Source of the DNA: Candidatus Iainarchaeum sp.
GTDB taxonomy: Archaea > Iainarchaeota > Iainarchaeia > Iainarchaeales > UBA10219
Length of the DNA stretch: 64,000 bases
Reading direction: 5' to 3'
Assembly (NCBI GenBank): GCA_018304425.1
Contig: JAGVWE010000005.1
Span: 128,001 to 192,000 of the forward strand
In this document: piece after piece, positions 1-64,000 of the stretch
Layout: each line of letters starts with the position of its first letter
Position numbering within the stretch: position 1 is the first letter of the stretch
Notes under the pieces: model-generated
Databases searched by the model: none
Told to the model about the DNA's origin: nothing
What the model saw: the letters and a program-made list of their open reading frames with translations, nothing else
Program-made: the position numbers and the translations under genes

Positions 1-570
1 CCGCGGAATCGGGAACACGTCGCGGATGCGGGTGAGATGCCCGGGATGCATGACTACCATATCCTTAGGTCGCGCCTTCAACCAAAGCAGGTGACGCCAT
101 TGCCTTTCCCGCACGAGGCTCATCATATAGTAGAGCGCTTCATCCTCTTTTCCCCGGACTGGTGTGTCATGCGGAATCCTGAGTAACCGGGCGAGCGCGC
201 CTTCGTCTTGATAGGCTTTTAGGTTCTCGGTGACGTTCATCGTACTCCGCTTGTCCAGGGGAATGATACGAATCCGTCGGGCATCCAGCCATTTCACGAG
301 CTGTAGATAGCTACCCGTTTCACAGTATGCCAGCCAGTCCGCATGCGTCTTGCCCCTTTTATCCAATTCATGCTGCAGCATGGGAAGCCCACGATTGGCT
401 GCCCGTAGCAACCGCAGGTCATCGGCAGTGACCTCCAAAAAGCACCTTGCACCCAATCTTGCGTAGGCACTCAAAGCGGTTTCAAACCCTTTCCCGCCCC
501 CCTTGTCGTGACTGAACCCGAAGAACATCGGCCAGCCTCCTTTGGGTTCGGTCGGTTTTGCCGGGGCCAT
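1..570 (-). CDS. ORFan, paralogue 1 of a tandem triplet (3' end runs off the window); possible TraB/GumN/ChaN-like fold
   Basis: Not in the ORF track. Hand translation from ATG at 570 gives MAPAKPTEPKGGWPMFFGFSHDKGGGKG...RCFLEV...IIPLDK...RERQWRH...DMVVMHPGHL, open to position 1. Motifs are shared with the next two ORFs. Confidence 0.8.
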   Translation of the reverse strand, partial: MAPAKPTEPKGGWPMFFGFSHDKGGGKGFETALSAYARLGARCFLEVTADDLRLLRAANRGLPMLQHELDKRGKTHADWLAYCETGSYLQLVKWLDARRIRIIPLDKRSTMNVTENLKAYQDEGALARLLRIPHDTPVRGKEDEALYYMMSLVRERQWRHLLWLKARPKDMVVMHPGHLTRIRDVFPIPR

Positions 571-635
571 GAACCAATTACGGCACCGATAAATAAAATG
601 GTTCCCTTTCCCCCCAAGGCAAGGATTTTCCGTGA

Positions 636-1259
636 CTAACCGTGAGGCCGGACTCGTTTGAGCTTCGACTGACTTTCGCGGAATCGCGCGAGCCGGGCGG
701 CTTTGAAGCGTGCCCTTTTTTTCAAGACCCTGCGGTCCATTTTCCTGCTTAGCCATATCCGCCAGGCCTTTGGGATCTTGTCCACGAAGATGCAGTGGCT
801 GGGCGGCACGTGGAATCTGCGCTGGTAACGCCGGAGATGCACCGGGTGCATGACCACGAGGTCGCCCGGTGCCGCCTCGGCGAGGATTGTGTGGCGCCAA
901 CCTCGTTCGCGCAAAAGATCCTGGACATACGTCCGGGCATACCCCGGATTGAGCAGCTTCCGCTTCCAAAGGAACCGGGTAATGCTTTCCCTGTCCAAGG
1001 GCACGATTTTTACGCCCACCCCATGCAACCATTCCATCAATTCGAGATAGGTGGTCGGATTGGAACTGGCCGTCGCGAGGACGGCACCGCCAGCGTTGTA
1101 CAGCTCAGCGTCCCGCTTCCTCACCTCGAGGAAACAACGCACGCCGGGCCGAATGAACGGCGCCAGCCTTTCCTTCATCCCCTTTCCTCCCCCCTCCCAG
1201 TGATCGATTCCGAAATAATTCGGTTCGCCCTTGGGTTCACGGGTTTTCGGTGCCGACAT
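636..1259 (-). CDS. ORFan, paralogue 2 of the tandem triplet, Arg-rich C-terminus
   Basis: FGIDHWEGGGKG, RCFLEV, IVPLDR, RERGW and DLVVMHPVHL motifs match paralogues 1 and 3. Confidence 0.8.
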   Translation of the reverse strand: MSAPKTREPKGEPNYFGIDHWEGGGKGMKERLAPFIRPGVRCFLEVRKRDAELYNAGGAVLATASSNPTTYLELMEWLHGVGVKIVPLDRESITRFLWKRKLLNPGYARTYVQDLLRERGWRHTILAEAAPGDLVVMHPVHLRRYQRRFHVPPSHCIFVDKIPKAWRIWLSRKMDRRVLKKRARFKAARLARFRESQSKLKRVRPHG

Positions 1260-1321
1260 GAAATAATCACGCAGCCGGACAATTTAATCGTTCCGCTCGC
1301 AGCCAGTCAGCAGCCGTAGGA

Positions 1322-2062
1322 CTACTTGCCACGCCAGCGTCTGAAGCGGTTTGCCACGGCATTGAAGGGCGCCCAAACACGGGAACGTCTCGGCTGGGGC
1401 CGCGCTTCCTCAGGCTGTGGTCTCGCTCGGGGTCGCCGTTCCCGCGTCCGCCGCACCAGCGCGCGGCGCGCAAGCAGTTCGGCTTCGCCTCGGAGGCCGC
1501 GCCCGACGACTGCCCGGTCGGGTTCGTGAATCCAGTGCAGGCGTTCCTCCGGCAGGTGCATCCGCAGCTTGAGGCGATAAACGTGGTTGGGGTGCGCGAC
1601 CACGAAATCCACTTGCTCTGCTTCCCGCATCAGGCGCCCGACCCAAGACCTTTCCCGGTGCGTGACAGTGAGCAGCTCGTGCAAGTCGGGCGAGGCCTTG
1701 TCTCCCAAGCGGTGCCGGATGTTGAGCAACGAATTGCGTTCCAAGGGGATGACCGTTACATCCCGGGAGGCCAGGACGCCGAAGACGCGATCATACAGTC
1801 TAGCATTCTTCATTATTTCCCTGCGGTGCCGCTCGAAGTAGGCCTGGTTTTCCCGGAAAGCCTTTGACGCTGCCGGCGTGGACGGCATCCAATACTTTTT
1901 TTCGAGCACGTACAACAGCAGGGGGTCGATTTCCATGAAGCAACGCCCGCCAGCAGCAGCGGCTTCGCGCAGGGCTTGATTGAGGCCCATGCCGCCCCGC
2001 GCCCGGTGGTCGAGGGCAATGAAGAGCGGAATGCCGTTCTTGAACTCGCGCGTGCGCGCCAT
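1322..2062 (-). CDS. ORFan, paralogue 3 of the tandem triplet, Arg-rich C-terminus
   Basis: ALDH..RGGMG, RCFMEI, VIPLER, RERSW and DFVVAHPNHV motifs. ATG at 2062 preferred; the ORF track extends to 2074. Confidence 0.75.
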   Translation of the reverse strand: MARTREFKNGIPLFIALDHRARGGMGLNQALREAAAAGGRCFMEIDPLLLYVLEKKYWMPSTPAASKAFRENQAYFERHRREIMKNARLYDRVFGVLASRDVTVIPLERNSLLNIRHRLGDKASPDLHELLTVTHRERSWVGRLMREAEQVDFVVAHPNHVYRLKLRMHLPEERLHWIHEPDRAVVGRGLRGEAELLARRALVRRTRERRPRARPQPEEARPQPRRSRVWAPFNAVANRFRRWRGK

Positions 2063-2155
2063 GCAATATTCCACGCATTCGGCAAATATAATCGTTTTGC
2101 CTGGCTAAAACGATACCTATATAAACCTCTTCGACGTCAATCTATCAAGATTTTT

Positions 2156-2575
2156 ATGAACGCATTCAAAGCAGCAATCGCACTCTTGATTGTGGGATTG
2201 GTTGTCTTAAGTGGATGCGCCCAGCAGGCGCCCAAGGCACCCGTGACCGAAGAGCCAGTCGCTCCAGTGGTCGAGGAACCCCAGCAGCCAACTGTTGAGG
2301 AGCCTACAGCACCTGTCGTAGAAGAACCCATGGGGCCATCAGCTTCGACCGTGCAGCCGCCCGCCGTTCCGGCAGGACAGCCAGCCATCCAAGCACCTGA
2401 GACTCCCTTGGGAACCTATACCGGGCCAACACCGCAGACAACTTCTACCAAGAACGCGAGCATGTGGGACTGCATCAAGCAGAAGCTTAGCAGCCGGTTC
2501 CCCGATGCCGCGCCCGGGACTATCCCTGACGAAGAGGTAGTCAAGGCCAACAGAGAGTGCGTCGGCTACCAGTAA
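2156..2575 (+). CDS. Secreted lipoprotein with Pro/Glu/Thr-rich linker and small C-terminal two-Cys domain
   Basis: MNAFKAAIALLIVGLVVLSGC signal peptide/lipobox; TATATAAA box near 2118; VEEP repeats. Confidence 0.8.
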   Translation: MNAFKAAIALLIVGLVVLSGCAQQAPKAPVTEEPVAPVVEEPQQPTVEEPTAPVVEEPMGPSASTVQPPAVPAGQPAIQAPETPLGTYTGPTPQTTSTKNASMWDCIKQKLSSRFPDAAPGTIPDEEVVKANRECVGYQ

Positions 2576-2756
2576 AAACACTGAAAGACGGCGCACCGTT
2601 TTTCTACTTCTTTTCTTTTAATTTCGGGCAGGCCTCGCCAGGCCTCCAAGCCCGGCACCTGTCGGCCAGGCAACTTTTTCCCGCATCCCTGCTTCGAAAA
2701 GTAAACTAACAAATTCTTTATAGTGGGGGCGTGTAAGGCATACGAGGGGTGAAAGA

Positions 2757-2858
2757 ATGAACCTTCACACGCTGCGGCGAAGAAGAGAAGAATACCAGTC
2801 AAGCGCTTTTGAAAAAGAAGGGGTTTTCAGGGGCATCAAGTCATTGACCAACTTTTAA
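2757..2858 (+). CDS. Candidate 33-aa small protein MNLHTLRRRREEYQSSAFEKEGVFRGIKSLTNF
   Basis: GAGGGGTGA Shine-Dalgarno just upstream of the ATG; TTTATA box near 2717; shorter than the ORF-track cutoff. Confidence 0.4.
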   Translation: MNLHTLRRRREEYQSSAFEKEGVFRGIKSLTNF

Positions 2859-2881
2859 CGCCAGAACTTACGCGTATTCTA

Positions 2882-2991
2882 TAAAACATTTGACGGCAGA
2901 AATATAGCGCAAGTTATATTCTTGTCAAATGTTTTAAACCCCATTTTACCCAATGGCGGCGGTTGAAGCCTCAAAAACTTCGGCCGCCGCC
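2882..2991. repeat. Two inverted repeats/hairpins upstream of RNase P RNA
   Basis: TAAAACATTTGAC...GTCAAATGTTTTA (2882-2936) encloses an inner stem capped by GCAA; GGCGGCGGTTGAAG...CTTCGGCCGCCGCC (2955-2991). Confidence 0.7.
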
Positions 2992-3059
2992 CCATACCCC
3001 CTACTTCTTTGCTTTCCCAAACACCAAGGTTTTTATTCGCCGACGTGACCAATATATGC

Positions 3060-3280
3060 GTGGGTAGCGGGTGGATGGCTGCGTCCCGAGCCCGAAAGGG
3101 CGAGGGATGAGGAAAGTCCGCCCACCTATCGAAACCAGCGCCAGAAATGGTGCCCGGGGGAACAGAAACGAGACCTGGCCGAAAGGCTGGGATGAAACGC
3201 GCTCCCGGTTGGGTGCAACCCGAAAGGGGCTCAGGCGAATGCCATCTAAAACAGAAGGCGGCTTACGGCCCGCTGCCCAC
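3060..3280 (+). ncRNA. rnpB: RNase P RNA, compact (about 221 nt), type-M-like
   Basis: GAGGAAAGTCC (CR-I), ACAGAAA (CR-II), TGAAAC (CR-III), AACAGAAGGCGGCTTA (CR-V); terminal helix GTGGGTAGCGGG/CCCGCTGCCCAC; T-tract downstream. Confidence 0.95.
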
Positions 3281-3340
3281 ACTTTTCTCTTAACCCCTCA
3301 CGCCAGCAACTTTAATTACTAGTTTGGCCTTATTCTCCGC

Positions 3341-4048
3341 ATGCTGAACTTGATTGTCGCCGGCACCTGCTGGCTGCTTGCAGGGGCAAGCTATTGGTGG
3401 AGCGCGCAGACCGAGAAGCGCAAGCAGGAAATCATGTCCATTCAGTCCACGAAATGCAGGGACCTCGAGCCAGGACGAAAAACAGAAGTCAAGGGCACGG
3501 TGAAAGCCCTTACTCCCCTGCCGGTGCCCGAGCGGCCCGGTGAATGCGTGTACTACCGGATTGAACGCAGGCAGGAACGCATGCACACGCGGCGCGAAGC
3601 CGACGGAAAAATCCATTCGACCCCTGAATGGGAAACCATTGAAGCGCGCACCGAGTCACGCCGGTTCCTGGTGGAAGACGAAACAGGGAGCGTACTCGTG
3701 GACTTGCAGGAGGGTGCGGAAGTCGACGCGCCCCTGGTGGTGGACAAGAACGAGCAAAGCCCGGGCAACACCCTCTCTGCAGGCGGGTTCCGTTTGTCGC
3801 TGGGCGGCGGCAAGCCAACAACCACTAGGGTGTGGGCCCTGGTCCCAGGCCAACCCGTTTACGTCCTGGGCCAGGCGGAAAGCGAGGGCAGCCGGGTGGT
3901 GTTGAAGTCCGGCGAGCAAAAACTCGTCGTTTCCTACAAGTCCGAAGAGGAACTGCTTCGGGGCGCGCAACGCGATGCCTCGTTCGGCAAAGTCATTGCG
4001 GCCGCCCTGCTGGCGGCGGGCGCTGCGGCGTTCTTCCTGATTAAGTAG
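3341..4048 (+). CDS. Membrane protein with GIDE-like domain
   Basis: N- and C-terminal TM helices flank a soluble domain with VKG..PL..P....CVYY, FLVEDETGSVLVD and VYVLG motifs. Confidence 0.7.
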   Translation: MLNLIVAGTCWLLAGASYWWSAQTEKRKQEIMSIQSTKCRDLEPGRKTEVKGTVKALTPLPVPERPGECVYYRIERRQERMHTRREADGKIHSTPEWETIEARTESRRFLVEDETGSVLVDLQEGAEVDAPLVVDKNEQSPGNTLSAGGFRLSLGGGKPTTTRVWALVPGQPVYVLGQAESEGSRVVLKSGEQKLVVSYKSEEELLRGAQRDASFGKVIAAALLAAGAAAFFLIK

Positions 4049-4085
4049 GACGGTATTTATTCTTTTCTTCGCTTGTTTTGGGTAC

Positions 4086-6635
4086 ATGAAACCGGATAAG
4101 CAGGTTAAGGAGGAATTCCGCAAGGCCTGCCAGCGGGAGCCGGAAAAGCATTATCCCGTGGCAAAGCTCCGGGAGCTCGGCCTTTCCCGCGGCACGTGCG
4201 AGAAGTGCGGCAAGAACTACTGGGCGGTGGACGCCACGCGGAAAGTGTGTGGGGATGCGGCCTGCCAGGGAGGCTTCACCTTCATCGGGAACAGCCCGGC
4301 GAAGAAGCAGTTCGATTACCTGGAGGCCTGGAAGGCCTTCGAAAAGCATTTCGTCGACCTGGGCTACAAGTCCCTGCCCCGCAAGCCGGTGGTCGCGCGC
4401 TGGCGCGAGGACGTTTACTGGGTGGGGGCCAGCGTGTACGGCTTCCAGCCCTACGTGGTTTCGGGGGAGATAAAGCCGCCCGCGCGCGCGGTCATCATCC
4501 CCCAGCTCTCCCTGCGCTTCAACGACATCGATAACGTGGGGATTACGGGCTCGCACTACGTGTGCTTTGACATGCTGGGCCAGCTGCACTTCGAGAAAAA
4601 GCAGGACTACGACATGCCCCGCTACCTGGAGGAGTACTTCAATTGGATTCACAAGGGCATGGGGGTGCCGAAGGAGGAGCTCATCCTGCACGAGGACGCC
4701 TGGGCGGGTGGGGGAACCTTTGGGCCCTGCATCGAGTTCTTTTCCCGGGGCTGCGAGATGGGCAACCAGGTGTACATGCAGTATCGTGCCACGGAGACCG
4801 GCAGCGAGGAGTTGGACATCAAGGTGCTGGACATGGGCCAGGGCCACGAGCGGATTCCGTGGTTCACGCAGGGCAAGAGCACGAGCTATGAAACCACGTT
4901 CCCAACGGTGGTCAAGAAGTTGAAGGGCCTCACAGGCGTCAAGGCCGACGAGAAACTCGTGCAGCGGTTCCTGCCCTATTCGGCTTACCTGAACGTCGAC
5001 GAAGTCGAGGACATCGGCAAGACCTGGGCCTTCGTAGCCCGGCAACTGGGATTGGAGGCAAACGCGTTAAAGGGGCAAATCCTGCCCCTGGCCGCCCTCT
5101 ACAGCGTGGCCGAGCACTCGCGCGCGGCCCTGGTCGCCCTACATGATGGGGCCTTGCCCAGTAACGTGGGCGGCGGCTACAATTTGCGGGTCATCATCCG
5201 CCGCGCGCTGGACTTCATCCAAAGGTATGGGTGGAAGCTGGACTTCGCCGAGGCCGCGGCCTGGCATTCCGCGTACTTGAAGCCCCTCTACCCGGAACTG
5301 GACGAGGGCATTGACGAGGTGCAGGAAATCCTGGAAGCCGAGGAAAAGCGGTATGCCGAGACGCGGGAGCGCGCGCACCAAATCATTCAAAAGGAGCTGG
5401 GGAAGGGCGTGTCAGCGGAGCAACTCATTGAATGGTATGACTCGCAGGGGATCAGCCCGGAACTCGTGCAGGAAGAGGCCGCGAAGGCGGGCAAGGAAGT
5501 GAGGGTCCCGGAGGACTTCTTTGCACGCGTGGCAGAAAGGCATGAGCAGGCCGAGCAAAAAACACAGACCAAGAAGGTCCAGCGTGTCCGGTTACCGGAG
5601 GGGTTGCCGGAGACCCGGGTGCTTTACTATAATGCGTGGAAGACGAACGAGTTTTCGGGCAAGGTGCTGGCAGCCGTGGGGCGGATGGTGGTCTTGGACC
5701 AGACCGGGTTCTATCCCACCTCGGGGGGACAGGTGCATGACCTGGGCTCCTTGGAAGGGGTTCCGGTCGTGGAGGCGTTCAAGCAGGACGGGAAAATCGT
5801 GCACGTGCTGGCGGAGGAACCGGCTTTTCGCGCGGGCCAGGCGGTTACCTGCAAAATCGACTTCGAGCGGCGGAAGCAGCTCTCCCAGCACCACACGGGC
5901 GCGCACCTCCTCAATGGGGTGTGCCGGCTTATTTTTGGCAGCCACTGTTGGCAGGCGGGCGCGGCCAAAACCCCGGAAAAAGCGCGGCTGGACATCACCC
6001 ATTTTGAGGCCCTCTCGGACGAGCAGTTGAAGGAAATCGAGGCAAGGGCCAACGAATTCATCAAAAAGGGCGTGCGGGTGGAGAAGCTGCTGGTGCCCCG
6101 CGAGGAGGCCGAGGAAAGGTTTGGCATGCGGATTTACCAGGGTGGCTTCATTCCGGGGAAGCTATTGCGCATCGTGAAAATAGGGGACTTGGATGTCGAA
6201 GCCTGTGGGGGCACGCACTTGGACAATACGTCGGAAATCGAGTGCCTTAAAGTCTTGAACGCTTCCCGCATCCAGGACGGAGTGGTGCGCCTGAACTTTG
6301 TTTGCGGCAACGCGGCGAGGATGACAGGGCAAGGGGAAGCCGGTGCCTTGGGGGAAGCAGCGCGGTTGCTGGGCTGCCGGCCCGGGCAGGTGCCTGGCAG
6401 GGCGCGGGAGCTGTTCGAGAAGTGGAAGGCCGCTAGGAAGCTGGAGAAAAAGGGCGGCGAGGCCAAAAAGGAGTGGTTCGAGTTGATGAGCGACGAGGAG
6501 CGGGGGCTGGAGGCAGGAGAATTATTAAGGGAGGCCGCCGTAATACTTAGCACGCAGCCCGAGCACGTGGGGAAGACCGTGAAACGGTTCCTGGATGACT
6601 TGGCGGGTTGGAAGAAAAAAGGGGGGGCGATTTGA
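4086..6635 (+). CDS. alaS: Alanine--tRNA ligase (archaeal type)
   Basis: VARWREDVY, LRFNDIDNVG, FYPTSGGQ, HTGAH and EACGGTH editing motifs. Confidence 0.97.
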   Translation: MKPDKQVKEEFRKACQREPEKHYPVAKLRELGLSRGTCEKCGKNYWAVDATRKVCGDAACQGGFTFIGNSPAKKQFDYLEAWKAFEKHFVDLGYKSLPRKPVVARWREDVYWVGASVYGFQPYVVSGEIKPPARAVIIPQLSLRFNDIDNVGITGSHYVCFDMLGQLHFEKKQDYDMPRYLEEYFNWIHKGMGVPKEELILHEDAWAGGGTFGPCIEFFSRGCEMGNQVYMQYRATETGSEELDIKVLDMGQGHERIPWFTQGKSTSYETTFPTVVKKLKGLTGVKADEKLVQRFLPYSAYLNVDEVEDIGKTWAFVARQLGLEANALKGQILPLAALYSVAEHSRAALVALHDGALPSNVGGGYNLRVIIRRALDFIQRYGWKLDFAEAAAWHSAYLKPLYPELDEGIDEVQEILEAEEKRYAETRERAHQIIQKELGKGVSAEQLIEWYDSQGISPELVQEEAAKAGKEVRVPEDFFARVAERHEQAEQKTQTKKVQRVRLPEGLPETRVLYYNAWKTNEFSGKVLAAVGRMVVLDQTGFYPTSGGQVHDLGSLEGVPVVEAFKQDGKIVHVLAEEPAFRAGQAVTCKIDFERRKQLSQHHTGAHLLNGVCRLIFGSHCWQAGAAKTPEKARLDITHFEALSDEQLKEIEARANEFIKKGVRVEKLLVPREEAEERFGMRIYQGGFIPGKLLRIVKIGDLDVEACGGTHLDNTSEIECLKVLNASRIQDGVVRLNFVCGNAARMTGQGEAGALGEAARLLGCRPGQVPGRARELFEKWKAARKLEKKGGEAKKEWFELMSDEERGLEAGELLREAAVILSTQPEHVGKTVKRFLDDLAGWKKKGGAI

Positions 6636-6636
6636 A

Positions 6637-6822
6637 ATGAATTCGGCCATCATCGCGTTACTTGTTTTAGCGCTGTTGTTTTCCGGGTGCAATGCCTTGG
6701 AGCGCACGTGCGGGAACGGGGCCTGCGATGGCTGGGAGAACGGCCAGTCCTGTCCCAAGGACTGCAAACCCTTGTCGGAAAAAGAGTTGGTTGGGAGTGC
6801 GGAGGCCAACGCGAATGGATAG
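6637..6822 (+). CDS. Small lipoprotein with Cys-rich motif
   Basis: LLFSGC lipobox followed by CGNGACDGWENGQSCPKDC. Confidence 0.75.
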   Translation: MNSAIIALLVLALLFSGCNALERTCGNGACDGWENGQSCPKDCKPLSEKELVGSAEANANG

Positions 6823-8239
6823 GGCCTTGCTGGCTGGTTTGGTTGGCTTGCTGGTGCTGGGGTTGAGCGGCTGCGCCCAGAAAGCAATTGAAGAACGGGT
6901 GTGGGTGGAGTTGGAGCCCGTGCAATGCCAGGGAAACCCCTGGGAACCGGTTGGAAAAGAGTTTTCAGGGGAAGCCGACGCCCTCAAAGCCTATTACCAG
7001 GCACGAGGTGTTGAGATTTATGACTACCAGTACGTGGAGCGCACCCTGAACACGTGCACGGCTTGTGCTTGTCCGCGGGGAGACAAATACCGGTTGCTGG
7101 TGGACGCAAAAAACAGGGATGCCGTGTTCTTTTGGCCCAAGAAAGCCACGGAAAAGGCGGGCGTGTTTTTCGAGGCCAGCGTGAAGCCTGAAAAAGTGGA
7201 TGCTGGCAGCGAGGTCCTGGTCCAGCTCCGGAACAACTCCATGAAGCCGGTTTACTTCGGGGGCTGCAATGATTATGCCGTGGAGTCCCTGGTTGAAGGC
7301 CAGTGGAGGGAACTGCCCAAGTTCGTCAAGCAATGCGGATGGGAGGGGCTTCCAAAGAAGGCGGAGGGCCAGAATTTCCTGGAATGGACCGAGAACCGGG
7401 TGGACATTCCCGGCAGGCACCGGCTTGTCTTCCAACTGGGCCTAGATTGCCTGGAGCAAAGGCCGCTGAGTGAAGCAAACTGCCGGATTCGCATTCCCCT
7501 GCGCTCCAATGAGTTCACGGTGAACCCGTTGCAGGAAATCCCGGAATCGCAGCTCAGGGCCTGCAGCACCTCCGCGGAGTGCGTGAAAGCCGTGGAAGGC
7601 TGTTGTGACTGTGCCAACGGGGGCCGGAATACGGCCATCAACCGGAAATTTTTGTCTCCCTGGCTGAAGAAACGGGAAGCAGGGTGCCTGACCGTGATGT
7701 GTCCAACGGTTTTGTCGACTGACCCCAGTTGCAGCGAAACGCATTCACCCCAATGCGTGGAAGGAACGTGCCAATTGACCGCCAAGGCCGTGGATGTAGT
7801 GGCGGCTGCCAGGACCCGGTTCAAGCGGCTGGCGTCAGGGCCATTTTCGCGGGCGGGAACGGAAGTGGAAGTGCACAGGGGCAAGGAATCCTTCCAAGGG
7901 CTTTGGGAGAATACGTACGCCCAGTTAGCGCCCAAACCGGATTTGCCGGCCGTTGACTTCAATGCCAGCATGGTGGTGGGCCTGTACATGCAGCGGATTA
8001 CGGGAAGCCCCTATCTCGTCAAGGTGGAACGCGTGGAAGAAACCGATACTGCCCTGATTATATGGTACTCGAAGCGGTATGCCACGCCCGTGGAAATCCG
8101 GAACATCGTGGAATTCGCGCCCTATGAGTTGATTGAGGTGCCGCAGAGCGCGAAAAACGTGGAAATGCAAGTACTTTCCTCGGCCAGCGGGGAGGATGCC
8201 AACGCCTTGGAGCGGAGAGGCGTCAGGCAGTCGGGGTGA
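6815..8239 (+). CDS. Multidomain Cys-rich lipoprotein with Ig-like and PrcB-C-like domains
   Basis: MDRALLAGLVGLLVLGLSGC lipobox; several Cys clusters; C-terminal PAVDFNASMVVGLY...YLVKVERVEE resembles PrcB C-terminal domains. Confidence 0.75.
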   Translation: MDRALLAGLVGLLVLGLSGCAQKAIEERVWVELEPVQCQGNPWEPVGKEFSGEADALKAYYQARGVEIYDYQYVERTLNTCTACACPRGDKYRLLVDAKNRDAVFFWPKKATEKAGVFFEASVKPEKVDAGSEVLVQLRNNSMKPVYFGGCNDYAVESLVEGQWRELPKFVKQCGWEGLPKKAEGQNFLEWTENRVDIPGRHRLVFQLGLDCLEQRPLSEANCRIRIPLRSNEFTVNPLQEIPESQLRACSTSAECVKAVEGCCDCANGGRNTAINRKFLSPWLKKREAGCLTVMCPTVLSTDPSCSETHSPQCVEGTCQLTAKAVDVVAAARTRFKRLASGPFSRAGTEVEVHRGKESFQGLWENTYAQLAPKPDLPAVDFNASMVVGLYMQRITGSPYLVKVERVEETDTALIIWYSKRYATPVEIRNIVEFAPYELIEVPQSAKNVEMQVLSSASGEDANALERRGVRQSG

Positions 8240-8964
8240 AGCACATGCAGGACCCATCTCTGGGAGAAGCACTTGAAGAGCTCAGGACCACCGCTTTATT
8301 CCACATACGGGACGTGTTGAAGCGAGGCAACCTCTCCGAGGCGCAGCGGCTGGCGTGGAAGACCATGCAGCGAAACATTGCGCGCGTGGCCATCGGCGTG
8401 GAGCCCGGGCAAGAGTCCTTGTTCGATGGCCTGGGCTACCGCGTGCAAGGCGAGCACGTGACGCAGATTGCGGGCAACGGGGAACTGCGCGAAGAAATCC
8501 GGTTGCCCAAGGCCTTTCTTTTCCAGCGGGGGCGGCTCACCCTGCAAGGCATTACCACGTTGTTCCACGAGTGGGCACACAACCCGCTGCGGTTTCCCGG
8601 CCTGGGAAACCGCCAGGTCCGTGAGATGGTGGAAGAGCAACTGGCGGATGCCCTGGCCATCAATTTGGGCATCAAGATGGGGTTTCCGCCAAGGGCCTTG
8701 TTCAGGCACCTGGTCGGCCGGATGCCCTTCATCGGGGGAATGGCTTACCGGCGTTACCTGCGGTTGGTGGAAAACTATGCCGGCGAAAAATTCAGGAAAG
8801 TCGAGCGGTTGGCAGCCCTGCAAAGCCTGGCGCGTAGGAGGCAATTCGCGTTGGCTTGGGCGCGCGCCCACCAGCGCCGGCCGGCCGCTGCCTTTTCACC
8901 GGTGCTGAAAATGTTATCCGGTCCTCAGGCAAGGCCGGCAAAAAAACGCCCGCTGATGGCATAA
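8236..8964 (+). CDS. Putative zinc metallopeptidase-like ORFan (HExxH), Arg-rich tail
   Basis: FHEWAH followed by EEQLAD (gluzincin-like third ligand); GTG start overlaps the upstream stop. Confidence 0.6.
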   Translation: MKHMQDPSLGEALEELRTTALFHIRDVLKRGNLSEAQRLAWKTMQRNIARVAIGVEPGQESLFDGLGYRVQGEHVTQIAGNGELREEIRLPKAFLFQRGRLTLQGITTLFHEWAHNPLRFPGLGNRQVREMVEEQLADALAINLGIKMGFPPRALFRHLVGRMPFIGGMAYRRYLRLVENYAGEKFRKVERLAALQSLARRRQFALAWARAHQRRPAAAFSPVLKMLSGPQARPAKKRPLMA

Positions 8965-9010
8965 AAACGTTTATAAAGCGATTTTAGGCTAATGGTGATG
9001 AAGGGATTCC

Positions 9011-11638
9011 ATGGCGTTCGACCACAAGGAAATCGAGAACAAGTGGCAGCGGTTTTGGGCCGAGGCCACGGTTTTCGAGGTAACCGAGGACCCCGAGAAA
9101 GACAAGTACTATGTCTTGGAGATGTTCCCCTACCCCTCGGGAAAGCTCCACATGGGGCACGTGAGGAACTACGCGATTGGCGATGCGCTGGCGCGGTTCA
9201 AGCGCATGCAGGGCTTCAACGTCTTGTACCCCATGGGGTATGACTCGTTTGGCTTGCCGGCGGAGAACGCCGCCATCGAGCACAAGGCCAACCCCAGGCT
9301 GTGGACGTACGAGAAAATCAACCAGATGCGGGGCCAGCAAATCCAGATGGGGTTCAGCTATGACTGGAGCCGCATGGTGAAGACCTGCGAGCCCGAGTAC
9401 TACAAGTGGAACCAGTGGATTTTCCTCAAGCTCATGGAAAAAGGCCTGGCCTACCGGAAGAACGCGCCCGTCAACTGGTGTGAGAAGTGCCAGACCGTGC
9501 TGGCCAACGAACAGGTCGTCAATGGCAGCTGCTGGCGGTGTGGAACGGAAGTTTCGGAGAAGGCGCTGGAGCAATGGTTTTTGAAGATCACCGCGTACGC
9601 GGACGAGCTACTGGCCGGCATTGACAAGCTCACGGAGTGGCCGGAACGCGTCCGCGTCATGCAGCAGAACTGGATCGGGAAAAGCGAGGGCGTTGAAATC
9701 TTCTTCAAGGTCAAGGACTCGCATCACGTCATCAGCACCTATACCGCCCACTGGAACACGATTTATGGGGTCACTTTCCTGGTGCTGGCCCCGGAGCACC
9801 CGCTGGCGCTCGAACTGGTAAAGGGGACGCCGAAGGAGAAGGACGCGTTGAAGTTCATTTCCGAAATGAAGTGGCTGTCGCACATCGACCGGGTCAACCC
9901 GGACAAGGATAAGTTGGGCTTCGATTTGGGCGTCAAAGCCATAAACCCAGTCACAGGCAGGGAAATCCCGGTCTTCCTGACGAACTTCGTGCTCATGGAC
10001 TATGGCACGGGCGCCGTGATGGGGACGCCGGCGCACGACCAGCGCGACTTCGAGTTCGCGAAAAAGTATGGCTGCGAAGTCAGGGTCGTTGTCCAGCCCA
10101 GGGACCGGAAACTGGCTCCTGAGTGCATGGAACGCGCCTTCGTCGACGAGGGAATCATGGTCAACTCGGGACCGTTCAACGGCTTATCGAGCGCGGAAGC
10201 TATGCCCAAGGTGGCCACGCACCTCGTCAAGGAGCGGCTGGCCAAGCGCGCGGTCAATTACAAGATACGGGACTGGCTGGTTTCCAGGCAGCGGTTTTGG
10301 GGCACGCCGATTCCGGTCGTGTACTGCGATAAATGCGGCGTGGTCCCGGTTCCCGAGGACAAGCTACCGGTCAGGCTCCCGGATGCAGCGGAATTTGGCT
10401 TGGTGGGAAACCCCTTGCAGCACGTGAAGTCCTTCGTCGAAACGACTTGTCCGAGGTGCAGGGCCAAGGCGCGGAGGGAAACCGACACCATGGACACCTT
10501 TGTGGACAGTGCCTGGTATTTCCTGCGGTATTCTTCTCCCCGGGAGGCCAAAAAACCGTTTGACGAGAAGAAGGTCTGGCAGTGGATGCCCGTGGACCAG
10601 TACATTGGCGGCATCGAGCACGCCATCCTGCACCTCCTCTATGCGCGGTTCTTCACCAAGGCCTTGCGGGACCTCGGCCTCTTGGAGGTGGACGAGCCCT
10701 TCCAGCGGCTGCTGGCCCAGGGCATGGTGTTGAAGGACGGCGCGAAGATGTCCAAGAGCCTGGGCAACGTAGTGGACCCGGGCGAGATCATCGAAAGGTT
10801 TGGGGCCGACACCGCACGCGTGTTCATCTTGTTCGCGGCCCTGCCGGAAAAGGAATTCGAGTGGAGCGACCAGGGGGTTGAATCCGCACGGAGGTTCCTG
10901 GAACGCGTTTACCGCCTGGTGGAAGCCAGCAAGGGCGGCATGGCCCGGGGCGAGGCGAAGGAGAAAGACCTGGCCCAGTCCGAGCGGCTGCTGTTGTCGA
11001 AGGCGCATCGCACCATCCAGCGGGTCACCGAGCACATGGAGAACATGCGGTTCAATTACGCGCTTCAGGCGCTCATGGAGTTCGCCAACGACCTGGGCCG
11101 GCTGGAATGCAGGGATAGGAACGTGAAGTGGTTTGCGGTGCGGAGCCTGGTCCAGATGCTCTCTCCTTTCGCGCCCCACCTGGCCGAGGAACTGTGGCAG
11201 TCAACCAAGGAAAAGGGTTTTGTGTCGCTGAGCAAGTGGCCTGCCTGTGATGCGTCCAGGATTGACGTGGGGGCAGAAACCGCGGAAGCCTTCGTGGAAA
11301 GTGTTAAAGCGGACTTGAAGAATGTGTTGGCGCTCTCGAAAATCCAGAAGCCAAAGGCAGTTTACGTCTTTGTGGCGGCCAAGTGGAAGGCAACCGCCCT
11401 TGCCGTGGTACGGGAAGCCTGCAAGGGCAAGCCCGATGTGGGGTTGGCCATGAAGGCCTTGATGGCCCGGCCTGAGTTCAAGGCCCAGGGCAAGCAAATC
11501 GAGGCCTTTGCCCGGGCCGCGGCAAGAAAGGCAGGGGAAACCGGCAAACCCGTGGCATTGGATGAGTGCCCTTCCCGGGACCCCTTGAACAAGGCCCGGA
11601 ACGCCTTCCCCTTGAAGCCCGCCATTTACGTGGAGTGA
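9011..11638 (+). CDS. leuS: Leucine--tRNA ligase, bacterial-type core with archaeal-type C-terminus
   Basis: [33 protein letters not shown]; ends in KPAIYVE. Confidence 0.97.
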
Positions 11639-11641
11639 AGG

Positions 11642-12544
11642 ATGCCCATGTTACTGCAAGCAAATGGTGACCTAGCCGCCCAGAATTTGCTGAACTTGTT
11701 TGGCTTGAATTCCCTGGGCCAGCTCGCGCTCAACGCGGCTTTCATGGTCATGGTGTTGGTGGTGGCCTATCTTTTGCAGGCCGTCCTGGCCTGGTTCATT
11801 GACTGGAATTTTTCGGCCAAGTCCTTCATCGGGCGGCGGCGAAAAATCACGGAGTTTGGCTTGAAAATCGCCAAGCGGTTCACGACGTTTTTCATCTACT
11901 TTGTCGCGCTGGCGTTTATCCTGGGCGCCTACAACATCGACTTGACTGCCATCATCGCCGTGCTGGGCGTGGGAGGCATTGCCGTGGCCCTCGCCGCCCA
12001 GGAAACCCTTTCAAACCTGATTGCGGGCTTCGTGTTGTTGACCGACAAGCCGTTCAAGGTGGGCGACCGGATTTCCCTGCGGTCCAGCGCCCAGCAACGC
12101 AAGGAAGACGATGCCGACGAGTGGGGGTACGTCATCGACATCGGCTGGAGGAGCACCCGCATCCGCACCAAGGAAAACATTTACCTCACCATTCCCAACG
12201 CGGAGTTGACGAAGCGGGAAATCTATAACTACACCATCAAGGACCCGACTTACCGCCTGTGGATGCCCCTGCAGATAAGCTATGAAAGCGATTACGACAA
12301 GGCCAAGGCCCTGTTGCTCCAGGCCTGCCGGGAAAGCCCCTTCGTCATCCAGGGAAAGCGGAACGAGGCCGTCCACAAGGGCTTTGGCGATTCCGGCGTC
12401 AAGCTGATGCTGCGGGTGTGGATTAAGAATGCCGAGGAACGCGGCCAGGCCCGGAGCGACCTCTACGAGCGCATCCAGCGGGCGTTCAAGGAAAACGGCA
12501 TAGTCATCCCCTATCCGCGCATTCAACTCGTGCAACAAAAATAG
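11642..12544 (+). CDS. mscS: MscS-family mechanosensitive channel
   Basis: GVGGIAVALAAQETLSNLIAG, KPFKVGDRI, IGWRSTRIRT, IPYP. Confidence 0.92.
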   Translation: MPMLLQANGDLAAQNLLNLFGLNSLGQLALNAAFMVMVLVVAYLLQAVLAWFIDWNFSAKSFIGRRRKITEFGLKIAKRFTTFFIYFVALAFILGAYNIDLTAIIAVLGVGGIAVALAAQETLSNLIAGFVLLTDKPFKVGDRISLRSSAQQRKEDDADEWGYVIDIGWRSTRIRTKENIYLTIPNAELTKREIYNYTIKDPTYRLWMPLQISYESDYDKAKALLLQACRESPFVIQGKRNEAVHKGFGDSGVKLMLRVWIKNAEERGQARSDLYERIQRAFKENGIVIPYPRIQLVQQK

Positions 12545-12556
12545 CTGGTGTCTGGA

Positions 12557-14278
12557 CTACATCCGTTCCAGGACGTCGATGGCCAGCAGGTGCAAGGCGT
12601 TCTGCAAGACGATGGACACGGCTTCCACGAGCGCCAGCCGGGCTTCCATGGTTTGTGTTTCGGCTTGCAGCACCGGCACCTCATGGTAGTAGGCGTTGAA
12701 TTCCGAGGCCAATTGCAGGAGGAACTGCGCGATTTTGTGGGTGGTGACAGCTGCCAGGGAGTCGTGCACGACCTGGGGATAGCCTTCCAGGAGGGCCAGC
12801 AGGCGCTTTTCTTTCTCGTGGGAGAGCCGCACATAGTCGACTTTTTTCGGTAGCTTGCCGGCCTTGGCAAGGATGCTTTTTGCGCGCGCGTACGCGTAGA
12901 GGAGGTAGGGCCCGGTTTCGCCGTCAAAGGAAATGCTTTCCGATGGGTTGAAGACCATGTCCTTGACCGGGTCGACGCGCACCATGTAGAACTTGAGCGC
13001 TGACAAGGCGATGACGTTGGCGCGTTCGTTGAGCTCCTTTTCCTTGAGGTCAGCGTAGCGCTTGCGCAGTTCCTCCTTGGCCAGAAGCTCGAGTTCGTCG
13101 AGGAGGTCGTCGGCGTCAACCACGGTCCCTTCTCGGGACTTCATCCTGCCTTCGGGGAGGTTGACCAGGCCATAGCTCAGGTGATAGAGCCGTTCCGCCC
13201 ACGCGTGGCCGAGGAGCTGGAGGCAGCGGAACAACTGCCGGAAGTGCAGGTTCTGCTCCGAGGCGACCACGTAAATGGCTTTGTCGAAATGGAATTCGTC
13301 ATAGCGGGCTTTGGCCAGGTAAAGGTCTTGGGTGATGTAGAGGCAGGTGCCGTCCGAGCGAAGCAGGTGCTTCTTCCCGAGCCCGTATTCCTCGAGGTCG
13401 GCCACGATTCCGCCCTTCTCGTCCCGTTGGAAGACGCCCTTGCCGAGGCCTTCCTCGACCATCTGCTTGCCCTGGTCGTAGAACTCGCTCTCATGGTATT
13501 CCTTGTCAAGCACCACGCCAAGGCGGCCCGTGGTCTCCTTATAGCCCTCAAGCACCCAGTCCAGCGTCTTTCGCCAGAGGGCGCGCACTCTCTTGTCGCC
13601 CTCCTCCCACTTCCGAATCATTTCGATGGCTTGGCTTTCGAGGGAAGGGTCCTTCGCGGCCTCCTTCACGAACCGCACATACCAGTCGCCCACGAAGTGG
13701 TCGGATTTGAGGGCCTCGCTTTCCGGAGTCTTTCCCTCGCCCCAGCGCTCGTAGGCCAGCATGGCCTTGCAGATGGCCGCGCCCCGGTCATTGTAGATGG
13801 TGGTGCGCACCACCTTGAAACCGTGGTTGGCAAAGAGGCGGTTCACGGCCAGGCCCAGGCAGATGTTGCGCAAGTGCCCGAGGTGCAGGGGCTTGTTGGT
13901 GTTGGGGCCATAGTACTCGTTGACAATGGTCTTGCCCTTGCCCGCCGAACTTGAACCGAATTTTTCGCGCTCTGACCGCACCTGCTGCAATACTTTTTCG
14001 GCGAGCGCCTGCTTTTGCACGAAGAAGTTGAGGTAGGGGCCGAAGGCCTTGGCCTCGCTGATGTCCGCGGGTTTCACGATTTTCTTGGCGAGCTCCTGGG
14101 CGATGACGGGAGGGGCTTTCTTGAAGGCGGCCGCGAGCTTGAAGCAGGGAAAGGCGTAGTCGCCGAGCTCGGGCTTGGGCGGCGCCTCCAGCAATCCCGC
14201 GACTTGGTCGGCCGGGAAATCCGGCAAGGCGATGGCTTTCTCCAGGGCCCTTGCGACTGCCTGCTTGAAGTCCGTCAT
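12557..14278 (-). CDS. argS: Arginine--tRNA ligase
   Basis: PNTNKPLHLGH, MKSREG, GETGPYLLY, ends in ERM. Confidence 0.97.
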   Translation of the reverse strand: MTDFKQAVARALEKAIALPDFPADQVAGLLEAPPKPELGDYAFPCFKLAAAFKKAPPVIAQELAKKIVKPADISEAKAFGPYLNFFVQKQALAEKVLQQVRSEREKFGSSSAGKGKTIVNEYYGPNTNKPLHLGHLRNICLGLAVNRLFANHGFKVVRTTIYNDRGAAICKAMLAYERWGEGKTPESEALKSDHFVGDWYVRFVKEAAKDPSLESQAIEMIRKWEEGDKRVRALWRKTLDWVLEGYKETTGRLGVVLDKEYHESEFYDQGKQMVEEGLGKGVFQRDEKGGIVADLEEYGLGKKHLLRSDGTCLYITQDLYLAKARYDEFHFDKAIYVVASEQNLHFRQLFRCLQLLGHAWAERLYHLSYGLVNLPEGRMKSREGTVVDADDLLDELELLAKEELRKRYADLKEKELNERANVIALSALKFYMVRVDPVKDMVFNPSESISFDGETGPYLLYAYARAKSILAKAGKLPKKVDYVRLSHEKEKRLLALLEGYPQVVHDSLAAVTTHKIAQFLLQLASEFNAYYHEVPVLQAETQTMEARLALVEAVSIVLQNALHLLAIDVLERM

Positions 14279-14314
14279 ACTCCATTCACCCGAGGAAGTT
14301 GTTTTAAGGGAAAG

Positions 14315-14389
14315 CGGACGTGGTGGGATTTGAACCCACGACCCTCAGCTTAGAAGGCTGACGCGCTATCCAGGCTGCGCTACACGTCC
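14315..14389 (-). tRNA. tRNA-Arg(TCT), no encoded CCA
   Basis: GGACGTG/CACGTCC acceptor stem; TCAGC-CT-TCT-AA-GCTGA anticodon arm; GTTCAAATC T-loop. Confidence 0.96.
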
Positions 14390-14442
14390 CTCCGACCAGT
14401 CAAAGAATTGACGCGAACAACCTATTTAAACGTATTTATCGG

Positions 14443-15444
14443 TCAATGAGGGGTTTTCCCGGTGTTGAAGACCTTGTTGAGTTTGTCTTTCACCGTGAAC
14501 TGGTGGGTTTTCACGTCAAACAACCAGACCCGGAGTTTGGGGTTGTTGAACACCGGGGAGAGGGGCGTGCTCCGGTCCTGCTTGTGGAACACTTTCTGGG
14601 TGGGGCGCCGGTGGGTGTTGAGGCTCCCGTCCGGCAAGACGAAAACGAATTCGTCCACGTCCACGGCATAGGCCAGTTTTTCCTTGAGCTTTCCCTCGCT
14701 GGGCCGCGTCAGCACTTCCACGCCCATGCGTTTGCCGTCAAAGGTCTCCACGAAGAAGTCGAAGCGGCCCTTGCGCGGGGTCTTCGCGCGCTCCTTTCGC
14801 AGCACGGTGGCTTTCTCGGCCACGACGTTGACGAGCCTCCGCTCGAACAAATGCATTTTGTTGAGTTCGTGCCGCGTGTAGAGGTGCATGAGGGGCGTCA
14901 AGTGGTTGCCCGGCTCCATGGAGGCCTTCTCGCCCTCCGAGTAACTGAACCGCACCGGGGCCTTGCAGAGTTTCTGGAGCAGGCCCTCGAATTGCCTGAG
15001 TTTTGGCTGGGTGCCTTCAACTACCACCATGTTGGAGAAGCCGTCCGCCATGTCCACGAACAAGCCGTTGTCCGCCTTGACGACGATGTCCGCGAAGAAG
15101 AGGTCGAACAAGACGTTGTAGTCCTTGAACAACGGGGCCAGGTTTTTGGCGTCCAGTTCCGCGGCCAGGCTGGTCTTGTCCTGGTAGGCGTCCAGGGAAG
15201 CCCTGCGGCGCAGGTGGTGGCTCTGGCAGAACCGGTTGAATATCTCTTGAATGCGTTCATGGGGGAGGTTCAACCGCGTGTAAATCCGGTTCAAGGGCTC
15301 CAAGCGGTTGATTTCGAGGCGGAGTTTCTTGCACCCCGTCTGCTGGAGGGCCTTCGGCAGGTAGGTCCAGAGAAAGTCGTAGACTTCCGGCCGGCCGTTG
15401 GCCGCCAGGGAAAACGTGAGGGTCACGAATTGCTTGGCCTGCAT
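14443..15444 (-). CDS. Hypothetical protein with C-terminal PD-(D/E)xK-like nuclease domain
   Basis: GRFDFFVE...MGVEVLT motif in the C-terminal half. Confidence 0.55.
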   Translation of the reverse strand: MQAKQFVTLTFSLAANGRPEVYDFLWTYLPKALQQTGCKKLRLEINRLEPLNRIYTRLNLPHERIQEIFNRFCQSHHLRRRASLDAYQDKTSLAAELDAKNLAPLFKDYNVLFDLFFADIVVKADNGLFVDMADGFSNMVVVEGTQPKLRQFEGLLQKLCKAPVRFSYSEGEKASMEPGNHLTPLMHLYTRHELNKMHLFERRLVNVVAEKATVLRKERAKTPRKGRFDFFVETFDGKRMGVEVLTRPSEGKLKEKLAYAVDVDEFVFVLPDGSLNTHRRPTQKVFHKQDRSTPLSPVFNNPKLRVWLFDVKTHQFTVKDKLNKVFNTGKTPH

Positions 15445-15622
15445 TCAACGCAATGGAATGGCAAAAGGATTTTAATGGGTTTACCCATGATTTTCCGTAA
15501 ACGCTTCCTTGTCCTGCCTTGCAGGACGATGCCCCCCAATGCAAGGCATTGGATGGTTGCCAAGGGCAAAAGGGTTTTTATAGGGTTCGTGCCTCAATTT
15601 GGGCAATCAAAGGGTTTTCTGC

Positions 15623-16495
15623 ATGAATTCCAGGCTCTGGCTCGCCATTTTCATGGTGTTGTTGTCTTTCCAGGTGGTGTCTGCCCTCCAGGTGCAGCCC
15701 GTCGAGGAGAACCCGATTCCGGGCATGACCAAGGCCGAGGCCCTCCGGATAACGGAAGTCATGCAGTCCAAGAACGCGGACTGCCGGTGGCGGTATGACA
15801 AGGCCATGGTCATCGACTACTTGTTGACCGGCAAGGGTTATACGTTCAAGACCGGGATTGGCCTCCAGGAATGCGTCCGGATTGCCATGGGCAAGCCCAT
15901 CGGGCCAGGCTTCACGCGGGGCATGGAAAAGGAGAAGCCGAAATTCGAGCGCAAGTCACCCATTGCCAAGCCCTTGACCGAAGAAGAAGTCCTGGCCAAG
16001 GAATTGAAGGTCAAGCGCGAGCAAGGCAAGCGCATTGCCAACGTCGTGCGCCGCTCGGACGCGGTGTGCCGCCGGCTCTACAACGAGGACGTCATGGCTG
16101 AATTCTTTGTCTCGGGAAAGGGCACGTCGGCCAAGGAAAGAAGCCTCGAACAATGCCTTGGTTTGGGCAAGACCCTTTTAGGGTATGAGATGGGAACCCT
16201 GACGGCGCCGGCCGCCACGTACGTGCAGAACCGGCCGCCTTCCAACAAGCCCGCCATCGAGTTGCCGGGAACCCTGCAAGACTGGCAGGTGTCGAGAATC
16301 ATTGACGCGGCCATGACCGCCCGCATTTCGGGCAAGGCCTGCCGCAACTACTACGACCGAGGGGAACTGAAGGCCGCGCTCCTGGATGGCGTGGCGCCCG
16401 CCCAGACCGCGGAACTCCTCCGGCAAGGCAACAACCCGGACGTCTTCGACTGCGTGAGAAACGGGCTGCGCATCTCAAACATCAGGGTACGGTAG
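15623..16495 (+). CDS. Secreted protein with three Cys-paired internal repeats
   Basis: Signal peptide MNSRLWLAIFMVLLSFQVVSA; repeats of RI...CR..Y.....G...C. Confidence 0.7.
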   Translation: MNSRLWLAIFMVLLSFQVVSALQVQPVEENPIPGMTKAEALRITEVMQSKNADCRWRYDKAMVIDYLLTGKGYTFKTGIGLQECVRIAMGKPIGPGFTRGMEKEKPKFERKSPIAKPLTEEEVLAKELKVKREQGKRIANVVRRSDAVCRRLYNEDVMAEFFVSGKGTSAKERSLEQCLGLGKTLLGYEMGTLTAPAATYVQNRPPSNKPAIELPGTLQDWQVSRIIDAAMTARISGKACRNYYDRGELKAALLDGVAPAQTAELLRQGNNPDVFDCVRNGLRISNIRVR

Positions 16496-17120
16496 AAGCC
16501 CCGAATCCGCTTGTCTTACGGGAAAACGAGTAGACCAGCCCCGCATACAGCAGGTCCCACCCCAGAATGGATGCGAAAAGGAAAGGCAGCAAAATGGATT
16601 CCTGGGCAACCGGTTTATACAAATAGAATGCGAGGCTCGCGGCAGCCGTTCCCAGCAATTTGAGCACCGCAATGGAAGCAGATTGGCCCCTCAAATTGCC
16701 GCGGTTCAACAGCATGGCAACGAACAACATGGACATCACCAGGTTCTGTCCGAAGGCAGCATACACGCCGTCAAAGTCGTGGAATTCTTGGCTGACCAAC
16801 AACACCAAGCCAAAGGCCGTGAGCAGGACCAGCACAAAGCATGCATAAAATTGTTGGGGGGAAAGACGGGGAAACTCGTTTCGCCCGAATTTCAGGAATT
16901 CCAATGCGATGAATACATCCAAAAAGAGCCATGCAACGTTGATGTAAAGCTGGGGGGCGGCCGGCGGGTACAGGAACGAAAAAATGAACTCCCAGGAGAG
17001 GTTGGCGCACAAGGCAAACAAGGGCATTCCATAGGTCTGGTCCTTGAAGCCCCGCCAAATAATTAGCAGGTAGGCAAGCGACCAAAAGAAGCCGCTCGCA
17101 TTCATCAATGCCTGGAACAT
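16482..17120 (-). CDS. Pyr4/PaxB-like transmembrane terpene cyclase family protein
   Basis: About 7 TM segments; W..AY...RGFKDQTYGMPLFALCANLSWEF motif and C-terminal WD; GGTGG SD before ATG 17120. Confidence 0.75.
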   Translation of the reverse strand: MFQALMNASGFFWSLAYLLIIWRGFKDQTYGMPLFALCANLSWEFIFSFLYPPAAPQLYINVAWLFLDVFIALEFLKFGRNEFPRLSPQQFYACFVLVLLTAFGLVLLVSQEFHDFDGVYAAFGQNLVMSMLFVAMLLNRGNLRGQSASIAVLKLLGTAAASLAFYLYKPVAQESILLPFLFASILGWDLLYAGLVYSFSRKTSGFGASTVP

Positions 17121-17143
17121 GGTGCAACCACCGGCGCATGACC

Positions 17144-17246
17144 GGCTGTGCCATACCCTGTATGGCACTTTTTCGCCAGCCTTTTGTAAAAAGGCTGTGG
17201 CATGCCTAGTATGCCACTTTTTCGCCAGCCTTTTGTAAAAAGGCTG
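17144..17246 (-). repeat. tRNA-associated double-hairpin element family A, two tandem copies (period 49 bp)
   Basis: Minus strand: CAGCCTTTTTACAAAAGGCTG-GCGAAAAA-GTG(G/C)CATAC-nnn-G(C/T)ATG(C/G)CAC twice, starting 3 nt after the tRNA-Gly 3' end. Confidence 0.92.
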
Positions 17247-17249
17247 GAG

Positions 17250-17320
17250 TGCAGCCGCCGGGGGTCGAACCCGGGTCGAAAGCTTGGGAAGCTCTCATCC
17301 TGCCACTAGACTACGGCTGC
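17250..17320 (-). tRNA. tRNA-Gly(CCC)
   Basis: GCAGCCG/CGGCTGC acceptor stem; TT-CCC-AA loop; GTTCGAC T-loop. Confidence 0.96.
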
Positions 17321-17376
17321 GTCCAGGGATTTTGGGCGGGGAATGGTTTTAAAGACAACGCCCTTACCCTCCTTGC

Positions 17377-18030
17377 ATGGCGAGGCTCTCCCCCCGAGAA
17401 GCGGCGGCCGAGGCCTTCAAGCGGCTCCACAAGGCGTATCCAGACGCCAAAGTCGAGTTACGGCATGCGAACCCCTTGGAGTTGCTGGTGGCAACCATGC
17501 TCTCCGCGCAGTGCACGGATGCCCGCGTCAACCAGGTCACGCCCGCGTTGTTCAAGAAGTATGGGTCGGCGGCCGACTACGCGAACGCGGACCTGAAAAC
17601 ACTGGAACGGGAAATCCATTCCACGGGGTTCTACAAGAACAAGGCCAAAAACATCGTGAACACGTGCAAGATAATCGTGGAAAGGCACGGCGGCCGGGTG
17701 CCGGAGTCGATGGCGGAATTGACGGAGTTGCCGGGCGTGGCGCGGAAGACCGCGAACATCGTGTTGGCGTCAGCCTTTGGAATCGTGGACGGCATTCCCG
17801 TGGACACGCACGTATGGCGGGTCTCGCAGCGGCTGGGGTTGACGAAGTTCGATGACCAGGACAAAATCGAGCGAGCCCTGTGCGCGTTGCTGCCGCGCGG
17901 GAAATGGTGGCCCTTTTCGACGCTGCTCATCTGGCACGGTCGCCATACCTGCATGGCCCGCAAGCCGGCTTGCAGCCGGTGCCCGTTGAACGACTTCTGC
18001 CCGCGCGTGGACGTGAGGGTGAGCGAGTGA
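17377..18030 (+). CDS. nth: Endonuclease III
   Basis: LSAQCTD, LPGVARKTAN HhH motif, VDTHV, C-x6-C-x2-C-x5-C FeS motif. Confidence 0.96.
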   Translation: MARLSPREAAAEAFKRLHKAYPDAKVELRHANPLELLVATMLSAQCTDARVNQVTPALFKKYGSAADYANADLKTLEREIHSTGFYKNKAKNIVNTCKIIVERHGGRVPESMAELTELPGVARKTANIVLASAFGIVDGIPVDTHVWRVSQRLGLTKFDDQDKIERALCALLPRGKWWPFSTLLIWHGRHTCMARKPACSRCPLNDFCPRVDVRVSE

Positions 18031-18356
18031 AACCGCCCCTTCGGGAAATCGAGGCCGAAGAGTTGGTCAAGCAATTGAAGTCCAAGAAGAGGCCGGTGGT
18101 GTTGGACGTGCGTTCCGTGGATGAATTCCTCGTGGACCACTTGGAGGGCGCGGTGCACGTGCCCGTGCAGGAACTGCAGGCCCGTGCCGGGGAGCTGGCG
18201 GCCTTCAAGGGCAAGGCCATGGTATGCGTGTGCGAGCACGGCCAGCGGAGCAGCATGGCGGCCGCCATCCTCTCCTGGATGGGCTTCCAGGGCGTGCAAA
18301 GCCTCCAAGGCGGCCTCGCAGAATGGCGGGAAAAGGGGCATAAGACGGTTAAATGA
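18027..18356 (+). CDS. Single-domain rhodanese
   Basis: LDVRS..EF..HLEGA, CEHGQRS active loop, LQGGLAEW; GTG start overlaps the nth stop. Confidence 0.9.
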   Translation: MKPPLREIEAEELVKQLKSKKRPVVLDVRSVDEFLVDHLEGAVHVPVQELQARAGELAAFKGKAMVCVCEHGQRSSMAAAILSWMGFQGVQSLQGGLAEWREKGHKTVK

Positions 18357-18419
18357 CCCTCCTGACCGGAGTTTTTAAGGCCCAAAAGGTTTAACTGCAC
18401 CTGAACGCAATTAGTTACT

Positions 18420-20081
18420 ATGCCCGGCCCCCTAGAACCGCGAAGGTCAAAGTTGTCTCGCTGGCCGCGCCTCCTTCGACCAGCGCTAGGGCCTGCGCCA
18501 GTTGAATGGCGCGGAAAAGCAGTGCCCCATACCATTGAATTCAATCCTGCCACCCAGCAGCACACGGGAATTAAGTCGGTGACCGTGGAACCTTTACAGG
18601 CCAGACACGTTGAAGGCCAGGAGAGCATCGGCTTACATCAAGTTGACATTCACTTGACTAGTGGGCGAACCTTTAAAGCGAGAATGCTGCCCGGGCTGGC
18701 CCGTGCACCGGTTGGAATTGTTTATCTCAAGGGAATGATTCCCCCTCCCGGCCAAAAAGCCGGTGTTGACCGGACTACATTCAGGGAAATGCGGAAAAGC
18801 GAGGAGGGCCAGAAGGCCTTTGCCGCCTTTGCGGAAGCCCAAAAGCTCAAGGAACAGAATATCCTCAAAGAGCTTTCCTCCAGGGGCCTGCCGGTCATCA
18901 CTTTTGAATGGACTGGCACCTATGAAAACAAGGAGTTTGGAAGTTTTACGGAAGCAACCATGAAGGCCGACATCGATCGGGCCATTCAAGCCATGCATTT
19001 ACTGACCGGCGCGAAAAAAGCGGTGCTGTCAGGGTGGAGTTTGGGTGCTACTGCCGCGTTATGGTATGGCGCCAAGCATGCAAACCGGCATGAGATCGCC
19101 GGCATACTTGGGATGAGCCCCTACCACGTGCAAAGAGAAGCGGGGCTTAGTGGCAGGCCCATAGGGATTCAACCAGAAGAAACCCGGGGACACGTCATAC
19201 AAAGAATCGTGTCCCCGCAGTACCGTGACATGGCGGCAGTCCAATTTGCTGAAAATTTTGAGGCAGGAAAAATTTTCGGGTTCCTGGGAGACCCATCCAT
19301 GAGGCGGCTGGCACGCCTTCGAGTACCCATTGTATTGACCCACGGGGAGAGGGACATTCTTTCCTTTCACGGCCGCACAGAGCGGATTGCTGAAGAAATA
19401 CGTAGATGGAGACAGGCACGAAACCTGCCAACCGATGACATTTATTATGAACGGGTGCCTGGCACCGGCCATGATGCAATTACTGGAAGCCATGGCCGAC
19501 TCCAGGGCCTGCTGGATTCACTTTTGTCAGACTTGTTTGGATTCCACCATACATTACACAGTTTCCCCCCTAGCGCAAGAAAGTTTGTACAAGAACTGCC
19601 ACCTGAAAAGCAGCTTTCGATACTAATCCATCACCTCGAACACCAGCCTACTGGAAAAAAGCGAATTCCTTTAAGGACATACCATGACGCTGACAGAAAG
19701 GCTTGGACCGAGTTTAAACCGGTCATGCCTGGCGTGCCGCCTGTGATGGTGCATGGTGTGGGGGATAAGGTAATAAGCCAGGAAACGACCAGACGATTGA
19801 CTGCGTTGCTTAAAACTATGAATGTGCTTCAGAGGGGACAAGACCAAGTGATACCCCAGCATTTGGAAATTGTGCGGGAGATGGGTATCCCGATGGATAG
19901 GATTCCAGCGAACCAGACGGCGGAGAGAACCGAATTAATTGGAAGATTGAGAGCCCAGTTCGTTAAGTTATGCTATGAGACGGCCAAACAGGTGGGCGTC
20001 ACTCCACGGGAATTCCTGGTTTTGGCAAGAATATTCGTTGGGATGCCGGTTCGCCGGCTACGTCCACCAGCCGCCCCCTAA
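18420..20081 (+). CDS. Alpha/beta-hydrolase-fold ORFan with long unrecognised extensions
   Basis: GWSLG nucleophile elbow, HGERD, GTGHD; more A/T-ending codons than neighbouring genes. Confidence 0.75.
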   Translation: MPGPLEPRRSKLSRWPRLLRPALGPAPVEWRGKAVPHTIEFNPATQQHTGIKSVTVEPLQARHVEGQESIGLHQVDIHLTSGRTFKARMLPGLARAPVGIVYLKGMIPPPGQKAGVDRTTFREMRKSEEGQKAFAAFAEAQKLKEQNILKELSSRGLPVITFEWTGTYENKEFGSFTEATMKADIDRAIQAMHLLTGAKKAVLSGWSLGATAALWYGAKHANRHEIAGILGMSPYHVQREAGLSGRPIGIQPEETRGHVIQRIVSPQYRDMAAVQFAENFEAGKIFGFLGDPSMRRLARLRVPIVLTHGERDILSFHGRTERIAEEIRRWRQARNLPTDDIYYERVPGTGHDAITGSHGRLQGLLDSLLSDLFGFHHTLHSFPPSARKFVQELPPEKQLSILIHHLEHQPTGKKRIPLRTYHDADRKAWTEFKPVMPGVPPVMVHGVGDKVISQETTRRLTALLKTMNVLQRGQDQVIPQHLEIVREMGIPMDRIPANQTAERTELIGRLRAQFVKLCYETAKQVGVTPREFLVLARIFVGMPVRRLRPPAAP

Positions 20082-20255
20082 AGGCTATTTCCAGTTTTTA
20101 ATCGGGTTCTTGTAATCCTGCTATTCCTTGTACGGTTACGGGAAGGGGAAAGTCGATTGCGGCCCATAATTGCTTTTGCCCTTGTAGGCAAGACAGGGAC
20201 CTGTGATTAAACAAGGGAAGCAACCTATATTTTCCCGAATGGGCCATATACTGCC

Positions 20256-20831
20256 ATGTCGGCTCACCAGTATTGTCTAGAGAGCGGAGCGGCAGACGGC
20301 AATTGCCGGTTGTGCGTGCCGCTGCCTTCCCCCGGCGAGTTCTTCAAGGTGCCGGAACGCGAGTTGCTGGAAGGCATTGAAAAGAGAATGACCCTGGCCT
20401 CCGCCAAACTGGAACCCATTCTTTCCGTCCTCGTGGGCTTGCTGGAGGAAAACAAGCTGCGGTGCGCGATTGACTTCAGGGTCAAAAGCCTGGGAAGCAT
20501 CCACTTCAAGATGCTGATAAAGGCCCGGCCACCGGAAAAGATATACGACTTGCTGGGCATCCGGTTCATCGTTGACTCGGCAGAGGACTGTTACCGGCTC
20601 GCCAACCTGCTGCACATGGAATTCGACTTCGTCGCCAGCGAGTTCGACGACTACATTGCCAAGCCCAAGAACAATTACCGTTCCCTGCACACGGTCCTGA
20701 AATGGGACGAGGAAACAGCCTTTGAAGTTCAAATCCGGACCCAGAAAATGCACGAGGACGCGGAAAGGGGCAGCGTGAGCCACTGGCAGTACAAGATCGG
20801 CTTGCTGCAGCACGTCCCGGGCTTCACGTGA
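20256..20831 (+). CDS. Stand-alone RelA/SpoT (p)ppGpp synthetase-domain protein
   Basis: RVKS..SI..K, IYDLLGIR, EFDDYIAKPK.NYRSLHT, EVQIRT, SHWQYK. Confidence 0.88.
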   Translation: MSAHQYCLESGAADGNCRLCVPLPSPGEFFKVPERELLEGIEKRMTLASAKLEPILSVLVGLLEENKLRCAIDFRVKSLGSIHFKMLIKARPPEKIYDLLGIRFIVDSAEDCYRLANLLHMEFDFVASEFDDYIAKPKNNYRSLHTVLKWDEETAFEVQIRTQKMHEDAERGSVSHWQYKIGLLQHVPGFT

Positions 20832-20833
20832 GA

Positions 20834-21346
20834 CTATTTCTCATCCAACAACTTTTCGGTGAGGTCGGCAAAATCAAAGCGGCTGAACCGCGTTTCGTCG
20901 AGGATGATGAGCGCGCACTTGGGGTCCTCCAGGAGATAGGGGAACCCGCCCAGGAACGCCTTCAATTCGGTCAACTTGTTGTGGAACTCCCGGTAGTCCC
21001 GGAAATGCGCGAAATGCGTGCTCTCGGTTTCCTCGAAGCTGGCGACGATGGGCTTCAAGATTTCCAGGATTTTCGCCTTGGCCGCCTTCCGGTGGGCCGC
21101 GGAAGACAAGGGGTTGACCTTGAAGTGAATGGCGCCCAGATACTTGCATCCAAGGGCCTGCAGGTTCACCCACGCTTTTTGCACGAGATAACCCTCTTCC
21201 AGCAACCGGTTTTTGATGGCTGAAACCGTGGAAACACTTAAGCCCAGCTTGCCGGCAAGGGAACTATTCGTCAATTCAGGAAAGCGAAGCAAGGCCACCA
21301 TCACCTTTTTCTCGCGATGGGTGAGGGTTTTCTTCATCCGCTTCAA
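20834..21346 (-). CDS. Winged-helix (Lrp/AsnC-like) transcription regulator
   Basis: N-terminal HTH LTNSSLAGKLGLSVSTVSAIKNRLLEEG; paralogous to the adjacent ORF. Confidence 0.75.
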   Translation of the reverse strand: MKRMKKTLTHREKKVMVALLRFPELTNSSLAGKLGLSVSTVSAIKNRLLEEGYLVQKAWVNLQALGCKYLGAIHFKVNPLSSAAHRKAAKAKILEILKPIVASFEETESTHFAHFRDYREFHNKLTELKAFLGGFPYLLEDPKCALIILDETRFSRFDFADLTEKLLDEK

Positions 21347-21873
21347 GGCAATGCCTCCAACTTGTAAGCAAAGAGCTCCCGGAGTTTGTCGGTGAAATCA
21401 AAGAAGCGCTCGGTATGGGCAAGCTTCACGGGGCTCATGACCAGCGTGGTTTCGGCGAGAAACCCGAGCGCCGTATACCGATCCACCCACAGCTCGTGCA
21501 ACAACCACTTGACTTCCGCGTAATCCCGCCCCAAAAAAAAACCAAGGTAATCCGTATCAGTCGTTTTCGCAAAAACAAGGTAAGGCACTCTCGAAATCTT
21601 GGCAAAAGCGGCGGTCTGCCGCCGCTTGGTAAACTGGATGCCGGGCTTGAACGAACCAAAGCAGGCACCCATCACGGTTACGTTCAACCGTTCCAGGTTA
21701 GGCAAATAAAAGTTTTTCACCACGCCTTTCCGGGTCAAGCGGTTGCGGACCGCGGTAAGCGAGGAACGCTTGACTTCCAGCCGCTGCGCCAACTCGACGT
21801 CGTTCAGGTCCGGATAGCGGCAGATGCCGTACAAGACCTTCTTCTCCAAGGACATGAGGCGAACCGGTCGCAT
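21343..21873 (-). CDS. Winged-helix (Lrp/AsnC-like) transcription regulator
   Basis: HTH LNDVELAQRLEVKRSSLTAVRNRL; both paralogues end in a FDFxD motif. The longer ORF-track start overlaps tRNA-Leu. Confidence 0.75.
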   Translation of the reverse strand: MRPVRLMSLEKKVLYGICRYPDLNDVELAQRLEVKRSSLTAVRNRLTRKGVVKNFYLPNLERLNVTVMGACFGSFKPGIQFTKRRQTAAFAKISRVPYLVFAKTTDTDYLGFFLGRDYAEVKWLLHELWVDRYTALGFLAETTLVMSPVKLAHTERFFDFTDKLRELFAYKLEALP

Positions 21874-21960
21874 GACCTCTTTTATGCCCCTGAACGAATT
21901 TAATGATATCCGTTCGCCAAAAAACGCCGGAAAAGCCGGAAAAAGGCGAAAAAAAAGGAG

Positions 21961-22043
21961 TGCGGGAGGGCGGATTCGAACCGCCGTAGCCGCTAGGGCG
22001 CGGGCCCTCAACCCGGTGTCGTTGGCCGCTTGACTACTCCCGC
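21961..22043 (-). tRNA. tRNA-Leu(GAG)
   Basis: GCGGGAG/CTCCCGC acceptor stem; TT-GAG-GG loop; variable arm; GTTCGAATC; C-C mismatch at the top of the anticodon stem. Confidence 0.93.
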
Positions 22044-22103
22044 AACTGACGAGGCGTCAGTTGACACCGCATACGTCGTCCCATCTGCGATGGGACATAA
22101 ATA
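22044..22103 (-). repeat. tRNA-associated double-hairpin element family B, copy abutting the 5' end of tRNA-Leu
   Basis: TATTTAT-GTCCCATC-GCA-GATGGGAC-GACGTATGCGGTG-TC-AACTGACG-CCT-CGTCAGTT, 60 nt. Confidence 0.92.
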
Positions 22104-22132
22104 TACCAGTATCAGCCTGACCGCTTTAACTA

Positions 22133-22552
22133 TTACTTCTTGAGGTGGGCTTTTATTCGTTCGCTTACGGTTTCAAGCCCGGGCATTTCGGCTTTGAAGC
22201 GATTGTGCACGAAGTTCAAGCCGTCATCCGCCTTGCGGGGAATCACGTGGAAGTGCACGTGGAAAATGACTTGCCCTGCGACCCGGTCGTTGGACTGCAA
22301 GATGTTGAAGCCCGGGCTGTCCGTGGCCTTCATGACGGCCGCACCCAGCTTCTTGGCGGCCAGGATGGCGGCCGCAAGTTCCTCGTCCCGGGCCTCGGCC
22401 ACGGTGGGCGCGTGCCGCTTGAGCACGACCAGGCAATGGCCGTCCGCAGCCGGATAGATGTCCATGAAGGAAACCACGTGCTCGTTTTCAAAGACTTTCA
22501 CACAAGGCAACTGCCCGGCCACGACCTTGCAGAACACGCAGTCCGAATTCAT
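22133..22552 (-). CDS. HIT family nucleotide hydrolase
   Basis: DCVFCK, GHCLV, HVHFHVIPR histidine triad. Confidence 0.95.
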   Translation of the reverse strand: MNSDCVFCKVVAGQLPCVKVFENEHVVSFMDIYPAADGHCLVVLKRHAPTVAEARDEELAAAILAAKKLGAAVMKATDSPGFNILQSNDRVAGQVIFHVHFHVIPRKADDGLNFVHNRFKAEMPGLETVSERIKAHLKK

Positions 22553-23250
22553 TGAGTGCTTCCCTCTGCTGCTTTCTCGGGCTTGGAGATGTTCTCAATC
22601 TTTATCCAGAAGTTGAGGGCCTTGCCCACCATGGGATGGTTGAAGTCCACGCTCGCATGCGTGGCCGTTACCCCGACCACGGACAAAGGAAAGGGCACGC
22701 CCTCCGCGTACAACGTGTCCCCGACTTTTGGCTCGATGCCTTGCTGCTTCAATTCCGCCAAGGAACCCTCCTTGACCGGTTTGGGGTCGGGCAAGCCATA
22801 GGATTCCTCGGCAGACAAGTGAATGGATTTTTCCTCGCCCACTTTCATGCCGAGCACGGCCGCGTCAAAGCCCAGAATCATCAAGCCCATGCCGGCCACG
22901 AATTCCATGGGCCGGTTCCCGTTCTTCTCCGTGGAGTCAAACACGGTGCCATCGTCAAAGGTTCCCTTGTAAAACACCCGAATGGTGTCGCCCTTTTCGA
23001 CGACCAAGCCGTCAACGGGAGGGGTTGCCTCCGCCACCGGGCCAACGGCCGGAGCCACTGGAGTCACCGGGGCCGGCGTGGAAAGCGCTTCCGTTGCCGG
23101 TGCGGGTGCTTCCACGGACAAGGGCTTTACCGGCTCTCCGCCAGCCACGGCACTGGGCCTTCCGCTGCCTGCCTGGGTGCTTGTACCCGCCTGGGTGCAA
23201 CCCAGCACCAACAAGACGCCCATCAACGCCACGAAAACAGTGAAGTTCAA
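22549..23250 (-). CDS. FKBP/SlyD-type peptidyl-prolyl isomerase with N-terminal lipoprotein signal
   Basis: GTFDDGTVFDS, ILGFD, DFNHPMVGK; LVLGC lipobox; TTG start after GAGGAGGGG SD (start approximate). Confidence 0.88.
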   Translation of the reverse strand: MNFTVFVALMGVLLVLGCTQAGTSTQAGSGRPSAVAGGEPVKPLSVEAPAPATEALSTPAPVTPVAPAVGPVAEATPPVDGLVVEKGDTIRVFYKGTFDDGTVFDSTEKNGNRPMEFVAGMGLMILGFDAAVLGMKVGEEKSIHLSAEESYGLPDPKPVKEGSLAELKQQGIEPKVGDTLYAEGVPFPLSVVGVTATHASVDFNHPMVGKALNFWIKIENISKPEKAAEGSTQ

Positions 23251-23441
23251 GTCATTCCCCTCCTCGTCAACGCCAAACAGAAAGCGATTCAACCCATCAA
23301 TTAAACTCCTGGAAGGAATTTAAAGGTATTCCCGGAAAAACCCCCCAAAAACAGGCGACCAAAGGCTTAAATACGAGTTATTTCCTCTTATAGTGGGTTT
23401 TTGGAACCCAATCAAGCATTTTCTGAATGGAGGGGTAATGG

Positions 23442-24074
23442 ATGGGATTCAACTTCGGTGCATTGCCAGGCGTCTTGACTAAGCCCAAGCAGGCTTTCAA
23501 GGACCTTGGCCCGCAAACCATGAAAGAAGGAGCAATTCTTGCCGCCTTGTTTTCAATTGTTGCCAGCGCCATATCTGGCGTGGTCGGCGGTCAAATGAAT
23601 GTAGTGGGTTGGGTGGTTGGAGCAGTCGTGGCAGCCATCATCTTGGTAGCCACCGGCTGGCTGGCAGCCATGCTGGCCAAGATGGTATTCCACGGCAGCG
23701 GAAACACCCGCAACACCGTGGGCTACCTGGGTTATGGCTCGTTCCTGGGCGTCGTTTCAGCCATCGTTGGCGCGGTGCTCGGCATGATGGGCCTGGGCAT
23801 GATGGGCAGCGTGACCCCCGCGAATGCCATGGCCATGGCAGGCGGCGCCCTCGGCGTTGCCGCCATCGTGGGCCTGGTTTTCTTCCTGTGGTCGCTCTAC
23901 ATCAACGGCGCAGCAGTGGGAACCGCGAACGGCATTCGCCTCATTTTCGGTGCGATTTCCTTCTTTGTCGCGGCATTAATCGTGGGCATAGTTGTGGGCA
24001 CGATTCTCGTCATGGTGCTGGGCATGATTGGCCTGGGCGCCATGATGGGCGGCGCAGCCGCGATAGCCGGATGA
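23442..24074 (+). CDS. Yip1-domain membrane protein
   Basis: VLTKPKQAF N-terminal motif and about 5 TM helices. Confidence 0.75.
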   Translation: MGFNFGALPGVLTKPKQAFKDLGPQTMKEGAILAALFSIVASAISGVVGGQMNVVGWVVGAVVAAIILVATGWLAAMLAKMVFHGSGNTRNTVGYLGYGSFLGVVSAIVGAVLGMMGLGMMGSVTPANAMAMAGGALGVAAIVGLVFFLWSLYINGAAVGTANGIRLIFGAISFFVAALIVGIVVGTILVMVLGMIGLGAMMGGAAAIAG

Positions 24075-24095
24075 TCAAACCAGTCGAGGATTGGC

Positions 24096-24133
24096 GCGGC
24101 TGGGAACAGCCGCGGCCCCTGTTTTTTCTTTTT
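24096..24133 (+). terminator. Hairpin plus T-tract terminator
   Basis: GCGGCTG-GGAA-CAGCCGC followed by TTTTTTCTTTTT. Confidence 0.6.
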
Positions 24134-24199
24134 CCCCTTATGTAGTGAGCCCCGGGAAAAGCATTTTTAAACACGATGGACGCCTATCAGTAAAGTATT

Positions 24200-24288
24200 G
24201 GGAGTTAAGGAGGTAAGTCACACTGCTCAATCCCCTTCGGGGGTGGCGCCTGTAACCGGGTGCTGCAGCTCCCTGGCTTACCTCTTTT
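24200..24288 (+). ncRNA. Candidate structured small RNA
   Basis: 14-bp closing helix 24207-24220/24274-24287; C(UUCG)G hairpin; BRE/TATA at about 24154-24171; T-tract downstream. Confidence 0.5.
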
Positions 24289-24359
24289 CACTTACTCTGT
24301 TTTTCCGGCAAACCCCACCCCTTATTAATCGTTTTCGGATGGAATTGGATACCAGCGCC

Positions 24360-24538
24360 GCGGAGGTGGCAGAGTGGTCTAATGCGCCAGCCTGGAAAGG
24401 CCTTGAACCCTGTAAGGGTTTACAAAAGGCCTGCGAAAAGGGGTCATACGTTGTATGGCCCTGCCTGATAAGGCCGCAGGAAGGTTCCAGCGAGCTGGTT
24501 TCCGCAAGGAAGCACGAGTTCGAATCTCGTCCTCCGCG
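24360..24538 (+). tRNA. tRNA-Ser(GGA) with 95-nt BHB intron at 37/38 (24398-24492)
   Basis: GCGGAGG/CCTCCGC acceptor stem; CCAGC-CT-GGA-A|intron|A-GCTGG; central helix CTGG/CCAG; outer helix GGCCTT/AAGGTT; variable arm. Confidence 0.93.
24398..24461 (+). repeat. Family A element inside the tRNA-Ser intron
   Basis: AGGCCTT[14-nt insert]TTTACAAAAGGCCT-GCGAAAAG-GGGTCATAC-GTT-GTATGGCCC. Confidence 0.85.
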
Positions 24539-24608
24539 CTGCCCTTTCCTTCTTTTCCTGGATGGGGGACGCGCTTTGCCTTTTAACCTTTTCCCATCCT
24601 AACACAGT

Positions 24609-26417
24609 ATGGCAGCGAAAGACCTAATCTTCGTTCTCGATTTCGGCGGACAATATGCCCACCTCATTGCCAACCGCGTCCGCCGCCTGGGGGTTTACTC
24701 GGAGATCAAGGACCCGCTCACGCCCCTGGCCGAGCTCCGCAAAGCCAAGGGAATCATCCTCAGTGGGGGGCCGGGAAGCGTCTACGACTCCCAGGGCACG
24801 CCCTATAACCCCGAACTGTTCAAGACCCGGAAACCCGTCCTCGGCATCTGCTACGGGCACCAGGTGATGGGCCACGAGTTGGGCGGCAAGGTGGTTCCCG
24901 GCACGGTGAAAGAGTACGGCAAGGCCGCGCTCATGGTCAAGAAGAAAGAGGGCCTCTTTGCCGGCCTCTCGGACCACGAAACCGTGTGGATGAGCCATGG
25001 TGACACGGTCGCAAGGCTGCCCCCCGGCTTCGAAATCATCGGCTCGACGCCTGACTGCCCGCACGCGGCCATCGCGGACTTCAAGCGCAGGATGTTCGGC
25101 GTGCAGTTCCACGTCGAGGTAACGCATACCCCGCAAGGCGGGCGGATGCTGAAGAACTTCCTGTTCAAGGTCTGCAAGTGCAAGAAGAGCTGGAACGTGA
25201 AGGGGTTTGCCGCGCAGAAGGTGAAGGAGCTTCGAAGGGAAGTCGGGAAGAAGAACGTGTTCCTGCTTATCAGCGGCGGCGTTGACTCGGTGGTTTCGCT
25301 GGCGCTGCTGAACAAGGCCATTGGCTCCAAGCGCATCTATGCCTTGCACGTCGACCACGGCTTCATGCGCAAGGAGGAAAGCTTGGCCGTGGAGCGGGCA
25401 CTGAAGAAGCTCAAGATGTCGCCGCTGCACGTGGTGGACGCGGGCAAGGAATTCTACGAAGCCCTAAGGGGCGTGGTGGAGCCGGAGCAGAAGCGGAAGG
25501 TCATCGGAGGACTCTTCGTGAAGCTTGCCAATCAGGAGCTGCGGCGGCTGAACCTCAAGCCCGAGGACTGGCTGCTGGGCCAGGGCACGATTTACCCGGA
25601 CACCATTGAAAGCGCGGGCACGAGGCACGCCTGCCGCATCAAAACACATCACAACCGCATTGACTCGCTCAAGGAAATGATGGAAGCCGGTTTGCTGGTG
25701 GAGCCCATCAAGGAGTTGTACAAGGACGAGGTCCGGGAACTCGGCGTCCAGCTCGGCTTGCCCGGGGCAATCGTGAAACGGCATCCCTTTCCCGGGCCGG
25801 GGCTCGCCATCCGGGCCCTTTGCTCGAACGGCCAAACCGAACCCGTGCCGGAGGGCTTGGGGGAACGCGTGAACGCCTTGGCAAGCAAGTTCGGGTTGAA
25901 GGCCCAGGTGCTGCCCCTTCGAAGCGTGGGCGTGCAGGGAGACGAGCGCACCTACCGGTTGGCCGTGGCGTTGCAGGGCCAGGCAAGCTGGACCGCCTTG
26001 GAGGAATGCTCGACGCGGCTCACCAACGAGGTCAAGGAAGTCAACCGCGTGGTGTGGCTGCTTGAACCGAAGGCCATTGAATCGGTGAGGGTCAGGCCCG
26101 GCTATTTGACGCGCAGCCGGCTGGACTCGTTGCGGGAAGCCGATGACGTGGTCAACCAGGCAATGGCAAAAACCAGGTGGTATGACCGGATATGGCAGTT
26201 TCCCGTGGTGCTCGTGCCCCTCGCGGTCAACGCCGGAGAAGGCGAGTCCATCGTGTTGAGGCCGGTGTTCTCCACCGAGGCCATGACCGCGAAATTCGCC
26301 CCCCTGCCTCCCGCCTTGGTGGAGAAAATGGTGAAGGGCATCCGGAAACTCAAGGGAATAACGGCCGTGTTCTACGACGTGACGCACAAGCCGCCGGCCA
26401 CGATTTGCTGGGAGTGA
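24609..26417 (+). CDS. guaA: GMP synthase, fused glutamine amidotransferase plus ATP pyrophosphatase
   Basis: LDFGGQY, GICYGHQ, QFHVE, SGGVDS, IKTHHN, HPFPGPGL, KPPATICWE. Confidence 0.97.
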   Translation: MAAKDLIFVLDFGGQYAHLIANRVRRLGVYSEIKDPLTPLAELRKAKGIILSGGPGSVYDSQGTPYNPELFKTRKPVLGICYGHQVMGHELGGKVVPGTVKEYGKAALMVKKKEGLFAGLSDHETVWMSHGDTVARLPPGFEIIGSTPDCPHAAIADFKRRMFGVQFHVEVTHTPQGGRMLKNFLFKVCKCKKSWNVKGFAAQKVKELRREVGKKNVFLLISGGVDSVVSLALLNKAIGSKRIYALHVDHGFMRKEESLAVERALKKLKMSPLHVVDAGKEFYEALRGVVEPEQKRKVIGGLFVKLANQELRRLNLKPEDWLLGQGTIYPDTIESAGTRHACRIKTHHNRIDSLKEMMEAGLLVEPIKELYKDEVRELGVQLGLPGAIVKRHPFPGPGLAIRALCSNGQTEPVPEGLGERVNALASKFGLKAQVLPLRSVGVQGDERTYRLAVALQGQASWTALEECSTRLTNEVKEVNRVVWLLEPKAIESVRVRPGYLTRSRLDSLREADDVVNQAMAKTRWYDRIWQFPVVLVPLAVNAGEGESIVLRPVFSTEAMTAKFAPLPPALVEKMVKGIRKLKGITAVFYDVTHKPPATICWE

Positions 26418-26423
26418 AAAACG

Positions 26424-27077
26424 TCAGGGCTTCAAGGCCTTGAGTTGTTCTACCGCTTCCGCTGGGTTGGCGGACGCGAAGACGGTGGTTCCGGCCACCA
26501 AGACGTTGGCTCCTGCCTTGAGGCAGCGCAAGCCGGTTTCCAGGTCTATTCCGCCGTCGACCTCGACGTCGCAGGCAATCTTTTTCTCTTTGAGGTAGCG
26601 CGCGAGTTGCTGGATTTTGTAGACCGCGTTCACGTTAAAGGCTTGGCCGCCAAAACCTGCTTCGACGGTCATGACTTGTGCCAGGTCGACGTCGGCGAGA
26701 AAGGGGAACAGTTTTTCTATGTCCACCCGGGCGTTGGCCGAAATGCCTTTGACCAGGTCGTTGACTTGCATGAGTTTGATGGTTTGCAGGGGGTTGGCAA
26801 CCGTTTCAACGTGGAAAATGGCCCCATTCGCCCCGGCCTCGGCAAAGGGCTTGATGAACCGGTCCGGGTTTGAAACCATCAAGTGGACTTCAATGGGGAG
26901 GTCGGTCACTTTCCGGAGGGCCTTGACGACGGGAACGCCCATGGAGAGGTTCGGCACGTAGTGGCCGTCCATCACGTCCACGTGGATGAAGTCCGCGTTC
27001 TTCACCTTGCCGATTTCCTCGGCCAGGTGCGCGAAGTCCGCGTTCAAGATGCTGGGACCGACTTTGACCATGACCAT
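26424..27077 (-). CDS. rpe: Ribulose-phosphate 3-epimerase
   Basis: PSILNAD, HVDVMDGHYVPN, HLMV, GFGGQ, VDGG; start at 27077 or 27071. Confidence 0.95.
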   Translation of the reverse strand: MVMVKVGPSILNADFAHLAEEIGKVKNADFIHVDVMDGHYVPNLSMGVPVVKALRKVTDLPIEVHLMVSNPDRFIKPFAEAGANGAIFHVETVANPLQTIKLMQVNDLVKGISANARVDIEKLFPFLADVDLAQVMTVEAGFGGQAFNVNAVYKIQQLARYLKEKKIACDVEVDGGIDLETGLRCLKAGANVLVAGTTVFASANPAEAVEQLKALKP

Positions 27078-27093
27078 TACCTGCAGCAAAGCC

Positions 27094-27166
27094 TATTTAT
27101 GTCCCATCGAGCCCTTCAGGCGAGATGGGACGACGTATCGTGTGCAGCCGCCACCTTCAGGCGGCT
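27094..27166 (+). repeat. Family B element, variant copy abutting the 3' end of tRNA-Ala in opposite orientation
   Basis: TATTTAT-GTCCCATC-[15-nt loop]-GATGGGAC-GACGTATCGTGTG-C-AGCCGCC-ACCTTCA-GGCGGCT. Confidence 0.85.
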
Positions 27167-27167
27167 A

Positions 27168-27239
27168 TGGACTGGCGGGGAATCGAACCCCGAGTCTCCG
27201 CGTTGCGAACGCGGCGTCTTACCATTCGACTACCAGCCC
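27168..27239 (-). tRNA. tRNA-Ala(CGC)
   Basis: GGGCTGG/CCAGTCC acceptor stem with G3:U70; CCGCG-TT-CGC-AA-CGCGG anticodon arm. Confidence 0.96.
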
Positions 27240-27240
27240 A

Positions 27241-27315
27241 AGGGCTTTTTACAAAAGCCCTGCGAAAAGGTGCCATTCTCACGAATGGCACGGCCTTTTT
27301 ACAAAGGGTTTGCGA
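27241..27315 (+). repeat. Family A element, about 1.5 copies, abutting the 5' end of tRNA-Ala in opposite orientation
   Basis: AGGGCTTTTTACAAAAGCCCT-GCGAAAAG-GTGCCATTC-TCAC-GAATGGCAC-GGCCTTTTTACAAAGGGTTT-GCGA. Confidence 0.9.
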
Positions 27316-27432
27316 CCTTGTCTCCCCCTGGGAGACGAGGCCCCGAAGACAAAGTCTTCGGGGAAATGCCCTGTGCATTGCACAGGGCTGGCTCGGCCTT
27401 TCGGCCTCGCATCTGGGCAGCCGTTGCCCAGA
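27316..27432. repeat. Run of five closely spaced, unrelated short palindromes
   Basis: CCTTGTCTCCC-CCT-GGGAGACGAGG; CCCCGAAGAC-AAA-GTCTTCGGGG; GCCCTGTGC-ATT-GCACAGGGC; GGCC-TTTC-GGCC; TCTGGGCAG-CCG-TTGCCCAGA. Confidence 0.88.
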
Positions 27433-27487
27433 CTGCAAGATAACTGAAACCAAAGGAATTTATTAAGGGTTAACATTAATATAAAGC

Positions 27488-30400
27488 ATGCCGGATGGAG
27501 AGGGGAAGGACGCGGTAGCCGCTGGTTCGGGGGAGAAGCCCAGGCCCTTGGGGGCAGGGGAGCGGGTGGTGAAGCTCAAGGCCGCGCCGAAGACCGACCT
27601 CTTTGAAGAGGTCTTGACCGGGAAAAGCCATGAAGAGCAGTCCCTGGACGAGCTCTCGGAGGCCGAGGAAAAGAGGGCCCAGGAAGCCGAGAAAACCGTG
27701 GCCACCAAGCCGGGCAGCGGGGCTGCGCCGGTGGCGGGGGCGGAAATGCCGGCGCCTGTTCAGGCTCGCCGCGGGAGCCCTCGGAAGGCTGCCCCTAAAA
27801 TCAGGGTACGCAAGAAGGGGGTTGAAGAAGCCGGGGCCGGCGTTGCGTCGAGTGAGGGCGGGGACGACGATGACGAGGAAGACGAGCCAGGGGAACCGAA
27901 GCCGCCCCTGGACATCGAGGAAGGCGATGACTTAAGTGCCGGCGACTGGAATGACTTGTTCAAGGAGGGAGACACCCGGGAGGAAGGCATCAAGGCGGCG
28001 CAGGCCCTGCCGGAGGCAGGGGCCGGGGAAGCGGGGTCTTCGGCGGGCGAAGAAGGACCGGTGGAGGCAAAAACCCCGCAGCCCAGCAAGGAGGAAATCC
28101 GCAGGGAGTTGATTGCCAGGACCGTTGCGGCCGGCCAAGGGGATTTGACTCCCTTGAAGGAGGGGTTGCCGCTCAAGTTCTTGGAGGACCCGGAGAAGGG
28201 CAACGTGTTCATTGGCCGCAAGAAAAACATTTGGAAGAAGTACGGGTATGAGGGCGCGTTGCTGGTTGGAAAGGTAGTGGAAGAAGAGTTCAAGGAACGG
28301 CACGTCTACTTGGACTCGTTGAACCCGCACGTGGTGTTCGTTTGCGGGGCCCGGGGTTCGGGTAAATCGTATATCATGGGGGTCATGGCCGAGGAACTCG
28401 CGCGCAAGAACAAGAACGTGGGAACGGTGGTCATTGACCCGGTTGGCGTGTTTTGGAGCATGAAGTACCCGAATAAGGAGGAAAAGGAGCTCGCGTTGAT
28501 GCCGGACTGGGGCTTGCAGCCGGAGGGCCTGGACAGCTTGCGCGTGTTCATCCCAGAGGGCATCAAGAGCCAGACGCCTAAGGAGACCTATGACGCTACC
28601 TTCACCATGCAGCCCAGCCTCTTGACTTCGGATGACTGGTGCCTGACCTACGGCATTGACCGGTTCAGCCCCACGGGCCTCTTACTGGAAAAGACGCTGA
28701 AGAAAGTCGAGTTGGGGTATGAGAACCTGGATGGCAAGAAGTTCCCAGCCCGCAGGCGGTCTTATTCCCTGGATGACCTCATTGCCTGCCTGGAAACGGA
28801 TGCGGAATTGAATTCGAGGGACAAGGGGTACAAGCAGGACTCCATTCGTGCCCTGGTTTCCCGATTTGAGGCCGCCAAGAACTGGGGGATTTTCAGTGAT
28901 AGGGGCACGCCCTTGGTGGAAATCAGCAAGGAAGGCCAGTTAACGGTCATTGACACGAGTTTCCTGGACGACAATGTCACGGCCCTGGTCATCGGGATAC
29001 TGGCGAGGAGGCTGTTGGCGGCCAGGAAGCTGTCCACGCGGAAGGAGGCCGCCAAGAAGTTCCAGGAAGAGGAGGGGGTTGACGTCCTGGAAACGGATAT
29101 TCCGCCTACCTGGCTGTTCATCGACGAGGCGCACACCCTTATCCCGAGTGGCAACGTCAAGACCCCGGCCACGCATGCCCTGGTCGAGTACGTGAAGCAG
29201 GGGCGTCGACCGGGTTGTTCCCTGGTGTTTGCCACGCAGCAGCCTTCGGCCATTGACACCAAGGTGTTGAGCCAATTGGATGTGATGGTCACCCACAAGC
29301 TGGTGTTCGACGACGACATCAAGGCCATTTACAAGCGCAGCCCGACCATCGTGCCCTTTAAGTACAAGAAGCCGAGTTTCGTGAAGACCCTGCCGATTGG
29401 CACGGCGCTGGTGGGGGATCGGACGGAGGAAACGAGCCGCGCCTTCATCATGAAAATCAGGCCCCGGTTGTCCCAGCACGAGGGCCGTGAGGCGGAGACC
29501 ACGGAGCGTTCCGTGGAGTTGGGGGCCAAGCAGGTGGAGCAGTTGGCGGTGAGCATGTTGTTGCGCCGCCTGGAAGAAGAGGGCGAGACCAGCATCGAGA
29601 CCGTGGAGAAGAGCGTGCAGGTGCTTAACCAGAAGTACAAGAGCACAGCCGACGCGGAGAACGTGCTCGCGATGCTGAAGCGGCATGGACTTGTAGTGGA
29701 CGAGGAGTTCGTGCGGTTGAAGGAGTACGTGGAGAAGGAAGAGGGAACCGGGAAACCGGCGGCAGCCAAAGCCGGCGAGGAAAGCCCCGTGGAAGCGGAA
29801 GAAGAAAAGGAGGCCGAGGAAGAGGCCCAGGAAACGGCGGGGGAGGAAAAACAGGGGAAACCCGTCCCCGAAGCCGTGGAAGCGGGCTTCGGCGGGCAGA
29901 CCGAGTTGCTGGCCTTGCCTGCCCGCGTGAACCAGCAGGCGGCGCAGCGCGTGGTGGATGGCCTGCGGCACAGGAAAGTCCTGGGCTTGCTGGGCAGCGA
30001 GGAAGTCATCGAGGACCTGCAATTGAAGTATGTCACGATTTGGCGCGTCAAATACGATGTCTACAACCAGCGCAAGGAATTCATTGCCCGGGAATGCTTC
30101 GTTAATTCCATGAGCGGGGAATTCATCCACTTCTTGAAGGACCGGTTCGTGGAAAGCAAGGGCTTGAAGGAAGTGTACGAGTTGGGCGAGGACGAAATCC
30201 AGTTCGTGCGCCTGCTGGGCCGCAAGGAGATGTCCTTACAGGAAATCGTGAAGCACACGCTGTTGGACGAGAAAAAAGTCCGCCCCGTCCTCGACAAGCT
30301 GCACTTCAAACGGTTGCTGGGCAAGACCAAGAAGAACAACGAACTCCATTACTGGCTGTTGAAGGAGTTTGACTTGCCGCCCCATGAAAGGCACGACCTC

Positions 30401-30625
30401 CTGCAGTCCATCCGGAACCTGCCGTTCGTGCGCGCGGAGGCCCTGGCCAAGGAACGCGAAATCTACGGCCGGAAGGAAATCCCCGAGGTCCTGGGCAAGC
30501 TATGGAAAAACATTCTGGTGCACAAAATCGAGGAACTCCACTGGCCCATCTGGCAGGCCACGTTGAAGGAAGGCCAGCGCACCCGCAAGGTCGGCATCGA
30601 CGCAGTTACCGGGAAAGCGGTTTAG
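27488..30625 (+). CDS. HerA/FtsK-superfamily (DUF87-like) ATPase with long N- and C-terminal extensions
   Basis: HVVFVCGARGSGKS Walker A, IDPVG, LFIDEAH Walker B, QGRRPG, ATQQP. Confidence 0.88.
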   Translation: MPDGEGKDAVAAGSGEKPRPLGAGERVVKLKAAPKTDLFEEVLTGKSHEEQSLDELSEAEEKRAQEAEKTVATKPGSGAAPVAGAEMPAPVQARRGSPRKAAPKIRVRKKGVEEAGAGVASSEGGDDDDEEDEPGEPKPPLDIEEGDDLSAGDWNDLFKEGDTREEGIKAAQALPEAGAGEAGSSAGEEGPVEAKTPQPSKEEIRRELIARTVAAGQGDLTPLKEGLPLKFLEDPEKGNVFIGRKKNIWKKYGYEGALLVGKVVEEEFKERHVYLDSLNPHVVFVCGARGSGKSYIMGVMAEELARKNKNVGTVVIDPVGVFWSMKYPNKEEKELALMPDWGLQPEGLDSLRVFIPEGIKSQTPKETYDATFTMQPSLLTSDDWCLTYGIDRFSPTGLLLEKTLKKVELGYENLDGKKFPARRRSYSLDDLIACLETDAELNSRDKGYKQDSIRALVSRFEAAKNWGIFSDRGTPLVEISKEGQLTVIDTSFLDDNVTALVIGILARRLLAARKLSTRKEAAKKFQEEEGVDVLETDIPPTWLFIDEAHTLIPSGNVKTPATHALVEYVKQGRRPGCSLVFATQQPSAIDTKVLSQLDVMVTHKLVFDDDIKAIYKRSPTIVPFKYKKPSFVKTLPIGTALVGDRTEETSRAFIMKIRPRLSQHEGREAETTERSVELGAKQVEQLAVSMLLRRLEEEGETSIETVEKSVQVLNQKYKSTADAENVLAMLKRHGLVVDEEFVRLKEYVEKEEGTGKPAAAKAGEESPVEAEEEKEAEEEAQETAGEEKQGKPVPEAVEAGFGGQTELLALPARVNQQAAQRVVDGLRHRKVLGLLGSEEVIEDLQLKYVTIWRVKYDVYNQRKEFIARECFVNSMSGEFIHFLKDRFVESKGLKEVYELGEDEIQFVRLLGRKEMSLQEIVKHTLLDEKKVRPVLDKLHFKRLLGKTKKNNELHYWLLKEFDLPPHERHDLLQSIRNLPFVRAEALAKEREIYGRKEIPEVLGKLWKNILVHKIEELHWPIWQATLKEGQRTRKVGIDAVTGKAV

Positions 30626-31350
30626 GCCTTTCCCTTGGCGTCCCTGGCCTTGAGTTCGACCCTGGCCTTGTCCACTACCTGGGCTTGGGTAACGCCTTTG
30701 ACGAGCTTGTCCGCGGGCAGGAAGCCCTGGATGCTTTGCGCCGTGACCCAGGTGTGCGCCCCGACCAGGGTACCGGGAGAGGTAACGACGTTCGCACCGA
30801 GCCGGGCGTAGTCGCCGAGAATGCAGCCGAACTTGTCCGAACCCGTGGAAAGTTTCTCGCCCCTGATTTTCACCTGCACGACCTGCTGGTCAAAGCGCCG
30901 GTTGCCAAGGATGGTGCCGGAACCGATACGCGTCCCTTGTCCAAGGACGCTGTCGCCGACGAAGCAGTTGGTGCCGATTTTCGCGCCGTTGAAGAGGAGG
31001 GCGTTCTTCATCTCGACGCCCTTGCCGATGACGCAGCCGTTGCCGATGACGGTCACGGGCCGAATCCAGACGTGGGGGCGGATGGTGACGTTCTCGCCGA
31101 TGATGCACGGCCCCTCGATGACGGTGAAGGGCTCGACTACCGTGCCCTTGCCGATGACGACGTTGCCCTTGATGACGACAGTTGGGTGGACTTCGCCCTC
31201 GATGCGGGAAGCGCCAGGGTTGACCAGGGAATTCTTGCCTTCCACCATTTCCCAGGGGTGCCTGAATTTCTTCAACTCCTGGAGGGGGCAGGCGGAAAAG
31301 TCTTCGAAGTAGTAGTCGAGGCCCCCTTCCTTCAAAACTTTTGGGTTCAT
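30622..31350 (-). CDS. Hexapeptide-repeat acetyltransferase (GlmU C-terminal-like domain only)
   Basis: Left-handed beta-helix repeats, VGDSVLG, KFGCILGD; in operon with glmM and glmS. Confidence 0.85.
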   Translation of the reverse strand: MNPKVLKEGGLDYYFEDFSACPLQELKKFRHPWEMVEGKNSLVNPGASRIEGEVHPTVVIKGNVVIGKGTVVEPFTVIEGPCIIGENVTIRPHVWIRPVTVIGNGCVIGKGVEMKNALLFNGAKIGTNCFVGDSVLGQGTRIGSGTILGNRRFDQQVVQVKIRGEKLSTGSDKFGCILGDYARLGANVVTSPGTLVGAHTWVTAQSIQGFLPADKLVKGVTQAQVVDKARVELKARDAKGKA

Positions 31351-32735
31351 GCACCAATCACCTTCCGGATTTCCGATGCAATGGACTGCGCAAGCTTACT
31401 TATTTCGGTTTGGTGCTTGCCTTCAATCATGACGCGCGCCAGGTTCTCGGTGCCCGAGTAGCGGACCAGTACGCGGCCCTCGGAGCCCAGCTTGCCCTCT
31501 ACATAATGGATTCTTTCCTGCACGCCCTCCATGGCCTCGAAGGGCCGTTTTTCCCTGACCTTGAGGTTGACCAGCACCTGGGGATAGGCTTTCATGCACC
31601 GTGCCAGCCGGGAGAGGGGCTGCCGCTTTTCGCACAGGAGCCGCAGCAACTGGAGGCCCGTGATGATGCCGTCCCCGGTGGTCGAGTACTCGTGGAACAC
31701 GAGGTGCCCGGATTGCTCGCCGCCAAGCACGAAACCGCCCCTGCGCATCTCGTCAATGACGTACTTGTCTCCCACTTGCGTGACCTTGACCTGGAGGCCT
31801 GCCTGCCTCATGGCCTCGTGGAAGCCCAGGTTGGCCATGACGGTTGAGACCACGGTGTCGCGGGCCAGCTTGCCCTTGGCCTTCAAGTCCAGGGCCATGA
31901 GCGCGAGTAAATGATCGCCGTCCACCAGTTTTCCCTTTTCGTCGCAGACGATGATGCGGTCGGCGTCCCCGTCCAGGGCAATGCCCAAGTCGGCTTTCTG
32001 CCTGCGGACTTCCCGTTGCATCTGCTCCGGGTGCAGGGCACCGCAGTTGAGGTTGATGTTCAGGCCATCTGGCTCGGTGTTCAGGGAAACCACTTGGGCG
32101 CCGAGCTCGGAAAAAATGTAGGGCGCGATGTGGTAGGCCGCGCCATTGGCGCAGTCCAGGACCACTTTGAGGCCCTGCAGGCTGAGATTGTCAATCGAGG
32201 ACTTGCAGAACTCGATGTAGCGGCCCCGGGCGTCATCGATGCGGAAGGCCTTGCCGATGTCGTTGCCCGTGACCTCTCCCGAGTCAAAGCCGTTGGAGTT
32301 GACGAGCTGTTCGATCCGGTCTTCGAGGTCCTCGCCCAGCTTGTAGCCGGCGTGGTCGAACACCTTGATGCCGTTGTCGTGCGCGGGGTTGTGGGAAGCC
32401 GAAATCACGATGCCCGCGTCCGCGTTCATGGACTTGGTCAGGTGCGCGATGGCGGGCGTTGGCATCGGGCCCACCAGGAAGACGTGCGCGCCCTGGGAGA
32501 CGATGCCGGAAGTCAACGCGGTCTCAAGCATGTAGCCGGACAAGCGCGTGTCCTTGCCGATGACGATTTTGGGCTTGCCTTGCCGTTTCTTGTCCGCGCG
32601 CTGGAGGACGGTTGCAACGGCTTTGCCCACGCGCAACGCGATTTCCGGCGTCATGGGGTAGACGTTCGCTTTTCCCCGGATGCCGTCGGTGCCGAAGATT
32701 TTCCCGTTCCCGTTGTCGTTCAAGGAGGACATCAT
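31347..32735 (-). CDS. glmM: Phosphoglucosamine mutase
   Basis: FGTDGIRG, ISASHNP, DGDADR, GGEQSGH, RYSGTE. Confidence 0.97.
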   Translation of the reverse strand: MMSSLNDNGNGKIFGTDGIRGKANVYPMTPEIALRVGKAVATVLQRADKKRQGKPKIVIGKDTRLSGYMLETALTSGIVSQGAHVFLVGPMPTPAIAHLTKSMNADAGIVISASHNPAHDNGIKVFDHAGYKLGEDLEDRIEQLVNSNGFDSGEVTGNDIGKAFRIDDARGRYIEFCKSSIDNLSLQGLKVVLDCANGAAYHIAPYIFSELGAQVVSLNTEPDGLNINLNCGALHPEQMQREVRRQKADLGIALDGDADRIIVCDEKGKLVDGDHLLALMALDLKAKGKLARDTVVSTVMANLGFHEAMRQAGLQVKVTQVGDKYVIDEMRRGGFVLGGEQSGHLVFHEYSTTGDGIITGLQLLRLLCEKRQPLSRLARCMKAYPQVLVNLKVREKRPFEAMEGVQERIHYVEGKLGSEGRVLVRYSGTENLARVMIEGKHQTEISKLAQSIASEIRKVIGA

Positions 32736-34498
32736 TTCACCGTCACGCTTTTCGCGAGGTTGCGCGGCTTGTCCGGGTCATTCCCACGCAACACCGCGAG
32801 ATAGTAGGCAAGCAATTGCACGGGCACGAGTTCCGCGATAGCGGAAGCGATGCCAAGGTCGGGCACGGGGAGGTGGAGGTCGAAGACCTCGTTGTCCTGG
32901 GGTGCCAGGCCGATGATGTAAGCCCCTCGCGACTTGACCTCCATGGCGTTGCTCAGGACTTCTGCCTGGGTCTCATCGCAGGCAGCCAGGACGATGCAGG
33001 GGGTTCTCTTCTCGATGAGGGCTATGGGGCCATGCTTCAATTCCCCGCCGGCAAAGCCTTCGGCATGGATGTAGGAAACCTCCTGCAGCTTGATGGCGGA
33101 TTCGAGGGCGATGGGATAGTGCAGGCCGCGGCCGATGATGTACAAGTTTTCCTTGGCCTTTATTTTCTGCGCAAGGGCCTTGAGCCGCTTGCACTGCGCA
33201 TCATCCAGCGTCCGGGCCAGGGCGGCGCTTGCTATTTGAAGGGCTTTCCGGCCCTCGGCCAGGCGTCCGGCCGTGGCATAGGCCAGCAGGGCCAGCACGG
33301 CCAATTGGCCGGTGGCAGCCTTGGTGGAGGCCACGGCCTTCTCAGGGCCGGCGTTGATGAGCAGGTTGTAATCGGACTGGCGCATCATGGTGCTTCCGTA
33401 CACGTTGAGGAGGGAGACCACTTTCGCGCCGCGTTTCTTGGCGATGGAAAGGGCCTCGAGGGTGTCCGCCGTCTCCCCGCTTTGGGAGACGGCAATCACC
33501 AACGTGTCAGGCCCGACGAAGGGGGCGAAGTTCGGGAATTCCGAGCCCACGCAAAAGTGCGTCTGCCTGCCCGCGATCTTCGCGAACAGGTAGGTTCCCG
33601 CGAGGCACATCTTTCCGGCGGTGCCGCAGCCGACCAGCACCGTTTGCTTGGCACGGGTGATTAGTTGCGCGATTTTTTCGAGCTGCTCGTCGTCCTGCAC
33701 CAGGGCACGAGAAACGGATTCGCGCTGCTCGAGGATTTCCTTGAGCATGAAGTGCGGGAACTTTCCCTTCTCTGCCTGTTCGGGCGTCCAGGAAATCTTC
33801 TGCGGCTTCACGGGCAGCTGCTTTCCGGAGCGAAGGTCAAATAACCGGAGCGCGGAATCGATGAGGACAAGCTGCTGGTCGTCGAGGAACACGACCTGGT
33901 TGGTGTGGGGGAGGAAAGCCGGGATGTCGGAAGCGAGGAAGAATTCGTCTTTGCCGAGGCCGGCCAGGAGCGGGGAACCATTTCGGGCGCCGATGAGCTG
34001 CCCGGAATCCGCGTCGAGGACGATAAAGGAATACCGGCCTTCGAGCAGCAGGCAGGTGTGCCGCACCGCGGTGGGGAAGTCGTCGCCTTTTTTCAGGAAG
34101 TCTTCGACGAGCAGGGGGATGGTCTCGGTGTCGGTCTGGGAGTGGAACGTGTAACCCGCGGCCTGCAGGCGCTTGCGCAGGGCCTGGTAGTTTTCCACGA
34201 TGCCGTTGTGGGCCACGGCAATGCGCTTATTGTTGGACAAGTGGGGGTGGGCATTGGACTGGGTTACCCCCCCGTGGGTGGCCCATCTCGTGTGGCCCAG
34301 GGCCAGGTTTGCCTCAGGCAACGCCTTAAACCCCTTGAAATTGCCTATCTTGCCCACGTTTTTCTTTACTTGGAGGCCCGTTCCATCGAGAAAAGCGATG
34401 CCCCAGGAATCATATCCACGGTATTCGAGGGTTTTAAGGCCTTCCAAGACGATGGATACAGCCTGGTCTCCGCCTTTATAGCCAATGATTCCACACAT
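32732..34498 (-). CDS. glmS: Glutamine--fructose-6-phosphate transaminase
   Basis: MCGIIG, GHTRWATHG, SQSGETAD, ELKHGP, PRNLAKSVTV. Confidence 0.98.
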   Translation of the reverse strand: MCGIIGYKGGDQAVSIVLEGLKTLEYRGYDSWGIAFLDGTGLQVKKNVGKIGNFKGFKALPEANLALGHTRWATHGGVTQSNAHPHLSNNKRIAVAHNGIVENYQALRKRLQAAGYTFHSQTDTETIPLLVEDFLKKGDDFPTAVRHTCLLLEGRYSFIVLDADSGQLIGARNGSPLLAGLGKDEFFLASDIPAFLPHTNQVVFLDDQQLVLIDSALRLFDLRSGKQLPVKPQKISWTPEQAEKGKFPHFMLKEILEQRESVSRALVQDDEQLEKIAQLITRAKQTVLVGCGTAGKMCLAGTYLFAKIAGRQTHFCVGSEFPNFAPFVGPDTLVIAVSQSGETADTLEALSIAKKRGAKVVSLLNVYGSTMMRQSDYNLLINAGPEKAVASTKAATGQLAVLALLAYATAGRLAEGRKALQIASAALARTLDDAQCKRLKALAQKIKAKENLYIIGRGLHYPIALESAIKLQEVSYIHAEGFAGGELKHGPIALIEKRTPCIVLAACDETQAEVLSNAMEVKSRGAYIIGLAPQDNEVFDLHLPVPDLGIASAIAELVPVQLLAYYLAVLRGNDPDKPRNLAKSVTVK

Positions 34499-34688
34499 GG
34501 GGGTTGCACCGCAAAATAAGAAGCAATGGAACTATTCTGGGGCATTAGAGTTTAAATACCCCGTTGAAAGCCCATTACAGCCAGTATAAGCCTGGGCATA
34601 ACGGAAACCCCAAGGCTTTTAAAGACTAACTACACTAATACTAACTAACCCATAATAGTAGTATAACAAAACTTGTAATGGTGAATGC

Positions 34689-35645
34689 GTGGCGGATTTC
34701 CTGTTGTTGGATGGCGAGAAGCGCGTGCCCACCAAGCGCGTGGACTCCGTGGAAGCCTTGAAGCCCCTGCTGAACGAGTCGGCCTGGCAAATCGTGAAAC
34801 TCCTGCGCAGGCAGGAATCCTATCCCGCGGAAATCGCGAAAAAACTGGGCCTCAACGAGCAAACCGTTTACTACTATGTCAAGCAGCTGAAAGCCAGCGG
34901 CTTGATTGAGGTGTCACGCACCGAGGAAAAGCAGGGCGCGCTCGCGAAATTCTTCCGCTGCAACTATGACTCGTTTTCCCTCGTGGCCTCGGCCGAGAAC
35001 GCGAGAAAAGCGGAGTTCACGTCCTCGCCTGGCACGGCCAAGCAACTCGAACCCGCGCTCAAGGAATTCCTGGAGCCCTTCATCACCGAGGGCGGGCGGT
35101 TCGACGCCAAAATCGTGGTCGGCAGCCCTGACCCGCATGGGGAGTTGAAGGCGCGGGCGCGCGACGGCCACCTGGCCGTTGAACTCGCGGCCTTCCTGGG
35201 CTCGCTCTGCAACGAAATAAACTATCCCCTCATCTACTTGGACACGCAGATTCCCTCGGTCGAGAAAGAGAACTCGAACCTGATCCTCCTCGGCGGCCCC
35301 ATCACGAACCGGTTGGCCGAGGAACTCAACGAGCATTTGAGCATCCGGTTTGCCTCCAGCGGCGGCCAGTGGCTCGTGAAATCCAAGGCCAGCGACAAGG
35401 AGTATGCCGAGGACGCGACCGGCTTCATCGAGAAAATCAGGCACCCCTCCTATCCCAACCGCGCCATCCTCGTCATCGCCGGCAAACGCAATGCGGGCAC
35501 GCGGGCCGCCATCATCGGGTTAATCAAGCAAACCCATGAAATGGCGAAACCCAACAAATTCGACGAGCGCCTGCACGCCCGCATAGTGGAGGGCCTGGAC
35601 CTGGATGGAGACGGCATCATCGACGACGTCGAAATAAAGGAGTAG
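34689..35645 (+). CDS. ArsR-like wHTH regulator fused to an S-layer/flavodoxin-like C-terminal domain
   Basis: SYPAEIAKKLGLNEQTVYYYVKQL HTH; NLILLGGPITN motif; DLDGDGIIDD terminus. Confidence 0.75.
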   Translation: MADFLLLDGEKRVPTKRVDSVEALKPLLNESAWQIVKLLRRQESYPAEIAKKLGLNEQTVYYYVKQLKASGLIEVSRTEEKQGALAKFFRCNYDSFSLVASAENARKAEFTSSPGTAKQLEPALKEFLEPFITEGGRFDAKIVVGSPDPHGELKARARDGHLAVELAAFLGSLCNEINYPLIYLDTQIPSVEKENSNLILLGGPITNRLAEELNEHLSIRFASSGGQWLVKSKASDKEYAEDATGFIEKIRHPSYPNRAILVIAGKRNAGTRAAIIGLIKQTHEMAKPNKFDERLHARIVEGLDLDGDGIIDDVEIKE

Positions 35646-35671
35646 AAACGACCCAGGCGCCTTCAGCTGGC

Positions 35672-36409
35672 TTAGTCCAGCAGGTTCTTCCAGCTCTTGC
35701 CCTTCCGCTTCTTGAGGTTGACGGCTCCGACCAAGGCATCGAACATGTCCTGGTTGGCGAGCGCGGCGCGCTCGATGGGGGCCTTGAAGCCCAAGCCAAT
35801 TGCCAGTCCCACGCCCAAGCCGACCGCGATGACGATGGTGATCATGGCGAGGCGCAGGATGTCCAACAAAATCGTGGTCTCGGCTGCCGGCAGGATGATG
35901 GGCAAGGCAATGATGATGCCCACGTAAATGACGAATATCTCCACGAAGCTCGCGACCTGGTCCTTGAAGGCGAAGATGCCGCGCCTCCGGATCTTCTCGG
36001 AAATGAAGTCCCCGAGGAACAGGGTGCCGACCAGCACGGCAATGCCCTCGATGAGGTTCGGCACGTAGTTCATGATGGAGGCCACGATGTTGCTGAAGTA
36101 AGCCAATCCAACCAGGTCGGTGGCCGTGCCGAAGAACAGCAACGCGATGTAGAGTTCAACGAGGATCGTGATTATTTCCGTGAGCCTGAAGCCCAGCAGG
36201 GCGTCTCCGAGGCCGTGCCCGGCAATGGTTTCCTCGAGCTTGATGGCCCGCGAAATCCGGCGGATGAGGATGGTCGTGTACTTGCCCACGATTTTGCTGA
36301 CCAGGAAAAAAGCGACTAAAACGATTAAGGCAATGATGGAGTTCTGCGCGTACCCAATGACCTGCGAAGTCATGGCCCCAAAATCCAAGTTAGTCAACCC
36401 AACAGCCAT
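35672..36409 (-). CDS. MscS-associated TM-helix repeat (CmpX-like) membrane protein
   Basis: YVPNLIEGIAVL TM-helix motif; GLAIGLG near the C-terminus. Confidence 0.7.
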   Translation of the reverse strand: MAVGLTNLDFGAMTSQVIGYAQNSIIALIVLVAFFLVSKIVGKYTTILIRRISRAIKLEETIAGHGLGDALLGFRLTEIITILVELYIALLFFGTATDLVGLAYFSNIVASIMNYVPNLIEGIAVLVGTLFLGDFISEKIRRRGIFAFKDQVASFVEIFVIYVGIIIALPIILPAAETTILLDILRLAMITIVIAVGLGVGLAIGLGFKAPIERAALANQDMFDALVGAVNLKKRKGKSWKNLLD

Positions 36410-36480
36410 AGTAAACCCATCTAATCAAGTCATTTAATAGGATTTAACCGCTTAAAAACATATCGTCCGGGTGTTTTGGC

Positions 36481-36753
36481 GTGGAATGGAGTGAATTCGG
36501 GATGCGGCCCTGCAAGAACCGCCTGGCATTCGACGTGGTGCCCAGGCAAAGGCTTTCCCTGGACTGGCAGACAACCTGCCAGCGGCTGCGCGCCAATGGC
36601 CTGGAAGTGGAAGCCGAAACCCCCCGGTTGGTTCTGGTGCGGGTGCAAGGCAAACCGGTTTGCCTCTACCCGGACGGCCGGTTCCAGGTGCGGCAGGCCC
36701 GGGATGCCGTGGAAGCGAAAGCCGTCGCCGTCGCGGTTATCGGCTGCCTTTAA
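36481..36753 (+). CDS. Small hypothetical protein (possible TBP-like fold)
   Basis: 90 aa ORF filling the gap after a TTAAAAA box; VCLYPDGRFQV pattern. Confidence 0.6.
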   Translation: MEWSEFGMRPCKNRLAFDVVPRQRLSLDWQTTCQRLRANGLEVEAETPRLVLVRVQGKPVCLYPDGRFQVRQARDAVEAKAVAVAVIGCL

Positions 36754-36792
36754 GGCAATGGAATTAAAAAGCGCTGCCACCCCAGCCATGGT

Positions 36793-37911
36793 ATGGCTGG
36801 CCTGAAACTGGGAAGCGTTTTCGGCATTGGCGTCGAACTGCACCCCACCTTCGTGTGGCTGTTTGCAGCGCTCGCCGTGTTCCTGCTGGTCTTTGACGCC
36901 GCGAGTTTCGTGCCCAGCATGGTCATGCTGGTCTTCCTCTTCGTCAGCGTGTTCGTCCACGAGTTGTTCCACTCCCTGGTCGCCTTGTCCAAGCACGTGC
37001 GCGTGGAAAAAATCGTGTTGCTGCCGATTGGCGGCATCTCCATGGCCGAGGAAATGCCTGAAAAGCCGTTGGACGAGTTCCTGGTGGCCATCGCCGGGCC
37101 GTTGTTCAATTTCCTGGTCGTGTTCCTCATCCTCTTCCTGGTAGCAGTGGTGCCCGGCCTGCCGTGGCCGCACGCGTTGTTCTCCGGCCAAGCCGATTAC
37201 GCCCTGGTCGAGGAAGCCATGCTGGCCTATCCCCTCTTCGCCTTGCTGTGGGTGAACCTGATGCTGGGCGCGTTCAATCTCTTCGTGCCCGCGCTGCCCA
37301 TGGACGGGGGAAGGGTGTTGCGCGCGCTCCTCTCCATGGTCATGGGCCACGCCAAGGCCACCGCGCTTGCCTCCAAGATTAGCCTGGGCTTTGCTTTCCT
37401 GATGGCGTTGCTGGGCTTGCTGGGCGGCAGCCTCATGCTGGTCGTCATCGCGGTGTTCCTCTACTTTGGCGCCACCTATGAACGCGACCTCACGGCCATG
37501 AAGGAAACCATTCGCGGCGCGGACTACGGGAAAATCGTGTCGAAAAAGTTTTCCGCCGTGGACGAGGGCATGCGGTTCGAGGACGCGCTCAAGGCCATGG
37601 CCGAAAAAAACACGGGCCTGCTCCTCGTGAAAGGCGGCACGGGCATTGGCTACCTCTCGACCGATGACTTGCTGGCCGTGGAGAAATCCAAGCGCCTGGG
37701 CGCCTTGACCGTTGGCCAACTGGCAAAGCGGCTGCCGGTCTTCGAAGCCGGAACCCCGGCCGAGAAGCTCATGGGCTTCTTCGCCTCCAAGGGCGTGCCC
37801 GTGGTCGGCATTTCCAGGGGCAAAAAGCTGTCCGGCCTCCTCTTCCAAGCCGATTTGGACGCCCTCTACCAATTGACAAAGTTGAAAAAGAAGTTCGATT
37901 TACAGTATTGA
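36793..37911 (+). CDS. Site-2 protease (M50) with CBS domains
   Basis: HELFH, IAGP, FNL.PALPMDGGR, C-terminal CBS pair. Confidence 0.93.
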   Translation: MAGLKLGSVFGIGVELHPTFVWLFAALAVFLLVFDAASFVPSMVMLVFLFVSVFVHELFHSLVALSKHVRVEKIVLLPIGGISMAEEMPEKPLDEFLVAIAGPLFNFLVVFLILFLVAVVPGLPWPHALFSGQADYALVEEAMLAYPLFALLWVNLMLGAFNLFVPALPMDGGRVLRALLSMVMGHAKATALASKISLGFAFLMALLGLLGGSLMLVVIAVFLYFGATYERDLTAMKETIRGADYGKIVSKKFSAVDEGMRFEDALKAMAEKNTGLLLVKGGTGIGYLSTDDLLAVEKSKRLGALTVGQLAKRLPVFEAGTPAEKLMGFFASKGVPVVGISRGKKLSGLLFQADLDALYQLTKLKKKFDLQY

Positions 37912-37983
37912 CGGCGACGGCCGGTGAAAGCTGGCCTTTTCCCCGGAGCAAGAGCGAAGGGGCAGGAAGCGTGGTTGGCGGCA

Positions 37984-38043
37984 TATTTATGTCCCGCCGC
38001 AGGCGGGACGACGTATGCGGTGCCGGCTGACGCCTCGTCAGCC
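37984..38043 (+). repeat. Family B element, copy abutting the 5' end of tRNA-Ser(CGA)
   Basis: TATTTAT-GTCCCGCC-GCA-GGCGGGAC-GACGTATGCGGTG-CC-GGCTGACG-CCT-CGTCAGCC, 60 nt. Confidence 0.92.
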
Positions 38044-38128
38044 GCGGAGATGGCGGAATCTGGTAAACGCACTCGCCTCGAGAGCGAGAGCCCGCAAGGG
38101 CGCGTGGGTTCAAATCCCACTCTCCGCG
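38044..38128 (+). tRNA. tRNA-Ser(CGA)
   Basis: GCGGAGA/TCTCCGC acceptor stem; CTCGC-CT-CGA-GA-GCGAG; long variable arm GCCC-GCAA-GGGC. Confidence 0.96.
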
Positions 38129-38185
38129 CTTTTTCCTGCCTTTGGCTGGAAACAATTAAATAGTTTGAGAGGCATAGGTAAATAC

Positions 38186-38410
38186 ATGCGGCAAAAGACT
38201 AGAGCCTTTACGGCTGTTGTGGTAAAGGAAGACGACCTGTTTGTTGCCGAGTGTCCCGAGGTTGGCACGGCCAGCCAAGGGCACACGATTGCGGAAGCAG
38301 TCAAGAACCTGAAGCTGGCCACCGAACTCTATCTGGAGGAATTTCCCGAAAAGGGGAAAGCTCACTCCGTGCTGACGAAGTTCGAGGTGGCCGCGGTTGC
38401 CAAGACTTAA
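38186..38410 (+). CDS. hicB: HicB-family antitoxin
   Basis: FVAECPEVGTASQGHTIAEAVKNLKLATELYLE. Confidence 0.9.
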   Translation: MRQKTRAFTAVVVKEDDLFVAECPEVGTASQGHTIAEAVKNLKLATELYLEEFPEKGKAHSVLTKFEVAAVAKT

Positions 38411-38627
38411 ACCTGTTTCTGGCTTCGAGTGCCTGAAGATTTTGTGCAACAAGTTTGGCTTTGGCGTCGCGCGACAGAGCGGTGACCACGTCGTGCTCAA
38501 AAAGGAGACGCCTCAAGGCAGAATCGGCACGGTCATCCCCCTGCATCGCGAACTCAAAAGGAGAACCCTCCGGCGGGCATTGCAACTCGCCAAAGTCACG
38601 GAAGAGGAATTTGCGAAATATCTCTGA
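38397..38627 (+). CDS. hicA: HicA-family toxin
   Basis: GF.VARQSGDHVVL...VIPLH.ELK..TL. Confidence 0.9.
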   Translation: MPRLKPVSGFECLKILCNKFGFGVARQSGDHVVLKKETPQGRIGTVIPLHRELKRRTLRRALQLAKVTEEEFAKYL

Positions 38628-38668
38628 AGTCCGCTGCCGTTAACCATTTAACCCCTTCCGGCTTTGGG

Positions 38669-40090
38669 TTGGACATGAAGTATGCCCGTGAGCTCTTGAT
38701 GGTCTTGTTGATGGGGGCCGTGCTCCGGTTTGCGCCCGTGCTGTTCTACGGCGTGCCCTTGAGCTATGATGCTCCCTTTCATTTGACGCGGGCCTGGGAA
38801 ACCATTTACTCGGGTTCCCTGAACCGAGCCGAATTCTATCCCCCCCTGTACCGCCTGCTGTTGGCCGGCATCCAGATGGCCACCGGCTTTGACCTGGTGT
38901 GGGTGGGCGCGGTGCTGTTGCCCTTGTTTTCCACGCTCACGGTTTTGAGCGTGTTCGCCTTCGTGCGCGCCCTGGCTGGCCCGAGAATGGCCTTACTGGC
39001 CTCGCTCCTGATTGCATGGGGCGCGCCCCTCCTCGCGGCCGCCTACGACAGCCCCGAAAACATCGTCCTCTTCCTCCTGCCCGCCGGCTTCCTCCTCTAC
39101 CGGCACGACCGAAAGGCACTAGCCCCCCTCGTGATTGCCTCGGCCATCCTCTGGAACCAGTTGGCGGCCCTCGTCGTGGTGGCGTCCTTTACCGCCGCCT
39201 ACTACCGGCACTGGCGCAGCATGCGCCACTTCGCCGTGGCCGCCCTGGCCTTCCTCGGCGTATACCTTTTCTCCGTGGACTGGAAGCTGGTCGCCGGGCA
39301 AAGCATTTCCGCTGGCATGGCCTTCATCCAATTCAACCTACGCGAGGCTTTGCCGGTCATGGCCCTGGCCTCCCTGGCCTTCGCGGTGCCCCTCCTCTAC
39401 GCGTGCCAGGCCAAGCGCGCCATCGCGGGCTGGACGCGGTTCTGGTTCTACTGGTTCACGCTTTCAACCCTGGGCGTGGCCTCCTACGCCGCCAGCACCT
39501 TCCTCCGCCCCTGGGAGCACGTGAAGTTCCTGTTCTATTCGGGCGCAGTGCTGCTCTCCCTGGTGCGGGGCGAGCAGAAGTTCAGGGCCTTCGCCTACAT
39601 CTTGACGGCCTTCCTCTTCCTTTCCGCGGTCATCGTTTCCTTTCAACTGGTCTACCCCAAGATGCAGCAACACGACTTTCCCGCCATCGAGTTCCTGGAA
39701 TTCCGGGCCCGGCAAAACCAGGGCCTCATTTTGGCCGAGCCCAGCCTCAGCCAATGGATTGCGTTTGCCACGGGCCTCGACGACCGGCTGCTGACTTCCC
39801 TCCACTTCGAGGCCGCCAAGACAGGCAGCCGCTTCCAAGAGGGCCTGGGCTTCCTGCAATCCCAGGGAACCGGCTCTGAACGCTCCCTGCAGGAACTGGG
39901 CGTGAAGTACGTGGTGCTGAACTTCGAAGACGAAAGACTGCGGGGCGTGAACGGCATCGAGTCCAAGCCCTACCTCAACAAAGTGTATTCCGTGGAATAC
40001 TTTTCGGGCTGCCCCTTTGGCTTCCTGCCCAGGCTATGGGGCCTGGCCTGCGGTTGGAACCAGGCGGAAGTCCTGGAAACCAGGGAGTGA
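38669..40090 (+). CDS. Polytopic membrane protein, GT-C/glycosyltransferase-like
   Basis: YDAPFH and FYPPLY N-terminal motifs; many TM helices; soluble C-terminal domain (GVKYVVL). Confidence 0.65.
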   Translation: MDMKYARELLMVLLMGAVLRFAPVLFYGVPLSYDAPFHLTRAWETIYSGSLNRAEFYPPLYRLLLAGIQMATGFDLVWVGAVLLPLFSTLTVLSVFAFVRALAGPRMALLASLLIAWGAPLLAAAYDSPENIVLFLLPAGFLLYRHDRKALAPLVIASAILWNQLAALVVVASFTAAYYRHWRSMRHFAVAALAFLGVYLFSVDWKLVAGQSISAGMAFIQFNLREALPVMALASLAFAVPLLYACQAKRAIAGWTRFWFYWFTLSTLGVASYAASTFLRPWEHVKFLFYSGAVLLSLVRGEQKFRAFAYILTAFLFLSAVIVSFQLVYPKMQQHDFPAIEFLEFRARQNQGLILAEPSLSQWIAFATGLDDRLLTSLHFEAAKTGSRFQEGLGFLQSQGTGSERSLQELGVKYVVLNFEDERLRGVNGIESKPYLNKVYSVEYFSGCPFGFLPRLWGLACGWNQAEVLETRE

Positions 40091-40096
40091 AAGGAA

Positions 40097-41272
40097 ATGA
40101 CGGAACCCTTCGCGGAACGCGTGTCAAAAGCGGAAGCCAACCCCATCTTCGAAGTAATCAAGAAAGCCAGGGACTTGAAGGCGCAAGGCAAACCCGTGCT
40201 CCGCTTCGACGTCGGCGAAACCGATTTTCCCACTCCTGAAAACGTGAAGGCCGCGGCCAAGAAGGCGCTCGACGAGAACTTCACGTATTACACGCCGGCC
40301 GAGGGCATCAAGGAATTGCGGCAGGCGATTGCGGAAAAACTGGGAAAGGCGAATGACATCCCGGCTTCCTGGGAAGAAGTCATGGCCACGGTCGGCGGCA
40401 AGCAGGCCCTCTTCAACGCCACTCAGGCCCTGCTCCAGGAAGGCGACGAATGCGTGCTGGGCCTGCCTTACTGGGTTTCGCACCTCGAGCAAATCAAGCT
40501 GGCCTCCGCCACCCCAGTCCTCGTGCAAACCGACGAGCGATTCAAGTTGCGCGCGGAGGACATGGAGGAGGCGTTGACACCGCGCACCAAGATGGTGATT
40601 CTCTCCAGCCCCTCCAATCCAACCGGAGCCGTGATGGACGAAAAGGACTTGAAGCGGGTGGCGGCGCTCGCGGTCGAAAGAAATTTCTGGCTGGTCTCCG
40701 ACGAAGTGTACGAGCCCTTCGTGTTCGACGGGAAAAAGCATTTCTCGCCTGCCTCGTTCGGCGCCGAGGTGCGCGCGCACACGATTACCGTGAACGCGTT
40801 CTCGAAGACCTATGCCATGACCGGCTGGAGGCTGGGCTATGCCCATGCCCCCAAAGAAGTCATCAAGCGGATGGCGTACGTGCAAGGCCATTCAACCAGT
40901 CACCCGGACAGCCTGGCTCAAAAGGCCGGCCTCGAAGCCCTGCGCGGGCCCCAGGACTCGGTCAAGGAAATGGTGCGCGTCTTCGAGGAACGACGGAACG
41001 CCTTGGTGGCCAGGCTCAAGAAGCTCCCTGGCTTCAAGGTCGTGAACCCCGAAGGGGCTTTCTACGCCTTCCCCGACGTGCGCGGCTGCTTCGGCGGAAA
41101 AGTGCGTTCAGGGCTTGAACTGGCCAATTACCTGGTGGACCAGGCCCTGGTCACGGTGGTGCCAGGCGAGGCCTGCGGCAGCAAGAACCACGTGCGCTTG
41201 TGCTATGCCACGCCCGTTTCCGTCATCCACGAGGCCATGGACCGGGTTGAAAAGGCGTTGAAGGAACTGTGA
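40097..41272 (+). CDS. aspC: Aspartate aminotransferase (PLP class I/II)
   Basis: GETDF, PSNPTG, SDEVY, FSKTYAMTGWRLG, PEGAFY. Confidence 0.93.
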   Translation: MTEPFAERVSKAEANPIFEVIKKARDLKAQGKPVLRFDVGETDFPTPENVKAAAKKALDENFTYYTPAEGIKELRQAIAEKLGKANDIPASWEEVMATVGGKQALFNATQALLQEGDECVLGLPYWVSHLEQIKLASATPVLVQTDERFKLRAEDMEEALTPRTKMVILSSPSNPTGAVMDEKDLKRVAALAVERNFWLVSDEVYEPFVFDGKKHFSPASFGAEVRAHTITVNAFSKTYAMTGWRLGYAHAPKEVIKRMAYVQGHSTSHPDSLAQKAGLEALRGPQDSVKEMVRVFEERRNALVARLKKLPGFKVVNPEGAFYAFPDVRGCFGGKVRSGLELANYLVDQALVTVVPGEACGSKNHVRLCYATPVSVIHEAMDRVEKALKEL

Positions 41273-41290
41273 ACCCGTTTCCGGTGCCAA

Positions 41291-42214
41291 TCAGATGCCT
41301 GTTTCCTTGACGGCTTTCCGGGTTTCCTCTGCTGACTTGCGGAGCAAGGCCAGCTCTTCGCTGGATAACTTTAATTCGGTGATTTTTTCAAGGCCTTTTT
41401 TGCCTAAAACGCAGGGAACCCCGACAAACACGCCGTGCAAACCGTATTCTCCTTCGAGGTAGGCCGAACAGGGGAGGGTTTTCTTTTTGTTTTTCACGAT
41501 GGCTTCCACCATTTCCGTGATGGCTGCCGCGGGAGCGAAAAAAGCCGAGCCCGTTTTTAGGTGAGCCACGATTTCGGCTCCGGCCTGCTGGGTGTGTTCA
41601 ATGATTTCAGCCAGCTTCCGCTTGGACAAGAGTTTTTCAACGGGTTTCCCTCCAACCCTTGTATGCCGGGTCAAGGGCACCATGTTGTCGCCGTGGCTGC
41701 CCAACACCGTCGAGTAAACGTGTTTGGCGGGAATGCCCAGCTCTTTGCCGATAAAGTAACTCATCCGGGAGGAGTCCAGCAATCCGGACATGCCGATGAG
41801 CCTCTGCCTTGGAAAGCCCAGCGCCTTTTTTGCCACCATGCACAGGACGTCCAAGGGGTTGGTCACCACGATGACGATGCAGTTCTTGGCAGCGGATTTT
41901 TTGATGTGCCTGCATACTTCTTCGACGATCCGCTTGTTGGTGTTCAGCAGGTCCAGCCTCGACATGCCGGGCTTCCTCGGCACACCGGCTGTAATGACGG
42001 CGATTTCCGCGCCGGCCATGCATCGGAAGTCATTGCAGCCGAGAACGGAGTGCTCGAAACCCAGCAGGGGCGAGGCCTCCATCAAGTCCAGGGCATGCCC
42101 TTGCGGCAGGCCCTCCACCAGGTCAACGAGAATGATGTCTCCCAGGTTCTTGAATGCCATCAGGAAGGCGGCCGTGGAACCGACCTTTCCCGCCCCAATA
42201 ATGGCTATCTTCAA
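41291..42214 (-). CDS. mdh: Malate dehydrogenase (LDH-like)
   Basis: GAGKVG, TAGVPRKPGMSRLDL, VTNPLD, GSHGD, LKTGSAFFAP. Confidence 0.95.
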   Translation of the reverse strand: MKIAIIGAGKVGSTAAFLMAFKNLGDIILVDLVEGLPQGHALDLMEASPLLGFEHSVLGCNDFRCMAGAEIAVITAGVPRKPGMSRLDLLNTNKRIVEEVCRHIKKSAAKNCIVIVVTNPLDVLCMVAKKALGFPRQRLIGMSGLLDSSRMSYFIGKELGIPAKHVYSTVLGSHGDNMVPLTRHTRVGGKPVEKLLSKRKLAEIIEHTQQAGAEIVAHLKTGSAFFAPAAAITEMVEAIVKNKKKTLPCSAYLEGEYGLHGVFVGVPCVLGKKGLEKITELKLSSEELALLRKSAEETRKAVKETGI

Positions 42215-42232
42215 GCAAAACCCTCAAGCAAT

Positions 42233-43432
42233 TCATTTACTGTGCCCTAATAGGGTTTTTAATTGTGAGAGGTGCCTGGACCGGGCGAGCACCGCGTAGT
42301 TGGCCACCAGCCTTCGCTTGATGTCGGCCAGGGTCTCCGGCAAGTCGAAGGCTGGCTTTCTCCGCTTTTCCTCTGCTTCGATGATTTCGTTTATTTTTTT
42401 GAGGATGGCCTTGTTGTCGGGCTGGATGTTGGCCGCGTCCAGGGCCTGCCGGTAAAAGTCGAGGTTGCGGAAGAAGAGCGAGAGGTTTTCCCTGGAGGCA
42501 TGCTCGTACAATTCGCCGAAGCCCAGGTTTTGGGCGAGCAGGCCGTTGAAATAGCGTTCGAAGAAGTCGGGTTTGGTGAAGACGTAGACGGGTTTCTTGA
42601 AGACCACGATTTCGTAGAGAATCGAGGTCCCCCCGTGGCATAGCACGGCCTGCGCGGACAGCAGGTCTTTGGCGAATCCTTTTTCGGAGAACACCTTGAA
42701 CTGCAGGTTGCGGTCCTTGCGTGCAACGTTTTTTCCGTAGACGATGAATTTCTTGTCCGGGAAGAGGGGCAGGAGTTTAAGCACGGGGTCAATCTGCTCA
42801 TCCGAGCCGTACACGAGCACGTGCTTTCCTTCGACAGGGGGGACAGCGGCCAGCAGGCTCTCGCGGACGATGGGGTGGAAGAAGTGGACGTTTTTCTCCC
42901 TGGGCTCGGGCTTGATGAGCGAGGGGATGATGAAGTACTTGGAGGCGATGAAGGCGTTGAGCACCGGTTTTTCCGTCAAATAGTATTCCACCATCTGGTT
43001 GAATTTTAGGTGGGGTTTCACGTAGTTCATGAGGTGCATGTTGGAAATCGTGATGACCGGGATGCGGAACAAGTGCCCGACGTAGAGGCCGTTGACGTCG
43101 AAGTCCGAGATGATGAGGTCGGGCTTGAAGTCGCGCACCAGCTGCACCATTTTCTGGAAGTTGGTGGCAGCAACCCTCGGCAGGAGGGGCAGGCTCTGGA
43201 AGAACGTGCGGGCCTTGAGGTATTGGCTGCCCTTGAAGACCAGTTCAAACCAGTGGAGTTTGGCCCCATTGCGGGCCATTTCCTCCCTGAACTCGCGGCC
43301 GAGGTATTCATACCCCGAACCGTAGCTGGCGATGAAGACCTGGTGGCGCTTGAAGAGGCTTCGGATGAGCACCGAGCTCCGGGTCGCGTGGCCGAGGCCG
43401 AGGCCGCAGACCGTGAAGAGGATGCGGGCCAT
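42233..43432 (-). CDS. GT-B glycosyltransferase, MJ1255-like
   Basis: CGLGLGHATR, PDLIISDFD, CHGG. Confidence 0.85.
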   Translation of the reverse strand: MARILFTVCGLGLGHATRSSVLIRSLFKRHQVFIASYGSGYEYLGREFREEMARNGAKLHWFELVFKGSQYLKARTFFQSLPLLPRVAATNFQKMVQLVRDFKPDLIISDFDVNGLYVGHLFRIPVITISNMHLMNYVKPHLKFNQMVEYYLTEKPVLNAFIASKYFIIPSLIKPEPREKNVHFFHPIVRESLLAAVPPVEGKHVLVYGSDEQIDPVLKLLPLFPDKKFIVYGKNVARKDRNLQFKVFSEKGFAKDLLSAQAVLCHGGTSILYEIVVFKKPVYVFTKPDFFERYFNGLLAQNLGFGELYEHASRENLSLFFRNLDFYRQALDAANIQPDNKAILKKINEIIEAEEKRRKPAFDLPETLADIKRRLVANYAVLARSRHLSQLKTLLGHSK

Positions 43433-43433
43433 T

Positions 43434-44258
43434 TCATTCCCCCAGCAGGCCGTTCAGCTTCGAAAAGGGGCCGATGAATTCCAGGCCGTTGACGTCCAGC
43501 AAGGCCTTGATCCCGGGAAAGTAGAAGCTGAGCCAGAGCTTCTTCCCCTCCCTTGCGTGGGTGGAAAGCAGGGACACGAGGCCCGGCATTTCCTTGAGTT
43601 CCACGAGGAGGTTGTTGGCCTTCGGCTTTGAGGCCGTGACGGTGGACAGTTGTTCCAGGAGCAGGGCGTCATCCGATTCAACGGTTATTTTTTCCGCGTT
43701 CAACTTGTTGGCGGCCTCGACCAGCAGGCCCAACGTCACCGGGTTGAGGTCCATCCGCCTGGAATCGTTGAAGTCAAAGGCCTTTAAGGCATTGATTTGC
43801 TCGGAAAACACTTTGGAGACCTTGCTGAGCTGCTCGACCTGGGTGAGGATGCGCTGGTTGATGCGGGCGAGTTCCGAGACCGTGAACTCCGTGGAGCCCT
43901 TGGCTGCCTTCAACAGGTCGGCATCCGTCTTCGAGCGCTCGATGAGGGCGTGCAGCAGTTCGACGATGGGGTTGATGCCCAGGTGCGGGTTCTTGGCGCG
44001 CACCAACTGGTTCAAGCGGATGAGGAGCTTGGACTTCATCTCGGAACTGATTTCCGTGGACGCCTTGTCGGTGATGAAGAGATTGCTGCCCTGCTTGGTG
44101 ACCAAGCCGAAGGCGCGGAGGTCTTTGAGGGTGCGGGACAAGGCTGCGCGCGCGGAGTTCAGCGTGGAATAGTTGGCCGCGATTTTGTTGAGCAGGGCAT
44201 GGTATTCCATGCCCTGGTTCTGCTTGATGATTAACAGGACGGCGTTGCGCGCAGTCAT
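43434..44258 (-). CDS. Hypothetical protein with N-terminal winged helix
   Basis: ALSRTLKDLRAFGLVTKQGSNLFITDKA wHTH-like pattern. Confidence 0.6.
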   Translation of the reverse strand: MTARNAVLLIIKQNQGMEYHALLNKIAANYSTLNSARAALSRTLKDLRAFGLVTKQGSNLFITDKASTEISSEMKSKLLIRLNQLVRAKNPHLGINPIVELLHALIERSKTDADLLKAAKGSTEFTVSELARINQRILTQVEQLSKVSKVFSEQINALKAFDFNDSRRMDLNPVTLGLLVEAANKLNAEKITVESDDALLLEQLSTVTASKPKANNLLVELKEMPGLVSLLSTHAREGKKLWLSFYFPGIKALLDVNGLEFIGPFSKLNGLLGE

Positions 44259-44339
44259 GTTAAGGCAGAAAGAGTTAACTGGTTAAAAAGGAGACGGACG
44301 GCTGTTAAGCGACCTGCCCTCTTCGAGGACGCGCGGCCT

Positions 44340-44624
44340 TTAGGCCGCTTGGAGTTCGACTTTCTTCATCCGCTTGGGGATGACGCGGTAGTGCTTGCGG
44401 CCGCACGCCGAGCATTCGGCGACGAAGGCCGGCTTCTTGGTTTGTTTTTTGACGATCGCCGTGAACTCGGCTTTTCCGCCATAGCCTTTCTTGTGCTTGC
44501 GGACGTTCTGCCGCACGCCCCAGGCCATGGCCCGCGCCGTGCCAGCCTTGAAGAGTTTGAGCTTGTGCGGGGTGTGCGCATTGCACTTGGGACAATAGTC
44601 CTTGACTTCCTTGGGAACGTTCAT
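44340..44624 (-). CDS. rpl44e: 50S ribosomal protein L44e
   Basis: YCPKCNAHTPH, GYGG, KQTKK, ECSAC. Confidence 0.96.
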   Translation of the reverse strand: MNVPKEVKDYCPKCNAHTPHKLKLFKAGTARAMAWGVRQNVRKHKKGYGGKAEFTAIVKKQTKKPAFVAECSACGRKHYRVIPKRMKKVELQAA

Positions 44625-44831
44625 GCAAACCACGAAAAAGCCGCTAAAAACAGCTTCAATTGACTCCATTGTCCTGGCAAGGGTTTAAAACCGTTGCGGT
44701 AAAGCCGGCCAGGAAAACACGGGTTTTGCCCAAACCAACCAAAATAATAATTTTTCGTCAATAGACGTAATACATGCGCGGGCTTTCGATTACCGTCAAA
44801 CGGCCAAGCAGGCTTTTATTCTAGAGCGTCT

Positions 44832-45056
44832 ATGGTGCTGGAAGCAGAAGTCAAGCTCAAAAAGTGGGGGAGTTCCATTGGAATGGTCCTGCCGAAGAAG
44901 GCCGTGGAAAAGGAGGGGCTCAAGGAGGGCGAGACCGTACGGGTGATGATCTTCAAGAAGAGAAACCCGTGGATTGAAAGCTTCGGCACCATGAAATTCT
45001 CCAAATCAACCGAGGAAATACTCAAAGAAGTGGATGAAGAGGGATGGGATGAGTGA
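44832..45056 (+). CDS. vapB: AbrB/MazE-type antitoxin (VapB)
   Basis: KLKKWGSSIGMVLPK...GLKEGETV. Confidence 0.9.
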   Translation: MVLEAEVKLKKWGSSIGMVLPKKAVEKEGLKEGETVRVMIFKKRNPWIESFGTMKFSKSTEEILKEVDEEGWDE

Positions 45057-45411
45057 AGGCCGGTATTTCTATGACACGAACGCCATTTGCGAGATACTCA
45101 AGGGAAACCCGGCCTATAAGGAGCGTTCGAAAGCCGGTGGTTCGACCACCCTTTTCAATCTCGCTGAATTGAATTATTCGTTAAAACGCCAGGGCAAGGA
45201 GCGAGCTGACGAACAAACAACGGACTATGCTTCCTGTCTCGTCGATGTCACGGTTGCCGATGTCTTAGAAGCCATGAGCCTCCGCGTCATGCGCCGCGCG
45301 TTTTCCGTCCCGGATGCCATCGGCTACGTGGTCGCCAAGCGGTTAGGCCTCAAGTTCCTCACCGGCGACAAGGAATTCCAGGGCATGGACAACGTGGAAT
45401 TCGTCAAGTGA
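45049..45411 (+). CDS. vapC: PIN-domain toxin (VapC)
   Basis: YDTNA, LAE, SVPDAIGY, LTGDKEF. Confidence 0.9.
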   Translation: MSEGRYFYDTNAICEILKGNPAYKERSKAGGSTTLFNLAELNYSLKRQGKERADEQTTDYASCLVDVTVADVLEAMSLRVMRRAFSVPDAIGYVVAKRLGLKFLTGDKEFQGMDNVEFVK

Positions 45412-45444
45412 AGCCTTAAATACAAGTTGAGACACGGTTTTTTC

Positions 45445-45735
45445 ATGGCATACAAACTGCCTGGCAAACCCTGGGGCCACGCCCCCTGGAAGCAGCGCAA
45501 GAACCAGGGCATGGAAGGCCGGCGAGTACGCAAGTTGGAGGACAACGAAGCCCGCGCCGCCAGGGATTCGGCGGAAAGGCGGAGGGCCCAGCAGAGCCTC
45601 CTCCACGGGCTGTCGCCCGAGCATAAACGCGCGCTCCTCGCCGAATTGTTTGCGAACGGCCTCAAGCCCAGGGACCAGCGCAGGCCCCAAACCGAAATCG
45701 TGGCCGCCTATAAAGCAAGTCACGGGCTCCGCTAA
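45445..45735 (+). CDS. Basic ORFan
   Basis: 96 aa Arg/Lys-rich ORF after a TTAAATA box. Confidence 0.5.
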   Translation: MAYKLPGKPWGHAPWKQRKNQGMEGRRVRKLEDNEARAARDSAERRRAQQSLLHGLSPEHKRALLAELFANGLKPRDQRRPQTEIVAAYKASHGLR

Positions 45736-45777
45736 AGAAACCCTTAAATAGCCCTTTCGCCTAATGATTGCGGGGTA

Positions 45778-46572
45778 ATGGGTTTGATTGTCAGCCTGAT
45801 GGCCGGAGTTTTCGAGTTGGTGAAGCGGCCGACCGCGGTGTTGCCGGCCCTGGTGGCGGCCTTGTTCCAGACCGGGCTCTTCCTGCTGGCCTGGGAGCCC
45901 CTGTTCTCGTTGTTGTTCGAGTTGGGGCCCGGCGCAGGCATGCCGCGGGGCAGCCTCCTGGAATTGCCTTTCCTGTTGCTGGTTCGGTTCCCCAACGAAA
46001 TCTCGGTGGCCGTGCTGCTTGCCTTTTTCTCCCTGGCCGCAGGCAACTGGCTGGTGTTCTCCTACAGCTACCTGTTCCGGAAAGAAAAGCCCCTGGGAAC
46101 CCTGAAAGCCATGGCCGCTGCCTTGAAGGACTTCAAGCAAATCCTGGGCCTCACGGTTTTCCTGTTCGCGCTCGGCGTGGTGTTCCTGGCGTTCACCCTC
46201 GTCCTGGCCCTGGCCCTGAAACCGCTCGCCGAAATCGGCGCAATCCTGTTGCTGGCCTGGCTGGTGCTCGGCTACTACGCTTACCTCAAGCTGTCGTTCA
46301 CGCCCATCGCCATGCCCTTTGAAGGCGTGAAACTCAGGGAAGCCCTGAAGCGGAGCTGGCGCTTTACCCGCGGAAAAATCCCCGCCCTCCTCCTGCTCGG
46401 CATCGTGTTGTCGCTGGTTACCTCGCTTTTGTCCAACGCCGGCAGCCTGGCCTCCGACTTCGTCGAAGAAGAAACCGCCAGCTTCCTCGCCCTCGCCTTC
46501 TTCCTCGCCCTGGGAACCGCCTACGCCAACATTGTGCTCGTCAAGTACTGGCTGGTGGGGCGGGAAAAATAG
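45778..46572 (+). CDS. Polytopic membrane protein
   Basis: About 6 TM helices; EALKRSWRFTRG motif. Confidence 0.75.
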   Translation: MGLIVSLMAGVFELVKRPTAVLPALVAALFQTGLFLLAWEPLFSLLFELGPGAGMPRGSLLELPFLLLVRFPNEISVAVLLAFFSLAAGNWLVFSYSYLFRKEKPLGTLKAMAAALKDFKQILGLTVFLFALGVVFLAFTLVLALALKPLAEIGAILLLAWLVLGYYAYLKLSFTPIAMPFEGVKLREALKRSWRFTRGKIPALLLLGIVLSLVTSLLSNAGSLASDFVEEETASFLALAFFLALGTAYANIVLVKYWLVGREK

Positions 46573-46683
46573 ATGCCTGAAAAACCGGTCCCACGCAGGA
46601 AAAGCGCCTGGAAACTCATCCGCCGAGCCACTTACAAAGGGCCAGCCACGGACTGCGTGAGGGAAGTGGACACAACCCTATAA
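46573..46683 (+). CDS. Candidate 36-aa ORF or gene remnant, MPEKPVPRRKSAWKLIRR...
   Basis: ATG directly after the upstream TAG; N-terminus resembles the other ORFans. Confidence 0.3.
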   Translation: MPEKPVPRRKSAWKLIRRATYKGPATDCVREVDTTL

Positions 46684-46800
46684 GCGGCTCGCACCGTTTG
46701 CAAGCCCCTGTGCGCGGCTGAAAGGCCTTGGAAAAGGGTTTATTAATCCCTTCAGCGTTAATCCATTGAATTCTGTTTAGGCAAGGGGACTGGGTTGGAA

Positions 46801-49800
46801 ATGATTCGCATCGCGCGCCTCCGTTTGAAGAACTTCAAGAGCTTCCGCAAGGCCAACATCCCCTTTCACGAGGGCTTCACCTGCATTGCGGGCAGCAATG
46901 CCAGCGGCAAGTGCGTGGTGGGGGACACGAAAGTCTACCTGTCGGACGGCTCCGCCAAACGCATCGACGAGTTGGTTGAAGCGGCGCTCGCGAAGTCGCA
47001 GCAGCCAGAGAAAATGGAGGACGGGTGCTTCACCCTCGCCAACCCGGAAAACGTCGAGGTCGCATGCCTTAACACGTGCTCGCTGAAAATGGAGCCCATG
47101 CCCGTGCGCTCGTTCATCAAGCGCACGAGCCCCGCCACGCTCCTGAAACTCACGACGAAAAGCGGGCGCAGCGTCACGGCCACGGCCTACCACCCGGTCT
47201 ACTCGCTGCAGGACGGAAAGCTCAAGGCATTGCAGGCCGGCGAACTGAAGGCCGGCACGCGCATCGCGGTGCCGCGGCGCCTCGTCAAGGAAACGCCGGA
47301 CGGTTTTTTCCGGGAGCTGATTGAAGCGGTCGCCGAGGAAGACAACCTGTATGCGCCGAATTACGGAGAGTACCGCGAGATTGCGCGCAAGTGGCTGAAG
47401 GAAAACGGCCTGACGCAGAAAGCGGGGGCGGCGCGCACCGGCATCCCTTACCTGGCCTTGAAGTCGTTGCTGGACGGCCAGGCCATGAAGCTGGCATACT
47501 TGTTCAGGTTGCTGAAGGCCGCAGGCCACGAAGCAAAAGAAATAGCCTGCCTGGTTCCGATGGCAAAGGGCAAGACCGGCGCGAAGGAAGTGGTCATTCC
47601 CTGGCATAACTCCAAGAAATTCGCGCGGCTGCTGGGGTACTTGTTCGCGGAAGGCCGGAACTCGACGAACAACCAGGTGTGGTTCACCAACGGCACGCCA
47701 GAAATCGTGGAAGACTATGCGAGCCTGTGCCGGCAGACCCTGGGCATCGAACCATTCGTGAAAAAATACAAGCCGAACGCCTGGGACGCCATCCTGTTCT
47801 CGAACCCCGCCAGCCTGTTCCTGGACAAGTTCGGGTTATGCAGGGGCAAACGCACGAAGCACAAGCGGTTGAACGAATTTTTCATCAGGCACGCGTCGCC
47901 TGAAGAGCTGGCGGAGTTCCTGAACGGCTTGTATTGCGGCGACGGTTACGTGACTGGCAACACCGTTGAGCTGACCAGCGCGAGCCGGGAGCTGGCTTTA
48001 AGCGTGCAACGCCTCCTGCTGATGCTGGACATTCCGGGGCGCCTCAAGCAGCGCACCAAGCATGCGACCAACACGGGCCGGAGCGGCATCTATTGGAGTG
48101 TGAGCGTATTCGGCCAGGAAAACCTCCGGAAATTCAACGAGAAAATCCGGCTCGTGCACGAGGCGAAGCGACGAACGCTGGAAAGCGCGGTTGCCGAGCC
48201 GCGACGGATCCATTCCAATGTGGACCTCATTCCGGGGTTGCAAGGCGTTATCCGAGAAACCTGCCAGGTGCTGGGTTCGCACCCCATGCGCAAAACCGAC
48301 CGCTATCCGAAGCTCCAAGCCTATGCGAGGAACCTGTGCGAGGTCAGCCGGCACGGCCTGCAGGAGGTCATCGAAAGGGAGTTCGCTCCCTTGGCGGTCG
48401 CGTCCCCGGAGAAGCTGGCCGGCCTCCGGCTGCTGGCGGAATCGGATGTTCTGTGGGACGAAATCGTGTCCATTGAAGCCTTGGAATCGGCGGAAGAATG
48501 GGTGTACGACCTGTGCATCGACGAGCACCACAACTTCGTGGCCGACAATGTGTTCGTGCACAACAGCAACATCCTGGACTCCATCCTGTTCGCCTTGGGC
48601 GCCACGAGCCTCAAGATGCTGCGGGCCTCGCGGTTGACCGACCTGGTGAACCATGACGCGGACGAGGACTATGCGAAGGCCGAGCTGGTGCTGAATGAGA
48701 ACGGCCAGGAAATCGAGGTCAAGCGGCTGATTGACAAGAAGGGGCGCGGCGCGGTCAAGCTGAACGGGAAGAAGAAGAGCCTGGATGAGGTCACGGCCTA
48801 CCTCGAGGAGCTGGGCCTACGGGCCAGCGGCCACAACATCGTTGTCCAGGGAGACATAACCAAAATCATCGAGATGAACCCCAAGGAGCGGCGACAAATC
48901 ATTGACCGGGTCGCGGGCCTCCAGGAGTTCGAGGAAAAAAAGGAGGAAGCGCTCAAGAAGCTGGAGAAGGTCGAGCAGAAGGTGCGCGAGGTCGGCATCG
49001 TCTTGAAGGAACGCGAGCTGTACCTGGGGGAACTGGAAAAAGAGCGGGCGCTGGCCCTGAAGTTCGAGCAACTCAACACCGAGTTGAAGCAGTCGAAGGC
49101 CACGATTTTGGCGCTGGAGATAAAGAAGGTCAAGGCCGAGTTGGCGAGCGCGGAAAAAAAGCGGGAGAGCCTGCAGAAGCAGATTGACCGCCTGGCCAGG
49201 GAAAAAGAGGGGTTGGCCGAGGAGGGCCGCAAGGCAGGGGAAAAATTGGAGGAACTGACCCGGAAACTCTTGGAGGCCAGCCAGAAGACCTATTCCGGCA
49301 TCGGCCGCGAAATCGAGGAAAAAAAGGCGGAAGCCCGCGTCCTCCGCGAGCGACTGGCGGGTTTGAACCAGCGCCTGCAACAGGATTCCCTGGCCCTCCA
49401 GCAACGGGTGGACCAGGCCAAGAACCTGGCCAAGACCGCGGGCGAGCGGGAGCGGGAACTGCACACCGCGCGGGACAAGCTTCAGGGACTCAGCGAGTCG
49501 CTCAAGCAATTGCAGGGCCTGATTGAAGCCAAGTCCAAGACGGTTTCCGCCAAGAGCGGGGCGTTGAAGGCCAAGGAAGGCCAGATCGAGGGGTTGAAGG
49601 CGAGGGCCTTGGAGCACAAGGAGGCCTTGATGGGCACGCACGGCGAAATCGCGTGGGCCGAGAACCTCCTGGCCTCGCGGGAGCACTCCATTGAGGCCGT
49701 GGAAAAGGAGAACGCGGCGTTGCACAAGAAGCTGGAGGAGAAGGGCGAGCTGTTGAAGCGGCTCCGGGAACTCGAGAAACGCAAGGACCACGAGCAGGCC

Positions 49801-51492
49801 TTGTTGAAGAAGGAAGCCGAGCTGGAGAAGGCCTTGGAGGACATCAGTTACTCGAAGAACCGCATCGAGGGCCTCCACGAGGAGATGGCGGCCCTGCAGA
49901 AGGCGAAAACCTCTTGCCCGGTCTGCGAGAACGAGTTGACCGGGGAGCGGAAGGACAAGTTGCGCGCGAAAAAGGAGCGCGAGAAGGACGAGTTCGAGGC
50001 CCGCATCCAGGAAAAGCACGCCTTGCGCGTGGAAATCGCGCGCGAGAAGGACGAGTTGCGGCACACCCTCAACGAGATAATCAAGTTGCGCGCCCAGCTC
50101 GAGGACGTGGACGAGCTGAAGAAGAAGCTGGAGGACAACCGCAAGCGCGTGCTGGAGTTGACCGCGGAATTGAAGAAGGTGGACTTGCCGGGCCTCAAGG
50201 CCAGGGAAAAAGAGCAGCAGCACGAGCTCGAGCGCGTGGAACGCGAGTGCTCGCTGGCCGTGAAGGGCCTGGAGAACATGCAGGAATCCGCGGAGAACCT
50301 GGCGTTCAACCAGTTGATGGAGAAATTCAACGAAGCCAACGCCGAGCACGCGGAGCGGCAGGAGCGGTTGCTCAAGCTGGAAAGCGAGTTGAACAATGCC
50401 AGGGAGGCCAGGGAGCGGCTGGGCGGCGAGGCCAAGGCCCTGGAAGGCCAGGTAAAGGGGTTCGGCGAGCAGCGGATGGAGAACGAGCGCGCCCTCCAAG
50501 GCATTGAAGGGGAACTGGCGGAGAAGCAGCTGGAAATGGAGAAGTCCCGGCAGGAAACCGGGTTGATGGAGCAGGAAAAGCAGCGGGTGTCCGCGCGGGT
50601 GCACGCGGTGGCCGGCGAGAAAGGCGAACTAGAGGGAAGGATTTCCGGGCTGGAACGGGAACTCAACGAGTTCAATCTCGAGCAGTCGCGGAACGAGGTC
50701 CGAATCGTCGACCTGGAAGAGGAATTCAAGCCCTTCGCGTCCATCGAATTGCTGAAGGAAGCCGAGCTGCCCGCCCTGCGGAGCCGCCTGCCGAAAATCG
50801 AGGCCGAACTCGACAAAATCGGGGCGGTCAACATGAAGGCCATCCAGAGCTATGAAGACTACAAGAAGGAAGTCGAGGACGTGCGTGGCAAGGCGGCCGT
50901 GCTCGAAGGGGAGCGGAAGGCCGTGCTGGAAATGATTGACAAGATCGAGGTCAAGAAACTCAACGTGTTCATGGAGTGCTTCAACAAGGTCAGCTATTTC
51001 TTCGGCGAACTCTACAAGAGCGTCTTCCAGAAGGAGGGAAGGCTGGGCTTGTCCGATGCCGTGAACCCCTTGGCAGGCGGCCTCCTGATCCAGGCCAAGT
51101 ACAAGGAAGACAAGATGAAGAGCCTGGACGAGATGTCGGGCGGGGAAAAGTCGTTGACGGCGTTGGCGTTCCTGTTCGCCATCCAGCAATACCAGCCCTC
51201 GCCCTTCTATATCTTTGACGAGATTGACGCGGCCCTGGACAAGGAGAACTCGGTGCGTGTGGGCCTGATGATCCAGCAGGTGGCCCGGAAAAGCCAGGTC
51301 ATCAGCATCACGCACAATGATGCAGTCATCAAGCTGGCCGACCAGCTCATCGGCGTGGCCCTGAACAAGCAGAAGAGCAGCGTGGTGGGGTTGAAGCTCA
51401 AGGGCGTGCTTTCGGCCGGTGGGGTCTTGGGCGGCGGGGAGAAACCCGACGAGGTCAGCGACGAGGAAGGCGCGGAAGAGCTCTCCGCGTAG
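46801..51492 (+). CDS. smc: SMC-family ATPase with intein and central CPVC zinc-hook-like motif
   Basis: LKNFKSF, GSNASGK|intein|SNILD, VVQGDI Q-loop, MSGGEKS signature, FDEIDAALD; coiled coils on either side of CPVC at 49915-49926. Confidence 0.92.
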   Translation: MIRIARLRLKNFKSFRKANIPFHEGFTCIAGSNASGKCVVGDTKVYLSDGSAKRIDELVEAALAKSQQPEKMEDGCFTLANPENVEVACLNTCSLKMEPMPVRSFIKRTSPATLLKLTTKSGRSVTATAYHPVYSLQDGKLKALQAGELKAGTRIAVPRRLVKETPDGFFRELIEAVAEEDNLYAPNYGEYREIARKWLKENGLTQKAGAARTGIPYLALKSLLDGQAMKLAYLFRLLKAAGHEAKEIACLVPMAKGKTGAKEVVIPWHNSKKFARLLGYLFAEGRNSTNNQVWFTNGTPEIVEDYASLCRQTLGIEPFVKKYKPNAWDAILFSNPASLFLDKFGLCRGKRTKHKRLNEFFIRHASPEELAEFLNGLYCGDGYVTGNTVELTSASRELALSVQRLLLMLDIPGRLKQRTKHATNTGRSGIYWSVSVFGQENLRKFNEKIRLVHEAKRRTLESAVAEPRRIHSNVDLIPGLQGVIRETCQVLGSHPMRKTDRYPKLQAYARNLCEVSRHGLQEVIEREFAPLAVASPEKLAGLRLLAESDVLWDEIVSIEALESAEEWVYDLCIDEHHNFVADNVFVHNSNILDSILFALGATSLKMLRASRLTDLVNHDADEDYAKAELVLNENGQEIEVKRLIDKKGRGAVKLNGKKKSLDEVTAYLEELGLRASGHNIVVQGDITKIIEMNPKERRQIIDRVAGLQEFEEKKEEALKKLEKVEQKVREVGIVLKERELYLGELEKERALALKFEQLNTELKQSKATILALEIKKVKAELASAEKKRESLQKQIDRLAREKEGLAEEGRKAGEKLEELTRKLLEASQKTYSGIGREIEEKKAEARVLRERLAGLNQRLQQDSLALQQRVDQAKNLAKTAGERERELHTARDKLQGLSESLKQLQGLIEAKSKTVSAKSGALKAKEGQIEGLKARALEHKEALMGTHGEIAWAENLLASREHSIEAVEKENAALHKKLEEKGELLKRLRELEKRKDHEQALLKKEAELEKALEDISYSKNRIEGLHEEMAALQKAKTSCPVCENELTGERKDKLRAKKEREKDEFEARIQEKHALRVEIAREKDELRHTLNEIIKLRAQLEDVDELKKKLEDNRKRVLELTAELKKVDLPGLKAREKEQQHELERVERECSLAVKGLENMQESAENLAFNQLMEKFNEANAEHAERQERLLKLESELNNAREARERLGGEAKALEGQVKGFGEQRMENERALQGIEGELAEKQLEMEKSRQETGLMEQEKQRVSARVHAVAGEKGELEGRISGLERELNEFNLEQSRNEVRIVDLEEEFKPFASIELLKEAELPALRSRLPKIEAELDKIGAVNMKAIQSYEDYKKEVEDVRGKAAVLEGERKAVLEMIDKIEVKKLNVFMECFNKVSYFFGELYKSVFQKEGRLGLSDAVNPLAGGLLIQAKYKEDKMKSLDEMSGGEKSLTALAFLFAIQQYQPSPFYIFDEIDAALDKENSVRVGLMIQQVARKSQVISITHNDAVIKLADQLIGVALNKQKSSVVGLKLKGVLSAGGVLGGGEKPDEVSDEEGAEELSA
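46912..48564 (+). mobile_element. Intein (551 aa) with LAGLIDADG homing endonuclease
   Basis: Starts CVVGDT, block B TAYHP, LLGYLFAEG and LNGLYCGDG motifs, ends WVYDLCI...HNFVADNVFVHN followed by Ser. Confidence 0.95.
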
Positions 51493-51582
51493 GCCAGGCA
51501 CAAGGTATAAATACCTTTCCCAAGTCAATTTTGGAATGAATGGCCCGATTTGGGTCGTTAAAGCTATTTTGGAGGGGTTGGA

Positions 51583-53631
51583 TTGGAATTGATTTTGCTC
51601 GTGTTCGCAATCAGCGTGCTATCCGTCGGGTTCGCGGGGTATCTCGCCAATTACGTCCTGAAGAAGGACACGGGGACCCCGAAAATGCGGGAAATCAGCA
51701 ACGCCATCATGGAGGGCGCGAACGCCTTCCTCAAAAGGCAGTACAAGACCATCGCGGTCATCTGCGTGGTGCTTGCGGTCCTGATCATGGGCGCCTATGC
51801 CTTGACCGGCAAGGTCGACTTCGGCCTCAAGACCGCGGTTGCCTTCGTGTTCGGGGCCTTTTGCTCCGCGCTGTCGGGTTACATCGGCATGTGGATTTCC
51901 ATCCGCGCCAACATCCGCGCGGCCTCCGGCGCGCAGCGCAGCCTCAACGAGGCGTTGACCATTGCCTTGCGCGGCGGAGCGGTGTCCGGCATCATCATCG
52001 TGGCCTTGTCCTTGCTGGGCGTGAGCGCACTCTATTACTTCTACGGGCTCTCCGCGCCCCTCACGGAAGTGCCTTTCCTGATCGTGGGCTTTGGATTTGG
52101 GGCCAGCTTCGTGGCCTTGTTCGCGCAACTCGGCGGCGGCATTTACACGAAAGCGGCTGACGTCGGCGCGGACCTGGTCGGAAAAGTCGAAGCCGGCATC
52201 CCGGAAGACGACCCCAGGAACCCCGCCGTCATCGCGGACCTCGTCGGAGACAACGTCGGCGACTGCGCGGGAAGGGGGGCCGACTTGTTTGAAAGCACGG
52301 CCGCCGAAAACATCGGGGCCATGATCCTTGGAGTGGCCTTGTTTCCCGTGTTCGGCGTGAACGGCATCGTGTTCCCCCTAGTGGCAAGGGCCTTCGGCTT
52401 GATCGCCTCCATTATCGGGATCATGGCCGTGAAGGCCAGGGAAGACGAGGACCCCATGAACGCCTTGAACCGCGGCTATCTGATTACCTCGGTGCTGGCC
52501 GCCATTGCCTTCTACATCGCCACCCAGTGGCTGTTGGGCAACATCCTGTTCTTCTACGCCGGCCTCGTAGGCATCCTGGCCAGCATTGCCTTCGTCTACA
52601 TCACCATCTACTACACGGACCAAAAGTATGGGCCCGTTAAGTCGATTGCGGAGGCCTCGAAGACCGGGCACGCGACCAACATCATCGCGGGATTTGGGGT
52701 GGGACTCGAATGCGTGGCGGCACCGGTCATCGTCTTGAGCGCGGCCCTCATGGGCTCGTTCATGATTGGCGAGCTGTCCGGGTATGCGAACGGCGGCTTA
52801 TACGGAACGGCCATCGCGACCATGGGCATGCTTTCAACGGCTGCCTTCGTCTTGGCCATGGACACTTTCGGCCCCATCACGGACAACGCCGGGGGAATCG
52901 TGGAGATGAGCAAGAGCCCGGAAAAAGTCCGGAAGATCACGGACCGGCTGGACGCGGTCGGCAACACCACCAAGGCCCTGACGAAGGGCTACGCGGTGGG
53001 CTCGGCCGGCCTCGCGGCGTTCCTGTTGTTCACGGCCTACATGGATGAAGTCACGAAACTGGTGGGGCACCCCATGACGGTGAATCTCGCCAAAGTGGAC
53101 GTGTTCGTGGGCGGGTTGCTGGGCGCCATGCTGGTGTTCCTGTTCAGCAGCTACGCCATCAAGGCCGTTGGAAAGACCGCGGGCAGCGTCATCGAGGAAG
53201 TCCGGAGGCAGTTCAGGGAAATCCCCGGCCTCATGAAGGGAAAAGCCAAGCCCGACTACGCGAAATGCGTGGACATCTGCACCACGGCCGCCTTGAAGGA
53301 AATGGTGTTGCCAGGGCTTCTCGTGGTTTTCATGACCCTGGCCGTAGGCTATGTCCTCAAAGCCGAGGCCGCGGCGGCTTTCCTGATGGTGGGAACCATG
53401 AGCGGAATCCTCATGGCCTTGCTGCTCAACACGGGTGGAGGCGCCTGGGACAACGCCAAGAAATACATTGAAACCGGTGCCTTTGGCGGCAAGGGAAGCG
53501 AAGCCCACAAGGCCGCCGTAACCGGGGACACGGTGGGGGATCCCTTCAAGGACACGGCAGGCCCGAGCCTGCACGTGTTAATCAAGCTCTTGGGAACCCT
53601 TACCCTGGTGCTCGCGCCCCTATTCATATAG
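51583..53631 (+). CDS. hppA: Membrane-bound H+-translocating pyrophosphatase (K+-independent signature)
   Basis: DVGADLVGKVE, DNVGD, GNTTKA, GDTVGDPFKDT. Confidence 0.96.
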   Translation: MELILLVFAISVLSVGFAGYLANYVLKKDTGTPKMREISNAIMEGANAFLKRQYKTIAVICVVLAVLIMGAYALTGKVDFGLKTAVAFVFGAFCSALSGYIGMWISIRANIRAASGAQRSLNEALTIALRGGAVSGIIIVALSLLGVSALYYFYGLSAPLTEVPFLIVGFGFGASFVALFAQLGGGIYTKAADVGADLVGKVEAGIPEDDPRNPAVIADLVGDNVGDCAGRGADLFESTAAENIGAMILGVALFPVFGVNGIVFPLVARAFGLIASIIGIMAVKAREDEDPMNALNRGYLITSVLAAIAFYIATQWLLGNILFFYAGLVGILASIAFVYITIYYTDQKYGPVKSIAEASKTGHATNIIAGFGVGLECVAAPVIVLSAALMGSFMIGELSGYANGGLYGTAIATMGMLSTAAFVLAMDTFGPITDNAGGIVEMSKSPEKVRKITDRLDAVGNTTKALTKGYAVGSAGLAAFLLFTAYMDEVTKLVGHPMTVNLAKVDVFVGGLLGAMLVFLFSSYAIKAVGKTAGSVIEEVRRQFREIPGLMKGKAKPDYAKCVDICTTAALKEMVLPGLLVVFMTLAVGYVLKAEAAAAFLMVGTMSGILMALLLNTGGGAWDNAKKYIETGAFGGKGSEAHKAAVTGDTVGDPFKDTAGPSLHVLIKLLGTLTLVLAPLFI

Positions 53632-53706
53632 TGGCGCGCACCCCCTCCTTTTTCCCTCTTCTTTTTATTTCTTTGGCCCCCCCTACAATTACGTCGGTGC
53701 AGCTTC

Positions 53707-54477
53707 ATGGAAGAAAAACAACGCTCCTTGCTCGTCATCCTGATTGCGGCCCTGATTTTCGGGTTGGGCGCCTTCTCCGGCCCCACGTTCTTGGGCCTCT
53801 TGTCGGGCGAAAACGGTTTGGGGAGTCCGGGCCTGCCAGCCATCCAGTCCAGCGGGCAGACCGCCAGCATCAACATCGTGGCGGTAACCAGCCAGGGCGG
53901 CGGAGAGGTGTCCAAGGGAGTCGTCGAGTTGGTGCCGGGAAAGGGCCGCGTGTTAATCAACACCAACCCCTTTGTGGAACCGGACACGCAGTACTCGTTT
54001 GAGACCGCTGCCCAGGTAGCCGAAGGGGTCACGGGAAAGAGCTTGAAGAACGTGGACATCATTTTCACGGTCGAAGAATCCAAGGCCAAGCTGGTGGGCG
54101 GTCCCTCCGCAGGCGCGGCCTTCACCGTGGCCACCATCGCGGCCGTGGAAGGCCGGAAAGTGCGGACCGATGCCGCCATCACGGGAACCATGGACAAGAC
54201 CGGCCGGATCGGCCCCATCGGCGGCGTGCTCGAGAAAATGGTGGCCTTCGGCGAACTCGGCGGCAAACTCTTCCTGGTACCCAAGGGACAGGGCACCGTC
54301 AACTACCTGGTCGAGGAACCGGCCGGCGAGGGAAGGCAGGGGCCCTACCTCATCAAGCGGTTCCGCATGACGCAAAAGGCCCTGAAACTCGATGACTACG
54401 CCAAGGAACATTTCGAGGGAATGAAGGTAGTGGAAGTAGCGCACGTCGATGAAGCCCTGGCGCTGCTGGTACAATAG
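53707..54477 (+). CDS. Membrane-anchored Lon-like S16 protease domain
   Basis: N-terminal TM; GGPSAG, ITGT, IGGVLEK Ser-Lys dyad. Confidence 0.88.
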   Translation: MEEKQRSLLVILIAALIFGLGAFSGPTFLGLLSGENGLGSPGLPAIQSSGQTASINIVAVTSQGGGEVSKGVVELVPGKGRVLINTNPFVEPDTQYSFETAAQVAEGVTGKSLKNVDIIFTVEESKAKLVGGPSAGAAFTVATIAAVEGRKVRTDAAITGTMDKTGRIGPIGGVLEKMVAFGELGGKLFLVPKGQGTVNYLVEEPAGEGRQGPYLIKRFRMTQKALKLDDYAKEHFEGMKVVEVAHVDEALALLVQ

Positions 54478-54485
54478 GTCACGCG

Positions 54486-56936
54486 TTATTTTTTCGGCTC
54501 TGGCTTCTTTTTGGGGAGTGGCTTGACCTGCTTCCGCACCGAGCGCTGGACTTCCGACCAATCGCTTTCAACTCTCCCTACTGCCTGCCTTGCCTGGTCG
54601 GCTGCCACAACCTGGTCAATGGACTCCTCTTCGGCCAGGGCCTCGTACAACTGCTTGACCTTGGCATTGTATTCGTTGGTGAGTTTCCGGAAGTCCTCGG
54701 GGGAGATGCTGCGCTGCTTGAGGCTCCGCCGCAGGTCCCTGGACTTCATGTCAAACAACAAGAGGTCGGCGCGCAGCTTGTCCGAGGCAAAGGACTCCTC
54801 GGTCTTGGCTTCCCGCATGCGGAGCAGCCTCCGCAGTTGCTCGGACAACCGGCCTGACTCGGAGAGGTACTCGTCCTGGGAGAGCCTGCCCCTTGAAAGC
54901 CTTTCCTCGATTTCCCGCTGCTTTTGCTTGACCCCCTTTATTTCCTCGTACACCGAGTACTTGACGTCCGACTTCCGGGCTTTCAGTATCTTGAGCAGCA
55001 ACACCAGCAGCACGATGAACAACACGGTGGGCAGGAGGAAAAACATGAGGTACCACTTGGTCTGATCGGTTTTCACGACCTCGTCGACGGCCGACTCCGA
55101 GCCCGTGTAGGGCTTGGCGGCGTTCTTTTCATAGAACTCGCTGACCTCTTCCACGGTCTTGAAGAGGCTCTCCGCCAACATGGCCAGGCTCAACCCGTTC
55201 TTCAGGGAGGAAAGGGCATCGCTTTTGTGGTTCAATTCCTTGTAGTAAACGGCTTCCTCCAGGTAATAGCGGGCGTGGTCGAGGTAGAGGTTGGCCCAGA
55301 CATGCCGGTACTTGGAGTTGGCAATGGCCGAGCCCAAGTCGGCCAGTTTCTTGCGGAGGCTGGCCTCGAGCTTGACGGCATCGTCTTCCTTGGCCAGGCG
55401 CTTGCCCTCGATCAAGGCCTGCGCCGAGGCCGCGTTGAACAGGGCCGAGAGGCTCCAGCCACGCTTGAGTTCCTCCCGCGCCGAGGCAATCCGCCGCTCA
55501 ATGTCCTCGATGTCCTCGCCCTTGAAAACCGTCAACCCGTTTTCCGCCTTCACCAGCAGGTCCTGCACGCGTTCCACGAAGTCAGGCAAGGGCTTCACCT
55601 TCTTCTGGGAGACCTTGGCCGCCTCGAAGAATTCCCGGGCCACCAGCAGCCAGGCCCTTGCGGACTCGAACTTGTAGAGGGCGTCGATGACGGCTTCCTT
55701 CTTGTCGGCCGAGCCCCCCGCCGAGACCACGATGGTCTGGCCGCGGGACAACTCGTTCAAGGTGGTTTCGGCCCAGCCCAGCCGCTGCTGCGCGGAAACC
55801 ATCCACTCCAGGCGGTCAACGGGCATGAACTCGGACAATTGCTTCTTCAAGTCCACGAGTTCCTGCTTGAGCAAATCCACTTTCAGGTCGAAAACCGTGG
55901 AATCGTCGGACAACAGCGAGGGGTTTTCCGCGATGTCCTTGATGAGCATGGCGTTGACCCTTGCCAGGAATGCGAAGTTCGCGCTGCTGTACAGGTAGCC
56001 CTGGTCCAGGAGGATATCGGCCGTTTTGAGGTTCTTTTCCGCGTTGTTGAGGCTAGCCACCATCCGGCCGATGATGGAAACGTCTTCAATCAGGGTCGAG
56101 GAAAGCGCGTTCCGCGCCTCCTTCATGAGCTGCTTGGTTTCCTTCAAGTGCTTCCGGGTAATCTCCTTCATGGGCAGCAGTTCCTCTGCCGGCGTGGTCG
56201 GCTTTGGGACGAATTCGGGGGGCTCCTTTTCCGCCAACTCCTTGATGTCAATCTGCGATACATCCGTGTATGCGTACTTCAGGACGTCGTCCAGGGTGGA
56301 GGCCTCGACCACGTAGAGCCCCCACTTGTCCTTCGCGTACTGAATGAGGTTGATGGATTCGACGCCCGACTCGAGTTTCTCGATGCGGCGGGCTTCCCCC
56401 GAGGGAATCATGAACAGCTTCATGCCCCCGTCCTTCGCTGCCCTGGCCTTTTCGAAGACCCCTCCCACCGTGCCCACGATTCCGTCCTCGGAAATCGTGC
56501 CCGTGATGCTCACGTCTCGGGGAACGGTTTTTCCCTGCAGCAGGGCCGCCACCATGTAAGCCATGGCCGCTCCCGCCGAGGGCCCCTCGACCACGGCAGC
56601 GGTTGAACCAATCGAGAACTTGTAGTCGAACTTCTCCCATTCAGGAGAATACTTTTTTGCGGCCTGGACCGCGGCCTTTTCAGCGCTCTGCGTGGTCGTG
56701 CCCACCAGGGGGTTGACGGAAGTCCAGACCTTTCCGGTGCCGGGAACCAGTTCCAGGTAGAGGTCGGCTGAAAGCCCCTCGCCGTCGCCCGTGACGGCAA
56801 AAATCTTCATGGCCCCGCTGCGCACCTCGCCCTGGGACGCGGGCACGGCTTCCACGGCCCAGGCAAGCTGGCCAAGGCTGAACAGGAACAGGAAAACCAG
56901 TGCCACCTGCTTATTGAAAGCCAACCATTCACCCAA
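54486..56936 (-). CDS. Secreted/membrane archaeal S16 serine protease with helical region, TM and cytoplasmic tail
   Basis: Signal peptide; EGPSAG, ITGTI, VGGVFEK; YLYSSANFAF; late TM; start approximate. Confidence 0.85.
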   Translation of the reverse strand: MGEWLAFNKQVALVFLFLFSLGQLAWAVEAVPASQGEVRSGAMKIFAVTGDGEGLSADLYLELVPGTGKVWTSVNPLVGTTTQSAEKAAVQAAKKYSPEWEKFDYKFSIGSTAAVVEGPSAGAAMAYMVAALLQGKTVPRDVSITGTISEDGIVGTVGGVFEKARAAKDGGMKLFMIPSGEARRIEKLESGVESINLIQYAKDKWGLYVVEASTLDDVLKYAYTDVSQIDIKELAEKEPPEFVPKPTTPAEELLPMKEITRKHLKETKQLMKEARNALSSTLIEDVSIIGRMVASLNNAEKNLKTADILLDQGYLYSSANFAFLARVNAMLIKDIAENPSLLSDDSTVFDLKVDLLKQELVDLKKQLSEFMPVDRLEWMVSAQQRLGWAETTLNELSRGQTIVVSAGGSADKKEAVIDALYKFESARAWLLVAREFFEAAKVSQKKVKPLPDFVERVQDLLVKAENGLTVFKGEDIEDIERRIASAREELKRGWSLSALFNAASAQALIEGKRLAKEDDAVKLEASLRKKLADLGSAIANSKYRHVWANLYLDHARYYLEEAVYYKELNHKSDALSSLKNGLSLAMLAESLFKTVEEVSEFYEKNAAKPYTGSESAVDEVVKTDQTKWYLMFFLLPTVLFIVLLVLLLKILKARKSDVKYSVYEEIKGVKQKQREIEERLSRGRLSQDEYLSESGRLSEQLRRLLRMREAKTEESFASDKLRADLLLFDMKSRDLRRSLKQRSISPEDFRKLTNEYNAKVKQLYEALAEEESIDQVVAADQARQAVGRVESDWSEVQRSVRKQVKPLPKKKPEPKK

Positions 56937-57080
56937 TCGAATTCATATAATTAAGGGGCCGGGATTTAAATAGTTTTCCCGGTGGCTGGCAACGCCTTAA
57001 ACGTGGATAAACAGGGGCATGCCCCGAAAAAAGAGGGAAACGGATTGCTGGTTTCGGCCCTGGCCCTTCGGCCATTGGCC

Positions 57081-57389
57081 TCAGCCGAACAATCCTGCGA
57101 GTCCTTCCGCTGCTTCCGCTTCCGATTTGCCGGCATCTTCCTTCTTCTCTTCCTTCTTGGCTTCGCCGGCGTGGCCTGCTGCGGCTGCTGGTGCGGCGGC
57201 TGCGGCTGGCGCGAAGGCTGCCTGCTTGATTGCGTCGTCGATGTTCACGTCCTTGAGGGACGCGACCAGCGCCTTCACCTGCGCTGAATCAGCCTTGACT
57301 CCGGCTGCTTCCAGCACCTTGGTTACGTGCGCTTCGTCGACTGGCTGCTTTACGGAATGCAAGAGCATTGCAGTGTAGACGTACTCCAT
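57081..57389 (-). CDS. rpl12: 50S ribosomal protein P1/L12
   Basis: MEYVY...GLAGLFG. Confidence 0.97.
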   Translation of the reverse strand: MEYVYTAMLLHSVKQPVDEAHVTKVLEAAGVKADSAQVKALVASLKDVNIDDAIKQAAFAPAAAAAPAAAAGHAGEAKKEEKKEDAGKSEAEAAEGLAGLFG

Positions 57390-57429
57390 TTTTTCACCTC
57401 GCAAGATTTTTTTGTAAGCCTTACTCCCT

Positions 57430-58323
57430 TCACTCCTTCTTCTCCGGTGCCTCGGCCTTCGAGGCCTCGGCCGCCGCCGCTGGTCCCTTGACCAGGCCCT
57501 TCAACGCGCCTGCCTGGGCGCTGGCCTTGGCCAGCAACAGGGGCGTGGTCTCGGCCGTGAAAATGCCGGCCTCCAGGGCCAATGCCCTGGCTTCCCTCGC
57601 CGCCTTGCCGATAAGCAGGGGCGTGGTCTGCACCGTCAAGTACGCGATGTTGAACGCCAAGTTGAAGGCCTGGGTGTGGGCGACGACGAAGTCGTTGAAC
57701 ACCTGGTCCAAGTCGATGTCAAGGACGTCGGCCTTGTAAATCAGGCCCTTCTCCAGGGCAGCTGAAACCCGCATCGCGATTTTGATGGGCTTGATGTTGA
57801 GCTTGGAAAGCGTGGATGCAACGGGCTTGGTGATGGGCTGGCCCTTCTTCGTGACCACCTTGTCTTCGACGACGTGAATGGTTGCACCCATCGGCCGGAC
57901 GTTCAAGCCGGCTGCCTTGAGGTCGGACAGGGCCGGGCCAGGCGGCAGGCCCGTGTCCCCCGCCGGCACCGTGATGTCTTCAGGGGCCAGTTGGCCTTCC
58001 TTGGCAAAGGCAGCGCCCTTGTTCTTCTTGATAAACCCATACAATTCAAAGGGGTTCATCTTGCTGAAAATGATGCCCACGCTGCCCTTGACGTTCTCGG
58101 TGAGGCCCGCTCCCTTGAGCCTGGATTCCTCGATGGCCTTCTGCACCACCCTCGCCTTGGACACCCTGACCACGGCATTGGGGTAGAGTTTCTTCCGCAA
58201 CTGCGCGAAGAGGTTGGCCGGGAACCTTTCCAGGTCGGCCACGGCGATGACCGGGTAACTGTTCAGCAAATCCTTGATCTCGGCCAGCTGCTGCTTCTTC
58301 CACTTGAGGGTGTGGGACTTCAT
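57430..58323 (-). CDS. rplP0: 50S ribosomal protein P0/L10
   Basis: VPAGDTGLPPGP, LSKLNIKP; operon position. Confidence 0.95.
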   Translation of the reverse strand: MKSHTLKWKKQQLAEIKDLLNSYPVIAVADLERFPANLFAQLRKKLYPNAVVRVSKARVVQKAIEESRLKGAGLTENVKGSVGIIFSKMNPFELYGFIKKNKGAAFAKEGQLAPEDITVPAGDTGLPPGPALSDLKAAGLNVRPMGATIHVVEDKVVTKKGQPITKPVASTLSKLNIKPIKIAMRVSAALEKGLIYKADVLDIDLDQVFNDFVVAHTQAFNLAFNIAYLTVQTTPLLIGKAAREARALALEAGIFTAETTPLLLAKASAQAGALKGLVKGPAAAAEASKAEAPEKKE

Positions 58324-59153
58324 TGCGCGTCGCCTCCCTCGGCGGGTTCAGCAGCGGTTGCTGGCGCAGCGGCTTTGGCTGCTTTCTTGGCTTTCGACTT
58401 TTTGGCGGCCTTGGCTTTCGCCTCGACGGGTTCCGATGCCTTCTTGGTTTCGGCCGCCGCCTTCCGGGCCAGCTTTTCCTTGTCAAGCTTGCGGTAGAAC
58501 GCGCCAATCTTGACGCAGGGCCCCATGGTCAGCTTCACGAACGCGTTCTTGATGTTGTGCTTCTTCTTTTCGAGCACGGGCAGCACCGCGTTGTAGACTG
58601 CCAAGGCATTGGCGACGAGTTGCTGGTCCTCGCTTTTCTCGCTGCCGATGAGTAGTTGGACCACGGGCATGAACTTGCCCTTGTTGTTGGACACCTTCAC
58701 GCTGGACGCCATGCCGGCCACGAACTTCTCGTACTCGGCGACGCTGGGCTGCATGGGCTTGGGCATCTTCCGCTTGGGGGCCAGAGTCTGGCCCAGGCAT
58801 TTCGCGACCACCAGCATGACCGCTCCCTCGGCGAGAAAACCATCATAGTCGTTGGCGAGTTTCTCGCCTTCCTTCTTGCCGAGCTTTTCGAGGTCCGCCT
58901 CCAACAGGAAGGGAATGCCTTTTTCCTTCAATTGTTCGGCGAAGTTCCGGTCCTTGACGAACACGAGGACTTTTGCCTGCGCGGCCTGACCCGTCCCAAA
59001 CGGCAGGGTCACGTCCACGCTGACGCGGTTCGTGGCCTTCTTGAAGTCAACTCCCTTGAAGTTGATGCCGAACTCGACGGACTGCGTGAACTTCCTCGGA
59101 GGCGAGGACTCGCGCATCAGCTTGACGGCTTCCAGTATTTCCCTTTCTTCCAC
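58320..59153 (-). CDS. rpl1: 50S ribosomal protein L1
   Basis: RKFTQSVE, LGQTLAPKRKMP, KLTMGP; GTG start after GGAGGT SD. Confidence 0.95.
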   Translation of the reverse strand: MEEREILEAVKLMRESSPPRKFTQSVEFGINFKGVDFKKATNRVSVDVTLPFGTGQAAQAKVLVFVKDRNFAEQLKEKGIPFLLEADLEKLGKKEGEKLANDYDGFLAEGAVMLVVAKCLGQTLAPKRKMPKPMQPSVAEYEKFVAGMASSVKVSNNKGKFMPVVQLLIGSEKSEDQQLVANALAVYNAVLPVLEKKKHNIKNAFVKLTMGPCVKIGAFYRKLDKEKLARKAAAETKKASEPVEAKAKAAKKSKAKKAAKAAAPATAAEPAEGGDAQ

Positions 59154-59283
59154 GTTGAACGACCTCCCAATATCAGTCCCGAAGGGCTGGATTGGTGAAA
59201 CGGTGCTAACCACCCGGAGGCGAAAAATAGCACGTAAACGCACTAATTGGCTGCGGCAAGGTTTTTAAAGCTATTCCCGGCGG

Positions 59284-59841
59284 CTATTGCTCAAACAACG
59301 GAAGCTGGCGAGCCCGTCCAGTAGGCTCCTGGCGGATTTCCAAGGCCCGATGAAAAACCAGCAGGGCCTCCCGCTCGGTGCTTCCCTTTTTTAACCGGTT
59401 TTTTGCCTGTTCAACCGCATCCAAAACGAGTTTCCGGTTCTGGGGGCTAACTGTGTCCGACAAATAGCTTTGGGCATAGGCGCGGATGCTGAAGTTCTCG
59501 TGCAATAACGCGTTGGCCACGGCCCGGATGGCAAAACGGTTGCCGTGGGAGGCCAGCAAACCCAACTTGAGCAAGGCATGGGCTTGGATTCCATGGGATT
59601 CCTTGCTATAAAGGACTCGGTTGATTTGGTTCACGGCGGCCATGGAAGCCCGGGTGTTGCCGTTCAGAGCCAAGCGAGTGAAGCGCTCCAATGCCGCCTC
59701 GAGCTCTTCCTGCGAAGGAGCGCGCCAGCGTTTTTTGACTCTGCCTTCCTTGGTTCGCACAAAAGAGGACACCGTCCGAACCCGGCCTCTCCGGTCCACT
59801 TCAAGGCGGCCGACACGGTTCAAGCGACTGGGTACCGACAT
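59284..59841 (-). CDS. ORFan with Arg-rich N-terminus and HEAT-like helices, inserted in the r-protein cluster
   Basis: 185 aa; ALLHENFSIRAYA HEAT-like segment; own TTTTATATA box at about 59872-59880. Confidence 0.6.
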   Translation of the reverse strand: MSVPSRLNRVGRLEVDRRGRVRTVSSFVRTKEGRVKKRWRAPSQEELEAALERFTRLALNGNTRASMAAVNQINRVLYSKESHGIQAHALLKLGLLASHGNRFAIRAVANALLHENFSIRAYAQSYLSDTVSPQNRKLVLDAVEQAKNRLKKGSTEREALLVFHRALEIRQEPTGRARQLPLFEQ

Positions 59842-59903
59842 TCATTCCACGCACTAATTAGGGGAGCAGGTTATATAAAAAAAGCGAGCCCAAAAAAAGC
59901 GCT

Positions 59904-60806
59904 TCACTTCTTTTTCTTGGGCCGGATGATGAGCGTGTTCCTATCCTCGGCCATGATATGGGTCATGGCAGTACTGGCCGAGGGCTTGGGCTTGGCTGTG
60001 CCGCGCTGCATTTCCTGGATGGCGCTCAACGGCCGGGCCGGAGCTTTGGGGACCTCGACCTTAGGGGCCTCGGCGGCCTTGGGTGTCTCGGCGGCCTTGG
60101 GAGTTACGTGCACAGGCACGGGTTCCTGCACCTTGGACGCGCCCGAAGGGTGGGGCACCGCGGGTTTCTCCATGACCGGCTCGGCCTTGGGTTCAATGTG
60201 CTTGGGCTCGTGTTTTGGCTCCTCCTTGGGAGCGGCAACGGCCTTGGGGGGCTCGTGCTTGGGCAAAGCCTTGGGTTCTTCCGGGGCTTTCTTGGGCGCT
60301 TCTTCGACGGCGTACTCCTTTTTTTCGGCGGGGGCGCCGAAGACGTCCGAGAACTCTCCCGCGTCAAAGCGTTTCTGCATGTCCTTGCCGCGCAGGCCCT
60401 CCACTTGGACGCCCATGGAATCGCAGACGCCGATGACTTCGCGGGCCGCGCTGCGCAGGCTATAGGAGTTCATCTTGCCCATCTTCATTTCCGCGACCTT
60501 CTTGACCTGGTCGAGGGTCGCGTTGCCCACGACTTCCGTCTTGGGGTTGGCGGCGCCGCGCTCGATGCCCAGCTCTTTCTTGATGAGTGCGCTCGTGGGC
60601 GGGCTGCCCACTTCGATGTCGAAGGACTTGGTCTTCGCGTCCACCAAAACCTTGACCGGCACCTTCATGCCGACAAAGGCCTTCGTCTTCTCGTTGATCG
60701 CGGAAACGACTTCGCCGATGTTCACGCCCATGGGACCCAATGCCGGGCCGAGGGGCGCGCCGGCGCTTGCTTTTCCGCCGTCCACCATGACGCTGAGTTC
60801 GGGCAT
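59904..60806 (-). CDS. rpl11: 50S ribosomal protein L11 with long Pro/Glu/Lys-rich C-terminal extension
   Basis: GGKASAGAPLGPALGP, PPTSALIKKELG, GVCDSMGV. Confidence 0.95.
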   Translation of the reverse strand: MPELSVMVDGGKASAGAPLGPALGPMGVNIGEVVSAINEKTKAFVGMKVPVKVLVDAKTKSFDIEVGSPPTSALIKKELGIERGAANPKTEVVGNATLDQVKKVAEMKMGKMNSYSLRSAAREVIGVCDSMGVQVEGLRGKDMQKRFDAGEFSDVFGAPAEKKEYAVEEAPKKAPEEPKALPKHEPPKAVAAPKEEPKHEPKHIEPKAEPVMEKPAVPHPSGASKVQEPVPVHVTPKAAETPKAAEAPKVEVPKAPARPLSAIQEMQRGTAKPKPSASTAMTHIMAEDRNTLIIRPKKKK

Positions 60807-60816
60807 TGGGTTTCAT

Positions 60817-61257
60817 TCACTCCTTCAAAATCCGGATGTGCTCGGCCTTGATGGTAACCGGGATCTTGACCGCGGCTTCGAGCAATTCAACCGTGACCTC
60901 TTCCTTAGTGTCGTTCACCCTAATAACCCTTGCCTTTTCGCCCTTGAAGGGCCCGGTGATGAGTTCGACCTTCTGGCCGGCCTTGATGGACTTCATGAGG
61001 GGCTTGGCCTCCAAGAGGCTGGATAGCTCGTCAATCTTGACTTCCCCGCCGACGATGCCCCGGCCCTTGATGTGGGGCGTGTTGGCGATGCCTCGCCTCA
61101 CCGTCATCTCGTTGTCGGCCTCGACCAGGATATAACCCTTCAAGCCGGGAATCACGCAAAACGAGTAAATGTTCAGGTCCTCTTTCCTAATCTTGTTGGC
61201 GAGAATGTCGACTACGAGGGACTCCTGTCCGACCGTGGTCCGCACCGTGAAAATCAT
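60817..61257 (-). CDS. spt5: Transcription elongation factor Spt5
   Basis: RTTVGQE, KGYILVEA, KOW GPFKGEKA. Confidence 0.96.
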   Translation of the reverse strand: MIFTVRTTVGQESLVVDILANKIRKEDLNIYSFCVIPGLKGYILVEADNEMTVRRGIANTPHIKGRGIVGGEVKIDELSSLLEAKPLMKSIKAGQKVELITGPFKGEKARVIRVNDTKEEVTVELLEAAVKIPVTIKAEHIRILKE

Positions 61258-61329
61258 GGAAAAACCCTTTCCTTCAACGAAACGCTATTGGATTAAAGTA
61301 ATAACAATTATAAAAGCGTGCCTACGTGC

Positions 61330-61512
61330 CTACGCCTTCAAGCCCAGGAACAGGAAGACCAGGCTGATGAGGAAGCCAATGATGCCGATGAGGATGATGC
61401 CAATGCCCGTGACCTTCACCATGGTCGCGTACTCCTTGGCGTCGGGCTTCTTGGAGACCATGAGAATCCTCTTCGAGGCCTCCAAGAACTCCTGCAACGA
61501 CATTCCAAACAT
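61330..61512 (-). CDS. secE: Protein translocase SecE/Sec61 gamma
   Basis: RILMVSKKPDAKEY followed by a TM helix. Confidence 0.93.
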   Translation of the reverse strand: MFGMSLQEFLEASKRILMVSKKPDAKEYATMVKVTGIGIILIGIIGFLISLVFLFLGLKA

Positions 61513-61608
61513 GCTGATTCAGCCTCTTCCGACAAATATTACCGCCCCATCGAACCCCTTTGGGGCAAGATGGGGCACGTATAGCGCGCAGCCGCCGCTT
61601 TCGTGCGG

Positions 61609-62802
61609 CTACCCGGTGAACTCAATGCCCAGGTCAAGCGGTCCCTTGGGGACCTTCAACTCGCCTTTCTCGGCGTCGAATTCCTCGACGTTGTCCAGGT
61701 AGGGAAACCTTCCCCCGGCGATGACGACCATGGCCTGGATCTGGTTCCTGGGAATGTTTTCGTCGATCATGGCGCCCCAGATGATGTGCGCGTTGGGGTT
61801 GATTTTGGCCGAGACCGCTTCCACGATCATTTCGGCCTCGCGCAGGGTCATGTCGGTTCCGCCCACCACGTTGACCAGGGCCCGGTTGGCGCCGGAAATG
61901 TCGACGTCCAACAGGGGTGAGGTCAACGCGTTTTCAACGGCTTCCAAAGCCCTTGAATCCGAGGCCTTCTCGCTCCTGGACTCGCCCAAGCCAATCATGG
62001 CCGCTCCCCCGTTGTGGAGGATGGTGCGCAGGTCCGCGAAGTCGAGGTTGATGAGGCCTGGCTTGGTGACCATTTCGGTGATGCCCTTGACGGCGTTGGT
62101 CAGCACCTCGTCCGCGACCTTGAACGCGGTGTTCAACGGCAGGTCCGGCGCAATCTCGAGTATCTTGTCGTTGGGAATGACGATGACCGTGTCCGCGTTC
62201 TTGCGGAGCCTGGCCAGTCCCTGGAGGGCGTGCTCCATGCGAGTCCTGCCTTCCACCGTGAACGGCAGGGTGACGACTCCAATTGTGAGCGCCTTGACTT
62301 CGGACGCGATTTCCGCGATGATGGGTGCAGCCCCGGTTCCCGTGCCGCCGCCCATTCCACACGTTATGAAGATGAGGTCGGAGTCCGCGAAGGTCTCGAT
62401 GAGTTCGTCCAGCGATTCCCGCGCCGCGGCTTCTCCAACCGTTGGGTCGGAGCCCGAGCCCAGACCTCTGGTCAGCTTGCGGCCGATGAGGACTTTCCGG
62501 TCAGCGGCCACCTTCAACAGGTCCTGGGCGTCCGTGTTAATGGCGTAGGTTTCCGCGCCAATGATGCCGACTTCGCTCATGCGGTTAATCGTGTTGCAGC
62601 CGCCTCCCCCGCAGCCCACCACTCTAATGCGGGCCTGGGCTTTTTCCAGCAACTCGATGAGGTCCTCTTCCTTGTAATTGGTCTTGGCCTTGGGCTTGCC
62701 CTTGACCGCGTCGATTTTGTCCTTCAATTTGTCCATTTTCTTCTCAGCCTCGATGCGTTTAACGGCCTTGTTCACCAGCGAAGTGTCCTTGTCCAGTATC
62801 AC
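61609..62802 (-). CDS. ftsZ: Cell division protein FtsZ
   Basis: GCGGGGCN, GGGTGTG, INLDFAD. Confidence 0.98.
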   Translation of the reverse strand: MILDKDTSLVNKAVKRIEAEKKMDKLKDKIDAVKGKPKAKTNYKEEDLIELLEKAQARIRVVGCGGGGCNTINRMSEVGIIGAETYAINTDAQDLLKVAADRKVLIGRKLTRGLGSGSDPTVGEAAARESLDELIETFADSDLIFITCGMGGGTGTGAAPIIAEIASEVKALTIGVVTLPFTVEGRTRMEHALQGLARLRKNADTVIVIPNDKILEIAPDLPLNTAFKVADEVLTNAVKGITEMVTKPGLINLDFADLRTILHNGGAAMIGLGESRSEKASDSRALEAVENALTSPLLDVDISGANRALVNVVGGTDMTLREAEMIVEAVSAKINPNAHIIWGAMIDENIPRNQIQAMVVIAGGRFPYLDNVEEFDAEKGELKVPKGPLDLGIEFTG

Positions 62803-62979
62803 AATCTTGACCCCCTAAGTTGCACCCGTTGCCCGGCTTTCGGGCGATTTGGGCAATATATTACTCCCGTCTGAAAGGCTTTTAAAGGGTGCCCCCACAA
62901 GAAGCCCCTAAAACCCCTCAAACCGGCTGATTCAGGCTTAAAAATAATAAGCAAGCAGGCGTAATAGGGTAAGAGGGTT

Positions 62980-63936
62980 ATGCCAGGCAACCGGTTTAAA
63001 TCCATTGTACGGGACATTAAGTGCCTTAAAATCCAGGGCGCCAGCCAGGTCCGCAAGTGGGCCATGAAGGCCCTGCGCTGGAGCGTCCGGGACAGCAGGG
63101 CCCGCTCCCTGGAAGCCTTTCGCCGGGAATTGAAGGGGAACGCGGTAACCCTGTTGAGGACGCGGCCCACGGAACCCGAGCTGCGCACCAGCCTCCGCAT
63201 CTTCTTGCAGCAGGCCAACACCGGGTCTCCCACGGTTCCGGCCTTGAAGCGGCTCCTGTTGAAGGCCTTGGACGGCTATGAAGGGGAACGCGTGCAGGCC
63301 TTGAAGGACGTGGCCGAAAACGGGTTGAAGGTCTTCTTCGACAACGCGGTTGTTTTCACGCACTGCCACTCGCACACCGTGGAAGCCGTTTTGTTGAAGG
63401 CCTGGAAGGCCGGCAAACTGAAAAGGGTTTACTGCACGGAGACGAGGCCGCTCTTCCAAGGCAGAATCACCGCGGCCAACCTCGCGAAGCACGGCGTGCC
63501 CGTGACCCTCATGGTTGACGGCGCCGCCGCCACCTACATGAAGGAAGCCGACTTCTTCTTGTCCGGGGCCGATGCCGTGCTCGAAGACGGGAGCGTGGTG
63601 AACAAGGTGGGCACCAAGGCATTGTCCCTGATTGCGGCCCGTGAAGGCAAGCCCCACTTCGTGGCCTGTTCGACGAAAAAGTTCGACCCCATCACGTACT
63701 TTGGCGTCGAAGAAAAAATCGAGATGCGGAACCCGCGCGAGGTCTGGCCCGATAAACCCGGGCGCGTGCAGGTCCTGAACCCGGCCTTCGACTTGACCGA
63801 GGCAAGGTACGTGAAAGGCATCCTCACCGAGAAAGGCGTGCTCAAGCCCGAGCTCTTCGCCCTGCACATGATCAAGGAACTGGAACTCGACAAAAACAAG
63901 CGCGAGTGGTTCAGCCTGATCAGGTTGATGAAATAG
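62980..63936 (+). CDS. eIF-2B alpha/beta/delta family protein (ribose-1,5-bisphosphate isomerase-like)
   Basis: IQGA, RPTEP, THCHS, ETRP..QG, GADAV, NKVGT, NPAFD. Confidence 0.88.
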   Translation: MPGNRFKSIVRDIKCLKIQGASQVRKWAMKALRWSVRDSRARSLEAFRRELKGNAVTLLRTRPTEPELRTSLRIFLQQANTGSPTVPALKRLLLKALDGYEGERVQALKDVAENGLKVFFDNAVVFTHCHSHTVEAVLLKAWKAGKLKRVYCTETRPLFQGRITAANLAKHGVPVTLMVDGAAATYMKEADFFLSGADAVLEDGSVVNKVGTKALSLIAAREGKPHFVACSTKKFDPITYFGVEEKIEMRNPREVWPDKPGRVQVLNPAFDLTEARYVKGILTEKGVLKPELFALHMIKELELDKNKREWFSLIRLMK

Positions 63937-63947
63937 GGGGCAAACAA

Positions 63948-64000
63948 ATGAAACCAGGAGCAAAGCCGCGCACGCCATTCAGGCAACGGCTGGGCCGCCT
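63948..64000 (+). CDS. Start of a probable ORFan, MKPGAKPRTPFRQRLGR... (truncated by the window end)
   Basis: ATG after AGGGGG SD-like sequence, open to the window end. Confidence 0.35.
   Translation, partial: MKPGAKPRTPFRQRLGR

Follow-up and report, generated by a model that had tools for sequence, protein, structure and literature searches.

REP and BIME repeats of enterobacteria and pseudomonads are short extragenic palindromes that occur in many copies, alone or in mosaic clusters with conserved linkers; they lie mostly behind genes, and their stems are kept by compensatory change. The double-hairpin elements of fungal and algal mitochondria are tiny two-hairpin repeats of compact genomes, where they lie in spacers, in introns and beside RNA genes, and are regarded as mobile although they carry no gene. 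In compact eukaryote genomes, Ty3 and the Dictyostelium TRE elements use the borders of tRNA genes as safe landing sites under rules of position and orientation, and these are autonomous retrotransposons guided by Pol III factors.

The element described here was studied in a 64,000-nucleotide stretch (hereafter the window) of a genome of Candidatus Iainarchaeum sp., a DPANN lineage. Like REP/BIME repeats it is a short imperfect palindrome, extragenic and multi-copy, in clusters with conserved linkers. It differs from them in having no RAYT/Y1 link, in keeping a strict polarity and a distance of 0-4 nt from the ends of tRNA genes, in starting tRNA introns, in its mirror-repeat purine tail and in its archaeal host. 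The mitochondrial elements have organelle hosts and are unrelated to it in sequence, and to our knowledge show neither a fixed polarity at tRNA ends nor a mirror tail. It shares with Ty3 and TRE the borders of tRNA genes and the rules of position and orientation, but it has no coding capacity and no reverse transcriptase was found in the genome.

Two further systems bear on the comparison. The main text of Holder et al. (2015, PMC4666352), where REP/BIME repeats are briefly described, reports ITxF/TM-ECO intrastrand triplex motifs in prokaryotic genomes that are intergenic, highly conserved and multi-copy with no transposase nearby, and its authors connect their triplex motif to genome rearrangement. 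As in our element, a pyrimidine/purine hairpin precedes a third tract, which could occupy the groove of the hairpin. The motif studied there is G/C-rich and bacterial, and the word 'tRNA' is absent from that main text; in contrast, the tract of our element is A/T-rich and short (5-12 triples), with a second hairpin attached and an association with tRNA genes, and its triplex is putative. Transposed tRNA introns of Thermoproteales are described as near-identical across isotypes in one genome, and their spread is thought to occur at the DNA level by a mechanism given as unknown (Fujishima et al. 2010, as summarised in PMC4090602 and 10.64898/2026.10.13.758758). Our element likewise places a common sequence in introns of different tRNA isotypes within one genome; unlike those introns it is found in DPANN and also occurs at both ends of tRNA genes, at one end of an rRNA and downstream of protein genes, and hence there is a visible donor pool beyond introns.

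Element copies in the window and their anatomy

Matches of a covariance model of the element (R1) are listed below with the neighbouring genes. Window positions are contig coordinates minus 128000.

17120 (start), - strand, the strand of copy b: Pyr4-like membrane-protein ORF (ORF and Pfam)
17148-17197, - strand: element copy b, farther from the tRNA, in tandem with copy a at a 49-nt period (R1, 75.1 bits)
17197-17246, - strand, same as tRNA-Gly(CCC): element copy a, tRNA-proximal (R1, 70.8 bits)
17249-17320, - strand: tRNA-Gly(CCC) gene (ARAGORN; Rfam tRNA 60.5 bits at 17250-17320)
24360-24538, + strand: tRNA-Ser(GGA) gene (Rfam tRNA 44.9 bits; ARAGORN with introns, i(39,95))
about 24398-24492, + strand: tRNA-Ser(GGA) intron, 95 nt, canonical 37/38 position (ARAGORN with introns)
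24398-24461, + strand: element copy, first 64 nt of that intron (R1, 45.8 bits)
24433-24440, + strand: linker of the intron copy
24441-24461, + strand: hairpin 2 of the intron copy
27168-27239, - strand: tRNA-Ala(CGC) gene (Rfam tRNA 69.9 bits; ARAGORN 27167-27240)
27241-27291, + strand, opposite to the tRNA: element copy at tRNA-Ala(CGC) (R1, 68.5 bits)
27292-27420, + strand: imperfect second hairpin 1 and multi-hairpin module B, which begins GCGACC (from the sequence)

A first-pass annotation had placed the unit at three window loci, all of them tRNA genes, and all four copies there match the model. Copy a begins 2-3 nt past the 3' end of tRNA-Gly(CCC) and consists of hairpin 1, the mirror tail or linker, and a hairpin 2 with a single A.C mismatch in the alignment of copies. 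In the tRNA-Ser(GGA) intron, hairpin 1 starts at the 5' splice site, and a mini-hairpin of ~16 nt (about 24405-24420) is nested within it and breaks its sequence; both hairpins are present in the predicted minimum free energy fold. The copy at tRNA-Ala(CGC) has hairpin 1 at 1 nt from position +1, and a TATA-like box lies ~246 nt upstream of the gene, beyond the repeat array. As this copy is opposite to the tRNA strand at its 5' end, the 5' leader carries the reverse complement of the element.

Fifteen canonical copies scoring 68-75 bits occur genome-wide. In hairpin 1 the inner stem, of pyrimidine/purine type, is conserved (CCTTTT, loop, AAAAGG), and the three to four pairs outside it vary and covary; the 9-bp hairpin 2 is alike within one genome and free between genomes. 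The stem covariation that had been noted is borne out by these copies, in which 99.3% of cells are paired (28-50% in slid controls) and 11 of 18 pairs have changed on both sides, a value that none of 500 shuffles reached. The description as a structure-constrained, multi-copy, non-coding repeat stands. The core and linker had been taken as fixed, which is so only in part: the core of the Ser intron copy is interrupted by its mini-hairpin, and the linker varies with the purine strand of hairpin 1.

The purine tail that follows hairpin 1, GCGAAAA, is the mirror image of the hairpin 1 purine strand with one C inserted, and the two change together among the copies compared. In the Asp-intron copy, for example, a stem T-A pair has become C-G and the mirrored tail position has gone from A to G. 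In all five asymmetric long variants the tail fits the mirror of the purine strand (8/9 or 12/14) better than a direct copy of it (6 or 10), and the opposite strand of these hairpins matches the tail by 2-3. Of 53 modules of relatives counted by hand, 38 have a tail A-run as long as their paired T/A run; run-length agreement is, however, confounded by subfamilies, and an automatic parse gave a weak result (5/15 against 2.1 expected, with 47 of 2000 shuffles as high). A tail that mirrors the purine strand and changes with it is the signature of a triple-helix-capable repeat. Judged from sequence, the element has the layout of an intrastrand triplex motif, namely a pyrimidine/purine hairpin with a third tract in mirror register, and may form a triple helix.

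The element matches no Rfam family. A scan of the window at gathering thresholds found only tRNAs and RNase P RNA, and a scan of 17000-27500 at E<=1 gave over a copy only a 15.9-bit chance match to a family with a gathering score of 84. No published description was found in the literature searched.

Distribution, polarity and tRNA introns

The three window loci are samples of a short structure-forming DNA repeat family that is widespread in the lineage. In the 1.48-Mb genome the model has 31 matches with E<=1e-3, and an exact 13-nt core occurs 17 times, on 14 occasions inside a tRNA gene or within 100 nt of one. Of the 15 canonical copies, 11 are in an intron or no more than 4 nt from a tRNA end (binomial P 3e-30 with the whole genome as background and about 3e-15 with non-ORF space). 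The enrichment proposed for tRNA leaders, trailers and introns is upheld by the genome scan and is strong. The other four lie at the 23S rRNA 3' end (one), after CDS stops (two) and in a second tandem unit (one); the claim that other intergenic regions lack copies thus holds for the window but not for the genome. From the junction and intron listings, 19 of 48 tRNA genes have a module of the family and 29 do not. Several unrelated repeat families occupy the same niche in this genome.

The polarity of the copies is fixed. Hairpin 1 faces the tRNA in all 17 tRNA-adjacent matches of this genome, and in relatives in 5/5 at 5' ends and 5/5 at 3' ends. The element is consequently on the strand of the tRNA at 3' ends and in introns and is inverted at 5' ends, where 8 of 8 copies are inverted relative to the tRNA transcript. 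Upstream copies sit between a TATA-like box and the tRNA, and copies at 3' ends put a T5 run ~8 nt after it, where element-free tRNAs have T-runs of their own. This polarity, the mirror-repeat tail, the spread over the order and DPANN and the many off-tRNA copies in relatives all go beyond the first-pass annotation.

The link to introns proves stronger than had been claimed, since the module opens six of the nine tRNA introns of the genome. These have the features of archaeal tRNA introns, with a defined 37/38 interruption and exons that join to a normal tRNA (ARAGORN, Rfam). The two tRNA-Pro(UGG) genes, whose exons are identical, differ by its presence: one has a normal TATA box and T-run and is intron-less, and the other carries, besides an intron of the element family, a copy at +1 that is inverted. 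Each intron copy has its nearest relative outside introns: the Asp intron copy and the Val(GAC) 5' copy share 92% identity, and the Gly intron copy shares 88% with a copy behind a CDS. Outside introns, the Arg 3' copy is 94% identical to the His 5' copy. In tRNA-Ser(GGA), sequence and fold suggest a segment pairable with the anticodon loop just before the 3' splice site, and with hairpin 1 in place of the outer helix the predicted BHB motif would be relaxed. Since the repeat abuts tRNA ends and begins most tRNA introns in this tiny archaeon of groundwater and in its relatives, it is a concrete candidate for the origin of archaeal tRNA introns.

Across the order, the conserved part of the element was matched in 66 of 150 other genomes, in at least 20 families. 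Whole families gave no match (0/16 and 0/13 genomes) and some genomes have tens of copies. An exact-pattern scan found matches in records of Iainarchaeum, Woese-, Pace-, Micr-, Alti- and Undinarchaeota. Close strains yielded no pair of empty and filled alleles: contigs break at the repeats, and even the top metagenome relatives of the neighbouring guaA gene share only about 50% identity with it.

Persistence, function and routes of spread

The explanation we prefer, to which we give roughly an even chance, is that of a structured DNA repeat, selfish and REP/BIME-like, whose copies survive at sites from which RNA processing removes them. The element would be selfish or near-neutral DNA of the REP/BIME kind that lacks its own transposase and is multiplied and homogenised as DNA. 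Its structure, which is hairpin-forming or prone to triple helices, probably provokes template switching, gene conversion or insertion, with single-stranded loops and stem bases as the proposed targets. Copies would then persist in 5' leaders, 3' trailers and introns, from which RNase P, RNase Z and the splicing endonuclease respectively take them away, and also behind genes; the distribution is what we observe, and removal from RNA is the cause that we infer. Copies at the 37/38 site of the anticodon loop may become, or rebuild, tRNA introns; those at 3' ends may supply a T5 run able to end transcription, and those at 5' ends may shift the promoter 100-250 nt upstream and so give long structured leaders. 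In favour of this reading we count the covarying stems, the enrichment at tRNA boundaries, the kinship of intron and non-intron copies, the tRNA-Pro(UGG) pair as a case of gain or loss, the nested and tandem units, the duplicated tRNA fragments beside hairpin 1 at five loci, the patchy spread, the mirror tail and the position of upstream copies behind a TATA-like box. Against it stand the absence of terminal inverted repeats and of a regular target duplication, and the lack of an empty/filled allele pair. Survival alone does not explain the strict rule that hairpin 1 faces the tRNA.

That rule, together with the fixed spacing of 0-4 nt, would be expected of a host cis-element for making stable RNAs, a reading that we consider unlikely but worth serious attention. 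On this account a conserved protein would bind hairpin 1 and the tail, or a triple-helix RNA would form in the precursor; the element would mark, protect or time the cuts made at both tRNA ends and at splice sites, and would end transcription behind tRNA, rRNA and some protein genes. The copy at the 23S rRNA 3' end and the placing of the T5 run are consistent with such a role, and the mirror tail would let leader-sense RNA form triples of the U.A-U type. Retention of the conserved part in so many families points the same way. Furthermore, at an orthologous tRNA-Leu locus of two species, hairpin 1 and the tail share, with the tRNA, 96% identity across 125 nt, against only 75-78% in the flanks, and in other families tRNA-Gly(TCC) and tRNA-Ser(GGA) have intron copies at an unchanged position; such constraint could mean function. 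However, more than half of the tRNA genes (29/48), including the clean tRNA-Pro(UGG) paralogue, do without the element, as do 84 of the 150 genomes of the order and whole families among them. The RNA at 5' ends contains its reverse complement, and therefore a single RNA-level recognition cannot serve all contexts. In relatives, 19 of 30 copies lie >100 nt from any tRNA, and the use of the same niche by several unrelated repeat families also argues against a dedicated host signal.

It is improbable that the copies are leftovers of small integrative elements of plasmid or virus type that recombined into tRNA genes, with the hairpin module as the arm adjoining the attachment site. Duplicated tRNA end fragments of 11-26 nt do lie beside hairpin 1 at five loci (in this genome at about 228828 of contig C3 and about 174268 of contig C5, and at L047, L058 and L054), and a weak tyrosine-recombinase match stands with a Y1 transposase gene beside tRNA-Thr at the start of contig C1. 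Mobile-element integration has also been proposed for Caldiarchaeum as a source of tRNA intron gain and tRNA fragments (PMC3293823). Yet only about 40-250 nt lies between the duplicated fragments, most copies lack a fragment alongside, intron copies and copies behind protein genes are not accounted for, and neither the ORFs neighbouring the window copies nor Pfam revealed an adjoining integrase gene.

The annotation had suggested a PATE/RAYT-like route, in which a Y1 (HUH) transposase, either RAYT or of the IS200/IS605 type, would move the element as a REP/REPIN or PATE; in our view this is very doubtful. Two hairpins with a conserved single-stranded stretch between them and extragenic, clustered copies are what such an element would have, and the genome contains one Y1_Tnp gene (101.9 bits) and one TnpB-like gene. 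The hairpins at the ends of the sole Y1 gene are, however, unrelated to the element. Y1 genes occur in 20 of 66 genomes of the order with the element and in 22 of 84 without it, and Y1 matches (Pfam PF01797) are absent from the genomes richest in it (G065, G132, G064 and G016), of which G016 is a single contig, 99% complete, with 26 element matches. Terminal inverted repeats were absent from the aligned copies and their flanks, and neither the listed tRNA junctions nor the tRNA-Pro(UGG) pair showed a regular target duplication. An IS200/IS605-derived PATE and a classical MITE are both disfavoured on these grounds.

Spread at the RNA level, in which excised intron RNA is re-ligated into precursors by the splicing endonuclease and ligase and then copied into DNA, is the least credible route: the boundaries do match RNA cleavage sites (+1, a few nt past the discriminator base, and 37/38), but the genome, 92.55% complete, gave no match to a reverse transcriptase (PF00078), and insertion into the tRNA transcript cannot yield the inverted 5' copies.

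Nested and tandem units and mosaic arrays occur among the copies, and the combination of hairpin 1 with module B seen at tRNA-Ala(CGC) recurs at three further genome loci (C5 170548, C7 53824 and C3 220913).

Structure and tRNA-gene placement of the element

The genome assembly (1.48 Mb, 58% G+C, seven contigs, the window being C4:128001-192000) shows archaeal features in its DNA, namely an archaeal RNase P RNA, tRNA introns at 37/38 and TATA-type promoters. The three tRNA loci reported in the first-pass annotation do carry the element: a tandem pair follows tRNA-Gly(CCC), one copy lies in the tRNA-Ser(GGA) intron and one at the 5' end of tRNA-Ala(CGC). A typical module consists of hairpin 1, with a conserved CCTTTT/AAAAGG inner stem, a GCGAAAA tail and a 9-bp hairpin 2. 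In an alignment of 15 genome copies, termed canonical here, both 9-bp stems were paired in 99.3% of cells, which bears out the covariation described earlier, and two-sided changes occurred in 11 of the 18 stem pairs, a value matched by none of 500 shuffles. As a control, sliding the partners by 1-3 columns lowered pairing to 28-50%. Counts of G.U versus A.C in the 15 copies (3 versus 2) were uninformative as to the strand that folds.

Run on the genome, a covariance model derived from the trimmed alignment recovered the 15 aligned copies at 68-75 bits together with variants down to 30 bits, giving 31 hits in total at E<=1e-3. The lower score of the Ser(GGA) intron copy, 45.8 bits, is due to a mini-hairpin nested within its hairpin 1. 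No Rfam family matched the element, and no earlier description was found in the literature, supplementary material aside.

The association with tRNA genes was measured against 48 genes (43 from Rfam and five long-intron genes from ARAGORN). Of the 15 canonical copies, eleven are either intronic or no more than 4 nt away from a tRNA end (P = 3e-30 versus the genome and 3e-15 versus the 63 kb outside long ORFs), confirming the proposed enrichment. The remaining four comprise a second tandem unit, two copies just past CDS stops and one at the 3' end of the 23S rRNA; hence the earlier impression that other intergenic regions contain no copy does not hold at genome scale.

Placement follows a strict polarity, with hairpin 1 forming the tRNA-proximal end in 17/17 tRNA-adjacent hits of this genome. 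Here, 3' copies share the strand of the tRNA, 5' copies are inverted at 0-4 nt from +1, and intron copies are on the tRNA strand and begin at the 5' splice site. The same rule, read by eye, is kept in relatives at 5/5 5' ends and 5/5 3' ends. In this genome, TTTAWAWA marks normal tRNA promoters at about -42 to -25; at the 5'-copy loci the TATA-like boxes fall beyond the repeat arrays. The inverted copies sit between the tRNA and a TATA-like box 100-250 nt upstream, and we therefore infer that they are transcribed, as the reverse complement, within long leaders. Hairpin 1 was also considered as a TATA-like promoter of the adjacent tRNA and rejected, given that 5' copies place it at -2 to -22. 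For annotation, caution is needed with the many DPANN tRNA genes that have long structured leaders and repeat-built introns.

Element modules in tRNA introns

A module of the element family opens six of the nine tRNA introns of this genome, and the intron copies have their closest similarity to non-intron copies. The introns and an informative gene pair are as follows.

Introns of tRNA-Gly(TCC), tRNA-Asp and tRNA-Ser(GGA): canonical module form
Introns of tRNA-Leu(CAA) and tRNA-Pro(UGG): variant whose loop is longer and whose tail reads GGGAAAA
Intron of tRNA-Gln(UUG): long CTT-interrupted form
Contig C7, 52237-52309 and 53911-54033: two tRNA-Pro(UGG) genes with identical exons, 1.6 kb apart

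One tRNA-Pro(UGG) gene is clean, with a normal promoter and a T-run; its partner carries the intron together with an inverted copy at +1 and more modules upstream. This pair is the closest approach to a filled and empty site that we found. Orthologous empty sites were sought through guaA-anchored scans, in which the best proteins were only about 50% identical and mostly bacterial. DNA contigs from four runs end at the repeats, and their joints at the Ser intron resemble other tRNA-Ser genes; a 47-nt skip in the Gly tandem, present in one contig, is too weak for calling a copy-number allele.

These results bear on how archaeal tRNA introns arrive. In Asgard archaea, a 2026 preprint examined copying, mobile elements and reverse transcription as intron routes, none of which proved general (10.64898/2026.10.13.758758). 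Here a single family is seen in all the relevant states, as an intron opener, at tRNA 5' and 3' ends, free in intergenic DNA and in the filled member of the tRNA-Pro pair, and their coexistence provides a testable donor pool together with a sequence rule of polarity, spacing and mirror tail.

The mirror tail and the spread of the element

The first-pass annotation described the linker as fixed. GCGAAAA is indeed broadly kept, yet it changes along with the purine strand of hairpin 1, of which the tail is a mirror image except for an extra C behind the first G. In the Asp-intron copy, one stem T-A pair has become C-G and the mirrored tail base has changed from A to G. Furthermore, in all five asymmetric long variants (loci L036, L044, L047 and L048 from four other genomes and one in this genome) the tail fits the mirror of the purine strand (8/9 or 12/14) more closely than it fits a direct copy (6 or 10), the opposite hairpin strand giving only 2-3 matches. 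A hand count of 53 modules, confounded by subfamilies, found the tail A-run equal to the paired run in 38, longer by one in 10, longer by two in four and shorter by one in one; a stricter automatic parse recovered only 15 modules and its result was weak. Judged from sequence, this arrangement could in principle form purine-motif triples on the element strand, and U.A-U type triples might in principle form on the complementary strand or RNA. Triple-helix-prone repeats, so far linked to genome instability in bacteria, would be extended to archaea and tRNA genes.

The relatives compared belong to the same order, all in other families and genera. Outside this genome, the model matches 66 of 150 genomes of the order; among high-quality genomes, this one included, it matches 28 of 53. 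Copy number is uneven, reaching tens in some genomes and zero in entire families (0/16 and 0/13). Hairpin 1 and the tail are conserved between genomes and hairpin 2 is not. At an orthologous tRNA-Leu locus in two species, the tRNA, hairpin 1 and tail are 96% identical with flanks at 75-78%. The element is inside a tRNA gene or no more than 100 nt from one at 14 of 29 best-hit loci and in 11 of 30 hits from three genomes, two lists that overlap by one locus; introns of Gly(TCC), Ser(GGA), Ala, Arg, Trp and Leu tRNAs bear it in relatives. By ORF scan, copies away from tRNAs are mostly behind gene ends in either orientation, and an impression that hairpin 1 abuts start codons of divergent genes in relatives was not upheld.

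An exact 19-base pattern was found in at least 117 stretches, from Iainarchaeum, Woese-, Pace-, Micr-, Alti- and Undinarchaeota and some Clostridia records; archaeon GW2011_AR10 is also among the records with the motif. Among the matches listed, ARAGORN placed a tRNA near 8 of 65 archaeal pattern hits, and several further ones abut, by eye, tRNA pieces that it missed. Clostridia-type MAGs (L265, L267, L269, L280, L287, L306, L322 and others) contain many repeats that share the hairpin and GCGAAAA tail and have a G+C-rich hairpin in front of them; shared origin, transfer or convergence may lie behind this.

Origin of the element and neighbouring repeats

The patchy distribution, the clean paralogues and the copies away from tRNAs favour a model where the element is selfish DNA that would survive where RNA processing takes its copies out, a reading in which our confidence is about even. 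These same observations speak against a function for the host, which sequence conservation and strict polarity keep alive and which we regard as improbable. Mobilisation by a Y1/RAYT transposase, proposed in the first-pass annotation, was not supported; simple RNA-level insertion is ruled out because the 5' copies are inverted, and no reverse transcriptase was found in this genome. Recombination or template switching at the element is suggested by nested insertions in hairpin loops and by five loci where duplicated tRNA fragments adjoin hairpin 1.

A more specific and somewhat doubtful proposal, drawn from sequence patterns, is that hairpin and mirror tail constitute triple-helix-forming mobile DNA, lacking its own transposase, which would land with fixed polarity on single-stranded loops and stem bases of tRNA genes; a landing in the anticodon loop would create a spliceable intron. 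If true, this would supply the long-sought vehicle by which introns enter tRNA genes, in DPANN archaea at least. Among published elements, REP/BIME repeats, intrastrand triplex motifs (PMC4666352) and transposed Thermoproteales introns (as summarised in PMC4090602) come nearest.

Several other features accompany the element (C1 to C7 being contigs of this genome).

Window 27090-27166 and 22044-22105, and upstream of tRNA-Ser(CGA) near 37975-38043: repeat family C, a TATA-like box, a hairpin and a second small hairpin
Window 27312-27420; C5 about 170440-170545; C7 about 53700-53840; C3 about 220800-220905: multi-hairpin module B, starting GCGACC
C1 59205-59299, 289529-289626 and 292485-292582; C3 229145-229242; C5 174304-174381: D variants
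C1 1-1524, at the contig end: Y1 transposase gene (81-437, 101.9 bits) and a weak tyrosine-recombinase match (617-877), with tRNA-Thr(CGT) alongside

Family C lies upstream and forward at Leu(GAG), Ser(CGA), Ser(TGA) and Leu(CAG) tRNAs; at Ala(CGC), Ala(TGC), Leu(TAG) and Gln(TTG) tRNAs it is downstream and reversed. In every case the TATA-like end is tRNA-distal. Module B replaces the usual tail and hairpin 2 after a hairpin 1 at its four loci. The D variants have other hairpins nested in the hairpin 1 loop, followed by the usual tail and hairpin 2, which suggests repeated insertion into hairpin loops. The arrangement at the C1 end resembles an element integrated at a tRNA gene. A recurring duplication of 5' fragments is seen in loci L058 (genome G051), L054 (genome G037) and L274, where the order is tRNA promoter, first 15-16 nt of the tRNA, element copy, complete tRNA. 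Beside tRNA-Ser(GGA), a fused GMP synthase (window 24609-26417) has best matches of about 50% identity that are bacterial, mostly CPR-type, and not archaeal; from these matches, the gene was possibly acquired horizontally.

Follow-up and report, generated by a model that had tools for sequence, protein, structure and literature searches.

A candidate promoter and structured-leader cassette reused at tRNA and other loci in the archaeal order Iainarchaeales

REP/BIME elements with RAYT and the PATEs of IS200/IS605 are short, multi-copy extragenic palindromes, which show compensatory stem changes, occur as inverted pairs and often lie at gene 3' ends. The promoters of the phage N4 virion RNA polymerase and the single-strand promoters of conjugative plasmids are built from a short GC-rich stem and a 3-nt loop, in which the loop bases are strand-specific. 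To our knowledge, such a hairpin promoter has no counterpart for archaeal TBP/TFB. In the Thermoproteales, tRNA introns and split-tRNA leaders are related in sequence. PATEs are mentioned in a portion of PMC3119063, and near-identical promoter segments that precede unrelated genes, both within a genome and among related genomes, are described in PMC3575422, where the portion covered deals with bacteria. The halovirus HF2 has intergenic repeats of ~60 bp with AT-rich promoter motifs, according to the part of PMC8707807 covered. No description of a reusable promoter with a folded leader set flush against tRNA ends was found in the literature.

The window analysed here, 64,000 nt of Candidatus Iainarchaeum sp., contains two 60-nt leaders directly upstream of tRNA-Leu(GAG) and tRNA-Ser(CGA). 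A sequence-only reading had proposed that they differ almost only by compensatory changes and had added a third copy; the coordinates and sequences of all three were reproduced. The two leaders align without gaps and differ at nine positions (13, 14, 20, 21, 40, 42, 43, 59 and 60), eight of which make up four compensatory pairs. These are A-T to G-C swaps at 13-21 and 14-20 in a first hairpin, H1, and at 42-60 and 43-59 in a second one, H2. As had also been noted, the final base of H2 directly precedes tRNA +1 in both leaders. From 5' to 3', the cassette consists of TATTTAT, H1, CGACGTAT and a leader of ~30 nt that holds H2. The copies in the window and their tRNAs are as follows:

22097..22103, minus strand: TATTTAT box of copy 1, putative TATA box
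22078..22096, minus strand: H1 of copy 1, 19 nt, perfectly palindromic (8-bp stem, GCA loop)
22065..22077, minus strand: GACGTATGCGGTG of copy 1, which includes the A of TATG as predicted start and, for the predicted pseudoknot, its 5' strand
22044..22064, minus strand: leader hairpin H2 of copy 1, ending at tRNA -1
21960..22043, minus strand: tRNA-Leu(GAG)
37984..37990, plus strand: TATTTAT box of copy 2
37991..38009, plus strand: H1 of copy 2, inner pairs swapped relative to copy 1
38010..38022, plus strand: GACGTATGCGGTG of copy 2
38023..38043, plus strand: H2 of copy 2, ending at tRNA -1
38044..38129, plus strand: tRNA-Ser(CGA)
27094..27166, plus strand: copy 3, subtype B2, facing the 3' end of tRNA-Ala(CGC)
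27168..27240, minus strand: tRNA-Ala(CGC), its 3' end 1 nt from copy 3
61534..61612, plus strand: 16th copy, a variant

As claimed for it, copy 3 retains TATTTAT, the outer stem of H1 and also GACGTAT. It stops 1 nt from the tRNA-Ala(CGC) discriminator base; this tRNA is encoded on the opposite strand. Its H1 is 31 nt long, extended via tandem G-A, and its H2 is of the CAGCCGCC...GGCGGCT type. Two family-A elements lie on the 5' side of the same tRNA. The 16th copy has ATATTACC in place of TATTTAT, followed by an extended H1, CGTAT and a B2-type H2, and adjoins the stop-codon end of a convergent ORF.

The cassette repeats far beyond chance. A genome-wide search with a covariance model of its 5' half recovered all 15 previously known copies and the 16th variant, which together form a closed family in the 1.48-Mb genome of this small groundwater archaeon, a member of the DPANN order Iainarchaeales. 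Fourteen copies score 48-67 bits, one copy scores 26 bits because of a long insert, and the variant scores 21.6 bits; the remaining three rows are partial matches of 23.2, 17 and 16 bits. The sequence-only reading would have been weakened by copies mostly unlinked to tRNAs or by a wider alignment without covariation. Instead, H2 lies 0-2 nt from a tRNA end in 8 of the 16 copies, and wider alignments do give covariation support. Diverged relatives of the cassette are present in 21 of 151 Iainarchaeales genomes, while the strict motif is absent elsewhere among 185,579 species. Against Rfam, only tRNA, rRNA and RNase P were matched, both at the gathering score and, for 8 loci, with E values of up to 1; the cassette itself matched no family. 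With ~70 members and strong covariation, the cassette defines a new structured RNA/DNA family that could be added to RNA family libraries.

Covariation is strongest in H1, whose 19 nt form a perfect palindrome around a G-N-A loop. Every stem position covaries: among 44 distinct H1 sequences, all stem positions vary and complementarity is kept. The G-N-A loop had been taken as specific to one strand, and this holds in the copies compared. In the leader, the first bases pair with the H2 loop, as covariation among 53 sequences indicates. This spacer-to-loop helix is 90.1% paired, its three inner pairs have changed on both sides 14, 11 and 15 times, and its covariation score of 0.681 compares with 0.161 for shuffles (0 of 500 reach the score) and at most 0.223 for slid partners. 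Both helices show two-sided changes at every pair, and 84.2% of their cells are paired. Two helices, loop pairing outside the hairpin and covariation are what is expected of an H-type pseudoknot, which the leader is thus predicted to form. G-U pairs are scarce in H2 and the pseudoknot (3 G-U vs 6 A-C in 371 cells), which is unusual for a helix under selection as RNA alone. In all four tRNA-linked B1 copies, H2 ends at tRNA -1, and an RNase P RNA gene is located at 3063-3277 of the window; judged by this border and by the presence of RNase P, the segment probably acts as a pre-tRNA 5' leader.

Judging from its distribution, TATTTAT appears to be the usual TATA box of this genome. It occurs at 95 sites outside the cassettes, 25 of which have their 3' end 15-30 nt upstream of the start of a same-strand ORF of at least 100 aa. 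The distance from TATTTAT to CGTATG equals that from TATTTAT to ATG in ordinary leaderless promoters of the genome: counted from the box, the A of CGTATG in CGACGTAT is base 25, the position at which leaderless genes start, and the T-A step of CGTAT occupies the 24th/25th base where H1 is 19 nt long. In an archaeal TATA-box promoter, the start is expected 22-27 nt downstream of the box. In the relatives, H1 keeps this length in ~50 of 55 rows (counted by eye), and the spacing between box and CGTAT is therefore fixed. H1 measures 28-70 nt in 6 of the 16 copies of the genome, including three B1 copies, so that the distance from box to CGTAT grows by 9-50 nt. H1 thus sits between the box and the predicted start, replacing the AT-rich stretch of ordinary promoters: in the 12 nt that precede the start, the A+T content is 33% in the cassette vs 70% in 12 ordinary TATTTAT promoters of the genome.

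Changes in the box are nearly only A/T swaps in the 55 copies of the relatives. The base before it is A in all 52 of their rows that have a letter at this position, and C in 7 of the 11 B2 copies of the genome. At the tRNA-Val locus of two relatives, the AT box is poor and the architecture is otherwise kept. No second AT-rich box was found within 90 nt upstream of tRNA-Ser(CGA). Downstream of three B2 copies of the genome, the next gene has a TATA box of its own. Runs of T5-T8 precede several copies in the relatives, where upstream T-runs are no commoner than A-runs (13 vs 10 of 55 copies).

A sense gene lies downstream of 5 of the 16 copies; four copies of the genome adjoin tRNA 5' ends, and one is located 39 nt upstream of the ATG of the second half of a split rpoB. 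In the relatives, at least three tRNAs and four ORFs are placed in this way, with three copies adjoining tRNA 5' ends and the sense ORFs of S4e, L30, PyrI and a histidine phosphatase beginning 28-35 nt past the end of the model. Other copies read antisense into tRNA 3' ends (four in the genome, 9 of 55 in the relatives), and five further ones lie antisense within tRNA introns. The tRNA-Val upstream cassette is found at the same locus in four genomes of two genera, with a conserved leader and a wholly rewritten H1 stem.

On balance, we favour the view that the leaders are copies of an Iainarchaeales-specific cassette, an archaeal promoter joined to a structured 5' leader and reused at many loci. 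TBP/TFB would bind TATTTAT, mostly with an A before the box, and the conserved CGTA(T/G), ~25 nt further on, would provide the transcription start with its A, with H1 filling the gap in place of the AT-rich stretch. The first four bases of the transcript would pair with the loop of the 6-9 bp H2, giving a compact pseudoknot at the extreme 5' end. H2 would then end at tRNA -1, where RNase P is expected to cut and remove the leader, or 8-20 nt ahead of a ribosome-binding site and ATG. The cassette has presumably spread through copying or recombination, and not with the help of a transposase. Of the two readings offered earlier, a promoter or structured pre-tRNA leader has the better support, from the TATA box, the start spacing, the covarying leader and the adjacent tRNA +1 or RBS-ATG; a mobile HUH element has little. 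Two features fit the promoter and leader reading less readily. A hairpin between TATA box and start is not required in a plain promoter, which does not account for the strand-specific loop either, and a promoter antisense at tRNA 3' ends or in introns has no obvious use. The longer H1 of six copies, the separate TATA box after three B2 copies, the poor AT box in two relatives, the scarcity of G-U pairs and the similar frequency of T-runs and A-runs also count against this reading. In an extended version, H1 would work as a DNA hairpin: the GC-rich palindrome would replace the AT-rich melting region, the non-template strand would form a very stable C(GNA)G mini-hairpin, and opening would be gated or helped by this hairpin or by a cruciform, making a hairpin-dependent TBP/TFB promoter. 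The cassettes at tRNA 3' ends and in introns would then give rise to short transcripts antisense to tRNAs, and these would belong to the normal expression of tRNA genes in these archaea. This extended version is unlikely.

The placement of the cassettes could also be read at the RNA level. If the whole cassette were transcribed within longer precursors, it might be a border module that caps tRNA or exon ends, ordered outward from the tRNA as H2 with pseudoknot, H1 and an AU-rich single strand. An endonuclease would cut in the single strand, and the hairpins would insulate tRNA folding and stop exonucleases until processing is completed by RNase P, RNase Z or the splicing endonuclease. We regard this as rather unlikely, even though it accounts for the fact that the tRNA-proximal end is always H2 (8 of 16 copies here, 18 of 55 in the relatives), be it at tRNA 5' ends (sense), 3' ends (antisense), 5' splice sites (antisense) or, once, a 3' splice site (sense). 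Inverted cassette pairs fill the tRNA-Cys intron of one relative and a tRNA-Gly/tRNA-Val spacer, one copy lies reversed in a 16S-tRNA-Ala-23S spacer, which is certainly transcribed, and cassettes occur inside operons before S4e, before L30 and between the rpoB halves. Families A and C share the two-hairpin layout without the AT box, and stems of Watson-Crick pairs only would suit folding from either strand. However, A-TATTTAT, the G-N-A loop and CGACGTAT are fixed in the frame of the cassette and not in that of the tRNA, so that reversed copies would have a quite different RNA sequence, though they are equally conserved. The genome-type TATA box with its TATA-like spacing, the lack of an upstream promoter candidate for tRNA-Ser(CGA) and the T-run terminators before some copies also speak against a border module. 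In addition, a divergent gene lies 5 nt upstream of the copy at 27094, so that forward transcription of this copy could only be driven from within it. A regulatory protein would offer another use for H1. Archaeal repressors commonly bind between TATA box and start, where H1 forms a perfect dyad, and some of the downstream genes encode expression machinery; H1 might then be the operator of a dimeric DNA-binding regulator, with a regulon of tRNA, ribosomal protein and RNA polymerase genes. A protein that reads sequence would keep its half-sites constant, and the variation of the stems, up to the rewriting of a whole stem at one orthologous locus, makes an operator most improbable.

The proposal of an HUH-mobilised miniature element landing at TTTAT found little support. 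A non-autonomous element of this kind would be moved as single-stranded DNA by an HUH enzyme (IS200/IS605 or REP-type), with H1/H2 as the recognised hairpins, TATTTAT as the target or cleavage motif and promoter activity as incidental. It would explain why the family is multi-copy and patchy in the order, with subtypes specific to each genome and neighbour genes that are non-orthologous between genomes. The G-N-A loop on one strand only, the nearly pure Watson-Crick stems and the short guide-like pairing of the spacer with a hairpin loop fit as well, as do a 33-nt flank stretch repeated on both sides of one copy in one relative and a second TATTTATG directly after the copy C1:204636. Y1 genes are present here and matched in three of five cassette-rich relatives. 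Yet the end hairpins of the IS of the single Y1_Tnp gene in the genome are unlike H1/H2, so that no partner Y1 transposase with matching IS ends was found, and one relative, 94% complete, has three copies and no Y1 match. The covariance-model search of the genome gave no decayed or truncated cassettes, no consistent target duplication flanks the 16 copies, and no empty site was seen in four metagenome runs among the joints listed. TATTTAT, the possible insertion target, is present throughout and is also the probable TATA box of the host. Guide pairing in IS608 is located beside the foot of the hairpin, whereas the spacer here pairs with the hairpin loop. Compensatory change by descent at the tRNA-Val and tRNA-Gln loci points to long-term selection, and altogether HUH mobility appears quite improbable. 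A classical MITE was rejected, as the ends of the cassette (AT box and H2) are unrelated and the 16 copies have no regular duplication.

If the promoter and leader reading is correct, a copy-and-paste cassette serves an order of ultra-small DPANN archaea to express genes for tRNAs, ribosomal proteins and RNA polymerase. Two of its features, the palindrome of conserved structure that separates TATA box and start and the pseudoknot with which the transcript would begin, have no described counterpart in archaeal transcription in the literature searched. The cassette offers a clean test case for the spread of promoters within genomes. The rule by which it meets tRNA 5' ends, 3' ends and splice sites links promoter reuse to the origin of archaeal tRNA introns, leaders and trailers. 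Even as a mere processing spacer or transposon relic, it would still mark the lineage and help to annotate its genomes.

In comparison with the known systems, the cassette shares palindromes, copy number, inverted pairs and 3'-end positions with REP/BIME and PATE. It differs from them in that no matching transposase ends were found, in its conserved TATA-like box, initiator and pseudoknot, and in being strictly oriented towards tRNA ends. The polymerases that use the hairpin promoters of N4 and of plasmids are single-subunit or bacterial, and act on DNA that is extruded or single-stranded. The HF2 repeats are viral, and neither a hairpin or pseudoknot nor a tRNA link appears in the part of PMC8707807 covered. 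The Thermoproteales resemble the present case in that one repeat family extends across tRNA introns, leaders and trailers; the cassette belongs to a different lineage, with no split tRNAs shown here and with promoter-like motifs. Relative to the reused promoters in the covered portion of PMC3575422, it additionally has a folded leader, base-exact abutment to tRNAs, and antisense and intron copies. Like archaeal TATA/BRE/initiator promoters, it has a genome-type AT box, an A-rich base upstream and a pyrimidine-purine step ~25 nt downstream. In ordinary TATTTAT promoters the 12 nt before the start are AT-rich, whereas in the cassette they are half of a perfect, covarying palindrome.

The three copies named in the sequence-only reading belong to a family that a genome-wide covariance-model search, as that reading had suggested, closes at 16 copies in the archaeal source genome (1.48 Mb, seven contigs). 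Each cassette runs, from 5' to 3', through an AT box, a palindrome (H1), a CGTA motif with a spacer, and a hairpin (H2). The 60-nt leaders described directly 5' of two tRNA genes are present as claimed and differ at nine positions, eight of which make up four A-T to G-C pair swaps in two hairpins. The third copy is also where it had been placed.

22044-22103, minus strand: copy 1, leader of tRNA-Leu(GAG)
37984-38043, plus strand: copy 2, leader of tRNA-Ser(CGA)
27094-27166, plus strand: copy 3, adjoining the 3' end of tRNA-Ala(CGC), which lies on the other strand
61534-61612: 16th copy, a variant with ATATTACC in place of TATTTAT, matched by model R1

Motif searches together with R1, a covariance model of the cassette 5' half, identified 15 copies with TATTTAT. 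Against R1, fourteen copies score 48-67 bits, the variant 21.6 bits and a copy with a long insert 26 bits. The three remaining R1 rows (23.2, 17 and 16 bits) are only partial matches, and hence decayed copies are absent. Searched by itself with at most one mismatch, the 3' motif GGGACGACGTAT has 13 matches; 12 of them lie in cassettes, all with TATTTAT, and the 13th is unrelated.

The anatomy was derived mainly from an alignment of 55 matches from relatives, other genomes of the order Iainarchaeales. The AT box varies almost only by A/T swaps, and the base 5' of it is A in all 52 rows with a letter there. H1 measures 19 nt in roughly 50 of the 55 rows (counted by eye), is followed by CGACGTAT or a near variant, and carries, on the cassette's own strand, a G-N-A or R-N-A loop in most rows. 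The 44 different H1 sequences comprise 352 stem cells, of which 341 are Watson-Crick, seven G-T, three A-C and one another mismatch. The first 20 sequences (alignments A1 and A2: 14 of the 16 studied-genome copies and the six relatives' copies known by then) had 160 of 160 cells paired with 26 double-sided changes, a result reached by 0 of 500 shuffles. The search pattern itself dictated the outer stem letters of this set, and therefore only the inner pairs and pair 2 of A1 are free evidence.

The four bases after CGTA are complementary to the H2 loop, and both vary together by subfamily. This predicted pseudoknot was evaluated in alignment A4, assembled from 68 references (55 matches in relatives and 13 studied-genome copies), the copies at C1:204636 and C5:174404 being omitted because of their long inserts. 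After the exclusion of three duplicates and of 12 rows that were irregular (with long inserts, an H2 of the family-A type, or a truncated or weak match), 53 sequences remained. In these, the spacer-to-loop helix is 90.1% paired, and its three inner pairs occur as GC/UA/AU/CG, CG/GC/UA and GC/CG/UA/AU. The score of the structure as a whole is 0.681, compared with 0.161 for shuffles (0/500) and at most 0.223 for slid partners. In copies 1 and 2, three extra H2 pairs compete with the spacer-loop pairing. Wobble pairs were also considered as an indicator of the folding strand, and they offer no usable asymmetry (seven G-T against three A-C in H1, three against six in H2). G-U pairs are nearly absent, which suggests that both strands are constrained.

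Two subtypes are distinguished by their 3' ends. B1 (five copies) ends in GCGGTG followed by a CTGACG...CGTCAG hairpin, and four of its copies adjoin long-arm tRNAs at the 5' end, namely tRNA-Leu(GAG), Leu(CAG), Ser(CGA) and Ser(UGA). The fifth lies 39 nt upstream of an ORF beginning with Rpb2 domain 4, which places it between the two halves of a split rpoB. These halves are ~190 nt apart (G000:C3:130731-130926 in the studied genome, locus L022), and the gap holds a family-C module and then the B1 cassette. B2 (11 copies) has the hairpin CAGCCGSC...SCGGCT. Four B2 copies face the 3' ends of tRNA-Ala(CGC), Ala(UGC), Leu(UAG) and Gln(UUG), that of Ala(UGC) in the 16S-23S spacer; another faces tRNA-Gly(UCC) across an intervening family-A element, and one, located 52 nt upstream of tRNA-Arg(GCG), is directed away from it. 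Three start 1-14 nt past a stop codon on the same strand, one is located between divergent genes, and the B2 variant (the 16th copy) adjoins the end of a convergent ORF. The B2 spacer after GACGTA (e.g., window 27132-27145) alternates purines and pyrimidines, as in TAGCGCGC or CGTGTG, a pattern that might in principle allow a left-handed DNA form.

The family also occurs elsewhere in the order. In one genome each of 185,579 species, the strict motif retrieved nine stretches, all from Candidatus Iainarchaeum and related uncultured archaea of the DPANN. Within the order, the strict pattern occurs in seven of 196 genomes, the studied one counted, and its reversed control in none. R1 matches (E up to 0.01) were found in 21 of 151 genomes, with up to nine copies per genome, and span seven families besides the host's own. 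Cassette subtypes in the 55-match alignment are genome-specific, which points to spread by copying or gene conversion within genomes.

TATTTAT has 95 further sites in the genome, and 25 of these precede an ORF of 100 aa or more, with 15-30 nt left to its start. The distance to the ATG is typically 22-26 nt, the layout of leaderless archaeal genes, and the A of the cassette CGTATG is the 25th base past the box. No second AT-rich box is present within 90 nt of tRNA-Ser(CGA). In relatives, tRNA position +1 directly follows H2 in three cases; in others, a ribosome-binding site and an ATG lie ~20 nt or less past H2, in front of genes for S4e, L30, PyrI and a histidine phosphatase. Because of the spacing to ORF starts elsewhere and this downstream context, the AT box is read as a promoter. 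Judged from sequence, the cassette is probably a reused promoter followed by a 5'-pseudoknot leader, with a modest degree of confidence. Some copies come after T5-T8 runs that end the preceding gene. Upstream terminators as proof of an own promoter were discarded, as T5+ runs (13/55) are not enriched over A5+ runs (10/55). The archaeal RNase P RNA gene (window 3063-3277; a 215-nt match against a 288-position model) has an ordinary promoter instead of a cassette.

H1 fits a plain promoter poorly. It is placed between the box and the predicted start, and the 12 nt before that start contain 33% A+T in nine short-H1 cassettes versus 70% in 12 ordinary TATTTAT promoters. The orthologous tRNA-Gly/tRNA-Val spacer was compared in four genomes belonging to one family. 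Its leader and H2 are conserved, and the H1 sequence is wholly different in each genus, always forming a short hairpin with a purine-N-A loop; the AT box is poor in two of the four. At the tRNA-Gln 3' end of two species, orthologous antisense copies differ by compensatory H1 changes and have nearly identical leaders. H1, rewritten or compensated while the leader is conserved, has thus been selected for pairing over long times. That it serves as the operator of a regulator is highly improbable. For the cassette as a whole, a fully transcribed RNA module of tRNA borders is a better candidate, though still an unlikely one, and a small share of the probability is assigned to none of the readings. 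Every tRNA-touching copy has H2 as its tRNA-proximal end, with sense copies at tRNA 5' ends (three in relatives, four in the studied genome) and antisense copies at 3' ends (nine and four, respectively). Intron copies comprise five antisense ones at the 5' side and a sense one at the 3' side, and one relative's tRNA-Met has copies at its 5' end, in its intron and at its 3' end. Whatever the orientation, the conserved primary motifs stay in the frame of the cassette; this argues for an action as DNA or within a transcript of the cassette itself, and against one within the tRNA transcript. Pairing of the leader with the tRNA 3' strand or trailer is, by eye, not general in the studied genome; leader-trailer complementarity occurs only where cassettes flank one tRNA on both sides, as in that tRNA-Met. 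A mirror tRNA on the cassette strand was rejected, since Rfam tRNAs are found on the opposite strand only. At L051, a locus of genome G134, a sense cassette lies 3' of one tRNA, and ~25 nt on follows apparently only the 3' half of another; this stretch, which contains N, is a candidate split or intron-bearing tRNA.

The sequence-only reading had offered either a structured leader or promoter module, the reading favored here, or a miniature element mobilized by an HUH enzyme, which now seems quite doubtful. The sole Y1 transposase gene belongs to an IS whose end hairpins differ from those of the cassette, and no target duplications were found at the copies. Among five cassette-rich relatives, three have Y1 genes, and a 94% complete one has none. 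Among the joints between contigs from four DNA runs and window 21500-38500, the 15 listed (42 more exist) include none that skips a cassette, which weighs neither for nor against mobility; those at 24386-24513 are tRNA-Ser genes of other organisms with other introns. A link to TnpB was dismissed: a tnpB lies 670 nt from the copy at C6:134693, but a 120-aa ORF intervenes and the tnpB ends mismatch. The genome's only Y1 gene is located at G000:C1:1-1524 (L001), where a tyrosine-integrase-like ORF comes after tRNA-Thr(CGU) and is interrupted by the IS200-type element. At L042 (genome G045), 33 nt of upstream flank are repeated directly past the cassette, a repeat absent from the congeneric L040 (G027). 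At G000:C1:204742, a second TATTTATG directly follows H2 of the copy at C1:204636. The ATG of a 276-aa ORF lies 25 nt further on, and this second TATTTATG may be either a target-like duplication or simply the TATA box of the ORF.

Two further two-hairpin repeats border tRNAs in the same genome.

Window 17181-17260 (plus) and 27245-27320 (minus): family A, ~20 copies genome-wide
Window 24360-24539: tRNA-Ser(GGA) with a family-A module in its intron; elsewhere also tRNA-Gly(UCC), Asp, Leu(CAA) and Pro(UGG)
G000:C1:36837, C1:112897, C6:128899 and the C5:65326 region: family-C leaders
G000:C5:174404-174491, the trailer of tRNA-Arg(CCG), and the leaders of tRNA-Val(UAC) and Gly(GCC): nested hairpin pair

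Family A consists of a GTSCCAT...ATGGSAC hairpin, GTTTTCGC and a CCTTTTGTAAAAAGG hairpin, and adjoins tRNA 5' ends in sense and 3' ends in antisense, at times in tandem. Reverse-oriented modules fill tRNA introns of 50-98 nt, starting 1 nt past the 5' splice site, and contain T5-T6 runs expected to terminate archaeal transcription. In family C, GGCCTACC is followed by an H1 that extends through tandem G-A, then by AMGTCCACAGRTG and a B1-like H2; the family lacks an AT box and adjoins tRNA-Arg(CCU), Cys(GCA) and Pro(CGG). A small hairpin pair (CCACCAAAAGC...GCTTTTGATGG and GTCCACTTCGTGGAC) is nested in H1 of one B copy and in H2 of family-A copies, as if hairpins inserted into hairpin loops.

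Rfam scans, at the gathering score and at E up to 1, gave no match on the elements, and a self-cleaving ribozyme was set aside because none of the known ribozyme models in Rfam matches them. Literature searches, mostly at the level of abstracts, found no description of such elements in Iainarchaeota, Diapherotrites or DPANN. PMC3293823, in the part consulted, deals with a different mechanism. The cassettes are a real family that neither Rfam nor the literature searched, at that level, describes.

Follow-up and report, generated by a model that had tools for sequence, protein, structure and literature searches.

Hairpin modules around an archaeal tRNA-Ala gene are copies of two dispersed palindromic repeat families

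The hairpin-rich segment at positions 27094-27432 of the 64,000-nucleotide stretch of Candidatus Iainarchaeum sp. DNA analysed here (the window) most probably consists of copies of two dispersed and probably mobile palindromic families, A and B, that reside in the discarded parts (leaders, trailers and introns) of stable-RNA units. Both families are recurrent, modular and covarying, occupy non-coding DNA only and, in the stable-RNA units of this genome, are restricted to the discarded parts. The tRNA-Ala gene enclosed by these modules, which the initial annotation had described as inverted relative to its flanks, shows the standard configuration of the genome and not an inversion, because A and B each keep one fixed end toward the tRNA on either side of it. 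The locus is thus ordinary for this genome, and its interest lies in the two families from which it is built.

Results

Layout and hairpin content of the tRNA-Ala locus

The host genome (1.48 Mb in seven contigs, 59% GC; G000 in our genome set) is archaeal, and Rfam identified in it an RNase P RNA and an LSU rRNA of archaeal type. The locus starts on the left with the rpe gene for ribulose-phosphate 3-epimerase (26424-27071, minus strand; Pfam PF00834, E = 4.2e-61), which probably begins at an ATG at 27071 or 27077. Next comes a B copy of the B2 type, in which 23 nt separate the end of the TATA box TATTTATG (27094-27101), on the minus strand, from the rpe ATG at 27071. The TATA box is followed by an imperfect hairpin at 27101-27131 (supported by the inverted-repeat search, the predicted fold and the B alignment), a conserved spacer starting with GACGTAT at 27132-27145 (from the comparison of B copies) and a second hairpin with a 7-bp stem at 27146-27166, which adjoins the tRNA-Ala 3' end. 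The tRNA-Ala(CGC) gene itself (27168-27239, minus strand; Rfam tRNA, 69.9 bits; 27167-27240 according to ARAGORN) is intact, with G3:U70 present and no encoded CCA. Its 5' end adjoins the perfect 21-nt palindrome (27241-27261) of A copy 1 (27241-27291, plus strand; 72.9 bits with the covariance model), which continues with the linker GCGAAAAG and a hairpin at 27270-27291. A copy 2 (27293-27411, plus strand), a member of the A2 subfamily, begins with a degenerate palindrome (27293-27311), followed by a linker that a two-hairpin insert (27317-27363) interrupts, a hairpin (27368-27388) and a GA/GNRA hairpin box (27389-27411), which combines a GAAA-type loop with tandem G/A mismatches. The outermost hairpin, detected by the inverted-repeat search (27412-27432, 8-bp stem), has no family assigned. 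Beyond it are an AT-rich promoter region in which the sequence and a TATA-hexamer scan reveal two TATA-like boxes (27459-27466 and 27475-27485), and a herA-like ATPase gene (27488-30625, plus strand, ATG at 27488; Pfam PF01935, E = 1.3e-15, and PF05872). The order and strands given in the initial annotation, with tRNA-Ala on the minus strand, B on its left and A on its right, are therefore correct. An Rfam scan of the whole window returned tRNAs and RNase P only, and no family for the hairpin modules. The RNase P RNA match, at 3063-3277 on the plus strand, spans 215 nt for a model of 288 positions (107 bits) and may correspond to a shortened RNase P RNA.

The pile-up of hairpins at tRNA-Ala is real. 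The predicted fold of the minus-strand RNA has about ten local hairpins around the tRNA, which is the number given in the initial annotation, and the energy of the 27090-27436 segment is -186.3 kcal/mol versus -131.9 +/- 6.8 in 100 shuffles (z = -8.0), none of which was as stable. To the right of the tRNA, five perfect hairpins (stem of at least 8 bp, loop of 3-8 nt) are found inside 192 nt, in addition to imperfect ones. Genome-wide, there are 279 perfect hairpins, with a density of 0.83 per kb in non-coding versus 0.12 per kb in coding DNA, and contig C4 harbours 54 versus 17-26 in three Markov simulations. The tRNA-Ala locus is among the four densest hairpin sites of the genome, and the other three, at tRNA-Pro(TGG), tRNA-Gly(TCC) and the 3' flank of 23S, are all at stable-RNA genes as well.

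Family A

The A unit is composed of a 21-nt palindrome, a GCGAAAA linker and a covarying hairpin. A profile built from 20 seed copies and searched against the whole genome (nhmmer, E <= 1e-3) identified 25 copies, whose positions were compared with a set of 48 tRNA genes (57 ARAGORN predictions minus six with introns above 150 nt and three with coding-looking flanks). As many as 21/25 are in or within 75 nt of a tRNA or 23S gene, while about 1.3 would be expected by chance from the fraction of the non-coding DNA that is so placed (binomial P about 3e-23), and the remaining four come after the stop codons of three protein genes. The palindrome end is turned toward the stable-RNA gene at 14/14 abutting loci. 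At eight of these, A is upstream and on the opposite strand, with a gap of 0-4 nt to the mature 5' end (Val(GAC), Val(TAC), Gly(GCC), His, Ser(GCT), Ala(CGC), Val(CAC) and Pro(TGG)), and at six it is downstream and on the same strand, separated from the 3' end by 1-3 nt at tRNAs (Arg(CCT), Gly(TCC), Lys(CTT), Gly(CCC) and Gln(CTG)) and by 23 nt at the 23S gene. An additional, weaker copy is found downstream of tRNA-Arg(CCG). Moreover, full A units constitute the introns that ARAGORN calls in tRNA-Gly(TCC), tRNA-Asp(GTC) and tRNA-Ser(GGA), and palindrome variants are found at the start of the tRNA-Leu(CAA) and tRNA-Pro(TGG) introns, in each case on the tRNA strand. One sequence is thus present in the introns of several tRNAs at position 37/38, as in an intron family, but A as a whole is not a tRNA-intron family because the flank copies have no exon partner. 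Away from tRNAs, Rfam matched only the end of the 23S gene at the four A loci searched. The A copy at the 23S gene belongs to an rRNA operon (C4:124344-127725) containing tRNA-Ala(TGC) and a B2 copy in the spacer before 23S, with A beginning 23 nt past the 23S end.

There is one exception to the polarity of A, after tRNA-Leu(CAG), where the hairpin end points to the tRNA. In this arrangement (C3:228829-229004), the reversed A is followed by a degenerate repeat of the last 20-21 nt of the tRNA, which the palindrome adjoins, and then by a T-rich terminator. It resembles a scar left by integration or duplication, or else an alternative 3' exon.

The stems of A covary strongly, with 99.3% of cells paired, 11/18 pairs changed on both sides and 0/500 shuffles reaching the observed score. 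G.U wobbles are found three times on the forward and once on the reverse strand, an asymmetry that does not discriminate between the two strands. Support for a triple helix, in which the linker would fold back on the palindrome, is mixed. The A4-G ... G-A4 mirror is present in 13/15 aligned copies, being imperfect in the Asp intron and the Gly(TCC) 3' copy, and the single three-way co-change, of a stem pair with the mirrored linker base, is in the tRNA-Asp intron copy. However, alignment columns 19 and 24 covary as complementary bases, unlike in a triple helix, and in relatives the run lengths of stem arm and linker show a rho of 0.13 (n = 81, not significant), that of T-run and linker being 0.36.

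Composite modules

The palindromes to the right of A copy 1, which had been taken for five adjacent and unrelated elements, turned out to be mostly something else, since 27293-27411 is a second A copy and the composite that it forms recurs at three other loci. A with a two-hairpin insert at the same insertion point is found at four loci including tRNA-Ala, the others being C3:220877, C5:170512 and C7:53785; two of these three are upstream of tRNA-Val(CAC) and of tRNA-Pro(TGG), and the third is C3:220877. A second type of composite, in which a 48-nt two-hairpin insert is located inside the A palindrome, also occurs at four loci, and the same 48-nt insert is found in the first hairpin of one B copy. 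Because each composite type recurs at four loci, composites were copied whole. The proposal of a hotspot where hairpin modules are added one after another therefore stands only in part: it agrees with the tandem arrangement of two A units, of which one has a two-hairpin insert nested in it, and with the nested and tandem modules at other tRNA loci.

Family B

The B module is a 60-75-nt repeat with a TATA box at one end and two hairpins, and the 14 copies in the genome that have the TATA motif can be divided, by their second hairpin, into four B1 and ten B2. B1 is in 4/4 cases directly 5' of a sense tRNA and after the end of a co-directional gene, and its TATA is the only TATA box available to the tRNAs concerned, Ser(TGA), Leu(CAG), Leu(GAG) and Ser(CGA). 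Half of the B2 copies are instead on the 3' side of a tRNA, with the hairpin end inward and the TATA outward: Ala(TGC) in the rRNA operon, Ala(CGC), Leu(TAG), Gln(TTG) and Gly(TCC), where B2 stands behind an A copy. At three of these five, an outward ATG is located 16-25 nt from the TATA, the distance being 23 nt for rpe. Three further B2 copies come after a stop codon and before another TATA box. The archaeal TATA box is centred about 26 nt before the transcription start, and the 23-nt TATA-to-ATG spacing at rpe would fit a leaderless mRNA.

Orientation and integrity of the locus

The idea that the tRNA is inverted came from the rule that elsewhere B is 5' and A is 3' of a tRNA in the sense orientation. 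This rule is true only for a few examples in the window, where B is 5' of two sense tRNAs and A is 3' of one, and genome-wide the opposite layout is equally common, with A upstream on the opposite strand at eight tRNAs and B downstream with its TATA outward at five (tRNA-Ala(CGC) is counted in both). Equivalent layouts are also seen in relatives. Nor is the orientation of A and B near tRNAs random, which had been offered as the outcome that would undo the initial interpretation; genome-wide it is fixed, as illustrated by the 14 abutting A loci. Furthermore, the borders of tRNA-Ala have no inverted repeat and no strand-changing joint is listed for the contigs of four sequencing runs; a site-specific invertible segment would have inverted repeats at its borders and be present in both orientations in the population. 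A search of metagenome contigs with the rpe protein, for rpe-tRNA-Ala-herA synteny, produced 80 loci, all with at most 49% identity.

The locus is not an assembly artefact either, as had been considered possible, because contigs of three public runs cross it without differences. Among 13 public DNA runs containing the stretch or part of it, the contigs of four (X1, X5, X6 and X7) were compared. X1, which may be the source of the window DNA, covers 26500-27358, X6 covers 27140-27366 and X7 covers 26955-27268, each with 0 differences, and these runs of three studies jointly span rpe, B, the tRNA and A, crossing the B-tRNA-A junctions. The combined evidence makes it extremely improbable that the tRNA segment is an invertible cassette or that its arrangement is an assembly error. 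Contig breaks occur at 27337-27358, within a repeated hairpin, and A/B repeats do break short-read contigs. In X5, one contig skips 27270-27367 (98 nt; depth 5.5, shorter side 30 nt) and one replaces 27240-27441 (202 nt) by 24 nt (depth 7.1, shorter side 27 nt). These skips are weak hints of length variants only; the 24-nt replacement would, if genuine, set tRNA-Ala about 40 nt from the box at 27459, as in an empty site.

Promoter positions

As noted in the initial annotation, tRNA-Ala lacks a clear TATA box about 30 nt upstream, unlike Arg(TCT), Gly(CCC) and Ser(GGA), which have one 26-33 nt upstream. There is no TATA-like hexamer within about 220 nt upstream of tRNA-Ala, and the nearest TATA-like boxes are about 220-245 nt away. 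In ordinary tRNAs of this genome, the TATA ends 26-34 nt before the mature 5' end, which is the case for 0/8 tRNAs with an A leader. In all eight, the nearest TATA-like box is beyond the array, and in five (Val(GAC), Val(TAC), Gly(GCC), Ala(CGC) and Pro(TGG)) its end is 23-33 nt away from the array's first module. The box at 27459-27466 ends 26 nt before the outer hairpin on the minus strand and, in the plus-strand direction, is 21 nt from the ATG of herA. The 27459-27485 region is therefore likely to be the promoter of the herA-like gene, and its position suggests that it could also be that of the minus-strand tRNA-Ala precursor. Its two TATA-like boxes face each other around GTTAAC and may form a bidirectional or overlapping promoter pair. 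From these promoter positions, we favour a reading in which the A array would be a hairpin-rich 5' leader removed by RNase P, with arrays having presumably entered between promoter and tRNA and moved the promoter away.

Three other roles were considered and rejected. The A palindrome is not suited to be the TATA of the tRNA itself, because its AT core is at -16 to -6 relative to the mature end and a start about 25 nt further on would be inside the tRNA. The T-run of the linker is no better candidate, as inserts shift it to about -77 at tRNA-Val(TAC) and tRNA-Gly(GCC). A processing stem between leader and trailer can be dismissed at tRNA-Ala, where the upstream A flank and the downstream B flank are not complementary.

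Family A in relatives

A covariance model of A (57 positions, 18 pairs; E <= 0.001) detected A-like modules in 64 of 121 genomes of the order, the host being counted, with up to 37 matches per genome. The model was needed to detect the family, since the exact palindrome is found in 30 relatives at 0-3 copies per genome versus 0-3 for a reversed control. The palindrome stem and a GCGAAAA-type linker are conserved across loci of 30-55% GC. This sequence conservation exceeds the need of a purely selfish hairpin and hints at a function or a binding factor. A tRNA is present within 120 nt of, or around, the match at 13 of the 29 best-per-genome loci and likewise at 8/20 of the next matches, 2/20 of which did not match the motif pattern. 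For modules at most 5 nt from a tRNA end in relatives, five are at the 5' end on the opposite strand, three are at the 3' end on the same strand and one is contrary (L134), while 6/6 intron copies are on the tRNA strand. In G065, tRNA-Pro(CGG) is flanked on either side by A, each palindrome pointing inward (L162). Some positions are shared between genomes, such as the tRNA-Gly(TCC) intron (G000, G031 and G064) and the tRNA-Val(GAC) 5' flank (G000 and G012). The tRNA linkage is not universal and varies by lineage, because only 1/9 A-like modules is near one of the 16 tRNAs in the first 400 kb of G016, a complete 1.24-Mb genome.

Two loci in relatives are unusual. At L157 (G065:C1:105562-106010), ARAGORN predicts an intron-bearing tRNA with anticodon TTA ('tRNA-Stop'), with A in the intron and in the 3' flank, which may reflect a misplaced intron. 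At L132 (G013:C1, around 149563), the A palindrome adjoins a tRNA-like T-arm and 3' end on the opposite strand, uncalled by ARAGORN; this may represent either a fragment or a tRNA interrupted by a non-canonical intron.

Discussion

The interpretation that we propose for these observations is that A and B would be selfish or semi-selfish repeats that survive at sites from which RNase P, the enzyme of 3' processing and the splicing endonuclease discard them, and that they might spread by the copying of whole composites, via transposition or gene conversion. At the locus studied here, minus-strand transcription of tRNA-Ala would be directed by the boxes at 27459-27485, a leader of about 195-215 nt made up of both A units and the outer hairpin would be cut off by RNase P, and B2 would fill the tRNA-rpe spacer with a TATA that may drive a leaderless rpe mRNA. 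Tolerance alone does not account for the palindrome end always facing the tRNA. A tentative and, in our estimation, unlikely possibility is that A is a novel type of element, a structured palindrome-linker-hairpin module conserved across a DPANN order, which targets tRNA ends and inserts 3' of the acceptor-stem end on either strand and after position 37. If true, a single mobile family would account for tRNA introns as well as leaders and trailers, and cells might have recruited its fold or a factor bound to it. Speculatively, recognition of a helix end could give such a mirror rule, in which the strand of forward A always has the acceptor-stem 3' strand before the palindrome. This is so in both flank layouts, since tRNA positions 66-72 are the reverse complement of positions 1-7.

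The most serious competing explanation is that A is not selfish DNA but a functional cis-element of stable-RNA genes, i.e., a protein-binding site, a triple-helix-type fold-back, or a processing or insulating signal. The conserved core sequence in 64/121 genomes, the strict polarity toward the tRNA, the joint change of a stem pair and of the linker base mirroring it in the tRNA-Asp intron, and the fact that the same tRNAs carry A across families (Gly(TCC) intron and Val(GAC) 5' flank) are all consistent with this, but about 17/48 tRNAs carry A and most do without, and its copy number and position vary widely among relatives, one of which (G016) is almost without tRNA linkage. The complementary covariation of columns 19 and 24 and the uncorrelated lengths of the A-runs in arm and linker count against a triple helix specifically. 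Overall, we regard a cis-element as unlikely. A more restricted functional proposal, that A is a bidirectional terminator or insulator and B a promoter cassette, which together would shield highly expressed stable-RNA genes, draws on the forward A copies right after same-strand 3' ends at nine loci (five tRNAs, 23S and three protein-coding genes, with Arg(CCG) as a weaker tenth) and on a palindrome with a T5 run on one strand and two T4 runs on the other. However, A occurs in the same orientation, with T5-T6 runs, within the introns of tRNAs present in single copy and also, only 9-14 nt ahead of tRNA-Phe, in the spacer that separates it from tRNA-Lys, all of which must be read through, while at 5/8 upstream loci the neighbour is divergent and there is nothing to terminate. 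A pure terminator role is unlikely because the same orientation occurs in introns and between co-transcribed tRNAs, and the shielding proposal as a whole has, we believe, little chance of being correct.

A last alternative concerns the direction of transcription at tRNA-Ala, where the B2 TATA at 27094 might fire rightward, antisense to the tRNA, and transcription stop at the T5 run of A, producing an antisense or tRNA-like RNA. B2 is laid out like B1, the sole promoter available to four sense tRNAs, 5/10 B2 copies point into a tRNA 3' end, and the three G.U pairs of the A palindrome are on the forward strand, two of them in copies upstream of tRNAs. On the other hand, one such B2 is in the rRNA operon spacer, where antisense firing makes little sense, the spacing of outward ATGs at three B2 copies suits the opposite direction, and a hairpin pair in the tRNA-Ser(GCT) leader copy wobbles on the reverse strand. 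Such a plus-strand unit, predicted from sequence features, is in our view very unlikely, and we retain the reading in which the array is part of a minus-strand leader.

The closest parallel for the intron copies is the 'large-scale tRNA intron transposition' described by Fujishima et al. (2010), in which, as reported in PMC4090602, related introns are found in different Thermoproteales tRNA genes. Like these introns, A is one short family present in the introns of tRNAs of different identity within a genome, which implies copying at the DNA level. Unlike what the same text describes for them, A also adjoins mature 5' and 3' ends, follows 23S and three protein genes, forms tandem arrays and has a fixed tRNA-ward polarity, in a lineage that is DPANN. 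Intron gain has been linked to an integrating element in PMC3293823, and the route by which archaeal tRNA introns arrive is stated as unknown in PMC4090602 and in a preprint on Asgard tRNA introns (bioRxiv 10.64898/2026.10.13.758758). In the literature covered, we found no published DPANN repeat common to tRNA introns, leaders and trailers; intron families that matter here may be listed in the supplements of Fujishima et al. and of the preprint on Asgard archaea. By occupying introns, leaders, trailers and the 23S 3' flank with strict polarity, A offers a concrete test object for the question of intron origin. In addition, the A/B repeats account for tRNA genes seemingly without a promoter and for long hairpin-rich spacers in the annotation.

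Several known systems resemble parts of this picture. Fungal mitochondrial DNA contains GC-rich palindromic clusters beside tRNA genes, and these are similarly mobile-looking, nested palindromes gathered near tRNA genes in a compact genome, although A/B come from another domain of life and are unrelated in sequence. To our knowledge, fungal mitochondrial GC clusters are not known as introns spliced by protein enzymes. B has features of the TATA promoters of archaeal stable RNAs, since the B1 TATA is upstream of a tRNA and the B2 TATA is 16-25 nt before a start codon in the style of leaderless mRNAs, but unlike in these promoters the TATA is embedded in a two-hairpin repeat that is used in both directions relative to the adjacent tRNA. 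REP/BIME are bacterial extragenic palindromes mobilised by RAYT (Y1) transposases. Like them, A and B are short GC-rich palindromes with covarying stems, found only in non-coding DNA in tens of copies that form clusters and mosaics. Unlike them, A/B are strongly tied to tRNA ends and introns and flank no RAYT-like gene. The sole Y1 gene of the genome (C1:18-482) and the TnpB genes are flanked by unrelated hairpins, and the Y1_Tnp, TnpB and integrase genes found by a genome-wide search have no A/B modules at their borders, one B2 copy being about 670 nt past a TnpB gene with two genes between. The terminal inverted repeats of MITEs are absent from both families, the two ends of A being a palindrome and an unlike hairpin, and those of B a TATA and a hairpin. 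There is also no target-site duplication: removing the 48-nt insert restores the A palindrome with no bases duplicated, and none is seen at the nested insert. The IS200-type Y1 transposase at the start of a contig is accompanied by a weak integrase-like match (C1:18-1524), near tRNA-Thr(CGT), with hairpins unlike A/B. Of the two Pro(TGG) genes, one has a 42-nt exact copy of the tRNA-Pro(TGG) 3' part (C7:55456-55497) about 3.2 kb downstream, and tRNA-Tyr has a 20-nt exact copy of its 3' end (C3:187685-187704) about 2.9 kb away; these 3' copies could be att-like repeats of integrated elements.
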